Assembly: GCA_043815245.1 (NCBI GenBank)
Contig: JBDRJD010000028.1
Location: forward strand, 1 to 60,170
Direction: 5' to 3'
Length of the DNA: 60,170 nt
DNA from: an archaeon
Lineage (GTDB): Archaea > Nanobdellota > Nanobdellia > Pacearchaeales > GW2011-AR1
The notes under the pieces are model-generated. The model saw nothing but the letters and a program-made list of their open reading frames with translations, had not been told where the DNA came from and did not search any database. Positions within the stretch are counted from its first letter, which is position 1; each line of letters starts with the position of its first letter. Position numbers and translations under genes: made by a program. Below are positions 1-60,170 of this stretch, one piece after another.

Positions 1-2
1 AT

Positions 3-1388
3 ACAAATGATAATGATGGGTGCGATAGTAATTGTCAGTTTGCAATTCCTCCGAGTCCAGGTCCAGGACAGCCAATAGAAAATATTTATTATGTTGATAA
101 AGATTCAATTGGAGGAAGCTGTGATGATGGAAATATTGGAATTGAAAGTGAACCTTGGTGCACTGTTCAGCATGCAATGGCTACTTTACAAGCAGGGGAC
201 GCTGTTGTTGTTAGAGAAGGGGTTTATGATAATGCACCTCCAAGTCCTGCTTGCACGATTTCTTATACTGCATCGCCTCCTGCCTTATATCCTGTAAATG
301 ATGGGACAGAAACAAATCCAATATTAATTATGGGTTATCCGGGAGAGTTTCCAGTTTTTACATTTAGTGATCCTGCAGATTATGGTTGTAGAGTTATTGG
401 ATCGTCAAGCAATTCGTATATAATTATTCAAGGATTTTATGTAGATTATTCAAGATTAGCAGTAACAAATTCAGATAATATAATTGTTAGAGGGAATATT
501 GTAAACGGGAGAAATCTTAATTTTGATCAAAATGCTGGGGGAATTTTCTTTCAAAATGTTGTTTATTCCTTAGTTCAAAGCAATGAAGTATTTGGAGTTG
601 TTGGATCTTCAACTAATGAAGGATGTATACAAGTTTTTGATAGGGATCCTAGTGATTCTAGTTGGATTGGAACTTCAAGCAATGTATATGAAAATAATTA
701 TTTACATGATTGTGATGATTATGGGATTTATTTAAAACAATCTCCTTATGATGATGTAATAAGAAGAAATTGGGTAGAGAACATAAATAATAGAGGGATT
801 AATGTGGGGGGTCAGTTAGATTCTGAAAATATCTATATTTATGAAAACATTGTTATTGGTGGTTCTCCAGGAATAGTTCCTTATACAAGTAATGGTCAGA
901 CAGATTCAACCTTTATTTATAATAATTTAGTTATAGGGTCTGCAAATGGAATTGTTGCAGGAGCAACAGTTTATGATACTCAATTATGGAATAATATTGT
1001 TATGGACTCTGGAAGTAATGCTTTGAGTTATGCAGATGATTCTCCAATCTTTAGTTATTCAGATTATAATTTATTTTATAACTATAATAATTTTGCACGG
1101 CATGACTCTGTTGTTGATTCGGCAACACTAGGTGATTGGCAGACAAATCATAATTTAGACTTAAATTCTATAGAAGCCCAACCAATATTTTCAGATTTGG
1201 AATATCATCTGGATGTAATTAGTCCTGGAAAAGTAGCAGGAAGATATGGAGAAGATCTTGGTGCTTATCCGAGGGGTGGAATTTCAGAAAATGATTATAC
1301 TTTAATTGGAGCTGGTGATTTGAAAATTCCAGATGAACCAGGAACCTGCCAGATTACTAATGCATATTGGGAACTTAGAGAGTCTTAA
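3..1388 (+). CDS. Secreted/surface protein, 5'-truncated: Cys-rich repeat fragment plus right-handed parallel beta-helix (pectate-lyase-like) domain
   Basis: The frame is open from base 3 (TNDNDGCDSNCQF...YYVDKDSIGGSCDDGNIG...PWCTVQHA), so the track start at 177 is internal. Repeated beta-helix turns (NNYLHD, NIIV.GN, IYENIV, IYNNLV, LWNNIV). Confidence 0.75.
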   Translation, partial: TNDNDGCDSNCQFAIPPSPGPGQPIENIYYVDKDSIGGSCDDGNIGIESEPWCTVQHAMATLQAGDAVVVREGVYDNAPPSPACTISYTASPPALYPVNDGTETNPILIMGYPGEFPVFTFSDPADYGCRVIGSSSNSYIIIQGFYVDYSRLAVTNSDNIIVRGNIVNGRNLNFDQNAGGIFFQNVVYSLVQSNEVFGVVGSSTNEGCIQVFDRDPSDSSWIGTSSNVYENNYLHDCDDYGIYLKQSPYDDVIRRNWVENINNRGINVGGQLDSENIYIYENIVIGGSPGIVPYTSNGQTDSTFIYNNLVIGSANGIVAGATVYDTQLWNNIVMDSGSNALSYADDSPIFSYSDYNLFYNYNNFARHDSVVDSATLGDWQTNHNLDLNSIEAQPIFSDLEYHLDVISPGKVAGRYGEDLGAYPRGGISENDYTLIGAGDLKIPDEPGTCQITNAYWELRES

Positions 1389-2265
1389 ACTCCTCGATTT
1401 TATGCTTAGTATACTTCTGGATTAAACCCTTGGCCTCTTCAACATCTTCTTTTTTCTTTACAAGAGCGGTTGGCCCTGGCTGAAGAGGAATTATTTTTGT
1501 TCCTTTAGCCTTTTCAAGTATTTGATTTTCAGTGTGATTTTTCCCAAGAATAATCTCAGAATCTTTAAAATGGCGGCCGATTTTCAAAAGTTGAATGTCT
1601 TCTCCTGTTAATTTTTTGTTTAATATCGGTTTTAATTTTTTTACAAATTCTTTTTCACAAAGAAGACAGCCACCAGCAGGAGAAGGATAAGTAATTTTAT
1701 ATTTTTTTGCAAGTTCAATCTGCTTTTTTCTTGACCTGCCTTCAATATCAAGAAATTTTGCCCTATTAACTAAACCTCTCTTTTCTGCTTCTGTTTCTTG
1801 AAGTAATTTGGCTGAGAGGGGGCGGAGGATTTTCCCGCTTAATCCAACTTCTTTTTCTACAATAAGGAGAGCTTTTTTATGCTGACTTAGTGGCCGCTCT
1901 CCAAGAACCTCCCCAGTTGCAATAATCTCAATGCCTTGTTCTTTTGCATACCTTTTAGCCAACTTAAGAAGGAAGATTCTGCAATCAATGCAAGGATTTA
2001 ACCCAGAACCTCTTTTAAATTTAGGTTTTCTAATTATTTTTAAATAGTCTTGAAGATACTTGCCCTTAGTGGCATCAATTACTTTCATTTTAAGAAGTTC
2101 TTTTTGAGCAAAGTTTAGTGAACAGTGAGAGTTGCAGCATCCTGCCCCAAATGGAAGATCTACATAGAATAAAGTTACGTCTGTTTGTTCTTGGAGAAGC
2201 CTAGCTACTAATCTTGAATCTAGTCCTCCTGAAAAGAGGACTAAGCTTTTCGGTTTCTTGGCCAT
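1375..2265 (-). CDS. PP-loop ATPase, ThiI/MnmA-like tRNA sulfurtransferase
   Basis: SGGLDS PP-loop, NPCIDCRI, ATGEVLGERPLSQ, PAGGCLL and a C-terminal LLKIGRHF motif. Confidence 0.7.
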   Translation of the reverse strand: MAKKPKSLVLFSGGLDSRLVARLLQEQTDVTLFYVDLPFGAGCCNSHCSLNFAQKELLKMKVIDATKGKYLQDYLKIIRKPKFKRGSGLNPCIDCRIFLLKLAKRYAKEQGIEIIATGEVLGERPLSQHKKALLIVEKEVGLSGKILRPLSAKLLQETEAEKRGLVNRAKFLDIEGRSRKKQIELAKKYKITYPSPAGGCLLCEKEFVKKLKPILNKKLTGEDIQLLKIGRHFKDSEIILGKNHTENQILEKAKGTKIIPLQPGPTALVKKKEDVEEAKGLIQKYTKHKIEEFKTL

Positions 2266-2289
2266 CCATTTAGTAGAATTATCTCACTT

Positions 2290-2691
2290 TTAAACTATTC
2301 CTAGCTTTTCAGCGTCTTTATAGTATCCACAGTGTTCAAAATCAAAATTAAATAATATCATAAATTCTTCTAGATCTGCCTTTCTAGCTCTAACTTTCTT
2401 TAAGGCCTTATACACCATCTCAGTAAAACAGTAAGGGCAGAGGAAAGCTCGGTCGGAGTTGCAAGCTATGCATTTTACAGAATTCCCGAGCTTCCGTGCC
2501 CCCAAGATTTTTTTAATTTCATTTTCCACAAAGTTGCTCATCTTTGTTGGTTTATTTTCCAGCCATGCCTCTATCCCCCTTGATAAACAAAAGGGACAAA
2601 GAGGATTATGAATAGGTTCGCGACATTCCAGACATAACGCATCAAAATTTGTTATTGACATTTTAGAATTGATCCTTCTTATACCCGACAA
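2290..2691 (-). CDS. Hypothetical Zn-binding protein (start possibly ATG 2661)
   Basis: Four CxxC motifs (CLEC, CPFC, CIAC, CPYC). Confidence 0.55.
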   Translation of the reverse strand: MSGIRRINSKMSITNFDALCLECREPIHNPLCPFCLSRGIEAWLENKPTKMSNFVENEIKKILGARKLGNSVKCIACNSDRAFLCPYCFTEMVYKALKKVRARKADLEEFMILFNFDFEHCGYYKDAEKLGIV

Positions 2692-2908
2692 AAAACCAAA
2701 AAGAGATTAGTTGTGAATATTAGAAGGAAATCGGATTGAATTTAGTTGAACCACAGACATACTTCACACTAATCAGTGTAGAATTCCAAATCGCTCTCTT
2801 TTGTATGTCTGCTATCATGCCAATTATAGTAAAAGGGGATTTATATATTTTACGTATATATTTTTGTTAAGGTAAACTTTTAAGAATGTAGCTGATTTTT
2901 ATTGCGCT

Positions 2909-3478
2909 ATGGGGGACTTAAAATATAAAGAAGTGGAGTTAAAATTTCCTTTATTAAACTATAAGGAACTAAAGGAGAAGCTAGAATCAACTGCTAAACT
3001 TGAAGAGAAGAATGATTTTCAAAAAGATACTTATTATGACCTTCCACACAGGAGCTTTTTAATCAAGAGGCCCATTTCAGAATGGCTAAGATTAAGGAAG
3101 TCTAATAGGGGATTTAGCCTTAATTATAAGAAATGGCATAATGAAAGTGAAAATGAAGCGGTTTCTTGTGATGAATTTGAAACAAAAGTAGAGGATGTTG
3201 TGGCCCTCAAGAAGCTTTTTAAAAATCTCGATTTTAAAGAACTAGTTGTAGTTGAGAAGATCAGAAGTGTTTGGGATTACGAAAATACAGAAATAGCAAT
3301 TGATGAAGTTAAGAGGCTAGGAAATTTTATTGAGATCGAGGCTAAGGGTAATTTCTCGGATATTGAAGGAGCAAAGAAACATTTATATTCAGTTCTTATG
3401 AAAATTGGAGCTAAAGTGGGGGAGCAAGACTTTGAAGGCTATCCTTACTTATTATTAAAAAAGAATAAACTTTTGTAA
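2909..3478 (+). CDS. cyaB: CYTH-domain protein (class IV adenylate cyclase/triphosphatase-like)
   Basis: N-terminal EVELK, Q.DTYY, WLRLR, DEV..LG.FIEIE, and C-terminal GYP motifs. Confidence 0.8.
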   Translation: MGDLKYKEVELKFPLLNYKELKEKLESTAKLEEKNDFQKDTYYDLPHRSFLIKRPISEWLRLRKSNRGFSLNYKKWHNESENEAVSCDEFETKVEDVVALKKLFKNLDFKELVVVEKIRSVWDYENTEIAIDEVKRLGNFIEIEAKGNFSDIEGAKKHLYSVLMKIGAKVGEQDFEGYPYLLLKKNKLL

Positions 3479-3516
3479 ATATTAAGCTTTAAATATAGAC
3501 TTTATTTAATACAGTT

Positions 3517-4437
3517 ATGGCATCTAAAGAAAAAAGTTATGATGTATTAATTCTTGGAGCTGGTGCTGCAGGCTTGTCGGCTGCAATTTACACTGGGAGA
3601 TATGGATTAAAAGCAGCGGTGATAGCAAGAAAAGTGGGAGGAATGCTAAATAATTATGATAAGATTGAGAACTACCCTGGTTTTGAGGGAAGCACATCTG
3701 AGTTATTTAAGACTATGCACAAACAAGCTGAGAAGTTTGGGGCAAAATTTATAGAAGAGGAGATAGAAGGAGTTAGTCGAGAAAAAAAGGAGTTTATTGT
3801 TAAAACAAGTAGGGGGAAAATTAAAGGAAAGGCGGTTGTAATCGCCTTGGGGGCGGAAAGGAATAAACTTGGAGTTAAAGGTGAAAATAAGTATACTGGG
3901 AAGGGTGTGAGTTATTGCGCTACTTGTGATTCTGCATTTTTTAGAGAAAAAAACGTGGCGGTCATTGGGGGAGGGGATGCGGCTTGTGAAGCTGTGGAGA
4001 TTTTAGATAAGTTTGCAAAGAAGATATATCTGATTTATAGGGGGGATTCTTTGAAGTGTGAGAAGATTACGAGAGAGAAGATTAGCAAGAATAAAAAAGT
4101 GGAGCTTATTATGGATGCAGTTCCAGCTGAGATTAAAGGTAAGGAGATGGTAAATGAACTGGTTATTAAACAGGATAACAAGAGCAGACCCTTGAAAGTT
4201 GAAGGGGTTTTTATTGAGATAGGAAGCGCTCCAATTGTAACAATTGCTCAGGATTTAAATTTGGAAGTAGATGAGAATAATTATTTAATTATAGATGAAG
4301 AGATGAAAACTAATCTTTCTGGAGTTTTTGGAGCTGGAGATGCTATTAAGAGTAAGATGAAACAGGTAGTTGTTTCTGCTGCGCAGGGGGCATTGGCAGC
4401 TAGGGGTGCGCACCAGTTTATTGAGTTCAATAGTTAG
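3517..4437 (+). CDS. trxB: Thioredoxin-disulfide reductase
   Basis: GAGAAG FAD motif, SYCATCD redox centre, GGGDAA NADPH motif, GVFGAGD. Confidence 0.9.
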   Translation: MASKEKSYDVLILGAGAAGLSAAIYTGRYGLKAAVIARKVGGMLNNYDKIENYPGFEGSTSELFKTMHKQAEKFGAKFIEEEIEGVSREKKEFIVKTSRGKIKGKAVVIALGAERNKLGVKGENKYTGKGVSYCATCDSAFFREKNVAVIGGGDAACEAVEILDKFAKKIYLIYRGDSLKCEKITREKISKNKKVELIMDAVPAEIKGKEMVNELVIKQDNKSRPLKVEGVFIEIGSAPIVTIAQDLNLEVDENNYLIIDEEMKTNLSGVFGAGDAIKSKMKQVVVSAAQGALAARGAHQFIEFNS

Positions 4438-4459
4438 TTTTTTAAATATTGAATTAATT

Positions 4460-4536
4460 CTCTCAACATGAAAATCGGAGATTTTCAAACATTGAAAATT
4501 TAAAAATTAAAGAAAAATTTCCAATATCATGAAAAT
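4460..4536. repeat. Two-hairpin micro-insert flanked by 9-bp direct repeat CATGAAAAT (4467-4475 and 4528-4536)
   Basis: Hairpin TGAAAATC-GGA-GATTTTCA, then an imperfect ATTGAAAATTT/AAATTTCCAAT hairpin. The second direct repeat contains the pheA ATG. Confidence 0.6.
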
Positions 4537-5365
4537 AGCTTACTTGGGCCCTGAAAAAACCTTTACTGAAAAAGCAACTAGGGAGCTTTTTCCAAATGAT
4601 GACTTAGTGGCAATGCAGCCAATTAGGAAAGCTATACTGGCTGTTGAAAATGGAGAGGTGGACATGGGGGTTGTTCCAATTGAAAATTTTTATAATGGGG
4701 AAGTAAGAGAAACCTTAGATACTTTAACTGAGTGTTCTAAGGCAAAAATAGTTCAAGAAAAGGCCATGACAATTGTATTATGTTTGGGAGCATTAGAAAG
4801 CCACGGAGAGATAAAAAGGATTTTATCTAAAGATCAGGCAATAGAACAGTCAAGTCGGCATTTAAGCGAAAAATATCCCAATACACAAACAATGGCTGTC
4901 CCTAGTACTGCAGAAGCTGCAATTATGATTAAAAGGGAAAATCTAAATGATGCTGCTGCAATTGCTTCTGAAAGCGCATTAGTTGAAGCGGGTTTTAAAA
5001 TTATTGATAAAGATATTTGCCCAAATAATAAGACAAGATTTGCAGTTTTAAGTAGAGAAAAAACTAAGCCTACTGGAGATGACAAGACTTTTTTGGCAAT
5101 TCATCCTCCAATAAGCGATAAGCCCGGAGTTTTGTATAGTAGTTTAAAGGTTTTTGCGGAATTAAATATAAATTTAGAGTTAATCATGTCAAGGCCAGAT
5201 GGAAAAAAGGCCTATTTCTTTTATCTTGAGTTAGACGGGTATGAAGATGACGAAAATATAAAAATGGCAGTTAACAATCTAAGATTATATCTTGACCCAG
5301 AAAATAAATATTCGGATACAGTAAAAATTCTTGGAAGTTATCCTAATTCCCATTGGAAAAACTAG
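4529..5365 (+). CDS. pheA: Prephenate dehydratase with ACT domain
   Basis: YLGPEKTFTE, GVVPIENFYNGEV, NKTRFAVL, ACT motifs DKPGVL, IMSRP, FFYLE. Confidence 0.9.
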   Translation: MKIAYLGPEKTFTEKATRELFPNDDLVAMQPIRKAILAVENGEVDMGVVPIENFYNGEVRETLDTLTECSKAKIVQEKAMTIVLCLGALESHGEIKRILSKDQAIEQSSRHLSEKYPNTQTMAVPSTAEAAIMIKRENLNDAAAIASESALVEAGFKIIDKDICPNNKTRFAVLSREKTKPTGDDKTFLAIHPPISDKPGVLYSSLKVFAELNINLELIMSRPDGKKAYFFYLELDGYEDDENIKMAVNNLRLYLDPENKYSDTVKILGSYPNSHWKN

Positions 5366-5366
5366 C

Positions 5367-6155
5367 ATGAAAATCAATATTATAGGTGGAAGTGGAATTA
5401 TGGGGAGTGTCCATAAACCTTTATTTGAAAATGCAGGGCATGAGGTGATTATCTCTGGTAGGGGATCTGAAATAAGTATGGAAGACGCTGCAGAACAGGC
5501 AGATCTGACAATTGTGAGCGTACCCATTTCTGTAACTGAAGATGTGATAAAGAAAGTTGCCCCGAATTGCAAGGCAATTATGGATTTCACTGGATTAAAG
5601 GTATTTCCAATAGAAGCTATGTTAAAATACACGGAAGGGGGGTGTGAGGTGGCGGGATTGCATCCCATGTACGGAAAGGTAGACTCAATTAAAGGAAGGA
5701 ATGTAGTTTATTGCAGGACTTCGAGAACTGGAGAAAAATGTGAAAAGATAGTTAAGGTTATAGAGGACGCGGGTGCCAAAATAATAGAAATGTCACCAAA
5801 AAAACATGATTTAATTGTTTCTGCATTAGGCCAGAATATTAGGGCTGAGATAGTGGAGGCGTATGCACTTTTAATGGAAGATTATGATATAAACGCAGAG
5901 GAAATGTATGGAATTGCTTCCCCTTTAAACAAGATAATCTTAGATGCAATTGCAAGACAGATAAATCCAAAAAATGATGGTATGTATAGGGAAATGAGAG
6001 AGTTCAATCAGTATGATAAAGAAGTTAAAGAAAAGTTTTTGAAAAATCTTGAAAAAGTAAATGAAAAAGATGTTCCTGAGAGAATCAGAAAATTATTTGG
6101 AAATAAACTAGAGGAAGCGCAGGAAAGAGCAAAAAAATATGCTGACATAAAATGA
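5367..6155 (+). CDS. tyrA: Prephenate/arogenate dehydrogenase
   Basis: IIGGSGIMG Rossmann motif, DFTGLK, GLHPMYG, HD in the dimerisation region. ATG at 5367 directly follows the pheA stop. Confidence 0.8.
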   Translation: MKINIIGGSGIMGSVHKPLFENAGHEVIISGRGSEISMEDAAEQADLTIVSVPISVTEDVIKKVAPNCKAIMDFTGLKVFPIEAMLKYTEGGCEVAGLHPMYGKVDSIKGRNVVYCRTSRTGEKCEKIVKVIEDAGAKIIEMSPKKHDLIVSALGQNIRAEIVEAYALLMEDYDINAEEMYGIASPLNKIILDAIARQINPKNDGMYREMREFNQYDKEVKEKFLKNLEKVNEKDVPERIRKLFGNKLEEAQERAKKYADIK

Positions 6156-6835
6156 TAATTGATATAGCGGACTTAAGGATTAGAATAAACCAGATTAATG
6201 AAAGGATAATCTCTGGATTAAAGGATAGATCGAGATATAAGTTGAATAAAGATATCTTTAGTGAGGAATTTTCCAGTGGAATGACCTGGTTTGAATATAG
6301 GCTGAAAAAAGAGCAGGACTTGGATTCTGAGTTTGGAAGGTTTGAGTTTCCAGATCAGTCTCCAATAGTGTTTAAGAAAGAGGAGTTAACTAGCCCCAGA
6401 AAACAGAGGATTATTCCTGAGACTGAAGTGAAAATGCTTAGTTTTGATATTGGGAAAGAGATAATTGAATTTTACAAAGAAATTCTTCCTGAGTTGTGCA
6501 GTGAAGGTGAAGAAAGTGAAAGTTATGGGGAGATAGCTAAGCTGGATGTTAGTAATATTCTACTTTTTAGTGAGCGAATAAGTGGTATTGGGAAGTGTGT
6601 GGCTCAGGCTAAATTACAGAAAAATCCTGGATTAAAGGACTTGCAAGACGAAGAGCAGATTAAAGGCATCTTAGCTGACCTTTCAAGAGAAAGAGAGGTG
6701 ATAGACGAAGCTAAAAGAATTGCTGAGAAGTATGAATTAAAAAATCCTGGATTAGTTGAGAAGATTTTCAAGAAGATAATTGAGCTCAATACTAAAATGC
6801 AAGTTGAGTATGTGAGAAGCTTTTTAAACTCCTAA
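6152..6835 (+). CDS. Monofunctional chorismate mutase, yeast/plant (Aro7-like) type
   Basis: DLRIRI, GRFEFPDQSP, YGEIAKLD...SERISGIGKCVAQAK and TKMQVEY parallel yeast Aro7 (NIRDEL, RRFESPDETP, FGSVATRD...SRRIHFGKFVAEAK, EVEVEY). ATGA overlap with tyrA. Confidence 0.75.
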   Translation: MIIDIADLRIRINQINERIISGLKDRSRYKLNKDIFSEEFSSGMTWFEYRLKKEQDLDSEFGRFEFPDQSPIVFKKEELTSPRKQRIIPETEVKMLSFDIGKEIIEFYKEILPELCSEGEESESYGEIAKLDVSNILLFSERISGIGKCVAQAKLQKNPGLKDLQDEEQIKGILADLSREREVIDEAKRIAEKYELKNPGLVEKIFKKIIELNTKMQVEYVRSFLNS

Positions 6836-6883
6836 ATTGTGCTATCTTTAACCCGGTAGAAAGAGTTCTGAGCAAGATTTAAA

Positions 6884-7609
6884 ATGATTGAAACACCAAC
6901 ACTAACTAAAGGAAGAATAGAAGCTGCAAAAAAATATCAAGGCCATCCTGTAGTTAAAGAGTTTAGGAGAATGAGAAATTACCTTTGTGCAGCTGAAGAA
7001 GCTTATGATATTTTAGAGGAGGAAGAGTTAAAAGAAAGAGTAATTGAAGCTACAGGTATGGTAATTGCTGAAAATTTAAAGAGTGTTGAAATATCCAATA
7101 TGGGAGAAGAAGATATTATTTCTATTTGGAGCTGGGTTTGTAATGAGAGTTCTGGAATTGTGCCAGCATTAAGGCACAGATTATCTTCTATTATTCCTGC
7201 AGTGTATGCAATTAGAGGTATGGAATATTCGGACTGGGGGTTTGTACCTATTCAAGTAGCTCAGACAAACACATTGCCTGAAGAGTGTTTACAAGATACA
7301 GTTAATGCTTGCAGATTTTACTCAAAATTACAAGAAGTTTACCAAAGCATTGATGAAATAGAGTTTTATACAAAAGGAATTAGGGGAGGATTTACTGCTT
7401 TAGGGGATTTAACAAAAAAAGCTTACCGAGAGGATGACAAAGAAGCATTAGCTGAAATTGGAAGACTTGAACAATGGTCAAGTGAGCATGAAGATGATTT
7501 GCTAGGAACAATTGAAGAAAATTTTAATAATGGTTTGGGTGGATTGATTGGATATATTAAGAGACATTATATAGAGAAAATAGAAGATTCTACATCTTCT
7601 CAAGAATAG
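6884..7609 (+). CDS. Hypothetical protein
   Basis: 241-aa ORF with host-like composition and no recognised motif. Confidence 0.55.
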   Translation: MIETPTLTKGRIEAAKKYQGHPVVKEFRRMRNYLCAAEEAYDILEEEELKERVIEATGMVIAENLKSVEISNMGEEDIISIWSWVCNESSGIVPALRHRLSSIIPAVYAIRGMEYSDWGFVPIQVAQTNTLPEECLQDTVNACRFYSKLQEVYQSIDEIEFYTKGIRGGFTALGDLTKKAYREDDKEALAEIGRLEQWSSEHEDDLLGTIEENFNNGLGGLIGYIKRHYIEKIEDSTSSQE

Positions 7610-8495
7610 CAATTCGCTTCTCAATTGGGGGGTGAGTAGAAAATAATCCTTGGACTTTCTTTCTATAAGGATCTGACATAAATAAAGGGGCGACTGCTTT
7701 GTTGATTTTGCGTTTTTCTTGTTCAGAGACGTGCTCAGATTGAATCTTCTTTAAAGCTGATTTTAGTCCTGGTGGGTATCTAGTAAACTTTACTGCAGAA
7801 GCATCAGCTGCAAATTCTCTTTTTCTAGATATTGCAAAGCTGACAAGATTAGCCACAAGTGGAGCTAAAATCGCAAGTATAATCCCAATTAAAAGCAAGA
7901 TTGCACCACCTTTACTATCTCTATCTCTGCTACCACCTGAATACCATAGGCTTCTTAAGAATATTTGAGAGAAAATTGCGATCATCCCCACTAGGACTGC
8001 AGTAAGAGTCATAAAACGTATATCATAATTTGCAATGTGACTTAGTTCGTGACCTATAACTCCTTCAAGCTCTTGTTTATTAAGCTTTTTTATAGCGCCA
8101 GTTGTAACGCAAATTACTGCATGCTCTGGATCACGGCCAGAAGCAAAGGCATTTATTTGTTCATTTTCCATAATGTAAATCTTTGGCATTGGCAGGCCAG
8201 AGGCAATTGTAAGTCCCTCTACTGCATGGAATAACTGCCTGTGTTCTGTGCTAGAAGCAAGTTTTGCGCGAACTGAAGCTATTGCAATCTTATCTGAGTT
8301 ATAATAACCTGTGATTACATAAATCATTGAGATTATAATAGAAAAAATCATGATTACAAAGAAGTAGCCTGGGTCAAGAGCCATTGAAATTACAAAACCC
8401 ACAATTATAAAGAAGACTACAATTGAGATTATTAGCAGCACTGACTTAATCTTATTTCTCTGAATTTGATCGTGAAAAGATACTCTTTTTTCCAT
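7590..8495 (-). CDS. htpX: M48 family Zn metalloprotease HtpX
   Basis: INAFASG, HELSH, SRKREFAAD, STHPP; TM segments. Confidence 0.9.
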   Translation of the reverse strand: MEKRVSFHDQIQRNKIKSVLLIISIVVFFIIVGFVISMALDPGYFFVIMIFSIIISMIYVITGYYNSDKIAIASVRAKLASSTEHRQLFHAVEGLTIASGLPMPKIYIMENEQINAFASGRDPEHAVICVTTGAIKKLNKQELEGVIGHELSHIANYDIRFMTLTAVLVGMIAIFSQIFLRSLWYSGGSRDRDSKGGAILLLIGIILAILAPLVANLVSFAISRKREFAADASAVKFTRYPPGLKSALKKIQSEHVSEQEKRKINKAVAPLFMSDPYRKKVQGLFSTHPPIEKRIAILEKM

Positions 8496-8569
8496 TATTA
8501 ATTGTAGATTTTACTGTATTTAAAATTAGCTAACATGCGCTCCACCATCCCCCAAAACATTATTAATAC

Positions 8570-9175
8570 TTAACTAAGAGATTTCAAAACATCTTCAGTG
8601 ACTTTCTCAATTGACTGCTGTCCATTAATCTTAATTGAGTCATACTCTGACAGAATTGGCTCTGTCTGTTCATGATAGACTTTTAATCTTTGTCTAATTG
8701 GTGCTTCGTTATCATCTGTTCTTCTTACAAGCCTGCCGCCACAGAAATCACACTTTCCTTTAACTTTAGGAGGATTAGTAATCTCATTAAAAACAGCAGC
8801 GCATAACTCGCAGGTAACTCTTGAGGTTAATCTACGAACCGCTTCATCATCAGAAATTGAAATTTCAATAACTTTATCTATAGAAGTAATTTTTTCAAGC
8901 TCTTTGACTTGCTCTAAATTTCTTGGAAAGCCGTCTAGGATAAATCCCTCTTTACAGTCTTTTTGGTTAATTCTTCGTTGGATTAATTCTAAAACAATTT
9001 CTGAAGGAGCAAGCATTCCTTTAGAAGTGTATTCTTCAATTTTCTCCTTTAATTCACCTGTAGCATTTCTTAACAAATCTCCTGAAGAAATATGGGGAAT
9101 TTTAAGCTTAGAGGCAATTATCTTTCCCTGAGTTCCTTTTCCTGAAGCTTGGGGACCTACAAAAACTAACTTCAT
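8570..9175 (-). CDS. adk: Adenylate kinase (bacterial-type, Zn lid)
   Basis: GPQASGKGTQ P-loop, HISSGDLLR, GFILDGFPR, lid CELC...CDFC, R.DD. Start set at ATG 9175. Confidence 0.9.
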   Translation of the reverse strand: MKLVFVGPQASGKGTQGKIIASKLKIPHISSGDLLRNATGELKEKIEEYTSKGMLAPSEIVLELIQRRINQKDCKEGFILDGFPRNLEQVKELEKITSIDKVIEISISDDEAVRRLTSRVTCELCAAVFNEITNPPKVKGKCDFCGGRLVRRTDDNEAPIRQRLKVYHEQTEPILSEYDSIKINGQQSIEKVTEDVLKSLS

Positions 9176-9176
9176 T

Positions 9177-9737
9177 TTAAAAATCAATTTTAGGCACTGC
9201 TCTAGATGCTTCTGGTATTTTTAAGAATTCTCTTTCTTTTTTACCAAAAATACTTGCAAACATAACCCCTGGAAAAGTCTTTACTGAGTTGTTATATGAA
9301 AGAATTGAATCATTGTAAAACTGCCTTGAGTAAGCTATCTTATCTTCTATTGCAGATAATTCCTGCTGAAGATGAAGGAAATTTTCATTTGCCTTTAAAT
9401 TAGGATAGTTTTCTGCTATTGCGAATATGCTTTTTAATGCGGTTTGAAGCTGGTTTCCTGCTTTCATTTTAGAAGAAATATCTTTTGCAGAAAGTAATGC
9501 TTTTCTTGCATTAGTTACTTCTGTGATGACTTTTTTCTCGTGTTTCATGTAACCTTTTACAGAAGCTAACAAATTTGGAACTAAATCAGCTCTTTTCCTA
9601 AGCTGAACATCAATCTGACTTAAAGAATTATCAATTCTATTGCCGAGAACTACAAATCTGTTAAAGTAGTAAATAAGCATGATTACAACAAGTAAGATAA
9701 TAATTGCTATCACCCAAAGAATGATTCCTATGACCAT
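9177..9737 (-). CDS. lemA: LemA family protein
   Basis: N-terminal TM, IDVQLRKRADLVPNL, AENYPNLKAN.NF, RQFYND, FP..+FA. Confidence 0.9.
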   Translation of the reverse strand: MVIGIILWVIAIIILLVVIMLIYYFNRFVVLGNRIDNSLSQIDVQLRKRADLVPNLLASVKGYMKHEKKVITEVTNARKALLSAKDISSKMKAGNQLQTALKSIFAIAENYPNLKANENFLHLQQELSAIEDKIAYSRQFYNDSILSYNNSVKTFPGVMFASIFGKKEREFLKIPEASRAVPKIDF

Positions 9738-9810
9738 GACTAAAGAAATAAAGGATGGTTTATAAAGGTTTCCGAAAAAGATTTAAATAATCCCTCTCAA
9801 AAGTTGATAT

Positions 9811-10392
9811 ATGAAAATCCCGGTTTTAAAGGGTGAGAAGCGTAGAAAAGCCAGGAGAAAACACTTCCGCACTGAAGTAAGAGAGGTTGCTATTTATAGA
9901 GCTTTTAAGGAGAATGTTTCTAATCCTAAGTCTGTTTTTTATCCTGCTTGCGGGTGGAATATAAGCCCCTCAAAAGTTTTTGAAAATATAACTTTTGTGG
10001 ATCCTAATCCAAATGTGTTCGCTATACTGAAAACTTGCGGATTTGATGCATTTTGGGGATGTATCCAAAACTATGTTCCTGAAGAAGAGCATGATTTACT
10101 TATTTTGCAAGGATTTTACACAGGATTAATAAAAGAAACTTTACGTTTTGTGCCTGAAGAAGGTTATATTCTTCTGGGACCTCTTTATTCAAATTCATTA
10201 GGTTTATCGGGGAGCATGTATGAAGAGGCTAAGATAATCCAATCTACAAAAAGATTTTCATGTTATGGGGAGATTAATTTTGTTGAGCGAAAAAATAAAG
10301 ATAGTAGTGAGGTTACTTTTACAAGAAACTTAGAAGGAAAGTTAGCTGGAACTTCAAAGAGTCATAGATGTAGAAAAAAAAATAGGTGCTGA
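9811..10392 (+). CDS. Hypothetical protein (possible methyltransferase-like fold; possibly frameshifted 3' end)
   Basis: VFYPACG...ITFVDPN resembles a SAM-binding motif I region. TATA box 23 nt upstream of the ATG. Confidence 0.5.
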   Translation: MKIPVLKGEKRRKARRKHFRTEVREVAIYRAFKENVSNPKSVFYPACGWNISPSKVFENITFVDPNPNVFAILKTCGFDAFWGCIQNYVPEEEHDLLILQGFYTGLIKETLRFVPEEGYILLGPLYSNSLGLSGSMYEEAKIIQSTKRFSCYGEINFVERKNKDSSEVTFTRNLEGKLAGTSKSHRCRKKNRC

Positions 10393-10427
10393 CTGGTATA
10401 TATTTAAAAGAGATTAGCAAAGATCAA

Positions 10428-10570
10428 AAAGTTTCAAGAGTTTATCCCCAAGGAATGACTTTTTGAAACTTTAGGATGCATGAAAATTCTGTTAAAGAAT
10501 TTTCTGCCCCGAAAATTTATTAAATTTTCGCTGCTCGGAAATGTTTTCTGGCACTTTACATTTCTGACAT
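10428..10570. repeat. Four-hairpin structured element, copy 1
   Basis: Stems AAAGTTTCAA/TTGAAACTTT, GAAAATTCT/AGAATTTTC, CGAAAATTT/AAATTTTCG and GAAATGT/ACATTTC. Linkers are shared with 23905-24035. Confidence 0.7.
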
Positions 10571-10603
10571 AAGCTTTAAAAATACTAAATAATAGTAATA
10601 TTT

Positions 10604-10981
10604 ATGGATTCGCGTAAAAGAGTATTTTTGACAGTGGTGGGTTTAACAGTTTTAGTTCTGGCTTTTTATTTTGTGGCAATGAATATTACAAAGTATACTG
10701 GATATGTGGCGATTACTGAGAAAGAGGATTATGATAGTTTTGCGCAGTGCTTAACAGATCAGGGAGTGATAATGTATGGGAGTGAGTTATGCGGGCACTG
10801 TAAAAATCAAAAAGAGACATTTGGAGAGTCGTTCAAGTATGTAACTTATGTTGAATGTACTGAACAACCAGAAGCTTGTGCTGGTTTAAGAGGCGTGCCG
10901 GCATGGGATATTAATGGAGAAATAATTTACGGAGAGCAATCTTTAGAGAAATTAGCTGAATTAGCTGGATGTGACTTATAA
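10604..10981 (+). CDS. Membrane-anchored thioredoxin-fold protein (CGHC)
   Basis: N-terminal TM, YG..CGHC..QK..FG, YVEC, GVPAW. Confidence 0.7.
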   Translation: MDSRKRVFLTVVGLTVLVLAFYFVAMNITKYTGYVAITEKEDYDSFAQCLTDQGVIMYGSELCGHCKNQKETFGESFKYVTYVECTEQPEACAGLRGVPAWDINGEIIYGEQSLEKLAELAGCDL

Positions 10982-10998
10982 AAAGAGGAAATTCTAAT

Positions 10999-11187
10999 AT
11001 GGCAAAAGTGAGTGTGGATAAAGAAAAATGCATTGGATGTGGCAACTGTGAGGCTGTAGCTCCAGAAATATTTGTTTTAAAGGGGAGTATGTCAGTAGTG
11101 AGAAAGGCAAGTGTGACTGGAGAAGATGAAAAAAAAGCAAAGGAAGCAAGGGATTCCTGCCCAACTGGTGCGATTATCCTAAAGTAG
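10999..11187 (+). CDS. Single-cluster ferredoxin
   Basis: CIGCGNC...CPTGAI. Confidence 0.85.
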   Translation: MAKVSVDKEKCIGCGNCEAVAPEIFVLKGSMSVVRKASVTGEDEKKAKEARDSCPTGAIILK

Positions 11188-11208
11188 ACTGGTTCTAAAT
11201 GCGAAAGA

Positions 11209-11281
11209 TTTATATATTATGTTAACTATAGTTAACTATACACAGGACACCTACGGTTTCCTCTGTAAAACCTTCCCTTAA
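11209..11281 (+). promoter_or_regulatory. TATA box plus perfect 16-bp palindromic operator plus leader motif, copy 1
   Basis: TTTATA 11209-14; GTTAACTATAGTTAAC 11221-36; ACCTACGG...TTCCCTTAA 11249-81. Spacing is identical to the copy at 15621. Confidence 0.75.
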
Positions 11282-11314
11282 TGGGGGTAAATAAATTTTC
11301 AGTTGGAGGTTAAA

Positions 11315-11683
11315 ATGTATTCTTTACCGCAAGAGATAGAAGTCTGGTACATAATTCCGGGAATTAGAAGAGAACTAGCTAGAGAACTAACACAAAAGCA
11401 TGATTTGACTTATGAGAAGGCTGGAAATATCTTGGGAGTCAGTAAAGCTGCTATCTCGCAGTATTTAAAAAACAAGAGAGCAAAAGAGATTAAATTTTCA
11501 GATAGCGTTAAAAAGGAGATTGAGAAGTCAGCGAAGGTCATAGTTAAAGATAATAAGATGGCTGTAAGGGAGATTATGAGGCTAATTTCAGTTGTGAAAA
11601 AGTCCAAATGTGCATGCGACATCTGTAAAAAGCATAATAAAGGAATCTTAGATATATGCGAGGGAAAAGTGAAAGAGTGTTAA
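11315..11683 (+). CDS. HTH transcriptional regulator (COG2522-like) with C-terminal Cys cluster
   Basis: PQEIEVWYIIP.IRRELA, HTH AG.ILGVSKAAISQYL, C-terminal CACDICKKH...C. GGAGGT SD precedes ATG 11315. Confidence 0.75.
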   Translation: MYSLPQEIEVWYIIPGIRRELARELTQKHDLTYEKAGNILGVSKAAISQYLKNKRAKEIKFSDSVKKEIEKSAKVIVKDNKMAVREIMRLISVVKKSKCACDICKKHNKGILDICEGKVKEC

Positions 11684-11692
11684 TTTAGGATT

Positions 11693-11845
11693 ATGAGAAT
11701 AAAATTTTGCCCAAAATGTAAAGATAGTGATCTCGTAATGGTTGCTGGAGCGCACATAGGCATGTGGAGATGTAAAAAGTGCGGGTTTACAGGCGCGATA
11801 TTTCCAGAAAAAGAAATAGAAAAACCTAAGAAAAAGAAAAAATGA
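11693..11845 (+). CDS. 50-aa Zn-ribbon protein (not in ORF track)
   Basis: MRIKFCPKCK...WRCKKCGFTG; ATGA overlap with iscS. Confidence 0.7.
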   Translation: MRIKFCPKCKDSDLVMVAGAHIGMWRCKKCGFTGAIFPEKEIEKPKKKKK

Positions 11846-12972
11846 AAGTTTACTTAGATAATGCTGCAACAACAAAGGTAGATAAGGAAGTAGTTGAAGC
11901 TATGATTCCGTATTTTAGTGAAAAGTTTGGCAATGCGTCAAGTTTGCACAAAAAAGGAGAGGAAGCAAGAAAGGCTGTTGAAGATGCGCGAGGAAAAATT
12001 GCTAAATTTTTGGGAGCTAATCCAGAAGAAATTATTTTTACTTCTGGGGGGACTGAATCTGATAATCTTGCAATTAAGGGCTTAATCCACGAAAATAAAT
12101 CAAAAAGGCATATTATTACTAGTAAGATAGAACATCCAGCAATTTTAGAAACCTGCAGATTTTTAGAGAAGAAAGGTTATGAAGTGGACTATGTTTCAGT
12201 TAATAAAGAGGGGGTGGTGAATATTGAGGAGATAAAAAAGAAAATTAAAAAAGATACGCTTCTTGTGAGTATAATGCATGTTAATAATGAACTAGGAACC
12301 ATTCAGCCAATTGAAGAGATTGCAGAATTGTGTAGAAAACAAAAAGTATACTTTCATACTGACGCTGTTCAAAGTTTTGGGAAGCTAAAAATAAACCTGG
12401 AAAATATAGATTTGTTAAGCGTATCCGGGCATAAGATAAATGGACCTAAAGGAATAGGTATGCTCTTTGTAAAGAAGGGCGTGAAAATCTCGTGCATAAT
12501 CCATGGAGGGAAGCATGAAAGAGGGCTAAGAGCAGGTACAGAAAATGTCCCGGGAATTGTTGGACTTGGAAAAGCTGTAGAGCTGTTAGATAAAAAAATG
12601 AAAAGTGCTGAAAAAGTTAGGAAATTAAAAAATAAACTAACAGAAGAGATACTGAAAATTGAGGGCGCGGGGCTAAATGGGGGCCATGAAAAAAGAATAT
12701 TTAGTAATGTTAATGTTTCATTTAAAGGTGTTGAGGGCGAGAGTTTAGTGCTATTGTTAAGTAAAGAAGGTGTGGAAGCAAGTACAGGTAGTGCGTGTTC
12801 AACGCATTCGCTAAAACCAAGCCATGTTTTAACTGCACTTGGTTTAAAAGAGGAAGAAGCTCATGGAAGTTTAAGATTAACTTTAGGGTTTGATACAACA
12901 GAAGAAGAGATTGATTATACTATTAAAAAAATAAAAGAATCAGTACATAAATTAAGGAGGATTGCAGGATGA
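11842..12972 (+). CDS. iscS: Cysteine desulfurase (IscS/NifS)
   Basis: YLDNAAT, FTSGGTES, HTDAVQ, SGHK (PLP Lys), GSAC catalytic Cys. Confidence 0.93.
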   Translation: MKVYLDNAATTKVDKEVVEAMIPYFSEKFGNASSLHKKGEEARKAVEDARGKIAKFLGANPEEIIFTSGGTESDNLAIKGLIHENKSKRHIITSKIEHPAILETCRFLEKKGYEVDYVSVNKEGVVNIEEIKKKIKKDTLLVSIMHVNNELGTIQPIEEIAELCRKQKVYFHTDAVQSFGKLKINLENIDLLSVSGHKINGPKGIGMLFVKKGVKISCIIHGGKHERGLRAGTENVPGIVGLGKAVELLDKKMKSAEKVRKLKNKLTEEILKIEGAGLNGGHEKRIFSNVNVSFKGVEGESLVLLLSKEGVEASTGSACSTHSLKPSHVLTALGLKEEEAHGSLRLTLGFDTTEEEIDYTIKKIKESVHKLRRIAG

Positions 12973-13550
12973 GCCTGCCAATTACAAGAGAAAAGGCAAT
13001 TGAATTGCTTAAAAAGTATAATAAAGATAAGCAAGATTTTAATCACTATTTAGAAAGTGAAGCAATAATGAGGAAACTAGCCGAAAAGTTGGAAGAAGAT
13101 GCAGATTATTGGGCAATGCTTGGACTTTTGCATGATATCGACTGGGGGATCACTAAGCAAGATACTAAGATCCACATGTCTAAAGCACCTGAGATATTAA
13201 AAGAGGCGGGTTTTGATGAAGAGTTTATTGAAACTGTGCTGTCTCATGGTTATGGGTTTGAAATACCCGGATTTGAAGATAAGAAAAGATCGAATAAAAC
13301 AGAGTATGCTCTGGCTTGTTCAGAAACCATCACGGGTCTGATTCATGCATATGCCTTAATGCGGGGCAGTAAGATAAGTGATATGGAAGTAAGCGGTTTG
13401 AAAAAAAAGTTTAAGGATAAAAGGTTTGCAGCAGCTGTAAGGAGAGATATTATTAGAGAGTGTGAAGGGCTAGGGTTGAGTCTAGAGGAGTTTTTTGAAG
13501 TTGCAATTAATGCTATTAAAGAAATTAAAGAGGAGGTCGGGTTAACATGA
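12969..13550 (+). CDS. HD/HDIG metal-dependent phosphohydrolase
   Basis: [23 protein letters not shown]. Confidence 0.8.
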
Positions 13551-14083
13551 AAATGTTTGAAGATATAAAGGCAATTTATAGGAATGATCCCGCTGCAAAA
13601 AATATTGAATTTTTGCTATATCCAAGTTGGCACGCTATACTTATCCACAGATGGATAGCACACCCGCTTTATTACATAAAAATCCCATTTATCCCAAGGT
13701 TAGTCTCACAAATTTCTCGTTTCCTAACAGGCATTGAGATTCACCCAGGAGCAAAAATAGGCCGTGGATTTTTCATAGATCATGGTATGGGGACAGTTAT
13801 TGGGGCGACAGCAGAAATTGGGAAAAACTGTGTAATGTATCATAATGTAACCCTTGGGGGAACAGGAAAGGAAGAGGGCAAAAGACACCCCACAATAGGA
13901 GATAATGTAATTATTGGCGTTGGATCCATATTACTTGGTTCAATGACTGTAGGAGATAATGTAAAAATTGGGGCAGATACATTCATAATAAATAAAAATG
14001 TTCCTTCATATTGCACTGTTGTAGGCACTCCTGGCCGGATTGTAAAGATAAAAAATAAAAAAGTCAATATTAAATTAAAATAA
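13547..14083 (+). CDS. cysE: Serine O-acetyltransferase
   Basis: [38 protein letters not shown]. Confidence 0.9.
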
Positions 14084-14084
14084 A

Positions 14085-14306
14085 ATGGGGGAAATAATAG
14101 CAAACATGAAAATAACAAAAAAATCGAAATTTAGTGAGATTTTAATGAACAAGCCAAAGGCAGCTGAGATTTTAATGGAAAAGGGCATGCACTGTGTAGG
14201 ATGTCCTATGTCAATGCAAGAAACTTTAGAACAGGGCTGCAAGGCACATGGGATGACAGAAAAAGAGATTCAGAGGCTGCTAGACCAATTAAATAAACTA
14301 AAATAA
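14085..14306 (+). CDS. DUF1858 / hybrid-cluster-associated redox domain protein
   Basis: GMHCVGCP...ETLEQG...HG. Confidence 0.8.
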   Translation: MGEIIANMKITKKSKFSEILMNKPKAAEILMEKGMHCVGCPMSMQETLEQGCKAHGMTEKEIQRLLDQLNKLK

Positions 14307-14310
14307 TAAA

Positions 14311-14688
14311 ATGGAATACTCAAAAAAAGTTATGCAGAACTTTTTCCATCCGAAGAATATGGGCAAGATAGAGGATGCTGATGGGATTGGAAGGGTTGGC
14401 AACCCAAGATGCGGGGATATTATGACGGTTTATATAAAGGTTGGAAAAAGGGGAAACGAAGATTATATAAAGGATATTCGGTTTCAAACCCTAGGATGTG
14501 CAGCTGCAATAGCTACATCTTCAATGATTACTCAACTAGCTAAGGGAAAAAGCTTGGATGAGGCAAGTAAAATTACAAGAGAGGAGATTGCTAAGAATCT
14601 GAAGGGACTTCCTCCGATTAAGATGCATTGTTCAAATTTGGCGGCAGATGCACTAAAAAAAGCAATTAAAGATTATCAAAAAGAATGA
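14311..14688 (+). CDS. iscU: Fe-S scaffold IscU/NifU
   Basis: YS..V...F.HP.N.G, GNPRCGD, GCAAAIA, K.HCS.LA. Confidence 0.93.
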   Translation: MEYSKKVMQNFFHPKNMGKIEDADGIGRVGNPRCGDIMTVYIKVGKRGNEDYIKDIRFQTLGCAAAIATSSMITQLAKGKSLDEASKITREEIAKNLKGLPPIKMHCSNLAADALKKAIKDYQKE

Positions 14689-15209
14689 GGACGATTGTAA
14701 CCTTGCTAAGTGTATTGGTTTTAGTGTTAGTAGGCTTATTACTAGTTGTAGGAGTTATGTTATACTCAACAATAAATGATGAAGTAAAAAAAGGGGCTTT
14801 AGAGTTTAGTGGAGTTGAGAATGGTGTTATTAATAATTCTGAGGCTTCATTTATGAAAGTTGAGCTAAATACTGAAAGTTTAGCGCTGGAAACAGAATCA
14901 TATCAGGAAAATTTAAAAAATACAGAGAATATTATTGAAGTAGATGATAGAGGTTTTTACATTGCAAACAGTTTAGTTTCAGGGTTATCGATTAGTAAGG
15001 GAGAGAATGTCAGGATTACGCTGAAGGTTAGGGGCTTAAATACTCAATTTGATGGACTTGATTTTAGAGGGTGCGGGGTGAATATAGGAAAGATTGATAG
15101 CGGAAAGTCAGAAACATTAGAATTAAAAGGGATAAATACGTGTTATATAGATGCATATTGGCCTTCAACTAATGCTATGAAGGCAAGATTAATGCTTAAT
15201 GTAAACTAA
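14685..15209 (+). CDS. Hypothetical membrane-anchored protein
   Basis: N-terminal hydrophobic helix; ATGA overlap with iscU. Confidence 0.55.
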   Translation: MRTIVTLLSVLVLVLVGLLLVVGVMLYSTINDEVKKGALEFSGVENGVINNSEASFMKVELNTESLALETESYQENLKNTENIIEVDDRGFYIANSLVSGLSISKGENVRITLKVRGLNTQFDGLDFRGCGVNIGKIDSGKSETLELKGINTCYIDAYWPSTNAMKARLMLNVN

Positions 15210-15238
15210 TGTTTAAGAAATGAAAGGGGGTTGATAAA

Positions 15239-15571
15239 ATGGCAAAAAAATCAAAAGGACTTGGAGGATGGGCATTCCTAATTGGGGTGATTCTTGCAAT
15301 TGTCTTTGCATTAATTGGTAGCCTTTCTAGCGGATTATTAATAGCTTTAGTAGTAATTGGATTGATAGTAGGATTATTGAATGTTACAGATGAAGAATCA
15401 ACACATTTCCTATTGTCTAGTGTAGCTTTAGTAATTGTGGCTGCATTTGGTTCAAATGTAGTTTCAGCTATTGATGTACTTGACAGGGTTCTGAATGCAT
15501 TGCTTGCAATCTTTGTACCAGCTACAATTGTAGTGGCTATAAGGAATGTTATGTCCATTGCAAAACACTAA
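15239..15571 (+). CDS. Hypothetical multi-pass membrane protein
   Basis: Hydrophobic helices, G..VGLLNV...E...FL; AGGGG SD upstream. Confidence 0.65.
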   Translation: MAKKSKGLGGWAFLIGVILAIVFALIGSLSSGLLIALVVIGLIVGLLNVTDEESTHFLLSSVALVIVAAFGSNVVSAIDVLDRVLNALLAIFVPATIVVAIRNVMSIAKH

Positions 15572-15620
15572 ACACCAACTTTTCTATTTTTATTTTTCTG
15601 GATTTCGTATATAGTAAACA

Positions 15621-15719
15621 TTTATATACTTTGTTAACTATAGTTAACTAAGCACGAGATACCTACGGTTTCTTCTGTAGGATCTTCCCTTAAGACAACA
15701 CCTAGGGCTAACTAAGCAC
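15621..15719 (+). promoter_or_regulatory. TATA box plus palindromic operator plus leader motif, copy 2, with 11-bp direct repeat
   Basis: TTTATA 15621-26; GTTAACTATAGTTAAC 15633-48; ACCTACGG...TTCCCTTAA 15661-93; TAACTAAGCAC at 15645-55 and 15709-19. Confidence 0.75.
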
Positions 15720-15815
15720 ATATTCTTTCGTTCTTAATTTGGAGGTAAATTAAAATGGGCGGGAAATTAAGAAGCTTATGAAAACTGTTAAATAGGCTAG
15801 AAAACTAGAACTAAA

Positions 15816-16409
15816 ATGAGGTTTTCAGAAAAAGAGATAAAAGATTTGTTTTTTGCTTGGATTATGATTTCTCTAGCTTTTGCTATTTTATTTTCTGGAG
15901 GATTAAGCTTTTTTTCTTCACTAAATAAATTTGTAATTGCCTTGGGAATCTCAGCTTTTACAGTAGGAATTGGGTTTTTGTTTCACGAATTAATGCATAA
16001 GTATTATGCGCAAAGATATAGACTTTGGGCGGAATTTAGGGCTTTTTATAATATGCTATGGCTGGCTTTGGCTCTATCTTTATTTGGGTTTATTATTGCA
16101 GCTCCTGGAGCGGTTATGATAAGAGGTTACCTTAACAAGGAACAGCACGGTAAGATCTCGTTAGCAGGGCCTGCAACTAATATTGTTTTGGCGGCAATAT
16201 TTTTAGTTCCACTAGTTTTACTGAAACCAGTAGGTGTACTAAATCTATTATTTTCATATGGGCTGACAATTAATGCATTACTGGCTCTGTTTAATATGAT
16301 TCCTGTTCAGCCTTTTGATGGGGGTAAGATTTATAACTGGAATCGGACTGTATACTTTATTACTACTTTAATAGCCTTAGGGCTGTTTATTTTAAGTTTT
16401 ATATTTTAG
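15816..16409 (+). CDS. Site-2 protease (M50) family Zn metalloprotease
   Basis: HELMH, AAPGAV, SLAGP..N, FNMIP..PFDG. Confidence 0.85.
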   Translation: MRFSEKEIKDLFFAWIMISLAFAILFSGGLSFFSSLNKFVIALGISAFTVGIGFLFHELMHKYYAQRYRLWAEFRAFYNMLWLALALSLFGFIIAAPGAVMIRGYLNKEQHGKISLAGPATNIVLAAIFLVPLVLLKPVGVLNLLFSYGLTINALLALFNMIPVQPFDGGKIYNWNRTVYFITTLIALGLFILSFIF

Positions 16410-16418
16410 GAGGTAAAC

Positions 16419-16652
16419 ATGGCAAAAAAAGTAATTGTATATTCAACAGAAACATGCCCCTGGTGTCACAGAGTTAAGGATTGGTTAAAAGAAAAAAAGG
16501 TTAAGTTTGAAGATAAGAATGTTGCTGAAGATGCTAATGCTGCGCAGGAAGCAGTTGAAAAGAGTGGACAAATGGGAGTTCCGGTGATTGATGTAGATGG
16601 AGAGATTATTGTTGGTTTTGACAAAGAGAAGTTAGAAAAGGCTTTGAAATAA
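16419..16652 (+). CDS. Glutaredoxin/NrdH-like redoxin
   Basis: YSTETCPWC, SGQMGVPVI, IVGFD; GGAGGT SD. Confidence 0.85.
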   Translation: MAKKVIVYSTETCPWCHRVKDWLKEKKVKFEDKNVAEDANAAQEAVEKSGQMGVPVIDVDGEIIVGFDKEKLEKALK

Positions 16653-16656
16653 AACT

Positions 16657-17058
16657 TTACCTTGGGGCAGGTGTTTGACTAACTTTTTTATTATTTGTAG
16701 CTGCAGGTTTTCTATGTGGAATTTGATTATTTTTTACTTTTTCTGCTAAGCTTTCTTTATGGGCTGAAGTCAGTAACTGATATGAAAGAGTTTTATAGCC
16801 ATCTCCAAGAAGGCAGGCGCTAAATACTAAAGAGTAAGCATCTTTTTCAAGGCCTGACAATCCTCTGATTTCTTTGTATAGTTCAGTTTGCAGACGCTTT
16901 TGGTAAGAATCTTCACCAACTGGTCCTTCTGGGATTGCAAGCTCATTCCTAACTTGTTGCTTAACATTAGAGTATCTTTGTTGAGCGAGAGCTATTAAAA
17001 AAAGTGTTTCAGTATCTATTTCTGAAGTGTTGTTTTTATTTCTATTAAATATTCCCAT
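16657..17058 (-). CDS. Hypothetical protein
   Basis: ORF with a TATA box exactly 23 nt upstream (17082-87), supporting real expression. Confidence 0.55.
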   Translation of the reverse strand: MGIFNRNKNNTSEIDTETLFLIALAQQRYSNVKQQVRNELAIPEGPVGEDSYQKRLQTELYKEIRGLSGLEKDAYSLVFSACLLGDGYKTLSYQLLTSAHKESLAEKVKNNQIPHRKPAATNNKKVSQTPAPR

Positions 17059-17133
17059 TTAGGGGTTAGTTTTATTGGTTTTATAAAGTTATTGTAATCA
17101 ATAAAAACAGAAAGTAATAAAAATAATGAATAC

Positions 17134-17586
17134 TTGGACTTTCAAAGAATAATGGAAGACTTTATTGAATCTCTGAAAGCAGAGCATGAAGACATTGAAA
17201 GGGAGTTAATGGAATTAGAGGTTATTGCCCAATCCCAGATTGTTAATTATTCTAATTTGTTGCATGTATTTAAGAAAATTGTTGCTTTATGGGACCATCA
17301 TGAAAAAAAAGAGGAGTTAATTTTTCCTAAGTTGAAAAGGAGTAATATCCTTATTCCTGTTGAGAAAATGTTATTTGACCATAGAGAGTTAAAGCCATAT
17401 AAAGATACAATAAAAAGAGCAATAGAATCTGGAAGTGAGTTTGAGGTTAAAAGAGCTCTGCGAGTTTCTGGGAAAGTGATAAGTGAGAAATTAAGAGAAC
17501 ATATTCAAGATGAAGAAAATGCCTTGTTTTCAGCGGTACTAGACCAATACACAAAAGAAGAGCTTAACAAAATTTGGGCGGGCTAG
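17134..17586 (+). CDS. Hemerythrin/HHE cation-binding domain protein
   Basis: L..EH, HH.KKEE..FP, M..DH, EHI..EE..LF. Start uncertain (TTG). Confidence 0.75.
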   Translation: MDFQRIMEDFIESLKAEHEDIERELMELEVIAQSQIVNYSNLLHVFKKIVALWDHHEKKEELIFPKLKRSNILIPVEKMLFDHRELKPYKDTIKRAIESGSEFEVKRALRVSGKVISEKLREHIQDEENALFSAVLDQYTKEELNKIWAG

Positions 17587-18428
17587 TGCTTCTTTTTTCT
17601 AGTTTTTCTTTGCTTTTTCTTTACCTTCCTATAGATAATTATCGTAAGGATAAGAATTATTAAGAATATTATCAATAAATAAATTAAAAACCAGAAGTCA
17701 AGTGCGATTAATCCAATAAAAGGAATTTCAACTGTAGGAATTATTTCTACACACTCGCGGATTTCAACTTTTGTTTCTTCACATGAATTCAGGTCGTTGC
17801 ATACTCTTTGCTGCGTGCTTTTCTTACAGCTTGTCCAGTCAGAACATTCCCATTTTACAAAGCAGGGGTTAAATTCTGAGTCATCTAAAAGATTAGTACA
17901 CCCAGGATCATCAATAAAATCTACTAAACCATCCTCATCATTGTCAATACCATCTTCACACTCCCTTGGAGGAAACCTTGAACCTCCTCCACCTCCACCA
18001 CTAGGCGGCTGTTCTGGAGAAAAGGCACAGAGAGATTCATTAAAATAACAATCTGAAGTGCAATTTAAGATTCCGTAAGCATATCCTAAAGAGCTACAAG
18101 TCTGGTTAGCTAGGTTTGAGAGGTCGCATTCTTCTCCATAATCTACATTGTTATCTCCACAAAAAGAAGTTACTTGAAAGCTACCTGAAACCTCAAAGGC
18201 AGTAGCTAACTCTAAATCGGATTTGAAAAAATCTATGATACTTTTAAAAAACTCTTTGACTTTAGAAAAAAATCCTTCGCCATTTTCTTGTACATCAGCA
18301 AGAGTCTCATTACCTTCAATTACTCCTCCTGTAATTACAAATCTGCCAGTAGTGGATTTAGCTGAAACTAAGAAAGTTCCAGATATAATAATAAGTAAGA
18401 AGATAACTACTGTAAGACGCATTTTCAC
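17583..18428 (-). CDS. Surface protein: signal peptide, Cys-rich repeats, poly-Gly, TSP1-like module, C-terminal TM anchor
   Basis: FCGDNNVDYGEECD, CEDGIDNDEDGLVD..DDPGC, W.CS.W..C....Q.R.C, TM followed by a basic tail. Confidence 0.7.
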   Translation of the reverse strand: MKMRLTVVIFLLIIISGTFLVSAKSTTGRFVITGGVIEGNETLADVQENGEGFFSKVKEFFKSIIDFFKSDLELATAFEVSGSFQVTSFCGDNNVDYGEECDLSNLANQTCSSLGYAYGILNCTSDCYFNESLCAFSPEQPPSGGGGGGSRFPPRECEDGIDNDEDGLVDFIDDPGCTNLLDDSEFNPCFVKWECSDWTSCKKSTQQRVCNDLNSCEETKVEIRECVEIIPTVEIPFIGLIALDFWFLIYLLIIFLIILILTIIIYRKVKKKQRKTRKKKH

Positions 18429-18431
18429 CTC

Positions 18432-18956
18432 CTATCTTTTTCTTTTTCTGTACAAGTAAATGATGATTATTGCTAGAAGTATTATTATAGCTATTGATAA
18501 GATTACAATTACTGGAATGAGGTAGCTTGGACTTGGAGGCTCATATAGATTTGGGCCTGATCTCTGAGCAACGGCACTTACTGTTACTGGAAGGCCACAG
18601 GTTTTTATATTGACTGTTGAACCTTCTGATTCAAGAGGCATACACAAAATGCAGAAGGTAGTCTTATAATCCCCGAATGATGCACCTTTAGAAAGAACAA
18701 CTTCTCCTTGAACATTAAAACGCTGGTTTTGAGCTACTGTATAATTGTCTTCTAGAATTATCTGTAAGTTGTCTGAACTTTCTATTTCAGGAATACAAAT
18801 AATGGGAAAGTGGTCAGACTGTATTTGGAAAATAAAGTAATTGTTTTCTCCTGGACGTAATTCCATATTTTGTGGTTGTGGAAAAGTAACTCCTACGGCA
18901 CTGACTACACTAGCTAGGAAAATTCCTAAAAGCAAAGTTAAAATTATTCTTTTCAT
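18432..18956 (-). CDS. Single Ig-like domain membrane protein (DUF916/NEW3-like)
   Basis: Signal peptide, GV.FP...L.PGE...F.F, G.Y...F, C-terminal TM plus RKRKR. Confidence 0.6.
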   Translation of the reverse strand: MKRIILTLLLGIFLASVVSAVGVTFPQPQNMELRPGENNYFIFQIQSDHFPIICIPEIESSDNLQIILEDNYTVAQNQRFNVQGEVVLSKGASFGDYKTTFCILCMPLESEGSTVNIKTCGLPVTVSAVAQRSGPNLYEPPSPSYLIPVIVILSIAIIILLAIIIIYLYRKRKR

Positions 18957-18957
18957 T

Positions 18958-20721
18958 TTATAGCGGGAGTTGGGTTATTGTAATATCTGTTTCATAGGTT
19001 CCTGGCTCTAGGTTTACTGGCGGCAAGATATGGAAGTAGGTGTCTAGGGTTTCATCTAAACTTGAACTATCGCAAGTCATCCTATCGCAAACATCTAGTC
19101 CGCCTGATGGGTAGAATTCTCTGACAAAGGCTGTTTCTGGAATTGTGATAGGGAAAAAGCCGGTTTCTGTAGACTCACCTTGAAGATTATCATCATCTAA
19201 TTCAAATTCTGGATTAGAAGTTATATCCCAACAAGTAGTATTACTTGGAGAGCAATCAGAGGGGGCTCCTAATCCAAAGTCAGTTGCTTCCCAAGTTAAA
19301 TTGAGTAATACGTTTCCTGAATTGTTTGCTACTGCTAAACAGCTACCTGGATTCCAAGAGCCTAGTTGGATATCGTTACCACCACAAGTGCTTGGATCAC
19401 CTAGGTCTACTGAAGATGAGTAGAAAATATCTGGGAGAGAACCGTATGTCCAATTAGCATTAAAAATTGTAGTGGAAGCGCCAGCCTGGCTACTTGCATT
19501 TACATGAATCTTGTAATCTCCTGGGGATCTGAAAAATTCTACTGAGTTTGCATTTCCCTGGGCAATATCAACAGTAAAATTACAAAATTCATTTGAGGCT
19601 GCTGAATATGATAAGGTAAAGGAATAGTTTGCATTTGTAGGAAGACAAGTTACTGAGCCTGCTGCATCTACTAAACATAGGTCTGCGCCAGCAGCGTGTG
19701 TTGGAAAGCCGCCACAGTCTCTATCAGAATCATTAAACCGATAGGTTATATGGATTGGGGCATAAGTTCCAGCTGCTGGGTTTACAAAGCAGTTTTGCAC
19801 AAAGCCGGTACAGGAAAGTTCATTTGCTGAAACATCTGAAAGATAGACGTCAACAAACTGGGGTAGGTGATCTACTAATTCGAATGTTGAGTCATTATTT
19901 GAAGAATTTATCATAAAGTTATCTGTTGTCCAGATTCTTGCGTATGCTGTTGTGCGGGCGTCTAATGCTCCGGGAGTTCCCCAAGGTATTGGATTGGTGA
20001 CAGTTGCTTGAGGTGAAGAGGCAGCAGGGTCTGCTAGATAGGAATTGTCAGTAAAAGCAGTTCCGACTTGAACGTGGTACGTAAGAGTGTCTGCTGGCCA
20101 GTGATCTTGGCTGCCATCATCTAAGTCTATTGCTGTCCAGTTAATATCTGGTGTTTGATCATGAGTTTCTAACGGTACAAAGCTATGAGGATTAGTAGGA
20201 ACCTGGTTTAGTAAAGTAAAATTATACTGGTTAATTGAAGAGTTTGAAGGAACTCTATCATCTTCTGCATAAAGATCTACGTAGAATAATTTTGAGCATA
20301 AACCAGAGATAAAGTTACAATCTGTGTCGTTTAAATAAATAGTATTAGAAACACCCGGGCCTGCTGGATCTGTTCCGTAGGTGTAACTTTGAGGTGAGTT
20401 TCTCGGAGAAGGGCCAATTGTATAATTTGCAATTGTACAAGCATTATTAGAGTAAGGATTTGGTGTTGTGCCAATACAGATAGTTGTTGTAATTTGGTCT
20501 GGGTTTGGGTCGCGCACTCTCCAACGTATTTCCGTTGTTAAATCATGCGTGGTAAGTACTGTGTCATCCCAGTGAGTGTTGCTATCTCTAACCTCATAAT
20601 CAGAAGTATAGGGCGGTTCGTTAGCAACTTGAAATCTTCCACGTGATGTTTGTTGTGATAAAACTAGATAAGAAAACATAATAATCAGTATAATGCTTGC
20701 AATAATCACCGTCCTTTTCAT
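18958..20721 (-). CDS. Secreted beta-rich protein with C-terminal WxL/fimbrial-like domain
   Basis: Signal peptide, no TM anchor. C-terminal ~190 aa are paralogous to 20766..22787 and end in PGTYETDITIT. TATA box 23 nt upstream. Confidence 0.6.
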   Translation of the reverse strand: MKRTVIIASIILIIMFSYLVLSQQTSRGRFQVANEPPYTSDYEVRDSNTHWDDTVLTTHDLTTEIRWRVRDPNPDQITTTICIGTTPNPYSNNACTIANYTIGPSPRNSPQSYTYGTDPAGPGVSNTIYLNDTDCNFISGLCSKLFYVDLYAEDDRVPSNSSINQYNFTLLNQVPTNPHSFVPLETHDQTPDINWTAIDLDDGSQDHWPADTLTYHVQVGTAFTDNSYLADPAASSPQATVTNPIPWGTPGALDARTTAYARIWTTDNFMINSSNNDSTFELVDHLPQFVDVYLSDVSANELSCTGFVQNCFVNPAAGTYAPIHITYRFNDSDRDCGGFPTHAAGADLCLVDAAGSVTCLPTNANYSFTLSYSAASNEFCNFTVDIAQGNANSVEFFRSPGDYKIHVNASSQAGASTTIFNANWTYGSLPDIFYSSSVDLGDPSTCGGNDIQLGSWNPGSCLAVANNSGNVLLNLTWEATDFGLGAPSDCSPSNTTCWDITSNPEFELDDDNLQGESTETGFFPITIPETAFVREFYPSGGLDVCDRMTCDSSSLDETLDTYFHILPPVNLEPGTYETDITITQLPL

Positions 20722-20765
20722 GTTATATGTTTGTAAATCTATTATTTAAATATTTCTATTATTGA

Positions 20766-22787
20766 TTATGAAGGAATAAGGATGTTAATTTGTACGGCAC
20801 CTTCATAAGTTCCCTCTGGGAGCTCTGGAATTTTCATATTGTAGTAAGTTTTAAAACGCTCTCCAATTGAGTTATTGCATTTATCTGATATGCAAGTTCT
20901 TAGATAGGGGTATGGGGAAAAATAAGCAACACTATAGTTTGTAAGATAGGCTGGGTAGACTCCTGTTTCTGTTGTTTCATTAAAGAAAGGATCATCATCA
21001 ACCTGGAAAACCGGATCTGGCCAGGAAATATCCCATCTTCCGGAACATAAGAGGGGGGAGACACACTGGAAGTTCTGGCCTTGCCAAGTGAGATTTACCC
21101 CTATATTTCCCTGGTTAACTAAATCAACGCCGCCCGTAGGGCGAGAAGTGACCCATTGATTTGCCACTAAGTTTCCAAAATCAATCAGGTCAGTATAATT
21201 AATTGCTGTGAGGGTATTGTATGTGAAGTTTGTTTGATTTGAAACTGTGCCTGCTAGCTCAACTCTTACAATCCAAGTTCCGGGTTTTCTAAAGAACTGC
21301 ATTGCATCTGTTCCTTGGTATTGATAGAAGCAGTTTCTATTTGAAATGCGGTATTGATATGTTAAAGGAACTAGATAAGTATAATTTGTTGAGTTGCAGA
21401 CTGTTTGCTGTTGAGTTGCGACAGTCCGAGTTAGCCTGCCTTGTGAAGAGAAGACGAGATAATCAACTTCTTCTGCTGCATGATTTCTTTCTGAGTCGCT
21501 ACACTGGTCTTCGTCTATTGCAAGGTTAATTACAGAGGTTATTGGAGAAGAGCCAAATAAATAAGCCCAGCCGCCATTGCCTCCATTCATTGCTACTTGA
21601 CTTGCAACTCCAACTGAGAATGTAGAGGATAAAGAGCAAGGATATGGGGGGGAGTTGTCTATTCCCCGGATAGTATTACCTGTGCGGCCAGCTTCATAAT
21701 CCAGATTACCGATTGTTCCTGTACCTTGCTCAAATACTATATAACCCATGGTTTCATTTTTTCTTACTCGATTTGGATCTTCAGCTACATGTTTTCCAGT
21801 GTAAAGATTAGATGTTGGCGGATCTGCTTGGTTTCCATTTGAGCACCAGAACGAGCTCCAGTTTGTATCATTGTAAGACATTACTTGTCCGATTACTCTT
21901 GGATTGGCATAACTTTGTGAAAATCCGGTATTAACCGGGGTCCAGTCGCCACTTCGGTCTGTTTGAGTGGAAGTGTAAGTGAAGGCTTCGAGTTTAGTGC
22001 CATCTTCTAAATTGTACGCTCCTTTTTCTATGATTAGACAGGTAACATCTGAAGAAGTTGGAGTGGTTAAATCGCAGGGATTTTGAATTTTCAAATCAAA
22101 ACTTGAGCTGGTGATATTTTTAATTCTTGTTACTGCTGGGGGGTCTGTTGTAGAGGGGATATTATAAGTACAGACAATTACAGGAGAAGAGTATGAACCA
22201 AGGAGAGGCACGGTCTGCCAGTTTCCTCCAACATTTGAAATTTTCCTGATTTCTCCAAAAGATAATACAGAAGAGCCTGTAACGGGCTCACAGAGATATG
22301 CAGATAGTTGATACCGTGTGCACTGCTGCGCAAAAAGAACTGAATTAATAGTAATATTGGAATTAGTTCCTGCAATGGGATTAACAATATAGTCTTGGGG
22401 ATTTTCTAAATCTGAGATGTATGTATTATAAATCTGCCATGATTCTGGGGGGGCGAGAACATCAAAAAAATCAAACTCCCAGTCATCAATTCGATAATCA
22501 AAAGTTGCAATGTAGTATTGGCCTTCAAAGTTAGAAGGAATGATATAATCAATAAGGGTAGGTCTTGTAGTGCAAGGATTTGAACAGTCTGTGTTAATTG
22601 TGTCTACAACCGTGGAGTTTTTCATCACATAAAGTATTGGGTAGAATCCGTAATTCCTGTTAGGGCGAATAACAATTCTTAAATCCTGTCCAGAGTAAAG
22701 TTCTGTTGGAGAGATAGTGGTTATTGCAGATACAGTTTCAATTAAGAAAATCATTATTATAAACAAAATAATACATCTCTTTAACAT
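20766..22787 (-). CDS. Secreted protein with H-type-lectin-like repeats and the same C-terminal domain
   Basis: SY.SPVIVCT...DPPAV.RI.NITSSSFDL; second repeat Y.NP.VIGQV; C-terminus EGTYEGAVQINI. Confidence 0.6.
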   Translation of the reverse strand: MLKRCIILFIIMIFLIETVSAITTISPTELYSGQDLRIVIRPNRNYGFYPILYVMKNSTVVDTINTDCSNPCTTRPTLIDYIIPSNFEGQYYIATFDYRIDDWEFDFFDVLAPPESWQIYNTYISDLENPQDYIVNPIAGTNSNITINSVLFAQQCTRYQLSAYLCEPVTGSSVLSFGEIRKISNVGGNWQTVPLLGSYSSPVIVCTYNIPSTTDPPAVTRIKNITSSSFDLKIQNPCDLTTPTSSDVTCLIIEKGAYNLEDGTKLEAFTYTSTQTDRSGDWTPVNTGFSQSYANPRVIGQVMSYNDTNWSSFWCSNGNQADPPTSNLYTGKHVAEDPNRVRKNETMGYIVFEQGTGTIGNLDYEAGRTGNTIRGIDNSPPYPCSLSSTFSVGVASQVAMNGGNGGWAYLFGSSPITSVINLAIDEDQCSDSERNHAAEEVDYLVFSSQGRLTRTVATQQQTVCNSTNYTYLVPLTYQYRISNRNCFYQYQGTDAMQFFRKPGTWIVRVELAGTVSNQTNFTYNTLTAINYTDLIDFGNLVANQWVTSRPTGGVDLVNQGNIGVNLTWQGQNFQCVSPLLCSGRWDISWPDPVFQVDDDPFFNETTETGVYPAYLTNYSVAYFSPYPYLRTCISDKCNNSIGERFKTYYNMKIPELPEGTYEGAVQINILIPS

Positions 22788-23218
22788 GGTTCTAGATCGT
22801 TATAGCTAGGAGAGTTGTCGTAGCAAAGCTGGCCTCCTTGCTGTAATCTTGGGATGATGTAAAATTCGGTAATTGGCTTGTTATATGCAACATAAACCGT
22901 TTTCTGTTCATAAGCTCCAATAACAGTTCTTGGGGGAGTGGGAATTTTTTCTGAAGTTCCGTCTTGATAGTTAAATAAAAAAAGTAAAAAATCCCCAATA
23001 GCAGGAGCCTTGTTATTTTTTACCTCCACTTGGAGGACATTATTAGTATAGCAGGCTGATAAAATTGTCACGTCTACATCTTGAAGGCAGGAAAATTTTT
23101 CTCCTTCTTCATATATATTGAAGTTCTTTATAATTAGAAGTAAGGCAAGAGATGCAGTGACTACAATTAGAATTAGTAGTACAATTATGACTAAGTTTGC
23201 GTTCCCTCTTTTTCTCAT
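22781..23218 (-). CDS. Pilin-like protein with class III signal peptide
   Basis: MRKRG/NANLVIIVLLILIVV; paired Cys (C..V.V.I..AC) and a terminal Cys pair. Confidence 0.55.
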   Translation of the reverse strand: MRKRGNANLVIIVLLILIVVTASLALLLIIKNFNIYEEGEKFSCLQDVDVTILSACYTNNVLQVEVKNNKAPAIGDFLLFLFNYQDGTSEKIPTPPRTVIGAYEQKTVYVAYNKPITEFYIIPRLQQGGQLCYDNSPSYNDLEPC

Positions 23219-23293
23219 TTTTCTTTAAAATATTAGAGAAACACACTTTAAATTACTTTTTCTTCTTTCGAGGATAATTTTATATTCAAAACA

Positions 23294-23322
23294 ACCTACG
23301 GTTTTTTTGGATTTTCCCTTAA
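23294..23322 (+). repeat. Third copy of the ACCTACGG...TTCCCTTAA motif
   Basis: ACCTACGGTTTTTTTGGATTTTCCCTTAA, lying between two TTTATAT boxes (23279, 23329). Confidence 0.55.
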
Positions 23323-23357
23323 GATAGCTTTATATAATTTAGTTGATAATGTTAGTT

Positions 23358-23774
23358 ATGGAAAAAGGTGTTCAGGGGGTAGTGTTTTTAGCAATTGCCG
23401 TGGGGTATTACTTATTCTGGAGTGTAGTATATAATAGTATTCATGGAAATTTTAAAGTCTTTTTGTGGGTAGTATGGCTGGTTTTAGTAATCTCTTTTAT
23501 ATTCTGGCTGGCAAATCATATGCTGTTAAAAAAGAAGTATACTGCGATGAAAAGTGAGCAGTTAGGACTTGAAGTACACAAGAGGCCATTTGCAGTATCT
23601 TTCTTGATTTACTTAGGATATGTACTTGGATTTCTTTCAATGGGGCTTGGAGTTTTTGCACTATCGCTTAAAACTGAGCAGAGTTTTGATGTGTTTTTAG
23701 TGACGATAATTATTGGGCTGGTAATCACCTCAATTGTTTTCTTCGTCGACAGAGAACCCAGACACCACTACTAA
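23358..23774 (+). CDS. Hypothetical 4-TM membrane protein
   Basis: Hydrophobic helices. Start moved to ATG 23358, 23 nt after TTTATA 23329-34. Confidence 0.6.
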   Translation: MEKGVQGVVFLAIAVGYYLFWSVVYNSIHGNFKVFLWVVWLVLVISFIFWLANHMLLKKKYTAMKSEQLGLEVHKRPFAVSFLIYLGYVLGFLSMGLGVFALSLKTEQSFDVFLVTIIIGLVITSIVFFVDREPRHHY

Positions 23775-23852
23775 GTTACTCTGCTCCTCTTAAACTATAT
23801 CTTTTATTATAGAAATGTTTAAATACTAAAGAGAATTATAGTTTATATCTTA

Positions 23853-23900
23853 ATACAATTATTGGTATCAATAATGGTTAAGACATACAATATATTGTAG
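23853..23900. promoter_or_regulatory. Tandem NrdR boxes
   Basis: ATACAATATATTGTAG (23885-900) matches the consensus acaCwAtATaTwGtgt at 13/16. A weaker ATACAATTATTGGTAT lies at 23853-68, exactly 32 bp upstream. Confidence 0.75.
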
Positions 23901-23904
23901 GTCA

Positions 23905-24035
23905 AGAAGTCCGTGAGTGTTTTTGGACTTCTGGATGCGAGAAAATTCCTTACAAATTGGGAATTTTCTGCACAGAAAATCTCACGATTTTCTTGTGCTC
24001 AGAAAAATCTGCCAATGTAACAGTTTTTCTGACAT
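23905..24035. repeat. Four-hairpin structured element, copy 2 (nrdR 5' region)
   Basis: Stems AGAAGTCC/GGACTTCT, AGAAAATTCC/GGAATTTTCT, GCACAGAAAATC/GATTTTC(T)TGTGC and TCAGAAAAA/TTTTTCTGA. Confidence 0.7.
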
Positions 24036-24036
24036 T

Positions 24037-24558
24037 ATGATGCTATGCCCTTACTGTGGGAAGAAAGAAACAAAAGTTACTGACAAAAGAGATGTTGAGG
24101 GAGTTGTAAGAAGAAGACGTGAATGTTTAAAGTGTAAGAGGAGATTTACAACTTATGAAAGATTTGAACTCAGTAAGTTTTATATTATAAAGAAAGATAA
24201 AAGAAGAGAGACGTATAACCGGGAGAAGTTGTTATCAGGCATGGTTAAGGCTTGTGAAAAAAGGCCTGTAAGCCATGATAAGATTGAGAAGGCTGTTAAT
24301 GAAATTGAAGAAAAGATAAGGAAGAAAAAAGAAGTAAAAAGTGAGATAATAGGTGAAATGGTTATGAATAAGCTAAAGAGGTTGGATAAGGTTGCTTATA
24401 TCCGATTTGCATCAGTTTATAAGGATTTTAAAGATATTGATGACTTTAGAAATGTCGTGAAGGACATTTCTAAGAGCTCTCAAAAATCTAAAGATTTTCG
24501 AAGTTTTGAAAATATGGTAAAAGAGGTCAACCTTTCAAAAAGGTTGCCAAAGAGATAG
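24037..24558 (+). CDS. nrdR: Transcriptional repressor NrdR with C-terminal hairpin-encoded extension
   Basis: CPYC...RRRRECLKC..RFTTYE, ATP cone, LDKVAYIRFASVY. The track's N-terminal extension from 23917 is the repeat element. Confidence 0.93.
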   Translation: MMLCPYCGKKETKVTDKRDVEGVVRRRRECLKCKRRFTTYERFELSKFYIIKKDKRRETYNREKLLSGMVKACEKRPVSHDKIEKAVNEIEEKIRKKKEVKSEIIGEMVMNKLKRLDKVAYIRFASVYKDFKDIDDFRNVVKDISKSSQKSKDFRSFENMVKEVNLSKRLPKR

Positions 24559-24561
24559 AAG

Positions 24562-26907
24562 ATGGTTGAAAGCAGGACAGATAAGGTCATGGAAAAGATT
24601 GAGATTGATGATTTTAGTTTGAAAGATAGAAGCAAGTTGAATTTTTGGCTTTCAATGGTTGAGAAGTACGATTTTGACAAAGTTATTTCTATTTGTTTAA
24701 GGGCTGGAACTACTCCTGAAATTGCAGAGAGAATTGCTAGGGAGATTGATTCTAATTTAGAAGAAGAAGATAAACATGTTGTTCCAATGTCAGAAGTAAG
24801 GCGGTTAATCTTTGCTTTACTATACAAGTATGATTGGGCTGCTGCAAAGAGATTTAGGACAGATGATGTTTTTATTAGAACTAGTTCTGAGAAATTTGAG
24901 GTTTTTGACAGAGCTAAAATCTCTAGAAGCTTGATTAAGGAAACTGAGATTGCTGAAGAGCAGGCAGATGGAATTGCTATGGAAGTTGAGAAGTTTGTAA
25001 AAAACTTGAACCTTACTTATATCTCTTCACCTTTAATAAGGGAGACTGTTAATGTAAAACTACTGGAGTATGGTTTAGAAGATGCTAGGAAAAGGTACAC
25101 GAGAGTAGGTATGCCAATTTATGATGTGGGTGAGATGATTTCTAAAGGGATGGCTACAGATATTAAAAGAGAAAATGCTAATTTACAGCATACTCCAGAG
25201 ACAATTAACTGGATTATATCAGGGGAGACACTAGAACAATATGCGATGATGAAGTTGTTTCCGCAGAACTTAATTGACTCACACCTTTCTGGAGATTATC
25301 ATATCCATATCTTGTCAAATGCAGCTACGCGTCCAAATTGTATTCAACATGTTCCTGCTTTGTTTTTTAAGGATGGATTAAAGGCAGATGGAACTGGAAT
25401 GCACACTTCAATTGCCGGGCCTGCAAAGCATTTATCTGTGGCTATTCAGCATTGTGCTAAGATTCTTTTAGCTTCGCAAACGCAAATGGCGGGGGGGCAG
25501 TCAATTGATTGTTTTAATGTATGGCTTGCTCCTTTTGTAAGGGGGCTAAGTGATGAGGCAGTAAGGCAGGCTGCGCAGGAGTTTATTTATGAGTTAAACC
25601 AGAGTTATGTTGCAAGAGGGGGGCAGGTAGTTTTCAGCAATATTTGTTGGGAGTTTGGAATTCCTGAGTTCTTAAAGAATGTTCCGGCTGTAGGGCCAAA
25701 TGGAAAAATCATGGGGGTTTATGGAGATTATGAAGAAGAAAGTTTGAGGCTGTTAAGAGAGTATACTAAGATGAAGATTAAGGGAGATCATGTGGGAAAG
25801 CAGCATATGTGGCCTAATGATGTTTACAAGATAAGGAAGGAGACTTTTAACAAATATCCTGAAGAAGTAAGATTAGTTCATGAGTTTATGGCTAAGTATG
25901 GAACCCCTTATATTGGGAACGGTATGCCTGAGTGGCAAACTGAGAACTTTAATTACATGGGATGCAGAACTAGACTAGATTCTGCTTATGCAGGGCCGTG
26001 GGGGAGTTTGAGGACAGGAAATGATATTTACATCACTTTGAATCTTCCGAGGCTGGCTTATGAAGCAAAGGGCAATGATACTAAGTTTATGGATCTATTA
26101 GATAGGAGATTAAAGAAGATGGAAGAAATCCTTCTGATAAAGCACAATATTACAGATGATTTGTTGCACAGACAAAACTTGCTAAAGTTTCTAACTCAGA
26201 AATTTGATGGGGAAGAATACTATCAGTTTATGAATACTACTAAATCTTTTGGCTATGCGGGGCTTACAGAGTCAGTTAAATATCATACTGGAAGTCACCT
26301 TCATGAAAGTGAAGATGCTGTGAATTTTGGTGTTAAAGTGATTAAGAGGATGAGAGAGTATGCAAATGACTGCACAAAAGAGCATAAACTAAGATTTTCT
26401 GTAATTGCATCTCCTGCAGAGACTTGTGCTGCGAGACTTGCGAGAATTGATATTGGCAAGTTTGGAAGGTCTGTTATTTTCGCGGGAACTAAAGAAGCGC
26501 CATATTATACAAATAGTCATATGGCCAGGATGGATGCAAATATTCCTTTAGGACATAAGCTGAATATTGAACAAAACTTTCACCCGCTTTCAAATGGAGG
26601 GCATATCACTCATATCTGGCTTGGGGAACAGTCCCCTTCTGTGGACAGTTTAACTGAGATGACTAAAAAAATTTGTAAAAAAGATATTGGGTTTTTTGCT
26701 TATACAAAGGATTATAGTGTCTGCAATGATTGTGCTAGCTTTCAATATGGATTAAAGACCACTTGTAATAATTGTTCTTCAAGTAATTTGAGTAGGTATA
26801 GTAGGATTACAGGATATTACCAGAGAGTGGAAGGGTGGAATGCAAGCAAGAAGCAGGAATTAAAAGATAGATTTAGATATACTTCTGGTAATTGTGCTTG
26901 TGATTAG
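24562..26907 (+). CDS. nrdD: Anaerobic (class III) ribonucleoside-triphosphate reductase
   Basis: ATP cone(s), AGGQS.D.FN, YMGCRT thiyl loop, TLNLPR, YYTNS, CxxC...CxxC, glycyl-radical YSRITGYY. Confidence 0.95.
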   Translation: MVESRTDKVMEKIEIDDFSLKDRSKLNFWLSMVEKYDFDKVISICLRAGTTPEIAERIAREIDSNLEEEDKHVVPMSEVRRLIFALLYKYDWAAAKRFRTDDVFIRTSSEKFEVFDRAKISRSLIKETEIAEEQADGIAMEVEKFVKNLNLTYISSPLIRETVNVKLLEYGLEDARKRYTRVGMPIYDVGEMISKGMATDIKRENANLQHTPETINWIISGETLEQYAMMKLFPQNLIDSHLSGDYHIHILSNAATRPNCIQHVPALFFKDGLKADGTGMHTSIAGPAKHLSVAIQHCAKILLASQTQMAGGQSIDCFNVWLAPFVRGLSDEAVRQAAQEFIYELNQSYVARGGQVVFSNICWEFGIPEFLKNVPAVGPNGKIMGVYGDYEEESLRLLREYTKMKIKGDHVGKQHMWPNDVYKIRKETFNKYPEEVRLVHEFMAKYGTPYIGNGMPEWQTENFNYMGCRTRLDSAYAGPWGSLRTGNDIYITLNLPRLAYEAKGNDTKFMDLLDRRLKKMEEILLIKHNITDDLLHRQNLLKFLTQKFDGEEYYQFMNTTKSFGYAGLTESVKYHTGSHLHESEDAVNFGVKVIKRMREYANDCTKEHKLRFSVIASPAETCAARLARIDIGKFGRSVIFAGTKEAPYYTNSHMARMDANIPLGHKLNIEQNFHPLSNGGHITHIWLGEQSPSVDSLTEMTKKICKKDIGFFAYTKDYSVCNDCASFQYGLKTTCNNCSSSNLSRYSRITGYYQRVEGWNASKKQELKDRFRYTSGNCACD

Positions 26908-27048
26908 TGGGGATAATTTTAAGTATGTAAAAAGATAAATTTTTATTAGAAAGATGGACACCAATATCTTAAGTAATGTTCTTGAAGTATACAAAAAAAG
27001 CAGTTTAAACCTTAATAACCGGAGGAGGTACTATAATCTGATCCAAAC

Positions 27049-27756
27049 ATGGCAGTAAAAGATAATATAAAGGGATTTGTTCCTACGTCGCTAGTTGACT
27101 GGGATGGAAAGGTTTCTGCAGTTATTTTTCTTCCAGGATGTAATTTTAGGTGCAGTTTTTGCAGTAATCCGGATTTAGTTGTAAATACAGATAATATTAA
27201 GACAATTCCCTTTCAGGAAGTTAAAAAAGTTTTAGAAAATAATAATGAATTTATTGATGGGGTGGTAATTACCGGGGGAGAGCCTACAATTTTTTCTGAT
27301 TTTCCAGATTTTTGCCAGAAAATTAAAGAAATGGGGTTTAAAGTGAAGATTGACACAAATGGGACTAATCCCGAGATGTTAAAAGAGTTATTAGATAAAG
27401 AAGTTGTGGATTTTGCTGCAATGGATGTTAAGACTGACTTCGACAAGTATAAAGAAGTTGTAAATGCTGAAGTGGATCTTGAGAAGATAAAAAATTCAAT
27501 AGAATTAATTAAGCAGTTTCCAGAGTATGAATTTAGGATCACTATGTTTCCTAAAATAAGTAAAGAAGATTTAATTAAAGCTGCAGATTATTTAAAAGAA
27601 AAAGGCGCTAAGACTCTGATAATTCAACAGTTTAGAAATGATACTTGCTTGGATAAAGCAGCTGAGGATGTTAAACCTTATTCTGAGGAGCAGTTGAAGG
27701 AAATGAAAGCTGCTGTTGAAACTGGGTTTGAGAAGTGTGTATTGAGAAATGCTTAA
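27049..27756 (+). CDS. nrdG: Class III RNR activating radical SAM enzyme
   Basis: S.VDW.GKV..VIF.PGCNFRCSFC.N, ITGGEP, DTNG, AMDVK. Confidence 0.9.
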   Translation: MAVKDNIKGFVPTSLVDWDGKVSAVIFLPGCNFRCSFCSNPDLVVNTDNIKTIPFQEVKKVLENNNEFIDGVVITGGEPTIFSDFPDFCQKIKEMGFKVKIDTNGTNPEMLKELLDKEVVDFAAMDVKTDFDKYKEVVNAEVDLEKIKNSIELIKQFPEYEFRITMFPKISKEDLIKAADYLKEKGAKTLIIQQFRNDTCLDKAAEDVKPYSEEQLKEMKAAVETGFEKCVLRNA

Positions 27757-27791
27757 ACATTTCTCAGAAAGCATAAAATATATTAATTTTA
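27743..27791. repeat. Two-hairpin element between the convergent nrdG and radical SAM genes (possible terminator)
   Basis: TGAGAAATG-CTTAAA-CATTTCTCA spans the nrdG stop, then linker GAAAGCA, then TAAAAT/ATTTTA. Confidence 0.5.
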
Positions 27792-27805
27792 CAGTCTATA
27801 AATCA

Positions 27806-28903
27806 CTAACATTCAACTAAATTTAAACTAGACTCTCTTTCTAAATAAAGTCTAGCAAGTTTTTCAACTTGAGAAAGATATCTAGGAGAAATATCTTCAA
27901 CTTCTTCAATGGCATAACTGCCTTCTTCAACTCTTGCCCAAACTGGTTTATCAAGCAGTCCGGCAGCTATGTCATGTTCATCCCATGGATGATCTGCAAT
28001 TAGTTCTAATTTTTGCAAAATAGAGTCATAAGGTTCTGTTAAAATGTTTCCAACAAGCTCTCTTTTACTTTCAGAAAACCAGGAGTAAAAAGAAACATCG
28101 CCGTTATTTTCTAGAAATGTATAGGGGTGGTTATGGAAAGGGGGGTCTCTTATTCCTACAAACTGAATTCTAGAATCTTCTTTTTCTAGCATTTTTTCTT
28201 CTGCAAGAAGAAAGTATGCATATAAGCAATCTGAATAACCTTTTTCTGGGTTGCCAGTAGGAGAGATGGCAATTACTTTTTTATATCTTTCAAATAGTTC
28301 TAATTTTTGTTTTTTATTTTTTGCCTTATCAGCTTGTTTTAAAACTCGCATTCTTGCAAGATCATAGTTAAATTCGTAAATTCTCCAGTAATCAAAATCG
28401 GTTTTCTCAAGCTTTTTGAAAAGCTTGGGCATTTCTTTAGAATTTAAGGCAGTGAAAACAGTATGCCAGCCTAGTTGCATTCCATTGTCTTTAATTGCCT
28501 TTGCAAGTTCAGGAAGTTGTTCATAAGTGCTTACAAATTGTCTGCTTCTAAGAGTTTCTTGTATTCCTAGAGTGGTTGAGTCAATTGGAAGTGCAATGTC
28601 GTCTACAAATCTAGCAAGAGTTTCAATTTTTTTGGAAGTTAAAAGAAGTCCGTTAGTGTGATAACTTATTTTGGTTCTGCCTTGGTGAAGAATTTTTAAT
28701 GCAGAATCTAAATCTTTAACTAGAGAAGGATCTCCGCCGCCGATTGTGACTTTTTTTACGCCAGATTCAGCTAGAATCCCGGCCAGTTTTACAAGTTGTT
28801 CTCTGTCTTCTGAAGTCTGCGTGTCAGGCTTAAAGCAATAGATGCAGTTATCATTACAGCGAGAAGTTACAAACCAGTGTATGTGCTGTCCATAGCTTTC
28901 CAT
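27806..28903 (-). CDS. Viperin-like radical SAM protein
   Basis: HWFVTSRCNDNCIYCF, VTIGGGDP, HTNG, ALPIDS, HTV...N, YWRIYEF, YTFLENNG. ATG 28903 is coupled to the dcd stop (TAAAATG). Confidence 0.7.
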   Translation of the reverse strand: MESYGQHIHWFVTSRCNDNCIYCFKPDTQTSEDREQLVKLAGILAESGVKKVTIGGGDPSLVKDLDSALKILHQGRTKISYHTNGLLLTSKKIETLARFVDDIALPIDSTTLGIQETLRSRQFVSTYEQLPELAKAIKDNGMQLGWHTVFTALNSKEMPKLFKKLEKTDFDYWRIYEFNYDLARMRVLKQADKAKNKKQKLELFERYKKVIAISPTGNPEKGYSDCLYAYFLLAEEKMLEKEDSRIQFVGIRDPPFHNHPYTFLENNGDVSFYSWFSESKRELVGNILTEPYDSILQKLELIADHPWDEHDIAAGLLDKPVWARVEEGSYAIEEVEDISPRYLSQVEKLARLYLERESSLNLVEC

Positions 28904-28904
28904 T

Positions 28905-30848
28905 TTAACTAGATGGAGGGGCGAGCCAGGAAATTTGATCAAGGGGAAGAGTTCTCTCAATAGTCCCAGGCATATCTCCAATATCGTGGTATTCGGAAGA
29001 TTTAGTTGCAGCGTAAATTGCATCAAGTTGAGGAATTAAAGTACGAGTCCAGGTTTCAACATTATACTCCGAATCTTTTAAAACTCCCCTTAACTTGTTC
29101 AGAGACATCATTTCCCACCAAGCAATTGAATCTTCTCTTGGAGTAATCTTACCATTAACATGTATTGCATAAATCAGACCAAAGTGCACTCTATCTACGG
29201 GTTGATCTCGTATGAACATTGTTCCGTATAAGTGCGGTCGAGTTACCTGGCCTGAAACTCTAACTTCTTCTTCAAGAACTTCTCTTCTGATATTGTTTAA
29301 GACAAAGTTAGGCTGTTCTGTATCTCTACTTCTGTCTTCAATTCTTATATGCCCCCCAAGAGCTATTGAAAACTTATCAAATAGCCTTTTATCTCCATAT
29401 AGTTTGTAGTCTTTTGCTCTTACATAGGAAAAAACCTTCTTGTCTTGATCAAACATTACTACATATGGGATTACCTGCAGGACGGACTCATCATCTTCAC
29501 AGTCATATCTTGAGTGGAAAAAAGGATTGCCTTCTATTAGTTCCAGAAGTCTTGGAAGAGTTTCTGGGTGCACTGGTTCAAGACCTTCAGGATAAGTTCT
29601 TAAATCATGGAATTTTTTTGCATCTTCAACTAAGACAATTCTGGAGAGGGCGTCTACATTTTTTCCAGCAATATCGAAGTCAAGTCCTTGGAAATATTTT
29701 GCTGTTTTAGGGCCTTTTTGAAATTGATAGTGGGAGCCTACTTCTCCGTAAACTTTGTCTGGAGTGGTAGTCCTAAATAGAACAATGTCACTTATCGCCA
29801 TGCCGTCATCGATTTCTGCATCTTGTGTGGGTATAATCTCAAAAACTAGATCACCTATAAATCCAGGGTCTATAAATCCTGCAAAATGTAATCTTCCCCT
29901 AAGACCTACGTCTGCATGTGCCCTAAGTACTGCGTTTAAGTGAGGGGGGATATTAAGTACTTCTTTAGAAGCAATAAGGTAGTGCTCCCCTTCTTTAAAG
30001 GTTAGCTTTCCCTCTAAATCAGATTTGAGCGGTTCAAAATAATCTTCTGCTCTACGCGCAAACTTTGCACCAAGATCTACTGGTTCAGGATTTTGTCTTG
30101 CTCTTAGTGCGCACACTCCTTTGGTGTATTGCCCTAAAGTGTCAAGATGTAGCTGAACTGCTGATTCCTCGGTGAGTCTTGGTGAGTTAATAGGTAGTGC
30201 TGCCCACCCCATTTCAGGAGTTGCTTCCCAGAGTAATGGAGTTGATTCATTTTCTTTTAAAATTTCTTTGCTTGTTAACATAGAATCAATTCCTTGATAG
30301 AATCTTAGCTGGTTTAATGCGAGTCCTGGACGGATGATATGATTAAATGCAAGAGGTTGAAGTAAAAGCCAGAGTTGCAAGTGTTCTGAGTTAGGGCCTG
30401 GCTCTGAAATCTCGTCATAACAGCCTTGGTAATCTGCAAGTAACCTTGTATCAAGAAAAACTCTTCCTGTAGAGCTTTTGGGAGATGATTTTACTAGCTT
30501 AATTTGAGGGCCTAGTTGTATTCTTTCTTCTAAAGGGGCAAGGTAGGTAAACCCTTTTTTTATTTCATACCCCTCAGAAATATCAACTTGTTCTCTTCTT
30601 TTTTTAGGCAACTCGAGAAGAGATCTCCATACTGTTTTTCCTTTCTCCGGTTTCCAAAGGCCTTCTTCTGGGTCTAGACGGTAAATTGTGTCTCCTATTA
30701 TAGGGTCACAGGAAGCTGGCTGAATACGCGTGTCGGAGATTAGGGAGGGTTTAGTCCTAGTTGCTTCTGAAGATGGAATCTGCAAAACTCCGGATTCAAT
30801 TAGTCCTCTAATTTCTTGATAAGCTAAGCAAGATCCCCTTTCTGTCAT
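28905..30848 (-). CDS. dcd: Long-form (two-domain) dCTP deaminase fused to a COG4112/YmaB-like NUDIX hydrolase
   Basis: IQPAS.D, PKSSTGR, HFAGFIDPGF, GSHYQ.Q; C-terminal R...E.D...LQVIPY, S+ALGGHI, RE..EE, VHFG.IY, ETW. Confidence 0.82.
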   Translation of the reverse strand: MTERGSCLAYQEIRGLIESGVLQIPSSEATRTKPSLISDTRIQPASCDPIIGDTIYRLDPEEGLWKPEKGKTVWRSLLELPKKRREQVDISEGYEIKKGFTYLAPLEERIQLGPQIKLVKSSPKSSTGRVFLDTRLLADYQGCYDEISEPGPNSEHLQLWLLLQPLAFNHIIRPGLALNQLRFYQGIDSMLTSKEILKENESTPLLWEATPEMGWAALPINSPRLTEESAVQLHLDTLGQYTKGVCALRARQNPEPVDLGAKFARRAEDYFEPLKSDLEGKLTFKEGEHYLIASKEVLNIPPHLNAVLRAHADVGLRGRLHFAGFIDPGFIGDLVFEIIPTQDAEIDDGMAISDIVLFRTTTPDKVYGEVGSHYQFQKGPKTAKYFQGLDFDIAGKNVDALSRIVLVEDAKKFHDLRTYPEGLEPVHPETLPRLLELIEGNPFFHSRYDCEDDESVLQVIPYVVMFDQDKKVFSYVRAKDYKLYGDKRLFDKFSIALGGHIRIEDRSRDTEQPNFVLNNIRREVLEEEVRVSGQVTRPHLYGTMFIRDQPVDRVHFGLIYAIHVNGKITPREDSIAWWEMMSLNKLRGVLKDSEYNVETWTRTLIPQLDAIYAATKSSEYHDIGDMPGTIERTLPLDQISWLAPPSS

Positions 30849-30901
30849 TTTTTAGAGAGCATTTTAGTTTTTTAAATGATTATGATAGTGGAATATAGAG
30901 A

Positions 30902-31522
30902 TTACAAGGATAGTCTTTGCTTTGCTTCGTATCTTATTCTATCCTGCATTCCATCAATATCTCCGTGGGCATAAGGAAGGACAAAAAAAATATCTGAGTT
31001 TAATTCTGCAATTTCTCTGTATCCTTTACAAACTCTCTGATGAAATTCAATTGCTTCGCTTTCAAATCTGTCTGCACCTGCGTTTTTTAATCCAACTTCA
31101 GGATCAAGGTCTATAAGAATTGCTAAATCAGGGCGCATTCCAAAAGTTACTTTTTCATTTAGGGTGCGGATATAATTTAGATCCATGCCCCTTCCATAAC
31201 CTTGATAAGCTTCAGAAGCGTATCTTCCTCTATCTTGGAGGATAATTCTTCCAGCGTTTCGAGCCGGTATAATGAGGCCTGCATAAATGTCTGCTCTTGC
31301 AGCTTCAAACAAGAGTAATTCTGCTAGGGGATCATGGAGTTCTGTTTCAGGAGATAATAGTATTCGTCTTATTGCTTCTCCAGCAGATGTTGCTCCGGGT
31401 TCTCTTGCTGTAAGGGGATTATAACCTTTCTCTCTTAACCATTCTTCAAATAAACTAATCTGAGTAGTTTTGCCGCAGCCCTCGCCGCCTTCAAACATAA
31501 TTAGCTTGCCTTTTTCTGACAT
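30902..31522 (-). CDS. tmk: Thymidylate (dTMP) kinase
   Basis: FEGGEGCGKTTQ, REPG, LLFEAAR, DR...S..AYQGYGRG, PDL. Confidence 0.92.
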   Translation of the reverse strand: MSEKGKLIMFEGGEGCGKTTQISLFEEWLREKGYNPLTAREPGATSAGEAIRRILLSPETELHDPLAELLLFEAARADIYAGLIIPARNAGRIILQDRGRYASEAYQGYGRGMDLNYIRTLNEKVTFGMRPDLAILIDLDPEVGLKNAGADRFESEAIEFHQRVCKGYREIAELNSDIFFVLPYAHGDIDGMQDRIRYEAKQRLSL

Positions 31523-31531
31523 TTTAGAAAA

Positions 31532-32704
31532 TTAAACTACTCTTGTTAGACCATTTGCTGGCCCCCAAACACAAGGAGAATCACAGCCTGTAGATTCAAT
31601 CTTGCACCTTGAAGTTGCGTTTGCAGCAATTTCTGGGCGAACTGATCCATACATTTCAGCAACAGCTTGGGTATTTTTCATTATTTCGTATTGAGCATGC
31701 CCGCAAAGGCGTTGGCGCATTTTTGAAATGTAATGCCTTGGAGTTCCGGTTTCATTTACTTTTAAAAACTGAGCTTGGGGAAAATCAGAGGTTGCAACTT
31801 CTTCTAAGTCTCCAGTCCACTCTCGAACTAGAGATCTATCCGGAAGTATAATTCCTGGAATAAAGAAACCAAGAGGAGCTCCTGGCTGATGTCCTCCAGA
31901 GATATGATAATCAATAGTTCTATGACGGTGAGCTTGTGCAAGTCCTGCAAAGCTCATTAGGTAATTAATTGCATAGGTATCTGCAAAATGCGGTGCAACT
32001 GTATGGGGTTGAAATAAACTGAGATGATGCTCTATTTTACTTGTTAAGTCAGCTTCTCTAAATTTTGCAATATCCTCTTGAGCAATAAATGCCTCAAAAC
32101 AATCTGCAAGCCTTGAAAACATTGGATTTCCGGACTGCCTATATTCTGGAATTAGAGCTTCCATTTCGTGAGCGATAAAATTAAGTTGTCTTAAGCTGAG
32201 AGTGTGAGTCATTTTTGTTGGAGTGAAAACAGAAGTCATGTAACGCGCGTTTTCTTGAACTAACTTTTTAATTGCAACTTGTCTATCTTCTGAATTACCC
32301 ATTGCAGGATAGACTGCACCAATTAAAGGAGTTAGCCGGTCCATCCACTTGTCATAAAGTGCATTTTGAACTGGCTCAATATCCTCCATTCTAGTATACC
32401 TAGCTGATTTTTCTGAAGTAGCCATGTCTTGCTCGTTATTAAGGACCATTGCCATAATCTTTGGGAGGCCTTGCATGTAAAAGCTAAGAGTTGTGTGTTC
32501 AAACGGGCTATGATGCCCAGATGTAAGTAAGCGGTCCATTAGAGCTGCTTTATCTTGCTCATTTTGCACGACTACAAAGTCTTTATCAGTATAACAGACT
32601 CTTGCATTATCTCTTCCAAATTTCAACATTGGTTCAAGATTTCTCCAGCCTTCTGTTGCCCCTATTAACTCAATTCTCATGGCTGCACCATCTTTTTCTG
32701 CCAT
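31532..32704 (-). CDS. thyX: Flavin-dependent thymidylate synthase, tandem ThyX domains
   Basis: GHHSPFEH, SEKSARY, Q.NARY..., second-domain AQAHRHR. ATG 32704 lies 23 nt below the TATA at 32728-33. Confidence 0.8.
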   Translation of the reverse strand: MAEKDGAAMRIELIGATEGWRNLEPMLKFGRDNARVCYTDKDFVVVQNEQDKAALMDRLLTSGHHSPFEHTTLSFYMQGLPKIMAMVLNNEQDMATSEKSARYTRMEDIEPVQNALYDKWMDRLTPLIGAVYPAMGNSEDRQVAIKKLVQENARYMTSVFTPTKMTHTLSLRQLNFIAHEMEALIPEYRQSGNPMFSRLADCFEAFIAQEDIAKFREADLTSKIEHHLSLFQPHTVAPHFADTYAINYLMSFAGLAQAHRHRTIDYHISGGHQPGAPLGFFIPGIILPDRSLVREWTGDLEEVATSDFPQAQFLKVNETGTPRHYISKMRQRLCGHAQYEIMKNTQAVAEMYGSVRPEIAANATSRCKIESTGCDSPCVWGPANGLTRVV

Positions 32705-32844
32705 ACTCAAATCCAGGATCAGAACTTTATAAAGAAGGTTGCAACAGAAAGTATATTTTGAAAAATACTATTGAGAAATAGTTAAGTTTAAATAAGACTT
32801 CAGGATAGTTTTGATATGCAAGAATTGAAGAGGTGTGAAGGAAA

Positions 32845-33177
32845 ATGGCAGAGGCAAAGAACGGAGTTGAAGAAATCACTGGGAATAATATTGAAGAGAA
32901 GTTGGGAAAACCTCTCGTAGTTCTAGATTTTTTTGCTGAGTGGTGTATGCCTTGTCTTATGATGGCTCCTGTTGTTGAAGAGCTACATGATAAGCTAAAG
33001 GGGAAGGTAACTTTTTTTAAGGTGAATATTGATGATCATCAGGACCTTGCTAGAAAGTTCAAAGTTGCTTCTATTCCTACATTAATAATTTTTAGTAAGG
33101 GTGTGGAAAAAGAGAGGATTGTAGGCAGTATACCTGCTGATGCAATTGAAGATAAAATTACGAGTTTTTTAAGCTAA
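32845..33177 (+). CDS. trxA: Thioredoxin (WCMPC variant)
   Basis: DFFAEWCMPC, VNID, SIPTL; GAGGTG SD. Confidence 0.88.
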   Translation: MAEAKNGVEEITGNNIEEKLGKPLVVLDFFAEWCMPCLMMAPVVEELHDKLKGKVTFFKVNIDDHQDLARKFKVASIPTLIIFSKGVEKERIVGSIPADAIEDKITSFLS

Positions 33178-33178
33178 G

Positions 33179-33628
33179 ATGGGAACAGGCTCTGGAAATG
33201 TGGATGTTGATGAAACAACTGAAATTATGAGGCGAGCTTTTAAAGTAAAGCCGGTTTTACAAGACTTAAGAGCTAGGCTTACTGAAGTAGTTTCTAAGCT
33301 AAATAAAAAAAGGCCGTTGAGAGAGAGATTACATAGAAGAACTTACGACTTGGAGACAGATGACGGAAATTTTTTAATTATCCGATCTGCACCCTTGCCT
33401 TATGGACCTGCAGCAGCATGGGGCTATAGGAAGGATCCAAAAACAGTAGCAAAAATTAATGTAGTGGAAAAACTAGAATCTGGAGATAAACTGCCTTCGC
33501 TAAGTTTAGAGGGGTATATTGAAGGGGGTTGGTGGGGTGCAGAAAGGATTGGGAGGGTGGTTAGTTATTTGCATGAAAAGCATAATATTCCAATTGGTGA
33601 TCTGGCAGAATATCTTCTTAGAGGATAG
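33179..33628 (+). CDS. Hypothetical protein
   Basis: 149-aa ORF abutting the trxA stop. Confidence 0.5.
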   Translation: MGTGSGNVDVDETTEIMRRAFKVKPVLQDLRARLTEVVSKLNKKRPLRERLHRRTYDLETDDGNFLIIRSAPLPYGPAAAWGYRKDPKTVAKINVVEKLESGDKLPSLSLEGYIEGGWWGAERIGRVVSYLHEKHNIPIGDLAEYLLRG

Positions 33629-33670
33629 TTGTAAGAAGTTTTTTAAAGTTAAATTATCTACTTTTCTTAA

Positions 33671-33742
33671 GGATCCGTAGCTCAATAAGGGAAGGGTCCC
33701 TTATCAACCCTCAGACACTGAGGATGTTCGCTACGTATCGAT
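33671..33742 (+). ncRNA. Predicted structured 72-nt 5' leader of pre-tRNA-Lys, beginning with a duplicate of tRNA nt 1-14
   Basis: GGATCCGTAGCTCA at 33671 and 33743; hairpins ATAAGGGA/TCCCTTAT and CCTCAG/CTGAGG; GCTACGTATC is complementary to the repeat; TATA TTTAAA 33642-47 is 23 nt upstream. Confidence 0.55.
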
Positions 33743-33865
33743 GGATCCGTAGCTCAGTTGGTTAGAGCACTGGCCTTTTACAAAAAACTTCGTTTTTTGT
33801 CCTTCAAAAAAACAATGTTTTTTGAAGTAAGCCAGGTGTCGGGGGTTCAAGTCCCTCCGGGTCCA
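33743..33865 (+). tRNA. trnK: tRNA-Lys (anticodon UUU) with 49-nt canonical 37/38 intron (33781-33829); CCA not encoded
   Basis: Full cloverleaf: GGATCCG/CGGGTCC, GCTC/GAGC, CTGGC/GCCAG, GGGGG-TTCAAGT-CCCTC. BHB with central helix CUUU/GAAG and inner A6/U6 helix. Confidence 0.93.
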
Positions 33866-34014
33866 TTTTAAGTATATATTTGGGTTTTTGACAAAATCGT
33901 CAAAATCCGAAAGGTTTAAAAACCTAATTTTGATTTCTTTTAGTATTATAGAGTTGTAATCGCAAATATGCAACTTGCACAACTAAATAAATAGCCTGCC
34001 TCAAATTATCTGAA

Positions 34015-34221
34015 ATGCACGTTCTACAGCCAAAACATTCTAAGACAAGCCAAAAAGAAGCGAAAGAGATATTGCAAAAACTGAATATATCTAGTTCTCA
34101 GTTGCCAAAAATCAATGTAGAAGACCCGGCACTACCAGAAGGTTGTGAAGAGGGAGATTTAATAAAAATTGAGAGGAAGACTGACAAAGGGACTGTAGTT
34201 TATTATCGTATTGTGGTTTAA
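34015..34221 (+). CDS. rpo5: RNA polymerase subunit Rpo5 (H)
   Basis: HVLQPKH, QLPKI...DP, GD.IKI.R, YYRIV. Confidence 0.93.
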   Translation: MHVLQPKHSKTSQKEAKEILQKLNISSSQLPKINVEDPALPEGCEEGDLIKIERKTDKGTVVYYRIVV

Positions 34222-34247
34222 ATCAATGGAAAAAAATTTTTAATACA

Positions 34248-37200
34248 ATGAAACAAGATAAACACATAATTGTAAAGAAATATCTATCTCAGCATTCGCT
34301 TGTAGAAAGTAACATTGTTTCTTTTAATAATTTTATTAAGCTGAGGATGCAGAAAATAGTAGATGAACTTTCTCAGAACCTTTCAAATGATGAGATTGAG
34401 ATAAAGCTTGGGAAAGTGAGAGTGGGAAGGCCTAATGTGATTGAATCAGATGGAAGTTCAAAGAATGTTTTACCAACAGAAGCAAGGTTAAGAAACTTAA
34501 CTTACTCCGCTCCTGTTTTTCTTGAAATAAGTATAAAACAGGAAGGTCAGATAGAAGAAAGCCAAGATGTAGAAATTGGAAGAATACCAGTAATTGTTAG
34601 GAGTGATGTGTGTAACACTTCTGGTATGGGTAAAGACGAGCTTGAAAAAGCCTACATTGATCCGTTAGATGTTGGGGGCTACTTTATTGTGAATGGTAAT
34701 GAAAGGATAATGGTGATGACAGAAGATTTAGCAGCTAACCAACCTTTTATTGAGAAATCCAAGGGGAAGCTTATGCTTAGATTATTTAGCCAGAGGGGGG
34801 CTTACAGGATACCCGTATCTATAACAGAAACAAGTGATGGAATCTTGGAAATATCTTTTTCTAGATTCAGGAATATTCCTGCAATAGTTTTACTGAAAAC
34901 TCTGGGAATGTTAAAAGAAGCGGATATTTCAAGGTTAGTTGGTAAGGAAACAGATAGTTTTATTGTAAATTTATATGAATTTGCTGGTGTTCATTCAGTA
35001 GATGACGCGATGATGTTTATTGCAGAAAAAACAAACCTTCAAGGAACTAAAAAAGAAATGGTAGACAGAGTAAAGCAAAGGATAGACAGTTACTTTATGC
35101 CACATATAGGTCTGACAAAGGAAGATAGATATGAAAAAGCGATTACGCTATGTAAGTTCATTAAACAATTTTATATTGCTAAGGAAAACCCAAATATAAT
35201 TACTGATAAAGATCACTATGCAAATAAAAGAGTAAGGCTGAGCGGAGACTTGCTGTCTGATCTTTTTAGAGTGAACCTGAATATATTATTGAGAGATATT
35301 CAATACTCCTTGCAGAAGATTGCTAAGAGGAAGAAGTTTTACAGTCTTAAAACTATAGCCAAGTCTACTTTGTTTTCTCATAGAGTAGAGAGCGCAATTG
35401 CAACAGGGAGTTGGATTGGTGAGAGAACAGGAGTAACCCAGAATATGGACAAGACAAATTATCTTGCAATGCTATCTCAACTACAAAGAGTTTCTTCTAT
35501 GCTACCTGGGGAGCAAGAGAACTTCCTGGCAAGAACGTTACACCCCACACATTATGGAAGATTTTGTCCAATCGAAACTCCAGAGGGTACTGAAATCGGA
35601 CTGAGAAAAAATCTTGCGATATTATCTAGAGTGTCTACTGCGGTAAAAATGGATGAGGATGAATTCATAAAAATTCTTGAGGGATTTGGAATGTTAAGAG
35701 AGAAAGAAGGCCAGAAGCACGGGAAGTCGGATGTATTTTTTAATGGAAGATTTATAGGGAGTGTGGAGGACTATAAGAAATTTATAGGAGACATTAGAGG
35801 GAGGAGAAGAGCCTCACAACTACCAATCGAATTAAGTGTAAGGTATGATAAGCACATAGAGAATGTGATTATTTCTACTGAAATAGGTAGAGTTTTTAGG
35901 CCCTTGATTATAGCAGAAAACGGGCAGGTCAAGTTTACTAACGAACACGCCTTACTTTTAGAGCAAGACAAAATTACCTGGGATGATTTGATTAAGCAGG
36001 GAGTTATAGAGTATCTAGATGCAAGTGAAGAAGAGAATGCACTAGTTGCCTTGGGAAAAGAAGAAGTAACCCCTGAGCACACACACTTAGAGATAGACCA
36101 TATAGATTTTTTAGGATTAGTAACTTCTCTTGTACCTTTTGCAAATCACGACCAGAGTTCTAGGTTGAATAGGGGAAGTAAAACTCAAAAGCAGGCCCTA
36201 GGAATTTATGCTGCAAACTTCCCAGTAAGATTAGACACAGATGTAAGTATCCTTCACTACCCTCAAAAACCTATAGTGAGAAGCTTTGTTTATGACACTC
36301 TTAACATCTATCCAGCAGGCCAGAATTTGGTGGTTGCTGTAATGACCCATGAAGGATATAATATGGAAGATGCAATAGTATTAAATGGTGGGAGTGTTGC
36401 GAGGGGTTTAGGGAGATCAACATATTTCAGACCTTATACTTCAACAGAACTTAATTATGCTGGAGGATTAGCAGACGAAATTTCTATTCCAAGTAAAGAC
36501 ACTTCAGGATATAGGACTGAAGAGAGTTACAGATTTTTAGAAGATGATGGGTTAGCTTATCCAGAAGCTGCAATGAAAGAATCAGAGGTAGTAATAGGAA
36601 AAACATCTCCTCCAAAATTCCTTTCAGAAGCAAGAGAAATTACAGTTAGAACAAGAAAAGAAAACAGCTCAGTAATAAGGCAAGAAGAGAAAGGCACTGT
36701 GGATGCTGTATTTGTAACTGTAGAAGATGAAGGAAATAAAGTTGTGCAAGTCAGAACAAGGGATCAAAGACTTCCCGAGTTAGGTGATAAGTTCTCAACT
36801 CCTCATGGGCAGAAAGGAGTTATTGGGATGATAGCAGATGAAAATGATATACCCTTCACATCGCGTGGAATAAAACCTGATTTGATATTTAACCCTCACG
36901 GAATTCCGAGTAGGATGACTGTGGGATATCTAATGGAACTTTTAGCTGGAAAGGCTGGCGCTATAGAGGGGGAGGTTGTTGATGGAACTGCTTTTGCGGG
37001 ACAGCCGGTTGAAGAATTAGAAAAACAATTGAAAGCAAAAGGGTTTAGATATGATGGTAAAGAAACAATGTATAATGGCGTGACTGGGAAGATGATGACG
37101 GCTAAGATTTATATTGGTAGTATGTACTACTTGAAACTTAAGTATATGGTGAGTAATAAGATGCATGCAAGGGCTTCTGGAAAAGTGGCTTTACTAACCA

Positions 37201-37514
37201 GGCAGCCTATCGAGGGGAGGGCCAGAGGAGGAGCTTTAAGATTGGGAGAGATGGAACAGCAAGCACTTGTTGCACATGGTTCTTCTTTATTGTTAAAGGA
37301 GAGATATGATTCTGATAAGGTTGTTGTGCATGTTTGTACAAGATGCGGCTCAATGGCCATTAAAGATGTGATAAGGAATAAGATTACGTGTCCAGCATGT
37401 AATGGTAATGAAATTGAGCCTGTAGAAATTTCTTATGCATTTAAGTTATTATTAGAAGAACTTCAAGGTTTGCATATATTTACTAAATTTGATTTAAAGA
37501 ATAAATACGAATGA
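34248..37514 (+). CDS. rpo2: RNA polymerase subunit Rpo2 (B, unsplit)
   Basis: GGYFIVNG.ER, CP.ETPEG, GDKF...HGQKG, RQP.EGR.RGG.LR.GEME. Confidence 0.97.
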   Translation: MKQDKHIIVKKYLSQHSLVESNIVSFNNFIKLRMQKIVDELSQNLSNDEIEIKLGKVRVGRPNVIESDGSSKNVLPTEARLRNLTYSAPVFLEISIKQEGQIEESQDVEIGRIPVIVRSDVCNTSGMGKDELEKAYIDPLDVGGYFIVNGNERIMVMTEDLAANQPFIEKSKGKLMLRLFSQRGAYRIPVSITETSDGILEISFSRFRNIPAIVLLKTLGMLKEADISRLVGKETDSFIVNLYEFAGVHSVDDAMMFIAEKTNLQGTKKEMVDRVKQRIDSYFMPHIGLTKEDRYEKAITLCKFIKQFYIAKENPNIITDKDHYANKRVRLSGDLLSDLFRVNLNILLRDIQYSLQKIAKRKKFYSLKTIAKSTLFSHRVESAIATGSWIGERTGVTQNMDKTNYLAMLSQLQRVSSMLPGEQENFLARTLHPTHYGRFCPIETPEGTEIGLRKNLAILSRVSTAVKMDEDEFIKILEGFGMLREKEGQKHGKSDVFFNGRFIGSVEDYKKFIGDIRGRRRASQLPIELSVRYDKHIENVIISTEIGRVFRPLIIAENGQVKFTNEHALLLEQDKITWDDLIKQGVIEYLDASEEENALVALGKEEVTPEHTHLEIDHIDFLGLVTSLVPFANHDQSSRLNRGSKTQKQALGIYAANFPVRLDTDVSILHYPQKPIVRSFVYDTLNIYPAGQNLVVAVMTHEGYNMEDAIVLNGGSVARGLGRSTYFRPYTSTELNYAGGLADEISIPSKDTSGYRTEESYRFLEDDGLAYPEAAMKESEVVIGKTSPPKFLSEAREITVRTRKENSSVIRQEEKGTVDAVFVTVEDEGNKVVQVRTRDQRLPELGDKFSTPHGQKGVIGMIADENDIPFTSRGIKPDLIFNPHGIPSRMTVGYLMELLAGKAGAIEGEVVDGTAFAGQPVEELEKQLKAKGFRYDGKETMYNGVTGKMMTAKIYIGSMYYLKLKYMVSNKMHARASGKVALLTRQPIEGRARGGALRLGEMEQQALVAHGSSLLLKERYDSDKVVVHVCTRCGSMAIKDVIRNKITCPACNGNEIEPVEISYAFKLLLEELQGLHIFTKFDLKNKYE

Positions 37515-37575
37515 AAATGAAACATTTTCAAGCATTTAAATTTCGAAAAATTAGGGGGGAAATTTAAATACGAAT
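37502..37575. repeat. Two-hairpin micro-insert flanked by 11-bp direct repeat TAAATACGAAT
   Basis: Direct repeat at 37502-12 and 37565-75; hairpins TGAAAATG/CATTTTCA and ATTTAAATTTC/GAAATTTAAAT. Confidence 0.7.
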
Positions 37576-37578
37576 AAA

Positions 37579-40500
37579 ATGGAAATTGTAAGAAAACAGG
37601 TAAAGGCACTTTCTTTTAGTTTGCTTTCTCCTGAGATGATTAAAAGAATTTCTTCTCCCAAGATAGTCACACCAGAGCTTTATGATGTAGATGGTTATCC
37701 TGTTGATGGAGGGTTAATGGATTTAAGACTTGGTGCAATAGATCCCGGGGTGAGGTGTAGAACATGTGGAGGGGGATTGAAGGAGTGTCTAGGTCACCCG
37801 GGAAGTATTGAGCTTGCAAGGCCGCTTTTACATGTAAAGTACATTCCTTTGATAGAATTATTTTTAAGAAGTTTTTGTGCAAGTTGTGGAAGAATTTTAA
37901 TATCAGAAGAAGATATAAAGAGACTCAACATTAAACAGAGAATTAAAAAAGCAAAGGACACTAAAAAGTGCCCTCACTGCCAGACTCCTCAAGAAAAAGT
38001 TAAGCTAGAGAAACCAAGTACCTTCCATGCAGGTAAGAGGAGAATTTTTCCAACAGAAATTAGAGAGACTTTTGAAAAAATACCAGATGAAGATTGTAGA
38101 CTGGTGGGGGTTAACCCACACACTTGTAGGCCTGAATGGGCAATCTTAAGTCTTTTATTAGTTCCACCAGTAACTGTAAGGCCGAGCATCACTCTTGAAT
38201 CTGGAGAGCGAAGTGAAGATGATCTAACTCACAAGTTGAGTGATATTATAAGAGCAAATCAAAGACTTTGGGAAAATCTCAATGCGGGAGCTCCTGAAGT
38301 AATCATCGAGGATTTGTGGGATTTATTGCAATATCATGTAACTACTTTTTTTGATAATACTTTATCTAGGATTCCTCCTGCTAGACACAGGAGTGGTCAG
38401 CCACTAAAGACTATAACTGAAAGGATTAAAGGGAAAGAAGGGAGGATACGTCATAATCTAGCTGGTAAGAGGGTCAACTATTCTTCTAGAAGTGTAATTT
38501 CTCCTGACCCATTTTTAGATATAAATGAAATTGGCGTTCCTTTGGAGATAGCTAAGGTGATTACTGTTGCAGAATATGTGAATAGTATGAACATAGATGC
38601 TCTGAAAAAATTAGTGGAAAGGGTGGAATACCCAGGAGCAAATTATATACTCAGACCAGATGGAAAGAGGAAGAAGATAACAGAGGACTTAAAGCAGGAG
38701 ATTATTGAAGAGTTGGCGGTGGGTTATATTGTGGAGAGGCATCTTCAAGACGGGGATGTGGTTTTGTTTAACAGGCATCCTTCTCTTCATAGGGCCAGTT
38801 TAATGGCGCACTTTGTTAAGGTGTTACCTAACAGAACATTCAGGTTGCACCCAGCTGCTGCAGCACCATATAATGCAGATTTTGATGGGGATGAAATGAA
38901 TATACACTCTCCCCAAACAGAAGAAGCAAGGGCAGAAGCTAAGGTTTTGCTTGATGTTAAGCAAAATTTAATTTCTCCGAAGAATGGTACTAATCTCTTA
39001 GGATGTATTGCAGACGCAATTACAGGCAATTATCTTCTTGGAACTAACATTATTTCAAGAGAAGATGCATCCCAGGTGCTTTATGAAGCAGGTATTATGA
39101 CAGAGTTTAGTAAAAAGGAGGTTTCAGGTTTGGAAGTTTTCTCTAAGATACTTCCAAAAGTGAGTTTTGCTGAAAAGGGGGTTAATATAAAAGATGGGGA
39201 GTTTTTGTCGGAGGTCATAGATAAGAACACATTGGGAGTTGAAGATGGGTTATTCATAAAGCATTTAGATAAAGAGGTGGGGCGGAAGGATACCTTGGAT
39301 ATGTTAAGAAGAAGTTTTAGTCTTGGAACAAGTTATTTGTCTAAAAATGGTTTCACAATTTCTCTTGAAGATTTAAATGTTAATGATAAAGTTAGGAAAA
39401 GCACAGAGGATATAGTTAAGAGTGCAGAGGATAAGACAAACAAAGTAATTGAATCATATTATGATGGTACCTTAGAGCTGATACCTGGAAAAAGCAAAGA
39501 AGAAAGCAGAGAGATAAAGATACTTCAGGCATTGAATGAGGTAAGAACTAAGGTGGGAAACATCGTAAAACAGGAGTTTCCGAAAGAAAACCCGGTTAAT
39601 AGCATGATCATTTCAGGAGCAGGAGGGAATATACTTAATGTCACGCAGATCGCATGCTGTGTTGGCCAGCAGGCTTTGTGGGCTAAGAGAATTGGTTTTG
39701 GGTATACTAACAGAACTCTATCATTCTTTAAGGAAGGAGACTTATCTCCCCTAGCAAGAGGTTTTATTTATTCCTCCTTTATGAAAGGGCTGAGACCAAT
39801 GGAGTTTTTCTTTGGGGCAATTACTGGAAGAGACGCCCTGATGGATCTTGCATTAAGGACCCCTAAATCTGGTTACATGTATAGGAGACTTGCTAATGCT
39901 TTGCAAGATTTAAAGGTGGAGTATGACGGAACTGTTAGAGACGCTTCTGGCAAGTTAGTTCAATTTATGTATGGAGAAGACGGTTTAGATGTTACTACGG
40001 CGCATTCTGAGAAGAAGATTTCTCCAGGGGAGGCAATAGGAATAATTACAGCTCAATCATTTGGGGAACCTTCTACACAGATGGCACTCAATGTGTTCCA
40101 TTTTGCTGGTGTACAAGAAATGCAGATTACTTTGGGACTTCCTAGATTGATAGAAATATTTGATGCAAGAAAAATGCCTTCAACTCCAGCCATGGAAATT
40201 TATCTTGATAAAGAAAAAAGTAATGAAAAAGATGCAAGAATTATTGCAGAAAAGATAAAGCAATTCAAATTTGAGGAAATTGCAAGAGAGATAAAAATAA
40301 ATTTTGTAGATAAGAAAATTGAAGTTGAATTGAATCTGGAATCATTAAAACAACTGCATTCTTCTACTGCGGCAGTTTTAGAAAAATTGAAAGATGAAGG
40401 GTTTAAAGTTAAGTTAAGGGGTAATTTGATTTACACGACCGATACTAAACTAAATTTTAAGGAGTTGTTTAAGCTAAAAGAAAAACTGAAGCAGGCAGTA

Positions 40501-41058
40501 GTGTCTGGAATAGAAGGTATAGAGCAGGTATTAGTTGTAAAAAGAGATAAGAATTATGTTATACTTACAGCAGGTTCAAACTTAAAGGAGTTGTTTAAGC
40601 TAAAGGGGATAGATAAAGACAGGACCACTAGCAATAATATTCGTGAAATACAAGATGTTCTTGGAATAGAAGCAGCTAGACAAGTAATTATTCATGAGGT
40701 GCAAAAGGTTATTTCTTCACAAGGGTTAGATATTGATATGAGGCATCTTAAATTAATTTCAGATGCTATGTGTACTACCGGGGGCGTAAAGGGAGTTACT
40801 AGAATGGGAATAATTTCAGAGAAAAGTAGTATTCTGGCAAGAGCTAGTTTTGAAACCCCGATTAAACAGTTTGTAAATGCAACAATTAAGGCTAATAAAG
40901 ATGAGTTAGCCTCAGTTATTGAGAATATAATCTTAAATCAGCCCGTTCCAGTTGGAACCGGGCTTCCAGGGCTGCTAGTGAAGGTTATAGGTCCACTGAC
41001 AAAGCCAAAAAAATCTGGAAAGGCTAAAGCTGAAATTAAGACAGAGGTAAGAAAGTGA
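37579..41058 (+). CDS. rpo1: RNA polymerase subunit Rpo1, A' and A'' fused in one 1159-aa ORF
   Basis: Zn clamp Cys, GKEGRIR.NL.GKRV, NADFDGD; continues via YGEDG.D directly into GEAIGII.AQS.GEP.TQM and GVTR.G. Confidence 0.95.
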   Translation: MEIVRKQVKALSFSLLSPEMIKRISSPKIVTPELYDVDGYPVDGGLMDLRLGAIDPGVRCRTCGGGLKECLGHPGSIELARPLLHVKYIPLIELFLRSFCASCGRILISEEDIKRLNIKQRIKKAKDTKKCPHCQTPQEKVKLEKPSTFHAGKRRIFPTEIRETFEKIPDEDCRLVGVNPHTCRPEWAILSLLLVPPVTVRPSITLESGERSEDDLTHKLSDIIRANQRLWENLNAGAPEVIIEDLWDLLQYHVTTFFDNTLSRIPPARHRSGQPLKTITERIKGKEGRIRHNLAGKRVNYSSRSVISPDPFLDINEIGVPLEIAKVITVAEYVNSMNIDALKKLVERVEYPGANYILRPDGKRKKITEDLKQEIIEELAVGYIVERHLQDGDVVLFNRHPSLHRASLMAHFVKVLPNRTFRLHPAAAAPYNADFDGDEMNIHSPQTEEARAEAKVLLDVKQNLISPKNGTNLLGCIADAITGNYLLGTNIISREDASQVLYEAGIMTEFSKKEVSGLEVFSKILPKVSFAEKGVNIKDGEFLSEVIDKNTLGVEDGLFIKHLDKEVGRKDTLDMLRRSFSLGTSYLSKNGFTISLEDLNVNDKVRKSTEDIVKSAEDKTNKVIESYYDGTLELIPGKSKEESREIKILQALNEVRTKVGNIVKQEFPKENPVNSMIISGAGGNILNVTQIACCVGQQALWAKRIGFGYTNRTLSFFKEGDLSPLARGFIYSSFMKGLRPMEFFFGAITGRDALMDLALRTPKSGYMYRRLANALQDLKVEYDGTVRDASGKLVQFMYGEDGLDVTTAHSEKKISPGEAIGIITAQSFGEPSTQMALNVFHFAGVQEMQITLGLPRLIEIFDARKMPSTPAMEIYLDKEKSNEKDARIIAEKIKQFKFEEIAREIKINFVDKKIEVELNLESLKQLHSSTAAVLEKLKDEGFKVKLRGNLIYTTDTKLNFKELFKLKEKLKQAVVSGIEGIEQVLVVKRDKNYVILTAGSNLKELFKLKGIDKDRTTSNNIREIQDVLGIEAARQVIIHEVQKVISSQGLDIDMRHLKLISDAMCTTGGVKGVTRMGIISEKSSILARASFETPIKQFVNATIKANKDELASVIENIILNQPVPVGTGLPGLLVKVIGPLTKPKKSGKAKAEIKTEVRK

Positions 41059-41468
41059 AAACACTAGACATGCAGGTCATTAGGCAGCTTAATTTATTTG
41101 AAAAAATATGCAGGGTCAGGACTAATAACTGCTTCCTATATAATAACTTCCTCGTATTTGCTGTTCCATCTTTTCAGGTGAGTAAAGCGATTGGGGAAGA
41201 GGGGAGGAATATTAAAAAATTGGTGGAAATTCTTGGGAAGAAGGTTAAAGTTGTTGCGCTTCCGAATGGCGAGAGAGGTGTTAAGGAATTTGTCCTCTCA
41301 ATTATTCATCCCTTGACATTTAAAGATTTGAAGATTGAAGAAACTAGGGTGGTGATAGAGGCTGGAAAGAAAAACAAAGCGGCTTTGATTGGTAGAGGAA
41401 GGCGGAGGGAGACGGAGCTGTCAGAGATATTAAAATTTTATTTTCAAAAAGGATTAAAGATAGTTTGA
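41055..41468 (+). CDS. nusA: Archaeal NusA (KH domain)
   Basis: KAIGEEGRNI, ALIGRG; conserved position after rpo1. Confidence 0.8.
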   Translation: MKTLDMQVIRQLNLFEKICRVRTNNCFLYNNFLVFAVPSFQVSKAIGEEGRNIKKLVEILGKKVKVVALPNGERGVKEFVLSIIHPLTFKDLKIEETRVVIEAGKKNKAALIGRGRRRETELSEILKFYFQKGLKIV

Positions 41469-41516
41469 AAAGCTTTAAAAAGCTAAATTCTTAGTGATTT
41501 ATGTCTTTTCTAGAAG

Positions 41517-41939
41517 ATGGGATTAATGAATGCAAGAAAAGTTGAGAAGAAAAGGAAAAAAGCTAGATGGCATGATGTGAAGTATAAAAGAAAAACCCTT
41601 AACTTGTATATTAAAGCAGATCCTTTAGAAGGGGCTAGTCAGGCTAAAGGGATAGTTTTAGAAAAAGTTCAAAAAGAAGCCAAGCAGCCTAATTCTGCAA
41701 TGAGAAAGTGCGCCAGAGTTCAGCTTATTAAAAATGGCAAGCAGGTTACAGCCTTTATTCCTGGAAACCTTGCTCAGAAGTTTGTAGATGAACATGATGA
41801 AGTTATAATTGAAAGAATTGGGGGTAAGCAGGGGAGAAGTAAGGGGGATATTCCAGGTGTTAGATTCCAAGTTATTAAAGTAAATGATCAGCCTTTAAAG
41901 AGGTTAGTTGAAGGTAAGATTGAGAAGGGTAGAAGATAA
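41517..41939 (+). CDS. rps12: Ribosomal protein uS12
   Basis: [29 protein letters not shown]. Confidence 0.95.
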
Positions 41940-41940
41940 A

Positions 41941-42549
41941 ATGGTGGAAGGTGCTCTAAAGATGAAAATATTTGATACCTATGATATTAAAGATGTTAAG
42001 GTGGAAGACCCGGCATTAAAAAGAGTGATTAATTTAGATGAAAAACTGGTTTTAAAGACTAAAGGAAGGATGTGGCAGAAGTTCGGCAAGGCAGAAATTA
42101 ATGTAGTTGAAAGGTTAATTAATTTGTTGAGAGTTCCGGGGCATAGGGGGAAAAAGCATAAGATTCAAACAGCTGAGAGTGCTAGCAAATATAACCGAGC
42201 AGTAAAAAATGTTTTAAAGTGTTTAAAAATAATTGAAGAGCGTAAAAAAGAAAATCCTGTTCAAGTTTTAGTGAGGGCTATTGAAAATGCTGCTCCAAGA
42301 GATGAGATCACAGTGATTGAATATGGCGGAGCGAGGTATCCCCAGGCAGTAGATATCTCTCCAATAAGAAGGCTTAATCTTGCTTTGAGAAATATGGTTC
42401 ATGGAGCTTATGATAAATCTTTTAATAAAAAGGCAAAGATTTATGAGACACTTGCAAATGAGATAATGCTCGCTTCTGATGGGAACATGGAGAGTTTTGC
42501 AATGTCTAAGAAAAACGAGTCTGAAAAGCAGGCTGATTCTGCCCGTTAG
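41941..42549 (+). CDS. rps7: Ribosomal protein uS7
   Basis: NPVQVLV.AIENAAPR.E, VDISP.RR, KK.E.E+QA.SAR. Confidence 0.93.
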   Translation: MVEGALKMKIFDTYDIKDVKVEDPALKRVINLDEKLVLKTKGRMWQKFGKAEINVVERLINLLRVPGHRGKKHKIQTAESASKYNRAVKNVLKCLKIIEERKKENPVQVLVRAIENAAPRDEITVIEYGGARYPQAVDISPIRRLNLALRNMVHGAYDKSFNKKAKIYETLANEIMLASDGNMESFAMSKKNESEKQADSAR

Positions 42550-42556
42550 TTGTATT

Positions 42557-42760
42557 ATGGATGACCCAAATTATGGATATGGAGAATTAAGAGAATATTT
42601 AATAGAGTTTGGGTCTCACCTGGGATTTAACATAATTGATAGAGCTAGAATTGTAAATAACGCCAAGGCGGAGGAGAATGCTTTGATGTTTATTTTAGCA
42701 CAGAAAGAAAGAGAGAGAATGGAGCAGCCTCAAAATTACGAGAGGTGTGAAAAGATTTAA
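42557..42760 (+). CDS. Small hypothetical protein inserted between uS7 and aEF-2
   Basis: 67-aa ORF from ATG 42557. Confidence 0.4.
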   Translation: MDDPNYGYGELREYLIEFGSHLGFNIIDRARIVNNAKAEENALMFILAQKERERMEQPQNYERCEKI

Positions 42761-42818
42761 AAAGCATATTTTATAACCCTTTATATAACTCTATTTTTAA
42801 GAGGGATTTTTTGTTAAA

Positions 42819-45017
42819 ATGGCTGAAAAAGAATCACAATTGCAGAAGATTGCAAGATTAAGTGTAAATCAAGAGCAGATAAGAAACATAGCTACTAGCG
42901 CACATATTCACCACGGGAAGACAGCTTTAACTGATAATTTACTTGCGGCTTCTGGACATATGGCTACAAAAAATGCAGGAGATTTAGATGAAGGTATGGC
43001 TACCTGGCAACATTCTGATGAGCAGGAAAGATTGCTGACAGTAGACGCAGCTAATGTTAGTATGGTTCATGATTTTGGGGGAAAGGAATTCCTAGTAAAC
43101 TTAATTGATACTCCTGGGCATGTAGATTTTTCTGGGAATGTTACTCGAGCTATGAGAGCAATTGATGGGACAATAGTTTTAGTTTGTGCATCTGAAGGGA
43201 TAATGCCCCAAACTGAGACTGTAATTAAGCAGGCCTTAAGGGAGAGAGTAAAACCTGTTCTTTTTATTAACAAAGTTGATAGGTTGATTAAAGAGCTGAA
43301 ATTAACTCCTGAAAAAATGCAGGAAAGGTTCTTGAAAATATATAAGGAATTTAATAATCTTGTAAGCAAAATTGCTGAAAAAGATTTCAAAGACAAGTGG
43401 CTGGTGGATATTAATGATGGGAGCGTTGCCTTTGGATCAGCTAGAGACAATTGGGCGTTATCGCTTCCGTATATGAAAAAAAATGGAGTTAGTTTTAAAG
43501 ATATTCTAAGCTTATATGACCTATCTGAGGAAGAAAGAAAAGAGTGGGTGTGGAAAAAGGCTCCACTGTATGAAGTACTGTTGGATATGGTAGTTAAGCA
43601 TCTTCCAAACCCAATTGAAGCACAAAAGTATAGAATTCCAAAAATATGGCACGGGGATATTGAAAGTGAATTTGGACAGGATCTAATTAATTGTAATCCT
43701 AATGGAAGATTAGCTTTTGTGATCACAAGAATAGTTATTGATCCTCGAAGTGGTAAGGAAATTTCTGCAGGGAGATTGTTTTCAGGGACTCTTAGACCTG
43801 GGCAAGAGGTTTATCTTAATCTTGCAAAAGCAAAACAGAGAATTCAGCAGGTTTTGATTTATAATGGTATTAGGCCTGATCAACTTGAAGAAATTAAATC
43901 GGGAAATGTTCTTGCAATATCCGGAGTTAATGGAGAAGCCGGTGAGACTATTACACTTGAACCTGAAGAGCCTTTCGAAGAACTAAAGCATATTTTTGAG
44001 CCGGTTATTACTAAAGCAATTGAAGTAAAAAAGCCAGCTGACCTGCCTAAGCTAGTGGAGGTTTTGAGGAAAGTAGCTAAAGAAGATCCGAGTATTAAAA
44101 TAGAGATTAATGAGGAAACGGGGGAGAATTTAATGTCCGGAATGGGGGAGTTACATTTAGAAATTATTGAGAATAGAATTAAGACTGAGAAGAATGTTGA
44201 GGTTAAGACTTCCTCACCAATAGTCGTTTTTAGAGAGACGGTTAGTAAAGATACCCCGGGAGATAAAGGTATTGAAGGAAGAAGCCCAAATAAGCATAAT
44301 CTTTTCTTTATACAAGTAGAACCTTTAGAAGATAATGTTTATGAAGCAATTAAATCTGGAGAAATTCCAGAGGGAAGAATTAAAAAGAAAAGCCAAGCTA
44401 TTTTTGATAAGCTGAGAGAACTTGGAGTGCCGAGTGAGGATATTAGAGATTATAGAGATGTTTACAAGGGTTGTGTTCTCCTAGATGAAACACGGGGAGA
44501 GGTGCATATTGGAGAAGTAATCGAGCTAGTATTGGATGCTTTTGAACAGGTAATTGATGCTGGGCCTCTTGCAAGAGAACCTTGTGCTAAAATGAAAGTT
44601 AAACTTGTGGATATTAAGCTACATGAGGATGCAATCCATAGGGGACCTGCACAGGTTTATCCCGCTGTTAGAGATGCTACTTTCGCTGCTATGAAATTAT
44701 CTGGCGCAACTTTATTTGAGCCGCAGCAGATTCATCTGATAGAGGCTCCTGTAGAGTTCATGTCAGCTGTAACAGGATTAGTAAGCAGCAAGAGGGGACA
44801 GATTCTAGATGTAACTCAGGATGAAGCAGGAGTAGCGGTTAAAGCTAAGATTCCTGTTGCAGAGATGATTGGGTGGAGTTCAGACCTAAGGTCCGCTTCA
44901 GAAGGAAGAGGAGTTTCTAGCTTAGTGGACCAGATGTTTGAAAGAATGCCTATGGAACTGCAAACCCAAGCTATAAAGCAGATAAGAGACAGAAAAGGCC
45001 TGAGTGAGAATCAATGA
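42819..45017 (+). CDS. fusA: Translation elongation factor aEF-2
   Basis: AHIHHGKT (variant G1), DTPGHVDF, NKVD, GMGELHLE, diphthamide loop LHEDAIHRGPAQ. Confidence 0.95.
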   Translation: MAEKESQLQKIARLSVNQEQIRNIATSAHIHHGKTALTDNLLAASGHMATKNAGDLDEGMATWQHSDEQERLLTVDAANVSMVHDFGGKEFLVNLIDTPGHVDFSGNVTRAMRAIDGTIVLVCASEGIMPQTETVIKQALRERVKPVLFINKVDRLIKELKLTPEKMQERFLKIYKEFNNLVSKIAEKDFKDKWLVDINDGSVAFGSARDNWALSLPYMKKNGVSFKDILSLYDLSEEERKEWVWKKAPLYEVLLDMVVKHLPNPIEAQKYRIPKIWHGDIESEFGQDLINCNPNGRLAFVITRIVIDPRSGKEISAGRLFSGTLRPGQEVYLNLAKAKQRIQQVLIYNGIRPDQLEEIKSGNVLAISGVNGEAGETITLEPEEPFEELKHIFEPVITKAIEVKKPADLPKLVEVLRKVAKEDPSIKIEINEETGENLMSGMGELHLEIIENRIKTEKNVEVKTSSPIVVFRETVSKDTPGDKGIEGRSPNKHNLFFIQVEPLEDNVYEAIKSGEIPEGRIKKKSQAIFDKLRELGVPSEDIRDYRDVYKGCVLLDETRGEVHIGEVIELVLDAFEQVIDAGPLAREPCAKMKVKLVDIKLHEDAIHRGPAQVYPAVRDATFAAMKLSGATLFEPQQIHLIEAPVEFMSAVTGLVSSKRGQILDVTQDEAGVAVKAKIPVAEMIGWSSDLRSASEGRGVSSLVDQMFERMPMELQTQAIKQIRDRKGLSENQ

Positions 45018-45134
45018 TTTTCACTGCTTAAGTATTAATTCTTAAAGATAACATTTAAAACAGGTTAGACAAAGAAAAATTAGTAGTTCTCGGAATGCAG
45101 AAAATATTAAATAGACCAATATTGAACTTTATGA

Positions 45135-45512
45135 ATGGACGAAATATTTTTTTCTGAGTTAGAGAAAACGATTTTTTTCTTAGCTCTACATTTTTTTAAA
45201 GAGCATCCTGAATCTTGTTTGGCAGAGGAAGCAATCTTAGATTTAGAAGAAGAAGTGGTATATAACTCAAGTTTTAGCCAGCTTTTTTATGATTTTGGCA
45301 ATTTAAGAATTGAAACTATGATTTGTGATGAAGATTATAGGATATTTGTTTATGAAGGGGAAGTTTATGGAGATGATATCACATTTGATAACAGAAGTAA
45401 AATTCTTTTCAGTTTAGCCCATTATGTTGATGGTAGTTCTCCGGACCAGGTTGAGTTTGTTGGAGGAGATTGGATAGGAAAACTCAAAGAAGAGTATGTG
45501 GAAAGAAGATAG
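45135..45512 (+). CDS. Hypothetical acidic protein
   Basis: 125-aa ORF; ATTAAA 23 nt upstream. Confidence 0.5.
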   Translation: MDEIFFSELEKTIFFLALHFFKEHPESCLAEEAILDLEEEVVYNSSFSQLFYDFGNLRIETMICDEDYRIFVYEGEVYGDDITFDNRSKILFSLAHYVDGSSPDQVEFVGGDWIGKLKEEYVERR

Positions 45513-45540
45513 TAAGATCCGAAACATTTATAAACCCTTG

Positions 45541-45575
45541 TTATCTATTTCTAACATAAAGTTAGATATAAATAA
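45541..45575. promoter_or_regulatory. Imperfect inverted repeat, candidate operator of the downstream XRE regulator
   Basis: Core TCTAAC-ATAAA-GTTAGA, just downstream of TTTATA 45527-32. Confidence 0.45.
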
Positions 45576-45597
45576 CTTAACACGACGGGAGGTAAAA

Positions 45598-46020
45598 ATG
45601 GCGAAGAAAAAACAAGGAATGGAAAAAGCAAGATTAATTGCAATTGTAATATTGAGCATAATTGTAATTGTGACTGGGGCCTTGGTTTCCATAATGTCTT
45701 TTAAAAATGGAGAAATTGCTGGAGGAATTTTGGGAATTATAATTGCAATTATAATCCTAATCTTTGCAATGATTGTATTTAAGAGGGGAAATAGAGACTT
45801 AAAACAGGGACTTCCTTTGAAAGATGAGAGAAGCAAAAGAGTTATGGAAAAAGCAACTTCAATGGCTTTTTTTGTATCACTTTATATGCTGCTTGCACTT
45901 GGACTTTTATCTGATGTGATAAAGTTCAGAGATGCAAGTCAGGTAACAGGTGTTGCAGTAGGAATTATGGCTTTATTATTCCTGATATTCTGGATATACT
46001 ATAACAGGAAGGAGATTTAA
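45598..46020 (+). CDS. DUF2178-like membrane protein
   Basis: TM helices flanking KDERS..V..KA. GGAGGT SD precedes ATG 45598. Confidence 0.7.
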   Translation: MAKKKQGMEKARLIAIVILSIIVIVTGALVSIMSFKNGEIAGGILGIIIAIIILIFAMIVFKRGNRDLKQGLPLKDERSKRVMEKATSMAFFVSLYMLLALGLLSDVIKFRDASQVTGVAVGIMALLFLIFWIYYNRKEI

Positions 46021-46023
46021 TTT

Positions 46024-46233
46024 ATGAAAACGCGAATAAAAGAATTTAGAGCTAGGTATAATTGGACTCAGGAAGACTTAGCAAGAAAGGTGGGGGTGAG
46101 AAGAGAAACAATTGTTTTCTTAGAGAAAGGAAAATATAATCCTTCTCTTCAGCTTGCACATGACATTGCAAAAGTCTTAAAAACTTCTATTGATGAGTTA
46201 TTTATATTCGAAAATAAGAGGAAAAAAAGATAA
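46024..46233 (+). CDS. XRE-family HTH transcriptional regulator
   Basis: IKE.R....TQE.LA..VGV.RETI..LE.GKYNPSL.LA..IA. Confidence 0.9.
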
Positions 46234-46277
46234 AGAAATCAGAAAAATACCCAGAAGGGCACTATGTTAGCAAGTAT

Positions 46278-46535
46278 ATGGCAATATTTATGCCTTTGGG
46301 ATTAGTATTGGGGTTATTAATTGGCCCGGCCTTTTTTGGAGCCGGACTAGCAATTGGAGTTGCTATGGGAATCGCAGTTGGTGCAGGCGTTGAAGAGAAG
46401 ATGAAAAAAGAAGGTAAGATTCGTCCGTTGACAAAGAAAGAAAAGAGGGCAAAAAAGAGGGCTGTGGGTTTGGGTTTAATAATCTTAGGGATAGGAATTA
46501 TTGCAGTAATAAGTGTAGCTTTATTTTTAAATTAA
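46278..46535 (+). CDS. Small Gly-rich membrane protein
   Basis: G...G.. glycine-zipper helices. Confidence 0.55.
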   Translation: MAIFMPLGLVLGLLIGPAFFGAGLAIGVAMGIAVGAGVEEKMKKEGKIRPLTKKEKRAKKRAVGLGLIILGIGIIAVISVALFLN

Positions 46536-46639
46536 TTAAATCTCAAGCATAAACATTTCAAAAAGTAAAGCGTAAGATTTATAAACCCATTTTTTCATTA
46601 AGTTCTATTAGAAAATTCTTAATGAATTTTAACCATAAA

Positions 46640-47923
46640 ATGGCTAGAGCAAAACCAAATTTTAACATTGCGTTTGTAGGTCATGTTGACCACGGAAAAA
46701 GTACTTGTATAGGCAGACTTATGTATGATTCTGGAGTTCTGCCTGAGCAAGAATTAACTAAGCTTAGAGCAGAAGCTGAAAAGCATGGGAAAGTAGGTTT
46801 TGAATTTGCTTTTGTAATGGATAGATTTAAAGAGGAAAGAGAAAGAGGAGTTACAATTGATCTTTCTTATAAGAAACTTGTAACAAACAAGTGGGAAGTT
46901 ACAATTATTGATGCTCCAGGACACAGAGATTTTGTAAAAAATATGATTACTGGTGCTTCACAAGCAGATGCTGCTTTCTTAGTAGTTGCAGCTGCTGAAG
47001 GAGTACAGCCACAAACTAAAGAGCATCTATGGCTATTAAGAACAATGGGGGTTCAGCAAATTGCCTGTATAGTCAACAAGATGGATACTGTTAACTATGA
47101 TGAAGCTAAATTTAACAAGGTTAAAGAAGATGTTTCTACATTAATGAAATCTGTTGGTGTGAAGATAGATGAAGTTACTTTTTTAGCTGTTTCAGGACTA
47201 AAAGGAGATAATATTGCAAAGAAGTCTGACAAAATGGCCTGGTATAAGGGTCCTACAATATTAGAGCAGCTTGATCTATTTAATGAACCTAAGAAACCAA
47301 CTGACTTGCCTTTAAGAATGGCTATTCAAGATGTTTATGATATTACTGGAATTGGGACTGTACCTGTTGGAAAGATTGAAACTGGTATAATGAAAATTGG
47401 ACAAAAGGTAATAGTTCTTCCAGGAAGAAGCGGGAAAGGAATCGAAGGAGAAGTAAGAACAATTGAGATGCATCATGAACAGATGCAGGAAGCTCAAGCA
47501 GGAGATAATGTAGGGATAAATATTCGGGGAGTTGGCAAGAAGGATTTAGCTAGAGGAGATGTAATTTGCGACGCTGCAAAACCGGCTAAGATTGTTTCTG
47601 AATTTATAGCCCAGATAGCAGTTATTAACCACCCAACTGTAATTGCAAAAGGATATACCCCTGTGTTCCATGTTCATACTGCGCAAGTACCTTGTCAGTT
47701 TATTGAATTACAGAAAAAGCTTGATCCTAAGACTGGGCAGGCTAGTCAAGAAAATCCTGATTTCTTAAAGAATGGTGATGTGGCAATTGTGAAAATCAAG
47801 CCTCAGGGAAATCTTGTACTTGAGACACAGAAAGATAACCCACATATGGCTAGATTTGCAATAAGAGACGCTGGAGCTACTGTAGCTGCCGGTGTTTGTA
47901 TCAGCCTTGAAGAAAAGAAGTAA
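46640..47923 (+). CDS. tuf: Translation elongation factor aEF-1A
   Basis: GHVDHGKST, ERERGVTID, DAPGHRDF, NKMD, RFAIRD.G.TVAAG. Confidence 0.97.
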   Translation: MARAKPNFNIAFVGHVDHGKSTCIGRLMYDSGVLPEQELTKLRAEAEKHGKVGFEFAFVMDRFKEERERGVTIDLSYKKLVTNKWEVTIIDAPGHRDFVKNMITGASQADAAFLVVAAAEGVQPQTKEHLWLLRTMGVQQIACIVNKMDTVNYDEAKFNKVKEDVSTLMKSVGVKIDEVTFLAVSGLKGDNIAKKSDKMAWYKGPTILEQLDLFNEPKKPTDLPLRMAIQDVYDITGIGTVPVGKIETGIMKIGQKVIVLPGRSGKGIEGEVRTIEMHHEQMQEAQAGDNVGINIRGVGKKDLARGDVICDAAKPAKIVSEFIAQIAVINHPTVIAKGYTPVFHVHTAQVPCQFIELQKKLDPKTGQASQENPDFLKNGDVAIVKIKPQGNLVLETQKDNPHMARFAIRDAGATVAAGVCISLEEKK

Positions 47924-47954
47924 AGAGAATTTAAATTCTTAATCTATTTTTAAA

Positions 47955-48233
47955 ATGCCTGAAAAATTTTATGATAAGTGTTTAGCAGTTATTAGAATGG
48001 AAACTGTTGAAGAGTTAAGAGAAAGCGGGAGCTCCTTGTATACTGCTTTAGCTGAACAGCTGGCTAGTGCAGATGGTATTGGCGAAAGTTGCCTTAATGA
48101 TATTTGTAGTTATCACAATCATTTCTCAATGTTTGGGTTAGTTAGAAGATATGAAGAAAGGCGTGCGGTTAGTGCGCTTGCTTATTTTTTAACTGTAAAG
48201 GAAAGATTTGGCCCTAATGTTCAACACTCCTAA
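47955..48233 (+). CDS. Hypothetical protein
   Basis: 92-aa ORF with a 20-bp convergent overlap with the giant gene. Confidence 0.4.
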   Translation: MPEKFYDKCLAVIRMETVEELRESGSSLYTALAEQLASADGIGESCLNDICSYHNHFSMFGLVRRYEERRAVSALAYFLTVKERFGPNVQHS

Positions 48234-51200
48234 GGGCTTTATCAACTAACTTTTTAGGCCATTTTTTGGCAAGTAGTTCTTTTTTGATTTGATTTTTACT
48301 TTGTCCTGATTTTAATGAGCGTTCAATTAAGGGTTTTAGTTTTTCAAGATATTTTTTTTCTTCTAAAGTTTGGTTAATTACAATGCTTTTCTTCTTCCTT
48401 AGATAGATTACCACAGAAATAATTGCAACTAATGCTATAAGTGGTAGGGAGAGTAGTATTGGTATGAGTAAATGCTTTTTACAGTCTTTAAAGCAGTTGT
48501 AATAACCTTCTCCAATCCCGCAGACATTATCTCCGCAGACTAATTCTGTGCAGGCAATATCTTCACAACTATCACAGTATTTTAGTGAACCCCATTTGCC
48601 ATTATCTTCGCAGAAAAGCTTTGAAGTAAAATTGCATAGTCCTGGTTGGCATTCTAAGCCCTGAGTGGCTAACTCTTCTGGAGCAAGAGTGGTATTTGTC
48701 TGGTTTCCAGGAGGAAAGCCGCCTCCTCCGCCTCCTCCTCCCCCACCGCCACCACCATCATCATCTGCGTTAGAACAAGTCCCACAGTCTTCAACACAAA
48801 GATTACAGGCTTCTCCAAGTCCAGTTTCGCAAATTTTATTGCCGCAATATTCGATATCATTGTCATCAGGAGTATAACTAAGATTTTCTGTTATTAAGAT
48901 TAGGTCAATTGTTGAGAGGTTATCAGAGTGACTCATGAATAACTCGTGGGGACCGGTAATAAGATCAAAATTCCCAACTTTTACCCATTGATAAACTCCG
49001 TAGGTAGAAGGATAGGTTTGATTAAAGATTCCGTCAAATCCTATATAGAGCGCATCATTACTTTCATTTAGCGAAAATAATCTTACCCAGAGAGCGTATT
49101 CATTGTCAAAAGGTATTTCTAGTGAATAATTTGCTTCTGCAGTTGGATTTATAGACTGGGGTAGGGAAGGATCCACATAAACCCGCTGGCCTGATGATGC
49201 ATTAACTTCGCCCTCTCTGATGAATACAGAGGAGTTTAAAGTGAAGTCTTCAGCTTCAATTAATCGTTTAAAGTAACAGTGGCATGAAGAATCAACGCAG
49301 TCAATTGCTCCATCACAATTATCGTCAATTCCGTTTGTGCAGTTTTCAGTAGTGTAGGGGTTAATATAAAAATTTGAATCATTGCAGTCTCCGCAAGATG
49401 GTGAGTAAGTATCAACGTCTATGTCTGATTCTTCTGTATAGTTGATGCAAATAGTTGCAGTACAATTACAGCTTACAAGGTCGCAGGTAGAGGAAACATT
49501 TCCAGAGTAGTCCCTATAACGATTAGAATAACAGCCGTCTCTGGAATCGCAATCTTGTATTCCGCAGTCTAGGTCAGATTCACAAGAAGCATTACAAGTT
49601 AGGTTACAGCTGTGGATAAAAACTGGGTCTCCATTGCTACAAGTTCCAGAAGGTTCTTGGCATTGAGATATGAATAGGGGAAGAGAGTCCCAAGTAAGGG
49701 GGTTATCATCTGGGGAGCTATTGCAAGAACCAAATGCAGGCAGGTTAAAAAGGGTGCAATTAACAGGGGTTCCAGCCTGGCAGTCAAATAAATCTGAACA
49801 AGTTTCGGTTCCTGTGCAAGTTAATCCATCATCACAAAAAGCATCACTAGGAGCATTTGTGCAGTTTCCAAAAGGTTCTTCACAGACATCTATAGTGCAG
49901 GAGATAGAATCATCACAGCTTACAGAATCTCCAATGCAGCTTCCTGAGGAGCATCTATCATTTGTAGTACAGGCAAAGTTATCATTACAGGCATTTAAGT
50001 CATTATTATTATTTTGGCAGGAGAAACTAATACAGACGTCATCTGTGCAAGAGTTTGAGTCATTACAGGCAACAGACTGAGTTGCTGGAGTACAAGCGCA
50101 GGATAAAGAATTGAAATCGCAGTTTCCAAGATTATCTGTAATATTAGTGCCTTCATTGCAAGTGTCCACTGTACAGGAGATAGAATCATTACAGATTTCA
50201 GAAGTTCCATTCTGGCAGCTTCCTCCTACACAAGATTCCATACCATTACACCATAACCCGTCATAACAGTCGGCATCAACTATGCATTCTGGAGAAGTTC
50301 CAATTGTTAGGGAGCGAGTTTCAGTACAGTTTATCAATCCTGTTGAGTCTGATACGCAGGATTGATAAGTGTAAATGTTTCCTAATTGTAATCCTGATTG
50401 ATTAGAGTACAGCTCCCAGTGAGTTGCAGAATGCTTTTTTAAGTTTGACGAGTAGTGCTGAAGGACTTCTTCTGGAGAGAGAGTGCGATCCCACATTCTT
50501 ACTTCATCAATTGTTCCTGAATAATTAGCTATCCTTAAGGAAGTACCTATGTAAAAAGGAGCTGACAAGGAAGGAATGATGCAACCTCTATCAGCAGCGT
50601 GCTGTCCATCAACATAAGCTACAGTTAATGAACTATTATGGGTGATAGTTACTTGGTGCCAGATGTCATCGTCTAGAAATCTATTTGTTGGAAGATTGGA
50701 AACACCACATGAAAAATGAACTTCCCCATCTGATAGACTTTGATATAATCTAAAAGCCCCTGCTCCAGTATCTCCTCTTGAGATTATAACTCCTGCAAAA
50801 AAAGGAGATACTGTAGTTGTTTTAATCCATACAGAAAGAGTTAGTTCTGGAAAGCCTTGAGTAAAAGCATTTCCTAAGTTAATATAGTCATCTCCATCAA
50901 GGTCTACTGCAGAATTATATTTTCCGGCAGTCCATGTGGCCCCTAAAACAGTCCCGTCATTGCTGTACTGGCTTGCATCTAAAGCGTCTCCGTCCAGATT
51001 CATCATTAAAATTAAAGAATCATCATAAAAACTATACGTAGATCCCTCCCAGTTAAAGCTTATGTTTTCAAGAGGATAGGTTTCTTTATCAATTGAAACA
51101 TTGATTTCAGCACTTGGGGCTGAGATTGATTCACTGTCGGCTGGAGTCGGAGAGGTGAAGTTTATTTGTGGTGGAAGAATGATTACTTCTGTAGAGTTTA

Positions 51201-54200
51201 CTTCTAAGATTCCAGAAGTTGCAGTGATAGAAGAGTTTTCCGCTAGAACAGCTTCAAAATAATATGTTCTTGGGTCGTTTCCAAAGTCGTCGTCTGCCGG
51301 GGTTTTGTGAAGAGCTAACCAGGAAGTTCTATCATAGGTATCTTGAATTGAAAGCACTTCATCATCAAATAAAGGATCCTGCTCCCAGATAGTGAAGTTA
51401 ATTTGTTTTCCAGAACAATCTGTCCCGTTTACTATTAAGTCTACTGTTGTTGAGTTTAATACGCTTGTAGCAGACCAGCTTGCACTAGTTAGGTTGCATT
51501 GAGGGGGGATTACTGCTAAGGAGATAGTTAGTGTTCTTTGTTCTGTACAGCTTAGATTCGCTTGATTATCTAAGGCGCATGCTTGGTAATTATAATTTCC
51601 AATAGAAAGATTAGATTGGTTAGAATAAAGCTCCCAGTGGGTTGAATTGAATTTTTTCAAGTTGCTTTGATAGTGCTGTTGGATTTCATCTGCTGATAGT
51701 GAGCGATTATAGATGCGGACTTCGTCTATTGAACCGTTCCAGGCCCATCCATTATCATTGTTTCCTAGAACTAATCCTCCTTCACTGGGATTGTAAATCC
51801 CTCTCATAGGTTGTGTGTTATTTAAGACACCATTTATGTAAATTGATAAGCTTGTAACATTATACACTGCGGTTATATATGCAAATTGATTGCCAGGCAG
51901 ATAGGCCCATCCAGTAGAAGTCTGCCCGGTACTATTTCCAAGGACAAACCTACAACCTAAGTTGTAAACGCAATCAAGGTAATAACCTTCTTGAACCGCC
52001 TCAAAGCCGTCAACTAAATATGTCAGGGTGTATGCGGCGTCTGCATTACCCCCTTTTAAATTAACCCAAGACTCAATTGTCAAACCATTCACTCCTTTTA
52101 ATTCTGGGGAGTTAGCTGAACTACTGAGGTTAACTAACCCAGAAGCATTAAATTCTAAGGCTGAACCATACTTTCCTGAAGTCCAACTTGCGCCTGAAAC
52201 ACTTCCATCATTGCCATACTTGCTTGCGTCTAAAGCATTATTATCTAAATTAAGCATTAAAACTAAACTGTCGTCATAAAAAGGGTAACTAACTAAAGAG
52301 TTAATTCCTCCGAAAACTTCAATTTCTTCTATACAATAGTAAGCAGCACCATTAGTTGCAGTAACGTTTACTCTAAACCAAGAATAATAAGCTGGATTTG
52401 AGCTTATACTAAAAGATTTATTTTCGCCCCGAATCCAGGTTATACCAGATCTGCTATCAATTTCATCCCAATTGACGTTATCATTGCTTCCGTAAATTTT
52501 CCAGCTTATTGGAGCATAGGTTGTATCAAATAAGCTTAAGATAGAGATATTGTAAGCAGTGATTAGTCTTTGTTCTCCAAAATCCCATTGCAGCCAGCCA
52601 GTAGTTGTTCCAATTTGAGAACAATACGGACCTCCAGCAGCGCTATTCCAGATATTATTAAATGCGTTATCTGCGTTGAAGTCTCCGCTAAATTCTGTTT
52701 GAGCGGTTGCGCGAGTGGGGGCGAGAGCTGCAGAAGTTAGATCGCTTCCGCTTAATGGCCAATCACTCCAAGAAAAACTTATGTTTTCAATTGGATTGCT
52801 GCCTTGATTAATTGAAACATTGATTTCAACTGAAGGTTTAGTAACATTAAAATGATCAGCGGGTGTAGGATAAGTAAAATTTATTGATGGTGTGAGAGTC
52901 AAACAAGAGGGACTGGTGGTACAGTTTGGATCGTTGCAGTCAACAGAGAAATCACAGTCATTATCAATACCGTCATTGCAAATCTCTATAGCTCCAGGGT
53001 GGACTAAAAAGGCCGAATCATTACAATCAGCTACTAAACCGCAGCTGCCAGCAGTTACATTATAACCATCTCCATCAGTATCTGTGCAAATTACTCCTAA
53101 AGGAGTATAAGTTATAATTAATTTAGGGGGGATTCCTCCGACTGTATCTTTAGCAACAATATTTCTACTATCTGCTTGTGAAAATACGCTGTCTCCTGCT
53201 TCAAACTTAATTCCCAGGTAATTTCCGGGGGAATATCCAGGCATGTCTACGAATGTCTGGACTAAAGAGGAAATATCTGAAGTATTTACTGAGTAATTCA
53301 CTGGCCAGGCTACAGCCGGGATAAACCAGCCCACAGAGCCAGTAGTGGGTATTGCTTGTAAATCAGTATCAACAGGATAGTTAGCAAGAGAGAAATCATT
53401 GGATTGATTAGCGGTATTTAGGAGCTGTATTTGCTCTGTCCATGATCCTGCTTGGCCCATAACACTTTGTCCAAATGCAGAGATATAAGCACTATTTATT
53501 GTAGTTGCAGGGAGGATATCAACACTCCATCTAAAATAACCATTATCCCTAATATTGCTTATGACTAAGCCTCTTCCAAAGTTCAGCCACGCTGAACTGG
53601 GGATATTACTTGGAGTGGATCCCCATACTCTTCCGTGAGTGTCATCGTTTGATGCGGCAATCTCGTAGGTGGCAGTACAGGTTCCGTCGCCATTATCTGT
53701 ATGGCCTGGGGGGCAGAGTGGCTCCGGTATGATTAAACTCCTAGTTTCAGTGCAGTTTGTCAATCCTGTTGAGTCTGACGCGCATGCTTGATAATTATAA
53801 TTTCCAATAGAAAGATTAGATTGATTGCTATAAAGTTCCCAGTGAGTTGAATTAAATTTCTTTAAGTTTGATTGATAGTGCTGCCGGATTTCGTCTATCT
53901 GCATACTTCTATTATATATTCTTACATCGTCCATGAATCCATTAAAACCTTGAACTGAATTGCCTAATCTTGTAGAATCTATGTACAATCCAATAGTACT
54001 TGTTGTGGTCAAATCTTTTTTCTCACCATTAAGATATAAAGTAAAATTACCTTCATTTGTTGAATTTTCTCCTAAATATGTAACAGCTACATGATACCAA
54101 GTATCTGTCTGCAAACCAATATCTCCTGTATCTAATGTAGCCCATTTGTTTTCAGCAGTTCTTCCACCAAAGTAAATATCTTCATAATTTGCATCTGTGG

Positions 54201-56064
54201 TTAATGCTAATCTCCAATTAGTTGTAGCATCACTTTTTAAAGCAAACAAAGTCGGATACGCATTAATAAAAGCATCATTATAAAACCATGTTTCAATAGT
54301 AAATGGAGAATTTGTATTTATAAATTGAGTATTACCAAAATCTATGTAATCATCCACACCATCAAAACTCATTGCTCCACTATACTTTCCACTTTGATTC
54401 CAAACCGCTCCTGTAATTGTACCATTATTCCCATACTTACTAACATCAACTGCTTTAGTAGCATTCTCTCCAATTGCAGAATTATTATCAAAATTAAGCA
54501 TTAAAACTAAACTATCATCATAAAAAGAGTATTTAGTATTGTTCCAAAAGAAACTAATATTTTCAAGGGGGTTGCTGCCTTGATTAATTGAAACATTAAT
54601 CTCCGCGCTTGATTCTGAGGTTACTGCATTATCCAAGGGGGTGGGTGGGTGGAAGGATAATTCAGGAGGAAAGGTTGACTGAGCAAAAGGGGTATAAATT
54701 ATTTGCAACTGGGCAACTTTACCAGAGTTTGCACCAGTGCACTGATTATAGTCCCAGGCTGCGCGATAAGCATTAGTAGCACTTGAGATTTCTTTTAATC
54801 CAATTACAATAGAACTTCCTTCTGAAAAAGAAGAGTGGTTAACATGATTTTGGACACTAGAAGTTATATCTGTAGAAGCTCTGACTTCATCTGACCAGGT
54901 GCCAATATTGCCTGTTCTTCTTCCTGGGTGAAAGGTCCAGGATTCAATTGTGGCAACAGTAACATTTAAGCTTGATGAGCCAAAAACATTCATAGCGCCC
55001 CATTCAAGATTTGTTGCAACTGATTGAGTTTCAGCTGAAAAAGGTCTGAGAGTGGCTGAATTAATTGTAGTTCCTTGGTTAATTCCATTAAGATAAAATA
55101 AATAGTAAATATCCCAAAGATTACTGCCAGCATAATCTCCTAGCCACTGGCCCCCTTCGTTAGCAAATAAGGGGATGCCATCAATATAAGCAGTTGCCCC
55201 ATTATGGACAGTAGTATCTTGGTTATTTTGAGTAATGGAAAAGGTGGCAGTACAGGTTCCGTCGCCATTATCTGTATGGCCTGGGGAGCAGCCTGCAGGA
55301 GATTCAGGAGCTGGGGGAGTCCATTCTACATAAAGACGGGCTGCATTTGCATTTGAACTAGCGGTGGTTCCGTAAAAAGTTCTGTAATTTTGAGTCGAAA
55401 CCCAGTAGTTTTTTAGTCCAAAGTATTTGTTTTCTGAATGTGAGGGGTCATAATCTGCGTCGTTAATTCTAGCTTGGACTAAATTAGTAATGTCCGGAGA
55501 GTTATACCATTGATCAACAGTCATTGCGGGAAGGCTCCATGAAGCAGGCGTTCCTTGAACTGGTATAGCTAGTAGGGCTGCACGATCAGCATAATTAGTA
55601 ATTGAAAAGCCAGATACTTCCCATTTGTTATCTGTTTGTAAGGCTACTAAATTTGTAATCACTGCGCCGCTAAGAGTGTTTAGGGCTCTTACTCTAATAT
55701 AAGCATTATTAATTGTAGAGTTTTTTGGTATTGAAAGAGGCCATTTCCAAAAAGGTTCATAATAGCCGAAAGTGGGGTGGCGACCACAGTATAAGGCTTC
55801 GTCTGCAAAATGGGGGTTATTACTTCCTGTGCCGTAACTCCAACCAAAAGTGTCGTGATCAGTATTTGTTTCTATTAAAAAAGTGTTAGAATCAGAAGCA
55901 CCTACTCCGATGTCCAAACCAGTAATTCCAAAAGCCTCTCTGATTGTGTTTCCGACTACATTTGATTTTTGAAATGTAAATATCATAGAGGCGAATAGAG
56001 TTATAGTTAAAACTAAAATTATTGCGACTTTCAATCCTCTTTTCTGCATGATTTTATTACTCAT
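48214..56064 (-). CDS. Giant (2616 aa) adhesin-like surface protein: DNRLRE-like domains, three LamG domains, F5/8-type domain, Cys-rich repeats, poly-Gly, TM, cytoplasmic tail
   Basis: LamG motifs (F.G.+DEVRI.NR.L), WKIYGSND..NW (discoidin), DTDGDGY...DCND...HPGA.EIC.DGIDNDCD, C.D...CT.D.C repeats, TM near the C-terminus. Confidence 0.85.
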   Translation of the reverse strand: MSNKIMQKRGLKVAIILVLTITLFASMIFTFQKSNVVGNTIREAFGITGLDIGVGASDSNTFLIETNTDHDTFGWSYGTGSNNPHFADEALYCGRHPTFGYYEPFWKWPLSIPKNSTINNAYIRVRALNTLSGAVITNLVALQTDNKWEVSGFSITNYADRAALLAIPVQGTPASWSLPAMTVDQWYNSPDITNLVQARINDADYDPSHSENKYFGLKNYWVSTQNYRTFYGTTASSNANAARLYVEWTPPAPESPAGCSPGHTDNGDGTCTATFSITQNNQDTTVHNGATAYIDGIPLFANEGGQWLGDYAGSNLWDIYYLFYLNGINQGTTINSATLRPFSAETQSVATNLEWGAMNVFGSSSLNVTVATIESWTFHPGRRTGNIGTWSDEVRASTDITSSVQNHVNHSSFSEGSSIVIGLKEISSATNAYRAAWDYNQCTGANSGKVAQLQIIYTPFAQSTFPPELSFHPPTPLDNAVTSESSAEINVSINQGSNPLENISFFWNNTKYSFYDDSLVLMLNFDNNSAIGENATKAVDVSKYGNNGTITGAVWNQSGKYSGAMSFDGVDDYIDFGNTQFINTNSPFTIETWFYNDAFINAYPTLFALKSDATTNWRLALTTDANYEDIYFGGRTAENKWATLDTGDIGLQTDTWYHVAVTYLGENSTNEGNFTLYLNGEKKDLTTTSTIGLYIDSTRLGNSVQGFNGFMDDVRIYNRSMQIDEIRQHYQSNLKKFNSTHWELYSNQSNLSIGNYNYQACASDSTGLTNCTETRSLIIPEPLCPPGHTDNGDGTCTATYEIAASNDDTHGRVWGSTPSNIPSSAWLNFGRGLVISNIRDNGYFRWSVDILPATTINSAYISAFGQSVMGQAGSWTEQIQLLNTANQSNDFSLANYPVDTDLQAIPTTGSVGWFIPAVAWPVNYSVNTSDISSLVQTFVDMPGYSPGNYLGIKFEAGDSVFSQADSRNIVAKDTVGGIPPKLIITYTPLGVICTDTDGDGYNVTAGSCGLVADCNDSAFLVHPGAIEICNDGIDNDCDFSVDCNDPNCTTSPSCLTLTPSINFTYPTPADHFNVTKPSVEINVSINQGSNPIENISFSWSDWPLSGSDLTSAALAPTRATAQTEFSGDFNADNAFNNIWNSAAGGPYCSQIGTTTGWLQWDFGEQRLITAYNISILSLFDTTYAPISWKIYGSNDNVNWDEIDSRSGITWIRGENKSFSISSNPAYYSWFRVNVTATNGAAYYCIEEIEVFGGINSLVSYPFYDDSLVLMLNLDNNALDASKYGNDGSVSGASWTSGKYGSALEFNASGLVNLSSSANSPELKGVNGLTIESWVNLKGGNADAAYTLTYLVDGFEAVQEGYYLDCVYNLGCRFVLGNSTGQTSTGWAYLPGNQFAYITAVYNVTSLSIYINGVLNNTQPMRGIYNPSEGGLVLGNNDNGWAWNGSIDEVRIYNRSLSADEIQQHYQSNLKKFNSTHWELYSNQSNLSIGNYNYQACALDNQANLSCTEQRTLTISLAVIPPQCNLTSASWSATSVLNSTTVDLIVNGTDCSGKQINFTIWEQDPLFDDEVLSIQDTYDRTSWLALHKTPADDDFGNDPRTYYFEAVLAENSSITATSGILEVNSTEVIILPPQINFTSPTPADSESISAPSAEINVSIDKETYPLENISFNWEGSTYSFYDDSLILMMNLDGDALDASQYSNDGTVLGATWTAGKYNSAVDLDGDDYINLGNAFTQGFPELTLSVWIKTTTVSPFFAGVIISRGDTGAGAFRLYQSLSDGEVHFSCGVSNLPTNRFLDDDIWHQVTITHNSSLTVAYVDGQHAADRGCIIPSLSAPFYIGTSLRIANYSGTIDEVRMWDRTLSPEEVLQHYSSNLKKHSATHWELYSNQSGLQLGNIYTYQSCVSDSTGLINCTETRSLTIGTSPECIVDADCYDGLWCNGMESCVGGSCQNGTSEICNDSISCTVDTCNEGTNITDNLGNCDFNSLSCACTPATQSVACNDSNSCTDDVCISFSCQNNNNDLNACNDNFACTTNDRCSSGSCIGDSVSCDDSISCTIDVCEEPFGNCTNAPSDAFCDDGLTCTGTETCSDLFDCQAGTPVNCTLFNLPAFGSCNSSPDDNPLTWDSLPLFISQCQEPSGTCSNGDPVFIHSCNLTCNASCESDLDCGIQDCDSRDGCYSNRYRDYSGNVSSTCDLVSCNCTATICINYTEESDIDVDTYSPSCGDCNDSNFYINPYTTENCTNGIDDNCDGAIDCVDSSCHCYFKRLIEAEDFTLNSSVFIREGEVNASSGQRVYVDPSLPQSINPTAEANYSLEIPFDNEYALWVRLFSLNESNDALYIGFDGIFNQTYPSTYGVYQWVKVGNFDLITGPHELFMSHSDNLSTIDLILITENLSYTPDDNDIEYCGNKICETGLGEACNLCVEDCGTCSNADDDGGGGGGGGGGGGGFPPGNQTNTTLAPEELATQGLECQPGLCNFTSKLFCEDNGKWGSLKYCDSCEDIACTELVCGDNVCGIGEGYYNCFKDCKKHLLIPILLSLPLIALVAIISVVIYLRKKKSIVINQTLEEKKYLEKLKPLIERSLKSGQSKNQIKKELLAKKWPKKLVDKALRSVEH
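48235..48336. repeat. 102-bp perfect direct repeat, copy 1 (copy 2 at 56090-56191)
   Basis: Identical sequence encoding KPLIERSLKSGQSKNQIKKELLAKKWPKKLVDKA. Confidence 0.9.
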
Positions 56065-56080
56065 TTTAAGTTTAAATTTT

Positions 56081-59000
56081 TTATCTCAAGGCTTTATCAA
56101 CTAACTTTTTAGGCCATTTTTTGGCAAGTAGTTCTTTTTTGATTTGATTTTTACTTTGTCCTGATTTTAATGAGCGTTCAATTAAGGGTTTAAGTGTTTG
56201 CACATATAGGGCAAGCTTCTTAGCTGCAGTCTGCTTTTCAATTATTTTAAAAGTTTGTTCTATCACTTTAAGGGGCCATTTTTTATTAAGCAGCTGTTGC
56301 CTAATCTGGGTTTTTTCAATTCCTTGAGAGAAGGCCTTTTCTATAAAAGGCTTTAAAGCAGCAATATACTTGTTCATTTTTCTCTTGTTAATTATTTTTG
56401 CAATAGTAATCGCGATAATTATTATCAAAACTAAGATTAACCAAAGAATCCATAGTAATTGATATCTGCAATCTGAGTAGCAGTTAAATAAGTCTTCCCT
56501 TAATCCGCAAAAACCATTCCCACAAAATTCCTCATTGCAAAAGTCATCTTGACAGTTTTCACAGTACTCTTGAGTCCAGTTTCCATTAGCATTGCAGTAC
56601 AGTTTAGAGGTAGAGTTACAGGAATAAGGTTCACAATCCAAACCAACAGGCTGTGCAATCTGTTGTTGAACAACACAACTTCTATTTTCTATTCTTTCAT
56701 CTTGGCAGTATAGAATATCTGTGCAGTTTCTGTGTTGAACAGAACTTTTGCAGTCAGTCCAATTTGCGCACTGCCATCTAGCATAACAGGATCCGCCTCC
56801 ACCCCCTCCTCCGCCTCCAGCTTCTATAATCAGTATGTTAATATTTAAAGTTCTAAGCTCGCTTTCAGCAATATTATTAAAGTTATCTGTGCAGTTTATA
56901 CTCCATATATAACTTCCTTCTGTAGACAAAGTGTAAGGAATTGTAGTGATTGCTCCGTTTGGAACAGAATTTTCTGTAAATACAGGAACTCCGCTAATGA
57001 TCAGACTGCAGTTATCAATGCTATTTGCATCTGAGACATTGAATTGAAACAAAACAGAGGAAGGTTCTAAAGTTGCAGAGTCAGCTGGAGAGGTTAAAGT
57101 GATATTTGGAGAGATGGTGTCGACTAAAAAAGAAATAAAATTAGATGTTGTGAAGCCACAGGAGTTATTCACACCAGCAGCCCAGGGGTTATTGCCTTGA
57201 TTTGCAGATAATCCGGTTACATTAGTTCCACAAGGTACTGGGAGGCGTGTAGCTCCACCGTTGGTAGAGTACCAGCAGGAGTCAATAAAGTTGCCTGAGT
57301 AAGTGTAATTTAATTCAGTTACAATATAATTGTACTGGCTGGCTCCCTGAGGATAGACTATTTGAAAAGAAGGAGATTCACAAGAGTTTACTATAACATA
57401 TAGTGTTTCTGAATCTGAAGTGAAGTTTTCATTTCCAGAATATATTGCTGTAATGTTTCTAGCGCCTAAAGGAGAGGTATAAGCTGTAAGGTTCGAGCTT
57501 TGAGAAGTTCCGCGATAGATTAAATACCCCTGGTTGTAGTGGAAGACTTCAAACTCTCCTGCTCCCACTGAAAGATATGCTGAAATATTCACGTATTCAT
57601 TAAGTAAAACTGAAAAGTTTGCAGCAGAGTCATTTAACAATAAGACTATCTCTCCTGCAGCTTGGTTTATTGTTAAAGTGTCAGAATCTGAAGCGGCAGT
57701 ATAGTTCTCATTACCAGTAGTATTGTACACGTAATCATAACCTCCAACTGCAAGAATCCCAGAATCGGGGTTAAGAATTAAAAGATTATCTCTGAAGAGT
57801 TCACAAAGTAGCTGTGGGGGGCAGCCTAAACCTGTAGCAGTAGTTGAGGTTCCATAAGTTTCTGTATTGCTAGGAGTTAAAGTGAGAGTTAAAGTAGGAG
57901 AAGCAAGAGTTATAATAAAGTTTACTTGTTCAGAGCTACTAGTATAGTTCTCGTTTTCAACTGAAGTACAGTTTACAGTATAAGTTCCTGCAGCCCTTAT
58001 TATTTCTTGCCCGTCTTCACTTGGCTCATCTTGCCCATTAATGTATAAAACAGTAAGTCGGCCAGCAGAGTTAAGGCAGGAAAAGTTTGAAGATGTTCCG
58101 TAGGTAATTGGAGAACTAGGATTAGTTATTATGTTTGTTAAAGTTGAAGCCTTAGTTACATTTACTAGCAAGATAGTTGAGTTTAAGTTATTGGCAGTAT
58201 CATTTACGGTGATATTTAGATAGTACTCAGCAACGGCAAGAGGATTTATATCTTGTAAAATTCCGGAACAGTCAATACTAAACAAAGAGGAGTTTACAGC
58301 AAAGCAGTCTATTCCATTATCATCTCCTGCATCAATGTCATAGGTAAGAGAGTTTCCGTAAACCAGTGTTTGAGGGGTTAAAGGAAGAAAGTATGGGGGG
58401 AAGTCAGGGGCAGTAAAATTAATTTCAAAGTTCACTTTTGATTGGTTTGGGGCGCCAATTGAGTTATTTGCATATGAATATAAAGTGTATAAGCCATTAG
58501 GGAGATTGATGGTTGTGGGTCCTGTATAAGTTAGGTTCTGGGAACCATTAAACCACCAAACTGAAACTGCACTTGAGTCATTTATTACTTCAATTAAAAT
58601 AGTATTGGTGGTGTCGTTGGTGGAACCATTTACAGGACTTAGCCAGTACACGCCGGGTCTGGGAGGGTTGAGGTAGCGTATTTCAGTGCAGTTTACAATT
58701 CCATAAGAATCCTTAGCACAGGCTTGATAGGTGTAGTTTCTTCCTGAAACTAGATTTGAAGGATTGCTGAAAAACCCCCAGTCATTTGCAGAGAATCCAT
58801 GGAGGTTTGAAGAGTATAACTGATAAGCTTCGTCTGCTGTGAGGGTGCGGTTCCAGACTCTTATCTCATCCAGGCTACCCCCCCAGTTATATTCTTGAGT
58901 GTTGTAAGCTTTTCCAATTGAGTCAATTGCAAAGCCGGTATCTACCATTGATTCTGTTTCAATATACCTTCCGTCGTAATAAAAGTCAAGGTTATTTGAA

Positions 59001-60170
59001 TCAGAAAAGTGACAAGCCACCACCACATGATGCCAGGCCCCTCTTGAATTTTCTCCGAAATTAAAATCTACTGCTGTGCCGGCATTACTATGAAACCTAA
59101 TAAAGGTTCCATCCATATGATAAAATCGGTTAACAGTATCGCTACGATCACCAATGGACATGTCATTAGTAGAATTAGCTGTTTGAAAAAACCAGTAGGC
59201 CACTGTCCACTCCGCATTATCTGCGAAGGTAATCTGAGGAGTTTGAATAAAGTCTGCTCTTCCGGTATTATCAAAAGTATAAGCACCGCCCCATTTTCCA
59301 TTTGCTGTCCAGGCTGGGCAGAATCCGTTTGCAGAATCACAAGTAGCATCCCGCTTATAGAGGCTTTTATCTGCTAGTCTTTGATAAGTATCAAAATTAT
59401 ACATTAGGAAAAGATCGTTATCGTAGAGAGAGTAGTTAGTGTAGTTCCAGATAAATTCAAATTGTGCTAGTGGAAAATCAGTTTCTTTAATAGTTGTGTT
59501 AATACTTGTAGTGGTTGCAGATGTGTCAAATAATCTAGGAGGGGTAGGCGGTTCAAAAGAAATTAAAGCCGGAGAGTAAAACAAAGGTATAGAAACCTCA
59601 AAGTCTAACCGAGATTCGACTGTAGATCCCAAAGAGTCTGTTGCGTATGCAAAAAAAGTATAATTGTCTTCTGGCAAACTGATAGTTAGGGGCCCTGTAT
59701 AAGTTATGTTCTGAGAACCATTAAACCACCAAACTGAAACTGCACTTGAGGAATCAATTTCTATATCTACATTGTTTAATAAAACTCTTGAGCCGTTTGT
59801 GGGCGAGCTCCATGATACTGAAATTGGTTCAAGGGGAGTTAAGTTAAGGTGGCGAATCTCTGTACAATTAAGATCTCCGTCATTATCTGAAGCGCAAGAT
59901 TGATAGGTGTAGTTTCTTCCTAGAGTTAAACTTGTTTGATTAGAATATAGTTCCCAGTGAGTTGAGTTGAACTTCTTTAAGTTTGATTGATAGTGCTGCC
60001 AGATTTCGTCTGCATTTAGAACCCTATTATAAATTCTTACTTCATCTATTGAACCATTAAATAACATACTACCAACACCTCCTATTGAAGTAGTAGCAGA
60101 AGAATCAACATAGCTATCAACAATTGTAATTTCAGAATTAACAATCACACCATTTATATAGAAAGTGATA
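56081..60170 (-). CDS. Second giant LamG/Ig-like surface protein, 5'-truncated by the window (track mislabels strand as +)
   Basis: The translation matches the reverse complement. The frame stays open to the edge (ITFYINGVIVNSEIT). LamG, Ig-like repeats, poly-Gly, TSP1-like W.C..W..C, TM, two tail repeats. Confidence 0.85.
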   Translation of the reverse strand, partial: ITFYINGVIVNSEITIVDSYVDSSATTSIGGVGSMLFNGSIDEVRIYNRVLNADEIWQHYQSNLKKFNSTHWELYSNQTSLTLGRNYTYQSCASDNDGDLNCTEIRHLNLTPLEPISVSWSSPTNGSRVLLNNVDIEIDSSSAVSVWWFNGSQNITYTGPLTISLPEDNYTFFAYATDSLGSTVESRLDFEVSIPLFYSPALISFEPPTPPRLFDTSATTTSINTTIKETDFPLAQFEFIWNYTNYSLYDNDLFLMYNFDTYQRLADKSLYKRDATCDSANGFCPAWTANGKWGGAYTFDNTGRADFIQTPQITFADNAEWTVAYWFFQTANSTNDMSIGDRSDTVNRFYHMDGTFIRFHSNAGTAVDFNFGENSRGAWHHVVVACHFSDSNNLDFYYDGRYIETESMVDTGFAIDSIGKAYNTQEYNWGGSLDEIRVWNRTLTADEAYQLYSSNLHGFSANDWGFFSNPSNLVSGRNYTYQACAKDSYGIVNCTEIRYLNPPRPGVYWLSPVNGSTNDTTNTILIEVINDSSAVSVWWFNGSQNLTYTGPTTINLPNGLYTLYSYANNSIGAPNQSKVNFEINFTAPDFPPYFLPLTPQTLVYGNSLTYDIDAGDDNGIDCFAVNSSLFSIDCSGILQDINPLAVAEYYLNITVNDTANNLNSTILLVNVTKASTLTNIITNPSSPITYGTSSNFSCLNSAGRLTVLYINGQDEPSEDGQEIIRAAGTYTVNCTSVENENYTSSSEQVNFIITLASPTLTLTLTPSNTETYGTSTTATGLGCPPQLLCELFRDNLLILNPDSGILAVGGYDYVYNTTGNENYTAASDSDTLTINQAAGEIVLLLNDSAANFSVLLNEYVNISAYLSVGAGEFEVFHYNQGYLIYRGTSQSSNLTAYTSPLGARNITAIYSGNENFTSDSETLYVIVNSCESPSFQIVYPQGASQYNYIVTELNYTYSGNFIDSCWYSTNGGATRLPVPCGTNVTGLSANQGNNPWAAGVNNSCGFTTSNFISFLVDTISPNITLTSPADSATLEPSSVLFQFNVSDANSIDNCSLIISGVPVFTENSVPNGAITTIPYTLSTEGSYIWSINCTDNFNNIAESELRTLNINILIIEAGGGGGGGGGSCYARWQCANWTDCKSSVQHRNCTDILYCQDERIENRSCVVQQQIAQPVGLDCEPYSCNSTSKLYCNANGNWTQEYCENCQDDFCNEEFCGNGFCGLREDLFNCYSDCRYQLLWILWLILVLIIIIAITIAKIINKRKMNKYIAALKPFIEKAFSQGIEKTQIRQQLLNKKWPLKVIEQTFKIIEKQTAAKKLALYVQTLKPLIERSLKSGQSKNQIKKELLAKKWPKKLVDKALR
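56090..56191. repeat. 102-bp perfect direct repeat, copy 2
   Basis: Identical to 48235-48336. Confidence 0.9.

Follow-up and report, generated by a model that had tools for sequence, protein, structure and literature searches.

Short hairpin-forming elements interspersed at expression signals of a DPANN archaeon and a possible origin by template switching

Four sites in a 60,170-nt stretch of archaeal DNA (the window) carry short interspersed elements, about 45-120 nt long, that form hairpins; they belong to a class that is common in this family of DPANN archaea and does not constitute one family. At the two sites proven to be insertions, 11-14 nt of target were re-copied (9-24 nt elsewhere), and therefore an intact tRNA 5' end or stop/start junction follows the element. 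We propose, with moderate confidence, that these elements are non-autonomous and are copied within the genome through template switches (copy-choice with snap-back) made as DNA is replicated or repaired, rather than inserted at staggered transposase cuts, because the duplications range in length from 9 to 24 nt, microhomology is seen at the junctions and the target is copied inverted. No description of this element class was found in the literature, and its mode of entry fits none of the transposition mechanisms described.

A first-pass annotation of the genome under study (G000) had described four direct repeats, whose positions and sequences are all exact (4467/4528, 15645/15709, 33671/33743 and 37502/37565), as the borders of a single family with one layout. 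The coordinates and the existence of real micro-insertions stand; the single family with a uniform layout does not, as the inserts fall into three unrelated sequence families, each core having further genome copies:

Family A core: a hairpin module, also found in tRNA introns; site 3
Family B core: ACCTACGGTTTC..CTTCCCTT; site 2
Family C core: a GAAAAT hairpin accompanied by a TATA-like box; sites 1 and 4

Site 3 lies at a tRNA-Lys gene and shows the following arrangement:

33671-33684, + strand: first copy of tRNA-Lys nt 1-14, GGATCCGTAGCTCA, ending at A14, directly behind the tRNA promoter
33685-33729, + strand: element X, family A
33730-33742, + strand: T', of which GCTACGTATCGA (33730-33741) is an inverted copy of the tRNA from nt 11 back to -1
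33743-33865, + strand: tRNA-Lys(UUU), 58.2 bits, whose anticodon loop contains a canonical intron; nt 1-14 constitute the second copy of the repeat

Specifically, X consists of hairpin 1, ATAAGGGA-AGGG-TCCCTTAT (33685-33704), followed by CAAC, and hairpin 2, CCTCAG-ACA-CTGAGG (33709-33723), followed by ATGTTC. When the T at 33742, which immediately precedes the tRNA, is included, T' continues into the second copy as a palindrome without a loop, in which 10 of 12 positions match. In the same-genus comparison genome, G001, the tRNA-Lys ortholog has no upstream module, the promoter abuts the gene and GGATCCGTAGCTCA occurs once. As this congeneric site is empty, site 3 is a proven insertion.

The second proven insertion, site 4, separates rpoB from rpoA:

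37502-37512, + strand: first repeat TAAATACGAAT, the last rpoB codons, the stop codon now being TGA
37511-37567, + strand: insert-created upstream reading frame MKMKHFQAFKFRKIRGEI-stop, 18 codons
37513-37564, + strand: family-C insert, 52 nt
37565-37575, + strand: second repeat TAAATACGAAT, giving with the following bases the ancestral junction GAATAAAATG(G)

The insert holds a hairpin, GAAAATG-AAA-CATTTTC (37513-37529), and a second one of 11 bp (37534-37569) that extends into the second repeat copy; a further copy, at G000:C34:57221, is 94% identical over 35 nt (E 5e-9). The ATG of the upstream frame overlaps the rpoB stop (ATGA), and the frame ends 11 nt before the ATG of rpoA, which starts at 37579. 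In G001 the insert is absent and the rpoB/rpoA spacer is 7 nt, while outgroup genera (counted either as six with a readable junction or as more than eight) have a short junction, the readable ones showing spacers of 1-13 nt of the form GAATAA(A)ATG. Site 4 is a proven insertion, since G001 is empty and other genera keep the short ancestral junction.

The empty alleles at sites 3 and 4, together with the short junction in other genera, bear out the earlier claim of micro-inserts at expression signals; the claim that the duplication preserves the downstream signal likewise holds, an intact tRNA 5' end or stop/start junction being found downstream of the insert. Two further ideas of the first-pass annotation hold in part. 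Two hairpins are present at site 3 (DNA fold z -3.6) and, with flanks, at site 4 (z -5.35), whereas sites 1 (z -1.2) and 2 (z -1.6) have one solid hairpin each. A hairpin arm that is an inverted target copy is systematic at site 3, whereas at sites 1 and 4 the arm is the element's own conserved sequence.

Comparison with chance separates the single repeats from the class. Within the window, repeats of at least 9 nt at offsets of 55-75 numbered 19, against 10.6 in local dinucleotide shuffles, and those of at least 11 nt numbered 3 against 0.87; other offset ranges of the real sequence gave 11-18 and 0-5, respectively. Because these counts resemble one another, the 9-mer and the two 11-mers are at background level, and, taken singly, only the 14-nt tRNA repeat of site 3 (expected 0.01 within the window) exceeds chance. 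Genome-wide, the class is clearly enriched over shuffles, with 18 repeats of at least 14 nt at a period of 50-95 (1.1 in shuffles) and 8 repeats of at least 11 nt enclosing a perfect 7-bp hairpin (1.5 in shuffles). In addition, among the 28 indels of 25-140 nt between G000 and G001, exact repeats of at least 10 nt occur in 4 (null 0.36%) and of at least 14 nt in 3 (null 0). The other 24 of these 28 micro-indels have no repeat of at least 10 nt, which counts against our preferred explanation. One micro-insert that had not been listed before belongs to a fourth family:

23911-24031, + strand: 121-nt insert of family D (CAGAAAAT..ATTTTCTG, GGATGCGAGAAA), upstream of nrdR

This insert has no flanking repeat and is absent at G001:C9:20623-20634.

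The two remaining sites are less secure. Site 1, at pheA (prephenate dehydratase, 4529-5365), comprises:

4467-4475, + strand: first repeat CATGAAAAT, overlapping the 5' arm of the family-C hairpin
4470-4486, + strand: family-C hairpin GAAAATC-GGA-GATTTTC
4476-4527, + strand: putative insert, 52 nt
4528-4536, + strand: second repeat CATGAAAAT, containing the pheA start codon

The apical pair of the family-C hairpin covaries among copies (C:G, G:C, T:A). The putative insert contains a second promoter-like box, TTTAAAAATT (4499-4508), which precedes the pheA ATG by 30 nt. Over 39 nt the insert matches G000:C7:10873 with 89.7% identity (E 1e-6), and in its promoter part it shares 88% identity with the ndk promoter of G001. 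Since the arm ATGAAAAT recurs in the family-C copies at site 4 and G000:C34:57221, the 9-nt "repeat" may be element sequence rather than target. The G001 contigs break exactly at this locus.

At site 2, which has no alignable empty allele, and at a related position, we find:

11240-11285, + strand: second family-B element in the window, directly after the same TATA box and GTTAACTATAGTTAAC palindrome as at site 2
15645-15655, + strand: first repeat TAACTAAGCAC, whose last 5 nt (AGCAC) are the 5' end of a family-B subtype
15656-15708, + strand: insert, 53 nt, with the family-B core ACCTACGGTTTC..CTTCCCTTAAG at 15661-15694
15709-15719, + strand: second repeat TAACTAAGCAC

The element at 11240-11285 has no flanking repeat. 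The family-B pattern ACCTA(A)CGGTTTY (at most one mismatch) has 28 matches in G000 and 17 in G001.

For sites 1 and 2 only, it is conceivable, if on balance doubtful, that the repeats arose by chance and that the "inserts" are promoter, terminator or leader modules that reside there as regulatory motifs. The background frequency of 9- and 11-nt repeats agrees with this, as do the assignment of ATGAAAAT to the family-C hairpin arm and of AGCAC to the family-B subtype, and the standard promoter inside the site-1 insert; the 85% identity over 74 nt between 11208-11281 and the promoter, operator and B element of site 2 could reflect duplication of the whole unit. Inserted copies of families B and C are nevertheless found elsewhere: site 4, the element at 11240-11285, which is absent from the orthologous site G001:C9:8759-8830, a family-B copy with a 15-nt repeat (G001:C3:60777) and another with a 22-nt repeat (G000:C34).

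Family A could be followed across genera. A covariance model of its module matched in 32 of 401 genomes (26 of 191 genera), and in the alignment 94% of cells are paired, with changes on both sides in 17 of 20 pairs, a level reached by 0 of 500 shuffles. The layout is fixed: the tRNA from about the transcription start to A14, X, an inverted copy from nt 11 back to about that start, and the intact tRNA. G000 itself has a second module at tRNA-Ile (upstream, C45) and a third tRNA module at C20:2191. T' follows its target (GCCAC with a GTGGC tRNA, GCTAT with a CATAGC tRNA) and in several cases forms a loop-less palindrome with the second copy. The X of tRNA-Ile is identical to that of site 3 at 41 of 45 positions, against 36-40 of 45 between genomes, which argues for copying within the genome.

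Under the template-switching model, the growing strand would leave the target, copy a donor element and return behind its departure point, producing the direct repeat; at tRNA genes it would first copy the opposite target strand, giving T', and junction microhomology would guide the switches. The model is built from sequence products, and its pathway steps are a proposal. It accommodates repeats of 9, 11, 11, 14, 15, 16-19, 22 and 24 nt, element termini that overlap the repeats, and tandem arrays of elements, and of the two mechanisms considered initially, templated snap-back repair thus fits better than a transposase-moved REP/MITE. The snap-back signature is not universal, since in metagenome L210 T' is only 7 nt long and the palindrome centre is absent. 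As probable consequences of the insertions, tRNA-Lys would be made with a structured 72-nt leader, removed by RNase P, and T' would pair with the spare 5' copy, so that this copy could not compete with the real 5' end when the tRNA folds. Between rpoB and rpoA, direct stop-start coupling would give way to a relay through the 18-codon reading frame.

That the module of site 3 is instead a D-loop intron, in which the first copy would serve as the genuine 5' exon and splicing would remove 72 nt ending at A14 of the second copy, we regard as very unlikely. X does serve as an intron module elsewhere, deletion of any 72-nt register within the repeat yields the same tRNA, and in the minimum-energy fold of the tRNA-Ile locus the 3' acceptor strand is paired to the first copy. 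At the required register, however, a check by hand against the folds showed no 4-bp helix with two 3-nt bulges, and RNase P RNA is present in the genome. Moreover, a perfect tRNA 5' end is found in every second copy, whereas first copies are mutated (C45, L038, L078, L093); in G077 the first copy has decayed by D-stem-breaking changes while T' still matches the real tRNA, which argues that the first copy is not a functional exon.

At C20:2191, whose tRNA has a different D-arm sequence, the boundaries again fall at tRNA positions 14 and 11, which suggests structure recognition or an RNA step more than simple microhomology. An RNA-mediated route, which we consider unlikely, would start from X as a tRNA-intron module, in RNA or DNA form, whose 3' end pairs with tRNA nt 7-11; extension on the pre-tRNA to its 5' end would give T', self-priming the second copy, and the product would recombine into the gene. 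In its favour, the same X forms canonical anticodon-loop introns with a proper bulge-helix-bulge (BHB) motif (tRNA-Ser of G018, metagenome tRNA-Gly L196), the order of helix GUAGC/GCUAC, 3-nt UCA and hairpin 1 copies the BHB 5' half, and the boundaries track tRNA position, not sequence. The left end of the repeat, always at -4 to +1 of the tRNA, fits the expected transcription start, because ordinary tRNA genes have a TATA box about 30 nt upstream. Conversely, site 3 does not allow a complete BHB to be drawn, T' is missing from families B and C, site 4 lies inside an operon rather than at a transcription start, and no reverse transcriptase was found in G000, such genes being present in 8 of the 15 X-bearing genomes and in 5 of the 13 that lack X.

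The window holds no transposase, as had been noted; elsewhere the genome has one IS200-type Y1 transposase gene (G000:C33:113-457). The search for mobilising enzymes proposed earlier thus returned one Y1 gene and no reverse transcriptase, and neither gene type tracks the elements. A REP/RAYT or MITE identity is not supported: terminal inverted repeats are absent, the duplications have no set length, and the end hairpins of this sole Y1 transposase are unrelated to X. Insertion of a miniature transposon at staggered cuts made by an enzyme in trans (Y1/HUH, casposase-like Cas1 or integrase), with hairpin 1 plus CAACCCTC as the would-be substrate of the encoded nuclease, appears quite improbable. 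The flanking repeats do resemble target-site duplications, casposons duplicate 14-15 nt (PMC5137440), and a 26-mer of the core identical across genera suggests horizontal mobility. Yet the duplications span 9-24 nt, staggered cuts leave the inverted target copy unexplained, IS200/IS605 elements leave no duplication, the core matched none of the viral contigs, and the distribution of Y1 genes (9 of 15 genomes with X, 4 of 13 without) is not significant. That nearly identical 26-mers are shared by different genera points to horizontal spread or strong constraint; copy-choice confined to one genome, the mechanism we prefer, leaves this unexplained.

Among known systems, MITEs and REP/BIME sequences (PMC3184786, PMC3733652) are likewise small, non-coding, hairpin-forming, interspersed, mostly intergenic and non-autonomous. 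The elements described here differ in having no terminal inverted repeats, a long and variable duplication (9-24 nt) and neither a RAYT association nor an autonomous counterpart; the GTAG beside the hairpin is simply tRNA nt 7-10. Integrases acting at archaeal tRNA genes leave a duplicated att core of fixed extent, which usually lies at the 3' part of the tRNA; as here, a tRNA is the target and the gene end is regenerated. Casposons (PMC5137440) share the tRNA gene targets, a 14-15 nt duplication and the regenerated gene end. Elements of both kinds measure kilobases and carry a gene for Cas1 or an integrase, whereas here 45-60 nt lie between the repeats, and no link to a Y1 transposase or reverse transcriptase gene was found.

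As far as the available account of the transposing BHB tRNA introns of Thermoproteales goes (bioRxiv 10.64898/2026.10.13.758758, summarising Fujishima et al. 2010), related short structured sequences recur there too in different tRNA genes and positions, and in relatives the family-A element X is itself a true intron module of the anticodon loop. Unlike the introns so described, our elements also lie outside exons (ahead of a tRNA, at protein-gene junctions and in arrays), have a duplicated target and an inverted copy of it at their borders, and at site 3 cannot form the full BHB motif. Mitochondrial hairpin and double-hairpin elements (PMC2800124) are similar in size (about 50-70 nt, with one or two hairpins), in invading intergenic regions, introns and gene ends, and in their patchy occurrence among close relatives with no known enzyme. 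They belong to a different domain of life and have no sequence relation to ours. To our knowledge, an inverted target copy and a tRNA-position-specific layout have not been reported for them. Polymerase-theta end joining provides another example of templated insertion. Finally, template-switch or snap-back insertions (ODIRA model, PMC10766183) share with our elements the direct and inverted flanking copies, the microhomology and the loop-less palindromes; such events use nearby sequence only, whereas here a dispersed conserved core, X, is also imported and the outcome is stereotyped across genera.

Pfam searches bore out the genes named in the first-pass annotation, namely prephenate dehydratase and both RNA polymerase subunits, and the positions of all four direct repeats proved exact. 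The genome that holds the window as its contig C28 (G000) has 921 kb on 45 contigs, with 36% GC and an estimated completeness of 85.7%. The features concerned are the following.

4467/4528: direct repeat of site 1, at pheA
4529-5365: prephenate dehydratase (pheA), Pfam
15645/15709: direct repeat of site 2
23911-24031: family-D insert of 121 nt (CAGAAAAT..ATTTTCTG, GGATGCGAGAAA), between a promoter-like palindrome and nrdR
33671/33743: direct repeat of site 3, at tRNA-Lys
33743-33865: tRNA-Lys(UUU) with a canonical anticodon-loop intron, 58.2 bits, the sole Rfam match in the window
34248-37514: RNA polymerase subunit B (Rpb2-like), Pfam
37502/37565: direct repeat of site 4, at the rpoB/rpoA junction
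37579-41058: RNA polymerase subunit A (Rpb1-like), Pfam

A permissive Rfam scan of 33640-33880 returned nothing but the tRNA, for which ARAGORN makes no call because of its intron.

As a set, and within the window, the four repeats are unimpressive. At offsets of 55-75 the window holds 19 repeats of at least 9 nt and 3 of at least 11 nt, compared with 10.6 and 0.87 in local dinucleotide shuffles, and with 11-18 and 0-5 in the real window at other offset ranges; among the four, the tRNA 14-mer alone is significant by itself (0.01 expected). The expectation that such structures exceed shuffled sequence held at the genome level, where repeats of at least 14 nt with a period of 50-95 numbered 18 against 1.1, and repeats of at least 11 nt enclosing a perfect 7-bp hairpin numbered 8 against 1.5. 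The hairpins ascribed to every insert are strong at site 3 (z -3.6) and, with flanks, at site 4 (z -5.35); sites 1 (z -1.2) and 2 (z -1.6) have weak ones.

Empty sites were sought in G001, a whole genome of 995 kb from the same genus with 72-76% nucleotide identity over aligned genes, and they were obtained for sites 3 and 4 and for neither site 1 nor site 2. Specifically, at site 3 the promoter region of G001 directly joins tRNA-Lys, GGATCCGTAGCTCA is present once, and the BLAST segments overlap by exactly 14 nt. At site 4, G001 reads ..AAATACGAATAA-GTTTAGA-ATG, and the rpoB/rpoA spacer measures 1-13 nt, in the form GAATAA(A)ATG, in six further genera with a readable junction. Since G001 and these genera keep short spacers, the second copy at site 4 is the ancestral junction and the preceding 63 nt are derived. 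At the position of site 1, contigs C7 and C9 of G001 end on either side, while the intergenic region of site 2 is unalignable and carries a different element. Comparison of the two genomes gave 28 indels of 25-140 nt, most of them without any repeat; exact repeats of at least 10 nt occurred at 4 (0.36% in random pseudo-insertions) and of at least 14 nt at 3 (0%). The left junction of site 3, queried against metagenomes for polymorphic alleles, gave no match.

The four inserts had been taken for one family, a claim that failed, since they have three unrelated cores. Sites 1 and 4 share the core of family C, a GAAAATN-NNN-NATTTTC hairpin with a covarying apical pair, followed by AARCATTTAAATTT; further copies lie at G000:C7:10873 and G000:C34:57221. 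In three copies ATGAAAAT is the hairpin arm itself, and therefore the 9-nt repeat of site 1 may be element sequence that matches the pheA start by chance. The contig ends G000:C7:10763-11020 and C18:34388-34529 carry the same sequence, including a family-C element, and are a probable assembly overlap.

Site 2 belongs to family B (core ..ACCTA(A)CGGTTTY..CTTCCCTT..), whose 5' pattern, allowing one mismatch at most, has 28 matches in G000 and 17 in G001. Its copies frequently adjoin tRNA ends and are at times arrayed in tandem; the window has another at 11240-11285, missing from the orthologous G001 site, and repeats at other copies measure 15 nt (G001:C3:60777) and 22 nt (G000:C34). At sites 1, 2 and 4 conserved termini of the element (AGCAC in B; AAT.. 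and ..TAAATA in C) share bases with the repeat ends, so that the junctions carry microhomology. Two promoters of the window (11221-11236 and 15633-15648) show a perfect palindrome, GTTAACTATAGTTAAC, after a TTTATATA box, the first of them upstream of a weakly ArsR-like HTH gene (11315-11683); near-identical sites exist at G001:C9:8759 and G001:C15:148529, and the palindrome has the look of an operator serving a small regulon.

The family-D insert is missing from G001 and has no flanking repeat. Its relatives were seen at G000:C45:12048, C27:874 and C4:10806, the last within a tRNA intron, as well as at G001:C9:13180-13490. A fifth family comprises inserts at G000:C37:7704-7816 and C19:9162-9258, with a common hairpin CCATCAACAGTCTATRGTTGATG; the C37 copy is flanked by an exact 19-nt repeat, ATGCTTATTTTCCATGTTT.

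The insert of site 3 (family A) is part of a module linked to tRNA genes. Folded along with the first copy, the 58 nt that separate the repeats give a three-way junction (-27.5 kcal/mol, z -4.0). At G000:C45, tRNA-Ile(GAU) has the same architecture ahead of it, with the flanking copy and the complementary segment changed to fit that tRNA; no tRNA-Ile was found in G001, a genome 80% complete. A third tRNA 5' module, at G000:C20:2191-2290, has a first copy (GCTCGTATCGCATA) ending at A14, an inverted copy of the tRNA 5' part (GCGATA) beginning at the complement of nt 11, and a different inner element (CAGAGAT-TAGAA-ATCTCTG plus TCCCTTCAACTC). A covariance model of module A built from five copies and searched over 401 genomes from 191 genera of the family detected it in 32 genomes and 26 genera. 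Of the cells in 27 distinct copies, 94% are paired, and changes on both sides are seen in 17 of the 20 pairs; no shuffle out of 500 did as well, and slid controls reached 37-53% pairing.

The layout is stereotyped: first copy, element X, inverted target copy (T') and, last, the intact tRNA. Counted in tRNA positions, the first copy extends from -4..+1 up to A14; X consists of hairpin 1, (C)AAC and a hairpin 2 that covaries; T', which is matched to the host tRNA (GCCAC against a GTGGC tRNA, GCTAT against a CATAGC tRNA), begins in every case at the complement of tRNA nt 11. In several cases, among them the window and loci L038 and L074 (10/12, 10/12 and 11/14, respectively), T' makes up with the second copy a palindrome that has no loop and has its centre at the left repeat end; others have a spacer after T', and in one metagenome case T' is just 7 nt long. 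Intact tRNA 5' repeats in this family measure 14-18 nt. X is identical at 41 of 45 positions within a genome and at 36-40 of 45 between genomes, even for the same tRNA, which points to intragenomic copying, with the target-derived parts newly made at each site. Readings of the module as a C/D-box, H/ACA or hammerhead RNA were rejected upon by-eye inspection, the needed boxes being missing or unconserved among copies.

Other irregularities were seen around tRNA genes. In G001, 191 extra nt follow tRNA-Lys (G001:C9:27924-28114), beginning with the hairpin ACAGAGTAGCTCA-CTGATGTTTC-GCTACTCTGT and with no tRNA after them, which looks like a module A with X almost wholly deleted. About one third of the 36 tRNA genes of G000 have an ..AACC-N-GGTT..-type hairpin element (family B or A-like, antisense) 0-5 nt from the 5' end, instead of the usual TATA box 30 nt upstream (for example C17:2070, C24:6007, C24:8351, C29:10930, C6:7570, C44:11737, C31:319, C7:182, C3:2296 and C13:1309). 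Duplications of tRNA 3' ends occur as well: GGCTGGCGCA of the C7 tRNA (182-253, minus strand) recurs 124 nt downstream, within a 134-nt tandem unit, and at G000:C32:2367-2600 CCTAACACCCGCA and GAATCCTAACAC recur 150-206 nt downstream.

The X core is also found outside tRNA leaders: at the rpoB/rpoA junction of another genus (genome G072, locus L031), beside tRNA 3' ends and in tandem arrays. Its exact 26-mer is present in 33 metagenome contigs and had no match in viral contigs; 12 of these contigs repeat, downstream, the 12 nt preceding the element, and 9 of the 12 cases are tRNA 5' ends with T'. X-derived tandem arrays at G018:C4:41700-41840 (L018/L037) and G218:C2 (L075) are partly N-masked. 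The period-61 and period-41 arrays in G136 were considered as CRISPR arrays and turned out to be tandem repeats, their 'spacers' being identical.

In relatives, the X core lies within the anticodon-loop introns of tRNA-Ser (G018) and of a metagenomic tRNA-Gly (L196), with hairpin 1 directly 3' of the 3-nt bulge of a proper bulge-helix-bulge (BHB) motif. An intron reading of the site-3 insert was considered as well; of a BHB, just the 5' half can be drawn there (helix, UCA, hairpin 1). A complete BHB at the 72-nt register, checked by hand against computed folds, cannot, as it needs a palindromic exon tetranucleotide and pairing flanks that site 3 lacks. The second copy and the downstream sequence make up a complete tRNA (58.2 bits), so that removal is not needed for a mature tRNA; first copies gather changes in relatives, including some that break the D stem in G077, where T' keeps its match to the real tRNA; and RNase P RNA is present in G000. 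For these reasons a 5' leader cut by RNase P is preferred over an intron. The RNase P RNA candidate (G000:C39:15531-15873) scores 67 bits, below the Rfam cut-off, and that of G001 scores 100 bits. We infer that tRNA-Lys has gained a structured 72-nt leader, in which T' would pair with the spare 5' copy and keep it from competing with the real 5' end in folding. Retention of T' for such masking would explain its occurrence at tRNA genes and its lack at protein-gene inserts. The site 4 insert creates an 18-codon reading frame whose ATG overlaps the new rpoB stop (ATGA) and which stops 11 nt short of the rpoA start. At site 1, the first ATG opens a frame of 11 codons, and the putative insert adds a second standard promoter.

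As regards the route of insertion, staggered transposase cuts are argued against by five observations: duplications of 9-24 nt, which within family B alone measure 0, 11, 15 or 22 nt; no terminal inverted repeats; microhomology at the junctions; an inverted target copy with its palindrome centre at the repeat boundary; and tandem arrays. A mobilising Y1 (IS200-type transposase) or reverse transcriptase (RT) gene elsewhere in the genome had been suggested, and the presence of such genes does not track the elements: of the 15 genomes with X, 9 have PF01797 (RAYT and IS200 TnpA counted together), as do 4 of the 13 that lack X. G000 has a stand-alone IS200-like Y1 gene on a 2.4-kb contig (C33:1-700; gene at 113-457, minus strand) with GC-rich hairpins on both sides, and G001 has none. 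These end hairpins, CCCCGCGCTAAAGCGCGAGG and CCCTGCTTTAAAGCAGTGG, were discarded as the source of the micro-inserts, to which they are unrelated.

We favour template switching with snap-back, which would act during replication or repair. A less likely variant is an insertion templated by RNA, for which three points speak: repeat left ends fall where transcription would be expected to begin, some 30 nt downstream of a TATA box; module-A boundaries are set by tRNA position, not by sequence; and the order helix, UCA, hairpin 1 imitates half a BHB. No RT gene is detectable in G000.

Bacteria and organelles are known to contain small hairpin repeats, most of which have no established way of moving. 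The present junctions are unusually informative, with a target duplication of variable length and, at tRNA genes, also an inverted copy with boundaries at tRNA positions 14 and 11; a mechanistic signature that is concrete and can be tested is thereby at hand for a type of change in very small genomes of archaea, which have just one copy of each tRNA gene and cannot do without it. It is conceivable, if rather unlikely, that the inserts record an undescribed archaeal process by which a hairpin element is copied in with newly templated direct and inverted target copies, a possible arrival route of tRNA introns of which the leader and gene-start inserts would be by-products. As the inverted copy is the exon-complementary strand for the BHB central helix, the same process could bring tRNA introns to new positions. 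X being a tRNA intron in relatives, the data bear on how archaeal tRNA introns arrive, a route that a recent preprint describes as open (10.64898/2026.10.13.758758). For annotation, such inserts matter by the decoy 5' ends of tRNAs, the long leaders with structure and the short relay frames in core operons such as rpoB-rpoA that they create.

A description of the duplicated-target and hairpin layout was not found by full-text searches of the literature, and the inserts were compared with known systems. MITEs are expected to have terminal inverted repeats, whereas in X, B and C neither end is an inverted copy of the opposite one, the sole inverted repeat at site 3 being the target copy; to duplicate a fixed, family-specific length, which varies here; and to have an autonomous parent with the same ends, whereas the only transposase found (G000:C33) has unrelated ends. 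In REP/BIME elements a conserved GTAG/CGTC tetranucleotide belongs to the element and lies 5' of its palindrome, and a Y1 (RAYT) gene co-occurs. Here GTAG precedes hairpin 1 by 4 nt at tRNA sites, where it consists of tRNA nt 7-10, and non-tRNA copies lack it; Y1 genes, as said above, do not track the elements. Palindromic elements derived from IS200/IS605 insert 3' of a short motif without duplication, unlike the proven inserts described here, which are flanked by duplications of 11-24 nt. Archaeal BHB tRNA introns have a 4-bp helix and two 3-nt bulges, or an accepted relaxed form; site 3 does not conform, whereas the same X in L196 does. Casposons have a Cas1 gene, terminal inverted repeats and a 14-15 nt duplication, and of these the 14-nt duplication length agrees at site 3, where the insert is non-coding and 58 nt long. 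Finally, the repeats of an integrase att duplication bound an element that encodes, or once encoded, an integrase, whereas only 58 nt lie between the repeats here, and module A places the same 45-nt core at different tRNAs, with repeats that fit each host tRNA.

Follow-up and report, generated by a model that had tools for sequence, protein, structure and literature searches.

Two stretches of the window, that is, of the whole 60,170-nt sequence analyzed (contig JBDRJD010000028.1 of assembly GCA_043815245.1), probably belong to a family of small mobile DNA repeats that are non-autonomous and specific to DPANN archaea of the Woese-/Pacearchaeota type. The family is an undescribed MITE/REP/BOX-like mobile hairpin repeat. 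As judged from a comparison of orthologous sequences, both copies are insertions because G001, a genome of the same genus, contains the same flanks without them. A preliminary description of this DNA had not recognized the element as a member of a described family, which agrees with the outcome of an Rfam search, yielding only noise at gathering and permissive thresholds, and of a literature search, which found no description.

Structure of the two copies

Copy 1 is located at 10423 to 10570 and copy 2 at 23901 to 24035, both on the plus strand and both defined by sequence, fold, and a covariance model (118.9 and 122.5 bits, respectively), with the model matches extending 2 nt past these refined bounds, to 10572 and 24037. 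The four hairpins of copy 1 are HP1 at 10428 to 10472, HP2 at 10474 to 10509, HP3 at 10510 to 10530, and HP4 at 10532 to 10569; those of copy 2 are HP1 at 23901 to 23936, HP2 at 23940 to 23969, HP3 at 23970 to 23998, and HP4 at 23999 to 24032. The 5' end of copy 1 is ATCAAAAAG and that of copy 2 is GTCAAGAAG, and both copies have TTTCTGACAT at the 3' end. As four adjacent hairpins, copy 1 folded with −43.5 kcal/mol (z = −5.6) and copy 2 with −51.2 kcal/mol (z = −6.0), and 0 of 200 shuffles were as good in either case.

The junctions GGATGC, ATTTTCTGCNNNGAAAAT, and TGCTCRGAAA...TTTCTGACAT are kept in both copies, and the sequences of HP1 are unrelated between them with complete pairing in each. 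Sequence and folds confirmed in this way what had been proposed initially, two four-hairpin copies with conserved junctions and variable stems and loops in which pairing is kept. The junction 18-mer, for which 0.82 matches with up to two mismatches would be expected by chance in the window, was observed at both copies. An extension of HP4 with a bulged C is possible; it is built from invariant bases only and competes with a GCAC/GUGC extension of HP3. A degenerate fragment suspected at 45087 to 45105 could not be upheld, with no match to the covariance model at an E value of ≤1 and none to GGATGCNNGAAAATTC with up to three mismatches.

A modular family with covarying stems

When the covariance model (R1) was used to search the host genome and its relatives, many further copies were found. 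About 16 loci exist in the 0.92-Mb host genome, so that the original count of two was an undercount, and the element is present in 16 of 61 related genomes, with tens of copies in some. The highest raw match counts in relatives were 44, 34, 22, 12, 11, and 10, a portion of which were mirror matches on the opposite strand. Across the class, only 4 of 301 genomes contained a copy at an E value of ≤10^−9. Among public contigs with the junction 18-mer, all 34 matches confirmed by the model belonged to metagenome-assembled genomes (MAGs) of Woese-, Pace-, or Nanoarchaeota and none to bacteria; the bacterial matches to the 18-mer were not confirmed by the model and were assigned to chance, as were surplus matches to the seed motif in the host genome, which were situated in coding DNA. 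A viral or plasmid carrier was not found, as 23 viral contigs with seed matches contained no copy. Several copies were located at contig ends.

The common form of the element has two hairpins, ATCAAAAAGT..HP1..AGGATGC|TCAG..HP4..TGACAT, and the four-hairpin form results when a pair of HP2 and HP3 is placed between GGATGC and TCAG. All hairpins are related short palindromic units of the kind CARRAAAT..loop..ATTTYYTG with a size of about 20 to 35 nt, in arrays of two or four, and with loops from 3 to more than 40 nt. The basic two-hairpin element may be written as 5'-AT|CAAAAAGTYC..GRACTTTWGGAT-GC-TCAGAAAT..ATTTCTGAC|AT-3', and in the four-hairpin form the HP2-HP3 pair, with its linker GCAC, occupies the unpaired GC linker of this basic element. 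Units are preceded by AT, GC, GCA, or GCT. Additional mini-hairpins are nested inside loops; modularity and nesting are directly visible. The ends of the element are sharp and constant (ATCAAAAA...GACAT), and the flanking sequences are unrelated. Hairpins begin 0 to 3 nt from these ends, the polarity of the element is fixed, and its two ends are dissimilar: real terminal inverted repeats were not found, only a resemblance over 6 to 8 nt (TCAAAAA versus TCAGAAA/TCAAGAA). A stem pairing the 5' end with the 3' end was also considered and rejected, since the two ends vary without covariation.

The selection on hairpin structure plus junction sequence that had been postulated from two copies is supported by covariation over 40 four-hairpin copies. 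In these, 94.5% of the pair cells were paired compared to 83.1% in shuffles and 30 to 63% in slid controls, and double changes occurred at 27 of 42 pairs. Stem extensions outside the conserved half-sites covary, too, and the subfamilies retain every stem by compensating changes, which argues that hairpin formation would be required for propagation. The substrate would probably be folded single-stranded DNA recognized by a structure-specific enzyme.

Filled and empty sites

Three pairs of filled and empty sites were available from the comparison with G001, namely, the spacer upstream of a thioredoxin-like gene, the nrdR leader, and position 15809 to 15818 of the window. Copy 1 is missing from the orthologous spacer of G001, which has the same flanks, and copy 2 is missing from the nrdR leaders of G001 and 28 other relatives. 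The third pair is reciprocal and exact to the base. The window contains the empty site AACTAAA-ATG (15809 to 15818, plus strand), with flanks that match both sides of an insertion in G001, where the filled counterpart reads AACTAAA-AT[199-nt element]..GGAC-ATG (contig 9, 13276 to 13474); there is one AT in the host genome and two in G001. Two more copies of G001 are missing at the orthologous sites of the host genome.

Each of the three pairs is consistent with the element plus one additional AT. The net gain is the length of the element minus 2 bp, which fits an apparent 2-bp duplication of AT or, equivalently, an insertion beside or within AT; this duplication is based on three comparisons, one of them exact to the base, with a rather distant genome (NrdR 74% identical). 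Tandem copies have the AT in common (GAC-AT-CAAAAAG). Copies enter AT-rich spacers at AT, and no extended target motif was found, this dinucleotide being the sole constant sequence 5' of the element.

Genes adjoining the copies

Copy 1 follows the stop codon of the preceding gene and comes before the predicted promoter of the thioredoxin-like gene. This promoter is a BRE/TATA-like sequence, AAGCTTTAAAAATAC (10571 to 10585, plus strand), which abuts the 3' end of the copy; the identical 15-mer is retained in G001, which lacks the element there, and its position and sequence suggest a promoter. The ATG of the downstream gene at 10604 suggests a leaderless or short-leader mRNA. This gene (10604 to 10981, plus strand, an open reading frame) would encode a membrane-anchored CGHC protein without a Pfam match, named thioredoxin-like on the basis of the CxxC motif only, with an ortholog in G001 of 69% identity. 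Copy 1 is probably neutral or in a 3' untranslated region (UTR).

Copy 2 is located between NrdR operators and the start codon of nrdR in the leader of nrdR-nrdD. NrdR operators are paired 16-bp boxes about 31 to 32 bp apart with a consensus like acaCwAtATaTwGtgt. Box 1, ATACAATTATTGGTAT (23853 to 23868), was assigned by its sequence and by a position and spacing as in the paired boxes of relatives, and box 2, ATACAATATATTGTAG (23885 to 23900), as a pattern match with one mismatch. Both boxes are 32 bp apart from center to center. Box 2 abuts the 5' end of copy 2, and its equivalent in relatives is found 6 to 30 nt before the ATG of nrdR. The regulatory sites of nrdR, as predicted from these motifs, are the two canonical boxes just upstream of copy 2; the hairpins of the element as NrdR operators were rejected because they do not resemble the boxes, which are outside the element. 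The nrdR gene (24040 to 24558, plus strand, start MLCPYC aligned to relatives) encodes the Pfam domains Zn_ribbon_NrdR and ATP-cone, and an additional in-frame ATG is present at 24037, with copy 2 ending 1 nt before it. It is followed by nrdD for a class III anaerobic ribonucleotide reductase (24562 to 26907, plus strand; Pfam NRDD, E = 10^−144). Because copy 2 is inside the nrdR-nrdD leader, it should be co-transcribed with both genes and bring a stable hairpin to within 1 nt of the AUG, and it may affect translation. It would not be an ancestral regulatory device.

Mobile DNA or structured RNA

The preliminary description had left open whether the element is a BIME-like array, as a single-stranded DNA substrate, or a cis-regulatory RNA. 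The first part came nearer, with two or four palindromic units in dispersed, inserted DNA; the regulatory part did not hold, as the orthologous sites of G001 contain no copy and the copies of relatives, which may be sense or antisense to tandem neighbors or between divergent or convergent genes, are away from the genes concerned.

A function at the RNA level needs to be weighed in more general terms. RNA modules with a defined structure, as genes for small RNAs or as parts of UTRs, may have been spread by transposition or duplication and retained for binding of proteins, stabilization or processing of transcripts, or control of translation at the adjoining start codons. The strong covariation in all helices and the somewhat better folding of the plus strand would agree with this. 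Many copies immediately precede a promoter or are situated at a start codon or close to one, and 19 of the 41 copies followed by a gene in the same orientation end ≤45 nt from the start of this gene. Copy 2 and a subfamily with the 3' end TTTATGGACAT, which contains an internal TATA-like box and a GGTGG motif, are necessarily inside 5' leaders. In tandem gene settings, the ratio of sense to antisense copies was 23:12 (p = 0.09), a mild sense bias. However, of 44 copies in G044 and G019 with both neighbors present, 17 were tandem-sense, 9 tandem-antisense, 12 divergent, and 6 convergent, so that 15 of 44 were antisense or convergent. There was neither a conserved promoter at a fixed upstream distance nor a terminator downstream of the copies. 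G-U pairs were not clearly preferred over A-C mismatches (25 versus 15, p = 0.15), and the element has, therefore, no strand signature. Together with the empty orthologous sites in the sister species and the missing Rfam match, these data make retention for an RNA function unlikely. A box C/D small RNA, in which the C box and a D box CUGA make up a K-turn beside a terminal stem, was rejected, because AGGAUGC deviates at two positions from the C box RUGAUGA, the CUGA is Watson-Crick paired to UCAG within HP4, and a terminal stem is absent.

Both window copies are in sense orientation upstream of nrdR-nrdD or the CxxC protein gene, as if they were a riboswitch or protein-binding leader of a regulon for nucleotide reduction and redox functions. 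This is very improbable, since G001 keeps both genes in the same order and has no element at either, 29 nrdR loci examined in relatives were all devoid of a copy, and a tblastn search with NrdD, the thioredoxin-like protein, and neighbors showed that copies in relatives are not beside these genes but adjoin unrelated ones; moreover, copy 1 is upstream of the promoter and outside the mRNA, and nrdR has its canonical boxes already. Hardly credible, too, are double-stranded operator arrays for a dimeric transcription factor bound to the hairpin palindromes or to junction palindromes ATTTTCTG-CA-CAGAAAAT: the junction 18-mer is indeed a near-perfect palindrome with fixed spacing, but stem extensions beyond the half-sites covary, which a protein site would not need, loop lengths vary from 3 to more than 40 nt, the element inserts as a unit with fixed polarity and sharp ends, and the flanking genes are mutually unrelated.

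Search for a mobilizing enzyme

For a mobile DNA repeat, a Y1/HUH transposase would be the only candidate enzyme, and a weak one. Y1 transposases were present in all five genomes with at least 12 copies, yet in only 6 of the 16 element-bearing genomes, and the association was not significant (odds ratio 2.1, p = 0.32). The single Y1 gene of the host genome, on contig 33, has unrelated hairpins rich in GC on its flanks, and the left and right end hairpins of resident IS200-like copies differ from those of the element, leaving a Y1/RAYT partner unsupported. A Y1 fragment next to a copy in G044 was a rearrangement breakpoint rather than a clean filled site. TnpB-type matches above the curated cutoff were not found in G000, G019, G032, and G044, with one sub-threshold match of 19.9 bits in G044, so that a TnpB/IscB guide (omega) RNA, which would be encoded beside or at the end of a tnpB or iscB gene, was rejected because TnpB is absent from the element-rich genomes. 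An IS630/Tc1-type partner, considered for the 2-bp duplication, was rejected because DDE_3 is absent from them.

Comparison with known repeats

BOX elements of Streptococcus pneumoniae are dispersed, intergenic, modular, structured, and non-coding sequences of about 100 to 200 bp without a clearly assigned transposase. The archaeal element shares the dispersed intergenic location, end modules with variable internal modules, strong structure, and the lack of coding capacity and of a clearly assigned transposase. The BOX elements are bacterial and unrelated in sequence, whereas the modules of the archaeal element are all variants of one palindromic unit and its insertion apparently duplicates the 2-bp AT.

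Correia/NEMIS elements of Neisseria and ERIC elements of enterobacteria duplicate TA, possess long terminal inverted repeats whose pairing gives a single long hairpin, and are co-transcribed as hairpins able to alter expression. They are likewise small, non-autonomous, inserted with duplication at a palindromic dinucleotide, and adjoin promoters or starts, but the element apparently duplicates AT and has two or four separate hairpins without real inverted ends.

REP, BIME, and REPIN sequences presumably function as single-stranded DNA in a folded state, and the element resembles them in its short imperfect palindromes of 20 to 40 bp, arrays in spacers, and compensating changes. It differs by its archaeal host, fixed polarity, dissimilar ends, and the lack of a single-copy Y1 gene flanked by units. 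The definition of such repeats mobilized by RAYT includes a GTAG or CGTC tag at one end of the unit (PMC3733652); neither tag nor its complement is present in the element consensus.

In common with PATEs, which are non-autonomous derivatives of IS200/IS605, the element has a hairpin at each end (HP1 at the 5' end, HP4 at the 3' end), no inverted ends, and Y1 transposases in the genomes richest in copies. Unlike in PATEs, these hairpins start 0 to 3 nt from the ends, so that there is no room for guide or cleavage sequences, a target of 4 to 5 nt is missing, resident IS200-like elements carry different end hairpins, and both strands are used within single contigs, without a lock to the replication strand. 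Compared with a classical MITE derived from a DDE transposon, an apparent short target duplication is present but terminal inverted repeats matching an autonomous IS are missing. The archaeal MITEs SM1 to SM4 of Sulfolobus share their inverted ends with a recognizable IS family resident in the same genome. Like the element, they are short mobile sequences without coding capacity that occupy archaeal spacers and show short target duplications, but no IS partner was found for the element when TnpB and IS630-type transposases were searched.

A more far-reaching possibility, to be regarded as tentative, is an unrecognized kind of archaeal mobile element, in which self-nesting pairs of mini-hairpins enter unpaired dinucleotides, namely, AT in spacers and GC in linkers, as well as loops of existing copies, with a 2-bp duplication each time and by an enzyme unrelated to known transposases. 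At least one subfamily, TTTATGGACAT, would then perhaps be a portable promoter plus 5' leader, with the terminal AT rebuilding the start codon of the target gene.

Implications for DPANN genomes

The genomes of DPANN archaea are among the smallest and most streamlined of all cellular organisms. Despite this, many spacers between their genes contain members of the mobile hairpin family, placed immediately at promoters and start codons, and such streamlined genomes still host active, structure-dependent mobile DNA without a recognizable transposase. Insertion into regulatory leaders is possible, as exemplified by the copy that separates the NrdR operators from the start codon of nrdR-nrdD. For annotation, the family accounts for many "structured RNA-like" signals in these MAGs and, because several copies are at contig ends, for some assembly breaks. 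The mobilizing enzyme, if found, may be a new structure-specific DNA recombinase.

Architecture and folding of the repeat

The two copies, with bounds refined by sequence reading and alignment, were located on the plus strand at 10423-10570 near the thioredoxin-like gene (copy 1) and at 23901-24035 at nrdR-nrdD (copy 2). Both displayed the order HP1-(A/T)GGATGC-HP2-CTGC-HP3-TGCTC-HP4-TGACAT, with HP1 to HP4 as successive hairpins. Pairing was kept despite stems unlike in length and sequence, and the two HP1 sequences were unrelated. The four adjacent hairpins folded far better than shuffled sequences (z = -5.6 and -6.0; 0 of 200 shuffles were as good). Sequence, alignment, and folding z-scores agreed on two real four-hairpin stretches with shared junctions and variable stems, as stated in the preliminary description; the degenerate fragment it had proposed at 45087-45105 was not a copy. 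The Rfam search it had named as a check matched no known family: neither copy had a hit at the curated threshold, nor with the cut-off relaxed to E <= 10.

The majority of the copies in the own genome were a two-hairpin form of 61 to 122 nt composed of HP1 and HP4, ATCAAAAAGTTCC..GGAACTTTAGGATGC and then TCAGAAAT..ATTTCTGACATAA. The four-hairpin form was this element with HP2-HP3 (AAGAAAATTC..GAATTTTCT-GCAC-AGAAAATC..GATTTTCTTGTGC), flanked by GC on either side, between GGATGC and TCAG. All four hairpins were variants of one palindromic unit, CARRAAAT...ATTTYYTG. The HP1 and HP4 loops held nested mini-hairpins such as CCACAYYY..RRRTGTGG and further nested pairs such as TCAGGAAT..ATTCCTGA-TAGTC-ATCAAAAATC..GATTTTTGA, and abutting copies had one AT in common (GAC-AT-CAAAAAG).

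Pairs were counted in an alignment of 40 four-hairpin copies from six genomes (A5). Standard pairs filled 94.5% of the pair cells compared to 83.1% in column shuffles, none of 500 of which reached the observed value; both-sided changes occurred in 27 of 42 pairs, and sliding the partners by 1 to 3 columns lowered pairing to 30 to 63%. The alignment was fitted to a covariance model and was somewhat biased toward the structure, but the loss of pairing on sliding and the variety of pair types in HP1 and HP4 nonetheless make the four helices secure. This helix conservation and the shuffled-fold controls bear out the reading as a structured, junction-conserved element. G-U pairs (25) were not clearly more common than A-C mismatches (15; P = 0.15), so there was no clear sign of selection on one strand alone, for instance as RNA. 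Because changes compensated each other between subfamilies, the hairpins are probably needed for propagation.

Size and distribution of the family

The two copies described initially exist but belong to a whole family. The junction 18-mer ATTTYCTGCRCAGAAAAT occurred 6 to 13 times in each of several related genomes, surrounded there again by the four-hairpin element. The covariance-model search proposed at the outset, performed with a model from 8 aligned copies (R1, alignment A3), found further copies: about 16 loci in the own 0.92-Mb genome and copies in 16 of 61 same-order relatives. Raw matches per relative reached 44, 34, and 22, whole-genome counts being inflated by some mirror matches on the opposite strand. 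A strong match was present in only 4 of 301 genomes across the class. When public genomes were scanned with the 18-mer and then R1, copies were confirmed only in MAGs labeled Woesearchaeota, Pacearchaeota, Nanoarchaeota, or "archaeon"; no bacterial seed match was confirmed, and the viral contigs checked contained no copy. Since several copies sit at contig ends (contigs 6, 10, 11, and 14 of the related genome G044 and loci L143, L154, and L183), the repeat seems to break metagenome assemblies of these archaea.

Filled and empty sites

The nrdR gene was kept in 49 of 61 relatives, preceded by a pair of canonical NrdR boxes (resembling ATACAATATATTGTA) spaced by about 32 bp, with the ATG 6 to 30 nt later. 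In the window, the boxes were at 23853-23868 and 23885-23900 (32 bp apart) ahead of nrdR-nrdD. Copy 2 started at the base right after the second box and ended 1 nt ahead of the first ATG. Most relatives of the order likewise have two canonical boxes before nrdR-nrdD (L060-L088). In these DPANN archaea, a class III ribonucleotide reductase operon therefore appears to be under NrdR autoregulation of the bacterial type.

The same-genus genome G001 had an empty nrdR leader, TTGTAC-TT-TAAAATGTTATGTCC, compared to TTGTAG-[GTCAAG...CTGAC]-AT-TATGATGCTATGCCC in the window, and both leaders aligned without gaps once the bracketed element was taken out. At the thioredoxin-like gene, which had the same synteny in both genomes, the spacer was AAAG-AG-AAGCTTTAAAAATAC in G001 and AAAG-[ATCAAAAAG...CTGAC]-AT-AAGCTTTAAAAATAC in the window. 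Reciprocally, window site 15809-15818 was empty (AACTAAA-AT-GAGGTTTTC) and filled in G001 contig 9 by a 199-nt element (AACTAAA-[ATCAAAAAAACC...GGAC]-AT-GAGATTTTC). In all three pairs, compared with the fairly distant G001, the difference is consistent with an element that entered at an AT and added 2 bp less than its own length. A further two copies of G001 had no counterpart at the orthologous sites of the own genome, where the flanks were too diverged for a base-by-base reading. Judged from these sequence comparisons, both window copies are insertions.

Gene context

Copy 2 follows both the NrdR boxes and the conserved promoter motif GAAATGTTTAAATAC (23812-23826), and its transcription as part of the nrdR-nrdD leader is therefore expected. 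Its last hairpin, HP4, stops 1 nt short of the AUG, and the copy could influence translation there. The reading as a cis-regulatory RNA, one of those initially considered, is not supported: the orthologous sites in G001 were empty, none of 29 nrdR loci examined in relatives had a copy, and no nrdD or thioredoxin-like gene stood beside copies in relatives. Copy 2 is probably a lineage-specific insertion. Copy 1, which lies 30 nt past the upstream ORF's stop codon, adjoined the downstream promoter, of which a 15-mer was kept in G001; at most it would belong to a 3' UTR.

Among 48 copies from two element-rich genomes, those with both neighbors were 17 tandem-sense, 9 tandem-antisense, 12 divergent, and 6 convergent; sense to antisense was 23:12 (P = 0.09) once own-genome copies were added. 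In the flanks, neither a promoter conserved at a set distance nor a terminator nor an extended target sequence was seen. Where the downstream gene was co-oriented (41 copies), 19 copies ended at most 45 nt from its start. Several copies of the family, including copy 1, directly adjoined the BRE/TATA of a gene that appears to be leaderless. Two copies flanked a metallo-beta-lactamase-fold gene in one relative.

Copies of one subfamily have ..GGTTTCAATTTATGGACAT at the 3' end (own genome contig 41, 12017-12181 and 12628-12781, minus strand; L245, L249, L045, and L284). In 7 of 13 of them, the terminal AT and a G together make up the downstream ORF's start codon (MKKR.., MRKRGQFY.., MRFS..). The subfamily also contains a GGTGG motif and, internally, the TATA-like GTAAATTTAAGG, and could therefore serve as a portable promoter and leader. 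A GC-richer, structured-looking stretch right upstream of one copy (contig 41, about 12800-13130, minus strand) could be a gene for an RNA, for example RNase P or SRP RNA.

In G001 (contig 10, 34148-34269; L287), a two-hairpin copy separates a tRNA gene's 5' end from its promoter and would therefore belong to the leader of the tRNA precursor. Outside the window, a tRNA gene on own-genome contig 13 (about 19420-20060) was apparently interrupted by about 500 nt containing an HNH-endonuclease-like ORF (..CANCHREIH), which may be a large intron or homing element; the G001 ortholog was compact. Window positions 33743-33865 gave an Rfam tRNA match (123-nt span, 58 bits), presumably intron-containing; ARAGORN found no tRNA in the whole window, this interval included.

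Mobilization and relation to known repeats

TnpB and IS630-type DDE enzymes were absent from the element-rich genomes. Of the 61 genomes, 16 had Y1 (IS200-type) transposases, among them all five with at least 12 copies of the element; the overall association between Y1 and element presence was weak (odds ratio 2.1, P = 0.32). The resident IS200-like elements had end hairpins of their own, unlike the repeat. The single IS200-type Y1 gene of the own genome (2.5-kb contig 33, 113-457, minus strand, 136 aa) had GC-rich hairpins on its flanks that bear no relation to the family. Single long contigs carried copies on both strands, so there is no replication-strand lock.

By kind, the element belongs to the small structured repeats that are not autonomous. 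It resembles PATEs in its end hairpins without inverted ends, REP/BIME elements in its arrays of short palindromes, Correia and ERIC elements in the duplicated palindromic dinucleotide and the placement at expression signals, and BOX elements in its modular build, but it fails the defining tests of each family. REP units are defined by a GTAG or CGTC tag and a RAYT gene flanked by repeats (PMC3733652), and both were absent here; neither inverted ends and a cognate IS nor the 4- to 5-nt target of PATEs were found. The family is best explained, with good though not full confidence, as a mobile hairpin repeat, not described before, that belongs to Woese-/Pacearchaeota-type archaea.

Follow-up and report, generated by a model that had tools for sequence, protein, structure and literature searches.

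A dTTP operon of a known kind beside a viperin-related radical SAM gene in a symbiotic archaeon

The window analyzed here is the whole 60,170-nt stretch of contig JBDRJD010000028.1, whose host is a tiny symbiotic archaeon of the Pacearchaeales. It contains a known kind of operon beside an uncharacterized viperin-like enzyme, and a four-gene system uniting the two was not supported. The preferred reading, to which a probability of about 0.55 is assigned, is that the region is a variant of a deoxynucleotide island, whereas the radical SAM gene encodes a stand-alone enzyme related to viperins, which is an accessory in a variable slot and not a conserved member of the pathway.

Composition and variants of the deoxynucleotide island

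Four genes were located on the minus strand: a thyX-like gene (31532–32704, ATG at 32704, 390 aa; Pfam Thy1), tmk (30902–31522; TIGR00041 and Pfam Thymidylate_kin), a dcd::Nudix fusion (28905–30848, 647 aa; Pfam DCD_N, DCD, and DCD_C), and the radical SAM gene (27806–28903, 365 aa; Pfam Radical_SAM, 63.5 bits). The ORFs and junctions agreed with the sequence-only reading, namely, co-oriented genes with gaps of 9 nt (thyX/tmk), 53 nt (tmk/dcd fusion), and 1 nt (dcd fusion/radical SAM), convergent on the class III ribonucleotide reductase (RNR) operon nrdR-nrdD-nrdG of the plus strand (24040–27756; nrdR Zn-ribbon, 24040–24159; nrdD, 24562–26907; nrdG, 27049–27756), with 49 nt between the end of nrdG and the radical SAM stop codon. 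The conserved right-hand border of the nucleotide island was a thioredoxin gene on the plus strand (32845–33177; Pfam Thioredoxin, 91.3 bits). The composition of the genes at 27.8–32.7 kb was native, with all four within 1.5 SD of the genome.

The reductase NrdD/NrdG would provide dCTP, which the Dcd domain would deaminate to dUTP; dUMP would then be formed by the fused Nudix domain and/or a separate dUTPase, methylated to dTMP by the long ThyX, and phosphorylated to dTDP by Tmk. This route, already proposed from the sequence, was corroborated by other DPANN archaea, in which these genes also occur as a group alongside genes for RNR, NrdR, and thioredoxin. Judging by gene content, the region is one version of an ordinary, widely shared deoxynucleotide island kept by related DPANN archaea, in which it recurs between nrdR and thioredoxin/rpoH/rpoB with varying content but never with this radical SAM gene. 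The order is rpoB-rpoH-trx-thyX / tmk-dcd::Nudix / dCMP deaminase-RNR-nrdR in island L122 and thyX-tmk-nrdR-nrdD-nrdG-kinase::dCMP deaminase-dut-trx in genome G017, and further variants were found in G015, G016, and G013. A genome of the same genus (G001) was collinear with the window on both sides, as far as nrdR and from trx onward, and between these genes it contained an RNR gene (Ribonuc_red_lgC), a ThyA-like gene, a ParB-CE gene, a HAD hydrolase gene, and a dCMP deaminase gene. The nrdR gene was detected in 49 of the 61 genomes searched, including this one. The enzymes and logic are the same as in bacterial and archaeal ThyX-Tmk pyrimidine operons and NrdR-controlled RNR islands; the differences are the apparently duplicated ThyX of 390 aa and the wholesale exchange of island content even inside one genus.

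ThyX, Tmk, and the Dcd::Nudix fusion

The ThyX-like protein matched Pfam Thy1 at residues 36–178 (71.7 bits, cut-off 24.8), and a second Thy1 stretch was found at residues 301–357; thus, this long flavin-dependent thymidylate synthase is apparently internally duplicated. Its score against TIGR02170 was 56.8 bits, under the cut-off of 87.9. When aligned with ThyX of T. maritima, the first repeat shows NEQ at the RHR position, and HRHR occurs further along. Orthologues of the long ThyX (40–52% identity) were present in 4 of the 40 relatives, in three of which tmk was directly downstream, while in the fourth (G007) no tmk was found within the 10 kb read. Tmk exceeded the cut-off of the dTMP kinase family TIGR00041 (134 versus 83.25 bits) and matched Pfam Thymidylate_kin with 119 bits. 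Counting this genome, the long thyX occurred in 5 and the full dcd::Nudix fusion in 2 of the 41 genomes searched, and the earlier description of the lineage as usually short of nucleotide synthesis is fair.

The N-terminal part of the fusion (residues 1 to approximately 390) is a long-form dCTP deaminase, in which DCD_N, DCD, and DCD_C each scored above the Pfam cut-off, and it is followed by a COG4112-type Nudix domain (residues ~430–620). No Pfam match was obtained for the Nudix part even at E ≤ 10. Evidence for a Nudix fold came from the C-terminal part (residues 388–647) as modeled with AlphaFold (pLDDT 85.6); this model matched the Nudix protein TM1382 in Foldseek (PDB 3e57; TM 0.85, rmsd 2.9 Å), with only other Nudix folds among the subsequent matches. 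The proposal that Dcd::Nudix leads from dCTP to dUMP gained support from the occurrence of the fusion in more than 200 protein clusters (Nanoarchaeota, Woesearchaeota, and Pacearchaeota). A separate dUTPase is encoded elsewhere in this genome, so the part of the Nudix domain in dUMP formation is putative. Bifunctional dCTP deaminase-dUTPases, which convert dCTP to dUMP on one polypeptide, are present in Methanocaldococcus jannaschii and Mycobacterium tuberculosis. Dcd::Nudix would likewise make dUMP from dCTP and feed thymidylate synthase; however, the second step takes place in the Dcd active site in those enzymes and putatively in a separate fused domain here, and the Dcd is of the long two-domain form (PF06559/PF22569), with predicted activity. 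The COG4112 Nudix protein YmaB of the Bacillus subtilis nrdI-nrdE-nrdF-ymaB operon has a dNTP pyrophosphohydrolase activity reported as preliminary (PMC5960316). The fusion resembles YmaB and TM1382 in the fold, as measured against 3e57, in being encoded with RNR genes, and in the JGI name of homologous fusions ("dCTP deaminase/predicted NUDIX family phosphoesterase"), but differs in the fusion to Dcd, in the lack of a Pfam NUDIX match, and in a Nudix box with an insert of ~10 residues, GGHIRIE...(17)...REVLEEE.

Gene junctions, putative promoters, and neighborhoods of the radical SAM family

Reading of the sequence and a pattern scan revealed a palindromic TATA-like box, TTTATAAA (32726–32733, minus strand), 29 nt upstream of the thyX ATG. 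Over the whole window, its motif had 26 matches against 30 expected; the motif is thus not significant by itself, and it is the location of the box that is suggestive. A possible internal TATA-like box, TTTAAAAAA (30868–30876, minus strand), was read 28 nt upstream of the dcd ATG. Because the spacing is like that at thyX, there may be two transcription units, thyX-tmk and dcd::Nudix–radical SAM, and of the single promoter originally proposed, the box before thyX was retained, but not its uniqueness. No strong TATA box was seen immediately before the radical SAM gene, which is probably co-transcribed with dcd::Nudix. The dcd stop codon TAA (28907–28905) and the radical SAM ATG at 28903 are separated by one base. 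Of 569 pairs of ORFs on the same strand in this genome, 182 (32%) had gaps of at most 1 nt, so this junction is ordinary, and the proposed translational coupling was not supported. The slot is otherwise occupied almost wholly by deoxynucleotide genes, with the radical SAM gene starting 1 nt past dcd::Nudix on the same strand; this runs against the accessory reading, and a lineage-specific functional tie is thus possible.

A word search gave 31 clusters of the radical SAM family, and 93 representatives fell below E = 1e-30; the members came from DPANN archaea and two MAGs labeled as CPR bacteria. The family was present in 5 of the 400 sampled genomes of the phylum (~1%) and in none of the 40 close relatives. 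A survey of 46 homologue loci (368 kb, flanks up to 6–8 kb) revealed no thyX, tmk, dcd, Nudix, nrdR, nrdD, or thioredoxin gene near any homologue and no recurrent partner, as no neighbor family occurred at more than 4 of the 46 loci. The two genes on either side of the homologues included those for MCM, eRF1, TBP, TatD, and methyltransferases, without enrichment in defense genes. The family is rare, stand-alone, and unstudied, and among the loci sampled it has nucleotide-gene neighbors in this genome only.

These data bear on the sequence-only reading, in which the four genes form one system and the radical SAM enzyme converts a pyrimidine (deoxy)nucleotide of Dcd::Nudix, ThyX, and Tmk into a modified or antiviral nucleotide. 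The shared strand, the 1-nt gap without a strong promoter, the nucleotide metabolism in the remainder of the nrdR-to-trx slot, and the kinship to viperins, some of which adjoin Tmk/CMPK2-type kinases (10.1101/2023.09.13.557418), are consistent with such a system. It is nevertheless distinctly improbable, given that a third of same-strand pairs have such a gap, that the radical SAM gene is missing from the five related DPANN islands examined, and that the pocket residues have changed (see below). With no nucleotide genes at the 46 loci, no recurrent neighbor, and islands without the gene, the homologues are unlinked to nucleotide genes elsewhere, which had been named in advance as the genomic finding against it, and membership of the enzyme in a nucleotide-chemistry system was not upheld.

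Relationship of the radical SAM enzyme to viperins

In the radical SAM enzyme, a helical insert of 55 residues and a helical extension at the C terminus are added to a core that resembles viperin. The best NCBIfam match of the enzyme was viperin (NF038283, 70.6 bits; next family, 54 bits), and in the PDB profile search, viperin-like enzymes scored 69.8 bits versus 53–56 for MoaA and SkfB. The top Foldseek matches were also viperins (TM 0.70–0.79, normalized to target), and hhalign against pVip-like proteins of 280 aa gave a probability of 100% over 270 columns. Its closest relatives are therefore viperins, and a nucleotide-like substrate is plausible. The designation "viperin-like" holds for the radical SAM core only. 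By the membership tests the enzyme fell outside the viperins: the score was far below the curated viperin cut-off of 180, the pVip profile was matched at positions 5–174 of 262 only (the N-terminal two-thirds), and several residues that bind the triphosphate are replaced.

Viperins and pVips (NF038283; PDB 6q2p, 9dfn; radical-SAM nucleotide dehydratases) share with the family a single CxxxCxxC cluster in a partial TIM-barrel core, the strand motifs GGEP, xTNG, (L/S)xDS, and xW(K/R)xF/Y in the same order, a basic residue at the Lys247 position (Arg in the family), and a stand-alone gene of patchy distribution. The family differs in a two-helix insert of 55 residues after strand 6, a helical tail of ~55 residues, a length of 365 aa here versus about 280–300 aa, and, by mouse viperin numbering, the changes Asn77→His, His79→Phe/Tyr, Lys220→Gly, Asn222→His, and Arg245→Tyr. 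The changed pocket residues here are His9, His82, His147, Gly145 (for Lys), and Tyr172 (for Arg); the loss of the triphosphate-binding Lys220 and Arg245 is family-wide. Tyr261, invariant in the family, aligned with a conserved Tyr of the pVip-like outgroup. We take Tyr261 to be viperin Tyr302; this assignment and the mouse-viperin numbering come from chained profile alignments and the viperin structure papers.

A divergent prokaryotic viperin making a chain-terminating ddh-nucleotide alone, placed here since variable slots collect accessory genes, would agree with the shared Tyr, the rare and cross-domain occurrence through the two CPR-labeled MAGs, the lack of partners as in most pVips, and the PADLOC search, in which pVip models were the sole defense matches (78–80 bits). 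This antiviral role is unlikely in view of the low score and partial profile match, the largely lost basic triphosphate pocket, the housekeeping neighbors, and the absence of homologues in IMG/VR. Little probability is likewise given to action on a macromolecule or cofactor (modification of RNA, protein, or peptides), unrelated to free nucleotides. The peptide-modifying SPASM enzymes SuiB, anSME, SkfB, and CteB scored nearly as high as viperins in Foldseek, the C-terminal segment Y-x-F-L-D-N-x-G-x-V...G-N-I resembles a SPASM/twitch hairpin, and the neighbors include information-processing genes; however, sequence profiles favor viperin by ~15 bits, the three cluster cysteines are the sole conserved ones in the family, which leaves none for an auxiliary cluster, neither a small precursor-peptide gene nor any other partner is found repeatedly among the loci, and the family is far too rare for core RNA modification.

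According to the preferred reading, an accessory gene would have settled in the variable slot at the end of the dTTP operon. Its product would most likely cleave SAM at the single [4Fe-4S] cluster and abstract hydrogen from a small substrate resembling ribose or a nucleotide, which, given the remodeled pocket, would be other than the nucleoside triphosphate of canonical viperins, with Tyr261 as the likely hydrogen/electron donor.

Layout of the cluster and identity of the nucleotide enzymes

The four ORFs of the cluster were arranged head to tail on the minus strand and encoded, from upstream to downstream, a ThyX-like protein of 390 aa (31532-32704), Tmk (30902-31522), a dCTP deaminase joined to a C-terminal Nudix domain (Dcd::Nudix, 647 aa; 28905-30848), and the viperin-like radical SAM enzyme of 365 aa (27806-28903). 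Reading of the ORFs in the window gave intergenic gaps of 9, 53 and 1 nt and a cluster convergent on nrdR-nrdD-nrdG, in agreement with the sequence-only reading; the latter genes face the cluster from the plus strand, the nrdG candidate being a 235-aa radical SAM ORF directly 3' of nrdD (27049-27756, plus strand), and the opposite flank is formed by thioredoxin, rpoH and rpoB. It had also been proposed that all four genes stand under one TATA box. The palindromic TTTATAAA was indeed found 29 nt upstream of the thyX ATG; however, a second TATA-like element, TTTAAAAAA, lies at 30868-30876 (minus strand) within the 53-nt tmk-dcd gap, 28 nt upstream of the dcd ATG, at a spacing matching that of TTTATAAA to thyX. 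Since TTTAAAAAA precedes dcd, the cluster may comprise two transcription units rather than one, with a possible second promoter separating thyX-tmk from the dcd::Nudix and radical SAM genes. The dcd fusion ends with ...CCA TCT AGT TAA, and one base further on the radical SAM gene begins with its ATG; we infer that these two genes are co-transcribed. Gaps of 1 nt are routine in the source genome: a simple ORF call of the entire 921-kb assembly gave a gap of ≤1 nt for 182 (32%) and of ≤10 nt for 41% of the 569 same-strand neighbour pairs. Thioredoxin and the next ORF, an unrelated one of 149 aa without a Pfam family, are likewise 1 nt apart (33177-33179). For each of the four genes, GC, GC3, codon score and Lys content fell within 1.5 SD of the mean of 893 genome ORFs; thus, there was no sign that the block had been recently imported, an explanation which was dropped, or that the four genes have a common origin different from that of the rest of the genome.

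Tmk exceeded the TIGR00041 equivalog cut-off for dTMP kinase (134 bits vs. 83.25), whereas the ThyX-like protein was above the Pfam Thy1 cut-off (71.7 bits vs. 24.8) and below that of NCBIfam TIGR02170 (56.8 vs. 87.9). The ThyX motif is RHRX7S. Comparison with T. maritima ThyX placed NEQ at the RHR position of the first Thy1-like part, with SxxSxRY retained, as was the C-terminal R...HAQYEI segment, and HRHR was located about 170 residues beyond the NEQ position, in an apparent second, partial repeat; the protein looks internally duplicated. Long ThyX orthologues (40-52% identity) were present in four of the 40 relatives compared, with tmk directly downstream in three of them; in the fourth, G007, tmk was not found in the 10 kb read. 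A Thy1 protein of 556 aa is encoded in a related island on a metagenome contig (L122).

The N-terminal 390 residues of the fusion matched all three long-form dCTP deaminase Pfam models (PF06559/PF22569/PF22769) above their cut-offs (DCD 90.4, DCD_N 80.2 and DCD_C 69.3 bits) and remained below the cut-off of NCBIfam equivalog NF005734 (152 vs. 283). Since the C-terminal 260 residues had no Pfam match even at E ≤ 10, NUDIX included, this part was modelled from a 20-homologue alignment (pLDDT 85.6). The model matched the Nudix protein TM1382 (PDB 3e57; TM 0.85, rmsd 2.9 Å, Foldseek), and all other named hits among the best 50 were Nudix-fold proteins, including IPP isomerases. The Nudix fold is alpha/beta/alpha, and the Nudix box is GX5EX7REUXEEXGU; in the fusion the box was present with an insert (GGHIRIE, 17 residues, REVLEEEV), and R135, E136, E140 and E141 of the domain were invariant in the 20 homologues. 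The modelled fold together with the interrupted box therefore upholds the earlier assignment of a NUDIX part to the dcd fusion. The fusion is widespread: over 200 protein clusters of Nanoarchaeota, Woesearchaeota and Pacearchaeota contain it, some of them named 'dCTP deaminase/predicted NUDIX family phosphoesterase' by JGI, and in two clusters it is extended to three domains by a nucleoside-diphosphate kinase (PF00334; P0181, 765 aa; P0188, 764 aa). In the orthologue from the relative G013 (L036, G013:C18, 1773-3623), the search gave one in-frame TAA, whereas the ORF call gave an open frame of 616 aa, a discrepancy that may reflect a frameshift or an error of the assembly.

Together, the nucleotide genes would carry flux from dCTP to dTDP. 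Because a second contig of the source genome encodes a separate dUTPase (G000:C6:9086-9469), the dUTP-hydrolysing step does not strictly depend on the Nudix domain. A dUTPase was found in one of seven genomes with a COG4112-type Nudix, free or fused, vs. 20 of 34 without it (Fisher p = 0.045; 41 genomes, incomplete MAGs, weak support), and this tendency of the two to exclude each other is weakly consistent with a Nudix domain able to replace dUTPase.

The nucleotide island in related genomes

Deoxynucleotide genes occupy the interval between nrdR and thioredoxin/rpoH/rpoB in several relatives, with varying content. The closest Dcd::Nudix homologue (49% identity) was found on a 134-kb metagenome contig (L122) with the order rpoB-rpoH-...-trx-thyX / tmk-dcd::Nudix / dCMP deaminase-RNR-nrdR. 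The G017 island reads thyX-tmk-nrdR-nrdD-nrdG-(kinase::dCMP deaminase)-dUTPase-trx, that of G015 reads nrdD-IS-nrdG-thyX-tmk-(kinase::dCMP deaminase), and in G013 dcd::Nudix adjoins trx and rpoB. The insertion in G015 is an IS1595-family transposase (DDE_Tnp_IS1595) between nrdD and nrdG (L038, G015:C15, 8453-9217). The radical SAM gene was absent from these four islands, and none of the 40 closest relatives carries it; in the vicinity of nrdR in 60 relatives, the only radical SAM genes were short ORFs of 230-270 aa, which from their size and position were taken to be NrdG.

In the same-genus genome G001 (RpoB 86% identical), collinearity with the window extends from 15.3 kb through nrdR and resumes at thioredoxin, whereas the intervening stretch is wholly different (L200, G001:C9, 11069-17290, vs. 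window 24490-32820). In G001, it contains genes for a Ribonuc_red_lgC reductase of 870 aa, a ThyA-like protein of 384 aa (weak hit), a ParB-CE domain protein, a HAD hydrolase and a dCMP deaminase, as well as a 156-aa ORF without a Pfam match. This is a non-orthologous cassette swap, by which two species of one genus have come to hold entirely different gene sets between nrdR and thioredoxin. Given the collinear flanks and the different interior, the nrdR-trx interval is a slot in which the deoxynucleotide gene set is exchanged wholesale, and the dTTP/RNR island is a conserved yet freely re-shuffled trait of these archaea.

Relation of the radical SAM family to viperins

A word-indexed search of 5.8 billion proteins yielded 31 radical SAM family clusters, all with 36-47% identity and some labelled by their sources as Nanoarchaeota or Aenigmarchaeota, and a complete profile search across 1.84 billion representatives yielded 93 family proteins at E < 1e-30. 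The long multi-domain hits of the latter search were tandem radical SAM/SPASM fusions and were set aside, since the scores of such fusions add up and are thus not informative. The radical SAM enzyme matched Pfam Radical_SAM with 63.5 bits, and its AlphaFold model (pLDDT 89.1) had six beta-alpha units forming a partial (beta-alpha)6 barrel. An alignment of 25 sequences revealed the conserved motifs HIHWY-T-RCN--C-YCF, GGEP, HTNG, LPIDS, LR, GYHTVFTALN, DYWRIYEFN, PEKGYTDCL, IQFVG-RD and PYAFLDN-G-V--Y-WFS---RR-IGNI, together with an acidic C-terminal helix region. C16, C20 and C23, forming CxxxCxxC, were invariant, and at no other position was Cys found in at least 20 of the 25 sequences; the family therefore has a single cluster. 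With no C-terminal auxiliary-cluster Cys and no Pfam SPASM match, a SPASM/twitch maturase was rejected. The same was true of MoaA (GTP 3',8-cyclase; TIGR02668 52.8 vs. 325, TIGR02666 48.4 vs. 284, no C-terminal Cys) and of the class III RNR activase NrdG (TIGR02495 29.9 bits vs. 131).

The best NCBIfam match of the enzyme was the viperin model NF038283 (70.6 bits, next family 54), and the family profile scored 69.8 bits against T. virens viperin-like enzymes vs. 53-56 bits against SkfB and MoaA. The top Foldseek hits of the model were viperins (TM 0.70-0.79 normalised to target), with SPASM enzymes close behind at nearly equal E-values. The nearest single-domain sequence neighbours were proteins of about 280 aa matching prokaryotic viperin (pVip) models along their whole length (control P0120, model positions 1-256 of 257, 171 bits), and profile-profile comparison aligned them with the family over 270 columns at 100% probability, the C-terminal Y-x-F...G-N-I segment being part of the alignment. 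As judged from these profile and model comparisons, viperins are the nearest relatives of the enzyme.

Nevertheless, on score, profile coverage and predicted pocket residues the enzyme falls outside the viperin and pVip families. Its NF038283 score was well below the cut-off (70.6 vs. 180 bits), with a match confined to residues 8-175, and the PADLOC pVip models matched only at profile positions 5-174 of 262, with 78-80 bits. Compared with viperins, the family has an added two-helix insert (approximately residues 180-235) and a helical tail (approximately 310-365). In mouse viperin, the nucleoside triphosphate is held by the basic and polar residues Asn77, His79, Lys120, Arg194, Lys220, Asn222, Arg245 and Lys247 (mouse numbering, mapped to the family via alignments). 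Asn77 corresponds to His9 (24/25 sequences), His79 to Tyr or Phe, Lys220 to Gly145 (22/25), Asn222 to His147 (25/25) and Arg245 to Tyr172 (25/25), whereas Lys247 is conserved as Arg174 (24/25), Arg194 probably as Arg119 (23/25, with a one-column shift) and Lys120 as Lys51 in only 17 of 25; the triphosphate-holding set is thus largely replaced. Tyr261 was invariant in the 25 sequences and aligned with Tyr235, which varies hardly at all in the pVip-like outgroup; the similarity of the motifs suggests that it may correspond to Tyr302 of mouse viperin, the conserved C-terminal Tyr proposed as hydrogen or electron donor. The enzyme is predicted to use viperin-type radical chemistry, with a substrate that resembles a ribose or a nucleotide but is not a canonical NTP.

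Neighbourhoods, distribution and possible role of the radical SAM gene

The neighbourhoods of the family were surveyed, as the sequence-only reading had suggested, in 46 homologue loci (368 kb) from assemblies, species genomes and JGI metagenomes. Tblastn matches to ThyX, Tmk, Dcd, the Nudix domain, NrdR, NrdD and thioredoxin were found in none of them, and the only 'NrdG' matches were the radical SAM genes themselves, so that no linkage of the family to these nucleotide genes emerged. All-against-all BLAST of the neighbour ORFs revealed no family in more than four loci, the most frequent being a TatD-like hydrolase (four loci), and a conserved partner gene was rejected on this ground. Among the 140 proteins encoded by the two nearest genes to either side, Pfam matches were to methyltransferases, MCM, TatD, eRF1, TBP and NAC. 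With neither nucleotide-gene linkage nor a recurring partner, the radical SAM gene stands alone wherever else it is found. The nearest sequence neighbours in related genomes were near dcd, tmk, thyX or nrdR in none of nine loci; several of these loci were multi-radical-SAM clusters, and the Desulfobacterales matches were heme-pathway enzymes adjoining hemB.

Thus, with related islands devoid of the radical SAM gene and none of the 46 loci linked, the four genes, proposed to be one system, do not form a conserved unit. A nucleotide system in which the radical SAM enzyme is a functional member is improbable, and it is still given some weight because the slot holding the gene is otherwise filled almost only with deoxynucleotide genes, which is the one argument for a functional tie. 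Viperins make 3'-deoxy-3',4'-didehydro-NTP and protect against viruses, and a stand-alone antiviral role of the enzyme is unlikely, if a little easier to entertain. A defence-island context was not supported, the PADLOC scan of the 140 neighbours having given only generic methyltransferase, TatD and helicase matches. As for a phage origin, the IMG/VR scan yielded only generic core matches, and BFVD matched only generic radical SAM proteins. A literature search on DPANN and viperin yielded only broad overviews of archaeal defence, and no paper on this family was found.

The most far-reaching reading, considered improbable at about 13%, is that the DPANN/CPR family is a new viperin-type branch with a rebuilt pocket that makes an undescribed nucleotide derivative, such as one obtained from a pyrimidine nucleotide in deoxy or mono/diphosphate form, and that it was recruited here to the end of a dCTP/dUTP-producing operon for co-expression with the supply of its substrate. 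If so, ultra-small symbionts would gain a single-gene, nucleotide-based antiviral or DNA-precursor-modifying function. Should the family act on nucleotides, the known viperin-type chemistry would be widened and its use in ultra-small symbiotic archaea and bacteria shown. The analysis delimits, for biochemical study, a small and uncharacterised enzyme family that is well defined and has a confident structure model.

Among 400 genomes sampled from the phylum, five carried the family, with full-length sequences in only some of them. It was also found, at full length and with 38-40% identity, in two species-representative genomes labelled Patescibacteria and Saccharibacteria, and hence seems common to ultra-small archaea and ultra-small bacteria, the bacterial side resting on the labels of these MAGs (L042, DATKVM010000007.1; L043, CAYPSR010000048.1). 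In L042, the radical SAM gene is located among genes for an ABC transporter, an RNase HII-like protein and a uracil-DNA-glycosylase-like protein.

What the first reader, a model, noticed from the sequence alone, without database searches (positions are those of the whole stretch)
27806..28903. Radical SAM protein with viperin-order motifs but altered substrate residues
Seen: HWFVTSRCNDNCIYCF / VTIGGGDP / HTNG / ALPIDS / HTVFTALN / YWRIYEF / YTFLENNG. These parallel viperin NYHFTRQCNYKCGFCF / INFSGGEP / SNG / AISCDS / NSVINRFN / RWKVFQ / YLILDE, and there is no SPASM Cys cluster. The viperin N-x-H is replaced by H-W-F and GGEP by GGDP. There is a basic insertion (KQADKAKNKKQK) and an acidic ~60-aa C-terminal extension. 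Inference: a viperin-related subfamily with a different substrate.
Basis: partly seen in the sequence, partly recalled or inferred. Interest (0 to 1): 0.7.

Follow-up and report, generated by a model that had tools for sequence, protein, structure and literature searches.

The report
Orphan viperin-like radical SAM enzyme family
This gene encodes an intact iron-sulfur radical enzyme from a rare, undescribed family found only in ultra-small symbiotic archaea and bacteria; it is built like the antiviral enzyme viperin and keeps viperin's catalytic tyrosine, but its substrate pocket differs and its substrate is unknown.

Summary
Window 27806-28903 (minus strand) encodes a 365-aa radical SAM protein. 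Every quoted motif is at the stated place. It has only one Fe-S cluster motif, no SPASM cysteines and an acidic helical C-terminal extension.

- Viperin is the best hit by family HMMs, by PDB sequence search and by fold search. The scores are far below the family cut-off (70.6 against 180 bits).
- Only residues 8-175 match viperin, and the core matches MoaA about as well.
- In ML trees the protein belongs to its own strongly supported clade (98/99), outside the viperin clade (100/100).
- Its closest relatives are uncharacterised 260-300-aa radical SAM proteins.
- Of the residues invariant in 11 true viperins, the family keeps W246, K247 (as R/K), F277 and the catalytic Y302. It replaces N77, H79, N122, K220, N222 and E293, and shifts R194 by one position. 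It has three invariant histidines of its own.

The family is rare: about 60 clusters, and about 1% of genomes in the phylum. It is patchy, occurs in DPANN archaea and in two CPR-labelled bacterial contigs, and is absent from viral contigs. In 45 contexts it has no conserved neighbour. Its tight coupling here to the housekeeping ThyX-Tmk-DCD operon is unique to this genome.

The most likely function is viperin-type radical chemistry on a small anionic metabolite. The substrate is unproven.

The parts
27806..28903 (-). Radical SAM gene: 365 codons plus TAG stop. It belongs to an undescribed stand-alone family.
   Evidence: Translation; PF04055 at 63.5 bits; full-length homologues; AF2 model with mean pLDDT 89.2.
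28835..28858 (-). CX3CX2C motif (C16, C20, C23) that binds the radical SAM [4Fe-4S] cluster.
   Evidence: C20 and C23 are invariant and C16 nearly invariant in 27 family members. All three align to viperin C84/C88/C91.
28370..28885 (-). Partial (beta-alpha)6 barrel core, residues 7-178. It carries the family-specific invariants H9, W10, H82, H147, Y172, W173, R174, Y176 and E177.
   Evidence: The secondary structure of the model shows strands alternating with helices. This is the only part that aligns to viperin and MoaA profiles. Conservation is shown.
28169..28369 (-). Helical insertion, residues 179-245, which includes the variable basic stretch KQADKAKNKKQK.
   Evidence: The model has helices at 180-193, 197-212 and 227-239. 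This region is gapped and variable in the family alignment and absent from P0065-type members and from the 280-aa sister group.
28007..28168 (-). Beta-hairpin region without cysteines, residues 246-299. It contains the invariant Y261 (codon 28121-28123), which is equivalent to viperin Tyr302.
   Evidence: Y261 is Y in 75 of 75 family rows and aligns to Y302, which is invariant in 11 viperins; MoaA has R at this column. The region aligns to the sister group in hhalign.
27809..28006 (-). Conserved acidic helical C-terminal extension, residues 300-365, with P320, W322, R324, G328, E333 and E334.
   Evidence: Conservation; pI 4.3; helices in the model. It has no counterpart in viperin, MoaA or the 280-aa sister group.
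28905..30848 (-). Upstream gene, abutting the radical SAM gene: a two-domain dCTP deaminase fused to a TM1382-like Nudix-type domain.
   Evidence: PF06559, PF22769 and PF22569; the C-terminal domain matches PDB 3e57 at E = 4e-13 and phrog_8902; its stop TAA lies 1 nt before ATG 28903.
30902..31522 (-). Thymidylate kinase, same operon.
   Evidence: TIGR00041 at 134 bits, above its cut-off. It is the only Tmk match in the genome.
31532..32710 (-). Long ThyX-type thymidylate synthase (392 aa), first gene of the operon.
   Evidence: PF02511 at 71.7 bits. It is the only ThyX match in the genome.
27049..27756 (+). NrdG activase, last gene of a convergent NrdR-NrdD-NrdG operon. It ends 49 nt from the radical SAM stop codon.

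Best explanation
The gene encodes a functional radical SAM enzyme with a single [4Fe-4S] cluster. It belongs to a distinct, undescribed family confined to ultra-small symbionts: DPANN archaea and a few contigs labelled as CPR bacteria. The family branches from the same radiation as viperin, MoaA and several uncharacterised 260-300-aa radical SAM proteins. It shares viperin's architecture: a partial barrel, no auxiliary cluster, the W-(K/R) motif on strand 6, and the tyrosine that in viperin is thought to deliver an electron and proton to the substrate radical. I infer that it works as a stand-alone enzyme. Reductive cleavage of SAM would give a 5'-deoxyadenosyl radical. That radical would abstract a hydrogen from a small anionic metabolite, and the substrate radical would be resolved with help from Y261, as in a viperin-type dehydration or a related redox-neutral or reductive rearrangement. 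The pocket differs from viperin's triphosphate pocket. The basic residues K220 and R245 are lost. Three invariant histidines (H9, H82, H147) and extra tyrosines (Y172, Y176) are gained. A conserved acidic C-terminal lid is added. The substrate is therefore probably not an NTP. My best guess is a nucleotide-like compound with fewer phosphates, such as a pyrimidine (deoxy)nucleoside mono- or diphosphate or a nucleotide sugar. Shown here: family membership, conservation, fold, residue pattern, distribution and context. Inferred: the chemistry and the substrate class.
For: The protein is intact and well conserved, with about 60 representative clusters and 35 invariant columns. The model is confident, with pLDDT 89 and pTM 0.88. 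Viperin is the best match by NCBIfam (1.2e-19), PADLOC pVip (5e-23), PDB sequence search (profile against T. virens viperin-like enzyme, 1.2e-18) and Foldseek (8.5e-12, TM 0.74 on the target). The family aligns over 257 columns with a 280-aa group (E = 4.6e-56) that itself aligns full-length with viperin (E = 8e-31). W246, K247, F277 and Y302 of viperin are kept in 75, 70, 66 and 75 of 75 rows; MoaA lacks the W and the Y. A role for the active-site Tyr in proton-coupled electron transfer is described in PMC8124187. An AU test does not reject a family-plus-viperin clade (p = 0.71). The proteins are acidic, median pI 5.6, which argues against a nucleic-acid substrate. There are weak hints of a nucleotide link. 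In this genome the gene starts 1 nt after the stop codon of the DCD-Nudix gene in the ThyX-Tmk-DCD operon, which suggests translational coupling. In G442 a member lies two genes after a cytidine/dCMP deaminase. A Nudix gene lies within 7 genes in 6 of 45 loci.
Against: There is no biochemical evidence. No neighbour is conserved in 45 contexts, and none of this window's operon partners recurs next to another member, so the nucleotide link rests on one or two loci. The core is as similar to MoaA as to eukaryotic viperin. SuiB, anSME and SkfB follow viperin closely in Foldseek. The careful tree places the family in an unresolved basal polytomy, not next to viperin. I could not inspect the model's coordinates, so the pocket description comes from alignment to viperin, not from geometry. 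The list of viperin's triphosphate ligands is partly from my own knowledge (Fenwick et al. 2020, not held here). The library confirms only S124, K220, N222 and K247 as pocket residues (PMC11970327).
Confidence: 0.35

Rival explanations
1. It is a stand-alone radical SAM enzyme for a non-nucleotide small molecule, such as a sugar, a lipid head-group, or a cofactor or its precursor. On this reading the resemblance to viperin reflects only shared ancestry of the scaffold.
For: No nucleotide-metabolism neighbour is conserved. The viperin-invariant nucleotide ligands N77, H79, N122, K220 and N222 are all replaced. Related small radical SAM genes in neighbouring genomes sit in unrelated clusters, next to aaRS-like paralogues in G039 and in a sugar-modification cluster in G001. 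DesII and BlsE, which act on sugar moieties, are among the fold hits.
Against: A stand-alone gene in genomes of about 1 Mb that lack most biosynthetic pathways needs a ubiquitous substrate, and nucleotides fit that best. Three basic pocket positions are retained (K51, R119, R174). The gene is tightly coupled to the dTTP operon in this genome.
Confidence: 0.3
2. It is a true antiviral effector of the prokaryotic-viperin kind. It would convert a (deoxy)nucleotide into a chain-terminating analogue during virus infection.
For: The distribution is patchy: 1 of 61 close relatives and about 1% of 401 genomes in the phylum, similar to viperin's distribution (bioRxiv 10.1101/2023.09.13.557418). Members occur in both DPANN archaea and contigs labelled CPR, which suggests horizontal transfer. 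The gene stands alone, as do kinase-free pVips. The best HMM hits are pVip models. A few loci lie near toxin-antitoxin genes.
Against: It scores far below the viperin threshold and falls outside the viperin clade. It lacks most viperin-invariant substrate residues. The 131 neighbours within two genes are a housekeeping mix with no defence-island signal. In this genome it is the last gene of the only dTTP-synthesis operon, and the 1-nt gap to the upstream gene suggests they are expressed together. That would be risky for a chain-terminator synthase.
Confidence: 0.12
3. It modifies a protein or peptide, as a maturase or repair enzyme, like the SPASM-type relatives SkfB, SuiB and anSME.
For: These enzymes are close in Foldseek and in the PDB profile search. 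The acidic C-terminal domain could dock a basic protein. PCMT, a protein-repair methyltransferase, is a neighbour in 3 of 44 loci.
Against: There is no auxiliary cluster and there are no SPASM cysteines. No small ORF or partner protein is conserved next to the gene. There is no RiPP recognition element: Pfam finds only the radical SAM core.
Confidence: 0.1
4. It repairs or modifies DNA or RNA, as spore photoproduct lyase or tRNA-modifying radical SAM enzymes do.
For: Several loci lie near replication genes: MCM, PolB, PolD and FEN1.
Against: The proteins are acidic, median pI 5.6, with an extension of pI 4.3. There is no nucleic-acid-binding domain. The distribution is too patchy for a housekeeping modification. 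The MCM neighbours come from one syntenic lineage.
Confidence: 0.05

Closest known systems
Viperin / prokaryotic viperins (RSAD2, pVip; NCBIfam NF038283; PDB 5VSL, 6Q2P, 7N7I, 9DFN)
   Same: Both have a partial-barrel radical SAM fold with one cluster and no auxiliary cluster. The order of motifs is the same. The W-(K/R) motif on strand 6, F277 and the catalytic Tyr302 equivalent (Y261) are conserved. Viperin is the best hit in every library searched. Both have a patchy distribution and can occur as stand-alone genes.
   Different: The score is 70.6 bits against a cut-off of 180, and only residues 8-175 match. The protein falls outside the viperin clade. N77, H79, N122, K220, N222 and E293 are replaced and R194 is shifted by one position. 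It has about 30 extra residues of helical insertion and a 65-residue acidic C-terminal extension. Its gene neighbourhoods are not defence-like.
Uncharacterised 260-300-aa radical SAM proteins (alignment A2; annotated only as 'MoaA/NifB/PqqE/SkfB family')
   Same: These are the closest relatives by profile comparison (E = 4.6e-56 over 257 columns). They share the x-W start of strand 1, L-P-x-D, the W on strand 6, and the Y-F-x-I...G-N hairpin.
   Different: They lack the helical insertion and the C-terminal extension. They are basic proteins (median pI 8.7). Part of this group is closer to viperin than the target family is. None has a known function.
MoaA (GTP 3',8-cyclase; PDB 1TV7)
   Same: The radical SAM core is as similar as viperin's (hhalign E = 1e-16 over 169 columns). 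MoaA is the usual outgroup for viperin.
   Different: MoaA has a C-terminal second [4Fe-4S] cluster on three cysteines and GTP-binding arginines. The target has no such cysteines and scores 52.8 bits against a cut-off of 325. MoaA has R where the target and viperin have the catalytic Tyr.
SPASM/twitch radical SAM enzymes (anSME, SkfB, SuiB, PqqE)
   Same: The core fold is similar, and the beta-hairpin after the barrel is retained (Foldseek E about 1e-10).
   Different: The target has no auxiliary-cluster cysteines and no peptide-recognition domain.

Membership tests
Radical SAM superfamily (PF04055) | CX3CX2C cluster motif and a core that scores above the Pfam gathering threshold | tested here: met
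   63.5 bits against 29.5. C20 and C23 are invariant and C16 nearly invariant in the family.
Viperin / pVip | Score above the curated family HMM cut-off (NF038283, 180 bits) over the full length | tested here: not met
   70.6 bits, matching residues 8-175 only. The PADLOC pVip models give 79.9 and 78.4 bits on the same N-terminal part.
Viperin / pVip | Placement inside the viperin clade in a maximum-likelihood tree | tested here: not met
   The 8 pVips and 3 eukaryotic viperins form a clade with 100/100 support that excludes the family. The family has its own clade at 98/99. Viperin joins another uncharacterised group at 96/92. A sister relationship is not rejected by the AU test (p = 0.71).
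Viperin / pVip | The viperin-invariant pocket residues N77, H79, N122, R194, K220, N222 and K247 (mouse numbering) | tested here: not met
   In the family these positions read H, Y/F, T/I/V, G (with R one column earlier), G, H and R/K. Only K247 is conserved in kind.
Viperin / pVip | Catalytic tyrosine (Tyr302) after the barrel | tested here: met
   Y261 is Y in 75 of 75 family rows and aligns to Y302 in 11 of 11 viperins.
Viperin / pVip | Partial (beta-alpha)6 barrel closed by a C-terminal extension, with no auxiliary cluster | tested here: inconclusive
   Viperins are the top Foldseek hits (TM 0.74 on the target), but SuiB, anSME and SkfB are close behind. There are no extra conserved cysteines. 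The C-terminal extension is not homologous to viperin's. I could not inspect the coordinates.
Viperin / pVip | Makes 3'-deoxy-3',4'-didehydro-NTPs and protects against viruses | not testable with these tools
   This requires enzyme assays and phage challenge.
Viperin / pVip | Frequent linkage to a nucleotide kinase or to defence genes | tested here: not met
   The Tmk in this operon is the genome's only Tmk, so it is a housekeeping gene. No kinase recurs in the 44 other loci, and there is no defence signal among neighbours.
MoaA | Second [4Fe-4S] cluster on three C-terminal cysteines, and a score above the TIGR02668/TIGR02666 cut-offs | tested here: not met
   52.8 bits against 325 and 48.4 against 284. 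There are no C-terminal cysteine motifs.
SPASM/twitch radical SAM | Cysteine-rich auxiliary-cluster domain (PF13186) | tested here: not met
   There is no PF13186 hit. Outside the CX3CX2C motif there are only two cysteines, and neither is conserved.
NrdG-type activase | Score above the TIGR02495 cut-off | tested here: not met
   29.9 bits against 131. The genome's real NrdG is the convergent neighbour at 27049-27756.

The most novel reading that the evidence does not exclude
The family is a viperin-type radical dehydratase that has been retargeted from ribonucleoside triphosphates to pyrimidine deoxynucleotides with fewer phosphates, at the level of dUMP, dCMP, dTMP or dTDP. Its product would be a 3',4'-didehydro-dideoxy nucleotide. 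That product could act as a DNA-chain terminator against DNA viruses or rival cells, or could tune the dNTP pool of ultra-small symbionts. This would explain the gene's place at the end of the dTTP operon in this genome and next to a dCMP-type deaminase in another genome.
Probability: 0.07. Interest if true: 0.85.

Novelty: new variant of a known kind. Interest (0 to 1): 0.45.

Why it matters
Viperin is one of the few immune enzymes shared by all domains of life, and how far its scaffold has diversified is an open question. This family shows the scaffold with the catalytic tyrosine kept and the nucleotide pocket rebuilt: three invariant histidines, extra tyrosines and a new acidic lid. It occurs only in DPANN archaea and in contigs labelled as CPR bacteria, organisms with very little metabolism of their own. 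Finding its substrate would add a reaction to radical SAM chemistry. It could also reveal a metabolite that matters for the symbiotic lifestyle or for conflicts of these organisms. The report also guards against over-annotation, because automated pipelines could label this protein 'viperin-like/antiviral' from its best hit, and the evidence here does not justify that label.

Tried and rejected
1. Substitute for ribonucleotide reductase: rejected. All six family-bearing genomes examined have a conventional RNR, class III in this genome and class I/II in the others.

2. Conserved operon partner: none found. I clustered the neighbours of 45 loci. Only Nudix (6 loci, never adjacent in an operon) and a TatD-like hydrolase (4 loci, 3 of them one lineage) recur. 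None of the window's partners recurs.

3. Defence island: Pfam and PADLOC scans of 131 neighbours within two genes show a housekeeping mix.

4. Virus-encoded family: there is no member in IMG/VR, and the BFVD fold hits are generic radical SAM proteins.

5. Horizontal-transfer island in this genome: GC3 of the gene (0.24) is like that of its neighbours.

6. RiPP maturase: there are no SPASM cysteines and no conserved small ORF.

7. The sister group as a guide to function: its members sit in unrelated clusters.

8. Searching the protein collection with eukaryotic viperins to obtain pVips returned only animal viperins. I obtained pVips instead from annotated plasmids.

9. The papers that list viperin's CTP ligands were not in the library.

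11. No bona fide pVip was found in 401 genomes of the phylum.

Full report
WHAT IS THERE

The minus-strand ORF at 27806-28903 encodes 365 residues. The protein has five cysteines. Three form the CX3CX2C motif (C16, C20, C23). The other two (C226, C365) are not conserved, so an auxiliary SPASM or twitch cluster is excluded. Pfam finds only the radical SAM core (PF04055, 63.5 bits).

The longest ORF starts at a TTG at 29026, but the homologues begin at the position of ATG 28903. That ATG lies one base after the TAA of the upstream gene.

The window comes from a 0.92-Mb archaeal genome in 45 contigs, 85.7% complete. RNA polymerase subunits of archaeal type lie just downstream. The closest named homologues are from Nanoarchaeota and Aenigmarchaeota MAGs, so this is a DPANN archaeon.

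LOCAL CONTEXT

The gene is the last of four on the minus strand:
- a long ThyX (31532-32710);
- thymidylate kinase (30902-31522);
- a two-domain dCTP deaminase fused to a TM1382-like Nudix-type domain (28905-30848);
- the radical SAM gene.

An NrdR-NrdD-NrdG operon converges on it, and a thioredoxin gene diverges from ThyX. ThyX and Tmk are the only copies in the genome, so this is the housekeeping dTTP-supply operon and not an accessory cassette. GC3 of the radical SAM gene (0.24) matches its neighbours.

THE FAMILY

A word-indexed search of 5.8 billion proteins found about 30 full-length homologues at 36-47% identity. A profile search of 1.84 billion cluster representatives found about 60 with full-length or fragmentary family-level scores (about 190-490 bits). 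Below that, scores fall to 150 bits or less and only profile positions 1-180 match.

The 27-sequence alignment has 35 invariant and 30 nearly invariant columns. These include H9, W10, H82-T83-N84, P106, D108, Q115, H147, Y172-W173, Y176, N179, Y261, R281, G285-N286, G328 and E334. The C-terminal extension is conserved (P-L-W-A-R ... G-x-Y-x-x-E-E). The basic stretch is variable and is missing in some members. GGDP is unique to this protein; 74 of 75 rows have GGEP. Family proteins are acidic, with median pI 5.6 and an extension of pI 4.3.

DISTRIBUTION

- None of 60 genomes of the same genus, family or order has an orthologue. Their best hits are 87 bits or less on the core only, against 490 bits for this genome's own gene.
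- In 401 genomes spread over the phylum, three besides this one have a family-level match. Two more have a divergent form in which only the core matches.
- No genome of that sample has a viperin above the curated cut-off.
- Among species-representative genomes, the pattern scan recovered two full-length members. Both are on contigs labelled Patescibacteria or Saccharibacteria, and one has bacterial-type neighbours (RNase HII, a Mug-type glycosylase, an ABC transporter).
- No member was found in IMG/VR.

CONTEXT ELSEWHERE

I collected 45 loci from assemblies, genomes and metagenomes and clustered their neighbours.
- No partner is conserved.
- None of this window's partners (DCD-Nudix, Tmk, ThyX, NrdD, thioredoxin) occurs near any other member.
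- A Nudix gene lies within seven genes in 6 loci but never as an operon partner. A TatD-like hydrolase recurs in 4 loci, three of them one lineage.
- Only 4 of 38 loci have a same-strand upstream gene within 30 nt, so the gene usually has its own start.
- The 131 neighbours within two genes are a housekeeping mix (MCM, eRF1, PCMT, TBP, methyltransferases) with no defence-island signal.
- One variant, in G442, is 519 aa with a different C-terminal domain. It lies two genes after a cytidine/dCMP-type deaminase and a GNAT gene.

The coupling to the dTTP operon is therefore a peculiarity of this genome.

RELATION TO KNOWN FAMILIES

Viperin is the best hit everywhere:
- NCBIfam NF038283: E = 1.2e-19 and 70.6 bits, against a cut-off of 180 bits, on residues 8-175 only;
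- PADLOC pVip: 79.9 bits;
- PDB by sequence: T. virens viperin-like enzymes first, then SkfB and MoaA;
- Foldseek with a confident AF2 model (pLDDT 89.2): viperins first (E = 8.5e-12, TM 0.74 on the target), but SuiB, anSME, SkfB and MoaA are within one to three orders of magnitude.

Profile-profile comparison gives the following.
- Family against eukaryotic viperin: E = 5.8e-14, core only.
- Family against MoaA: E = 1.1e-16, core only.
- Family against a set of uncharacterised 260-300-aa radical SAM proteins (alignment A2): E = 4.6e-56 over 257 columns, including the post-barrel hairpin.
- A2 against viperin: E = 8.4e-31 over the full length.
- A2 against MoaA: E = 3.9e-22, core only.

I took eight PGAP-annotated pVips from plasmids, three crystallised eukaryotic viperins and MoaA, and built trees. 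In the careful tree:
- the family is a clade at 98/99;
- viperins are a clade at 100/100;
- viperins join part of A2 at 96/92;
- the family sits in an unresolved basal polytomy with MoaA and the rest of A2 (the quick tree agrees on the clades).

An AU test does not reject a family-plus-viperin grouping (p = 0.71). The family therefore belongs to the viperin/MoaA radiation. It is not a viperin, and its exact sister group is unresolved.

POCKET RESIDUES

I listed the columns that are invariant in the 11 true viperins and read them in 75 family rows.

Kept:
- W246 (75 of 75);
- K247, as R or K (70 of 75);
- F277 (66 of 75);
- Y302 (75 of 75).

MoaA lacks the W and has R in place of the Y.

Changed:
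- N77 to H;
- H79 to Y/F;
- N122 to T/I/V;
- G193-R194 to R-G;
- K220 to G;
- N222 to H;
- P243 to F;
- L252 to N;
- E293 to V.

PMC11970327 names S124, K220, N222 and K247 as pocket residues of mouse RSAD2. PMC8124187 describes the conserved active-site Tyr as the proposed proton-coupled electron-transfer residue. The wider list of CTP ligands is from my own knowledge of the 6Q2P work, which was not held in the library.

By homology, the family pocket has fewer basic side chains than viperin. It keeps K51 (mostly), R119 and R174. It adds three invariant histidines (H9, H82, H147) and tyrosines (Y172, Y176), plus a new acidic lid. I could not open the model's coordinates, so this description is an inference from alignment.

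HOW IT MOST LIKELY WORKS

What is shown: this is an intact, conserved, single-cluster radical SAM enzyme that stands alone.

What is inferred: SAM cleavage is followed by hydrogen abstraction from a small anionic metabolite, and the radical is resolved with Y261, as in viperin-type dehydration. The remodelled pocket argues against an NTP. A nucleotide-like compound with fewer phosphates is my best guess (confidence 0.35). That guess is supported only weakly, by this operon, the G442 locus and scattered Nudix neighbours.

Rivals:
- a non-nucleotide small molecule (0.30);
- a true antiviral pVip-like effector (0.12), favoured by patchiness and transfer between domains, but disfavoured by the housekeeping contexts, the lost viperin residues and the apparent co-expression with the only dTTP operon;
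- a protein or peptide substrate (0.10);
- a nucleic-acid substrate (0.05), disfavoured by the acidic pI.

The idea that it replaces ribonucleotide reductase is rejected, because all family-bearing genomes examined have an RNR.

EARLIER SCAN NOTES

Other notes report several different radical SAM families tied to Tmk and DCD genes in DPANN archaea. For this family I tested that idea, and the link is not conserved.

VERDICT

This is a new, well-defined radical SAM family of the viperin-like kind with a rebuilt pocket and an unknown substrate. Interest is moderate, and it should not be annotated as viperin or as antiviral.

Noticed in passing
window 28905-30848 (-): A two-domain dCTP deaminase (PF06559-type) is fused to a C-terminal domain of about 200 aa. 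That domain resembles T. maritima TM1382 (PDB 3e57, E = 4e-13) and phrog_8902, and by eye it has a Nudix-like box. The fusion could channel dCTP to dUTP to dUMP. It recurs at 46% identity in one genome of the same family (G013), where it carries one in-frame TAA. The C-terminal domain occurs alone, as proteins of 205-245 aa, in several relatives.
   Followed up: partly
window 31532-32710 (-): The ThyX is unusually long (392 aa). It scores below the TIGR02170 cut-off (56.8 against 87.9 bits), and its RHR motif lies far downstream of the N-terminal Thy1 match. It is the only thymidylate synthase match in the genome.
   Followed up: partly
window 23917-27756 (+): An NrdR-like repressor (zinc ribbon plus ATP-cone) directly precedes the class III RNR genes nrdD and nrdG in an archaeon. 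The listed ORF has an N-terminal extension, and the true start is probably an internal ATG just before the zinc ribbon (Pfam match from residue 42).
   Followed up: no
window 18958-22787 (-): Two tandem secreted proteins (587 and 673 aa), rich in Asn, Thr and Cys, share a C-terminal domain of about 270 aa (30% identity, E = 2e-19). They are probably paralogous surface proteins. A 145-aa protein with a signal-anchor-like N-terminus is encoded immediately upstream of them (22781-23218), overlapping the start of the 673-aa gene.
   Followed up: partly
L050 (DATKVM010000007.1) 5989-7020; L051 (CAYPSR010000048.1) 1244-2320: Full-length family members (38-40% identity) lie on contigs labelled Patescibacteria and Saccharibacteria. 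L050 has bacterial-type neighbours: RNase HII, a Mug-type glycosylase and an ABC transporter. This suggests transfer between DPANN archaea and CPR bacteria, or else mis-binning.
   Followed up: partly
L046 (G442:C2) 6298-10951: A family variant of 519 aa has its C-terminal extension replaced by an unrelated helical domain of about 220 aa. It follows, on the same strand, a thioredoxin-reductase-like gene, a probable glutamate dehydrogenase gene, a cytidine/dCMP deaminase gene and a GNAT gene.
   Followed up: partly
L138 (G039:C1) 3430-8337: A 258-aa radical SAM protein of the sister group is flanked by genes whose N-terminal sequences look like class I aminoacyl-tRNA synthetase paralogues and by a probable alcohol-dehydrogenase-type gene. 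This may be an aminoacyl-derived natural-product cluster. The assignments are by eye and no family search was run.
   Followed up: no
window 33179-33628 (+): A 149-aa ORF starts 1 nt after the thioredoxin gene and has no match in Pfam, NCBIfam, PHROGs or PADLOC.
   Followed up: no
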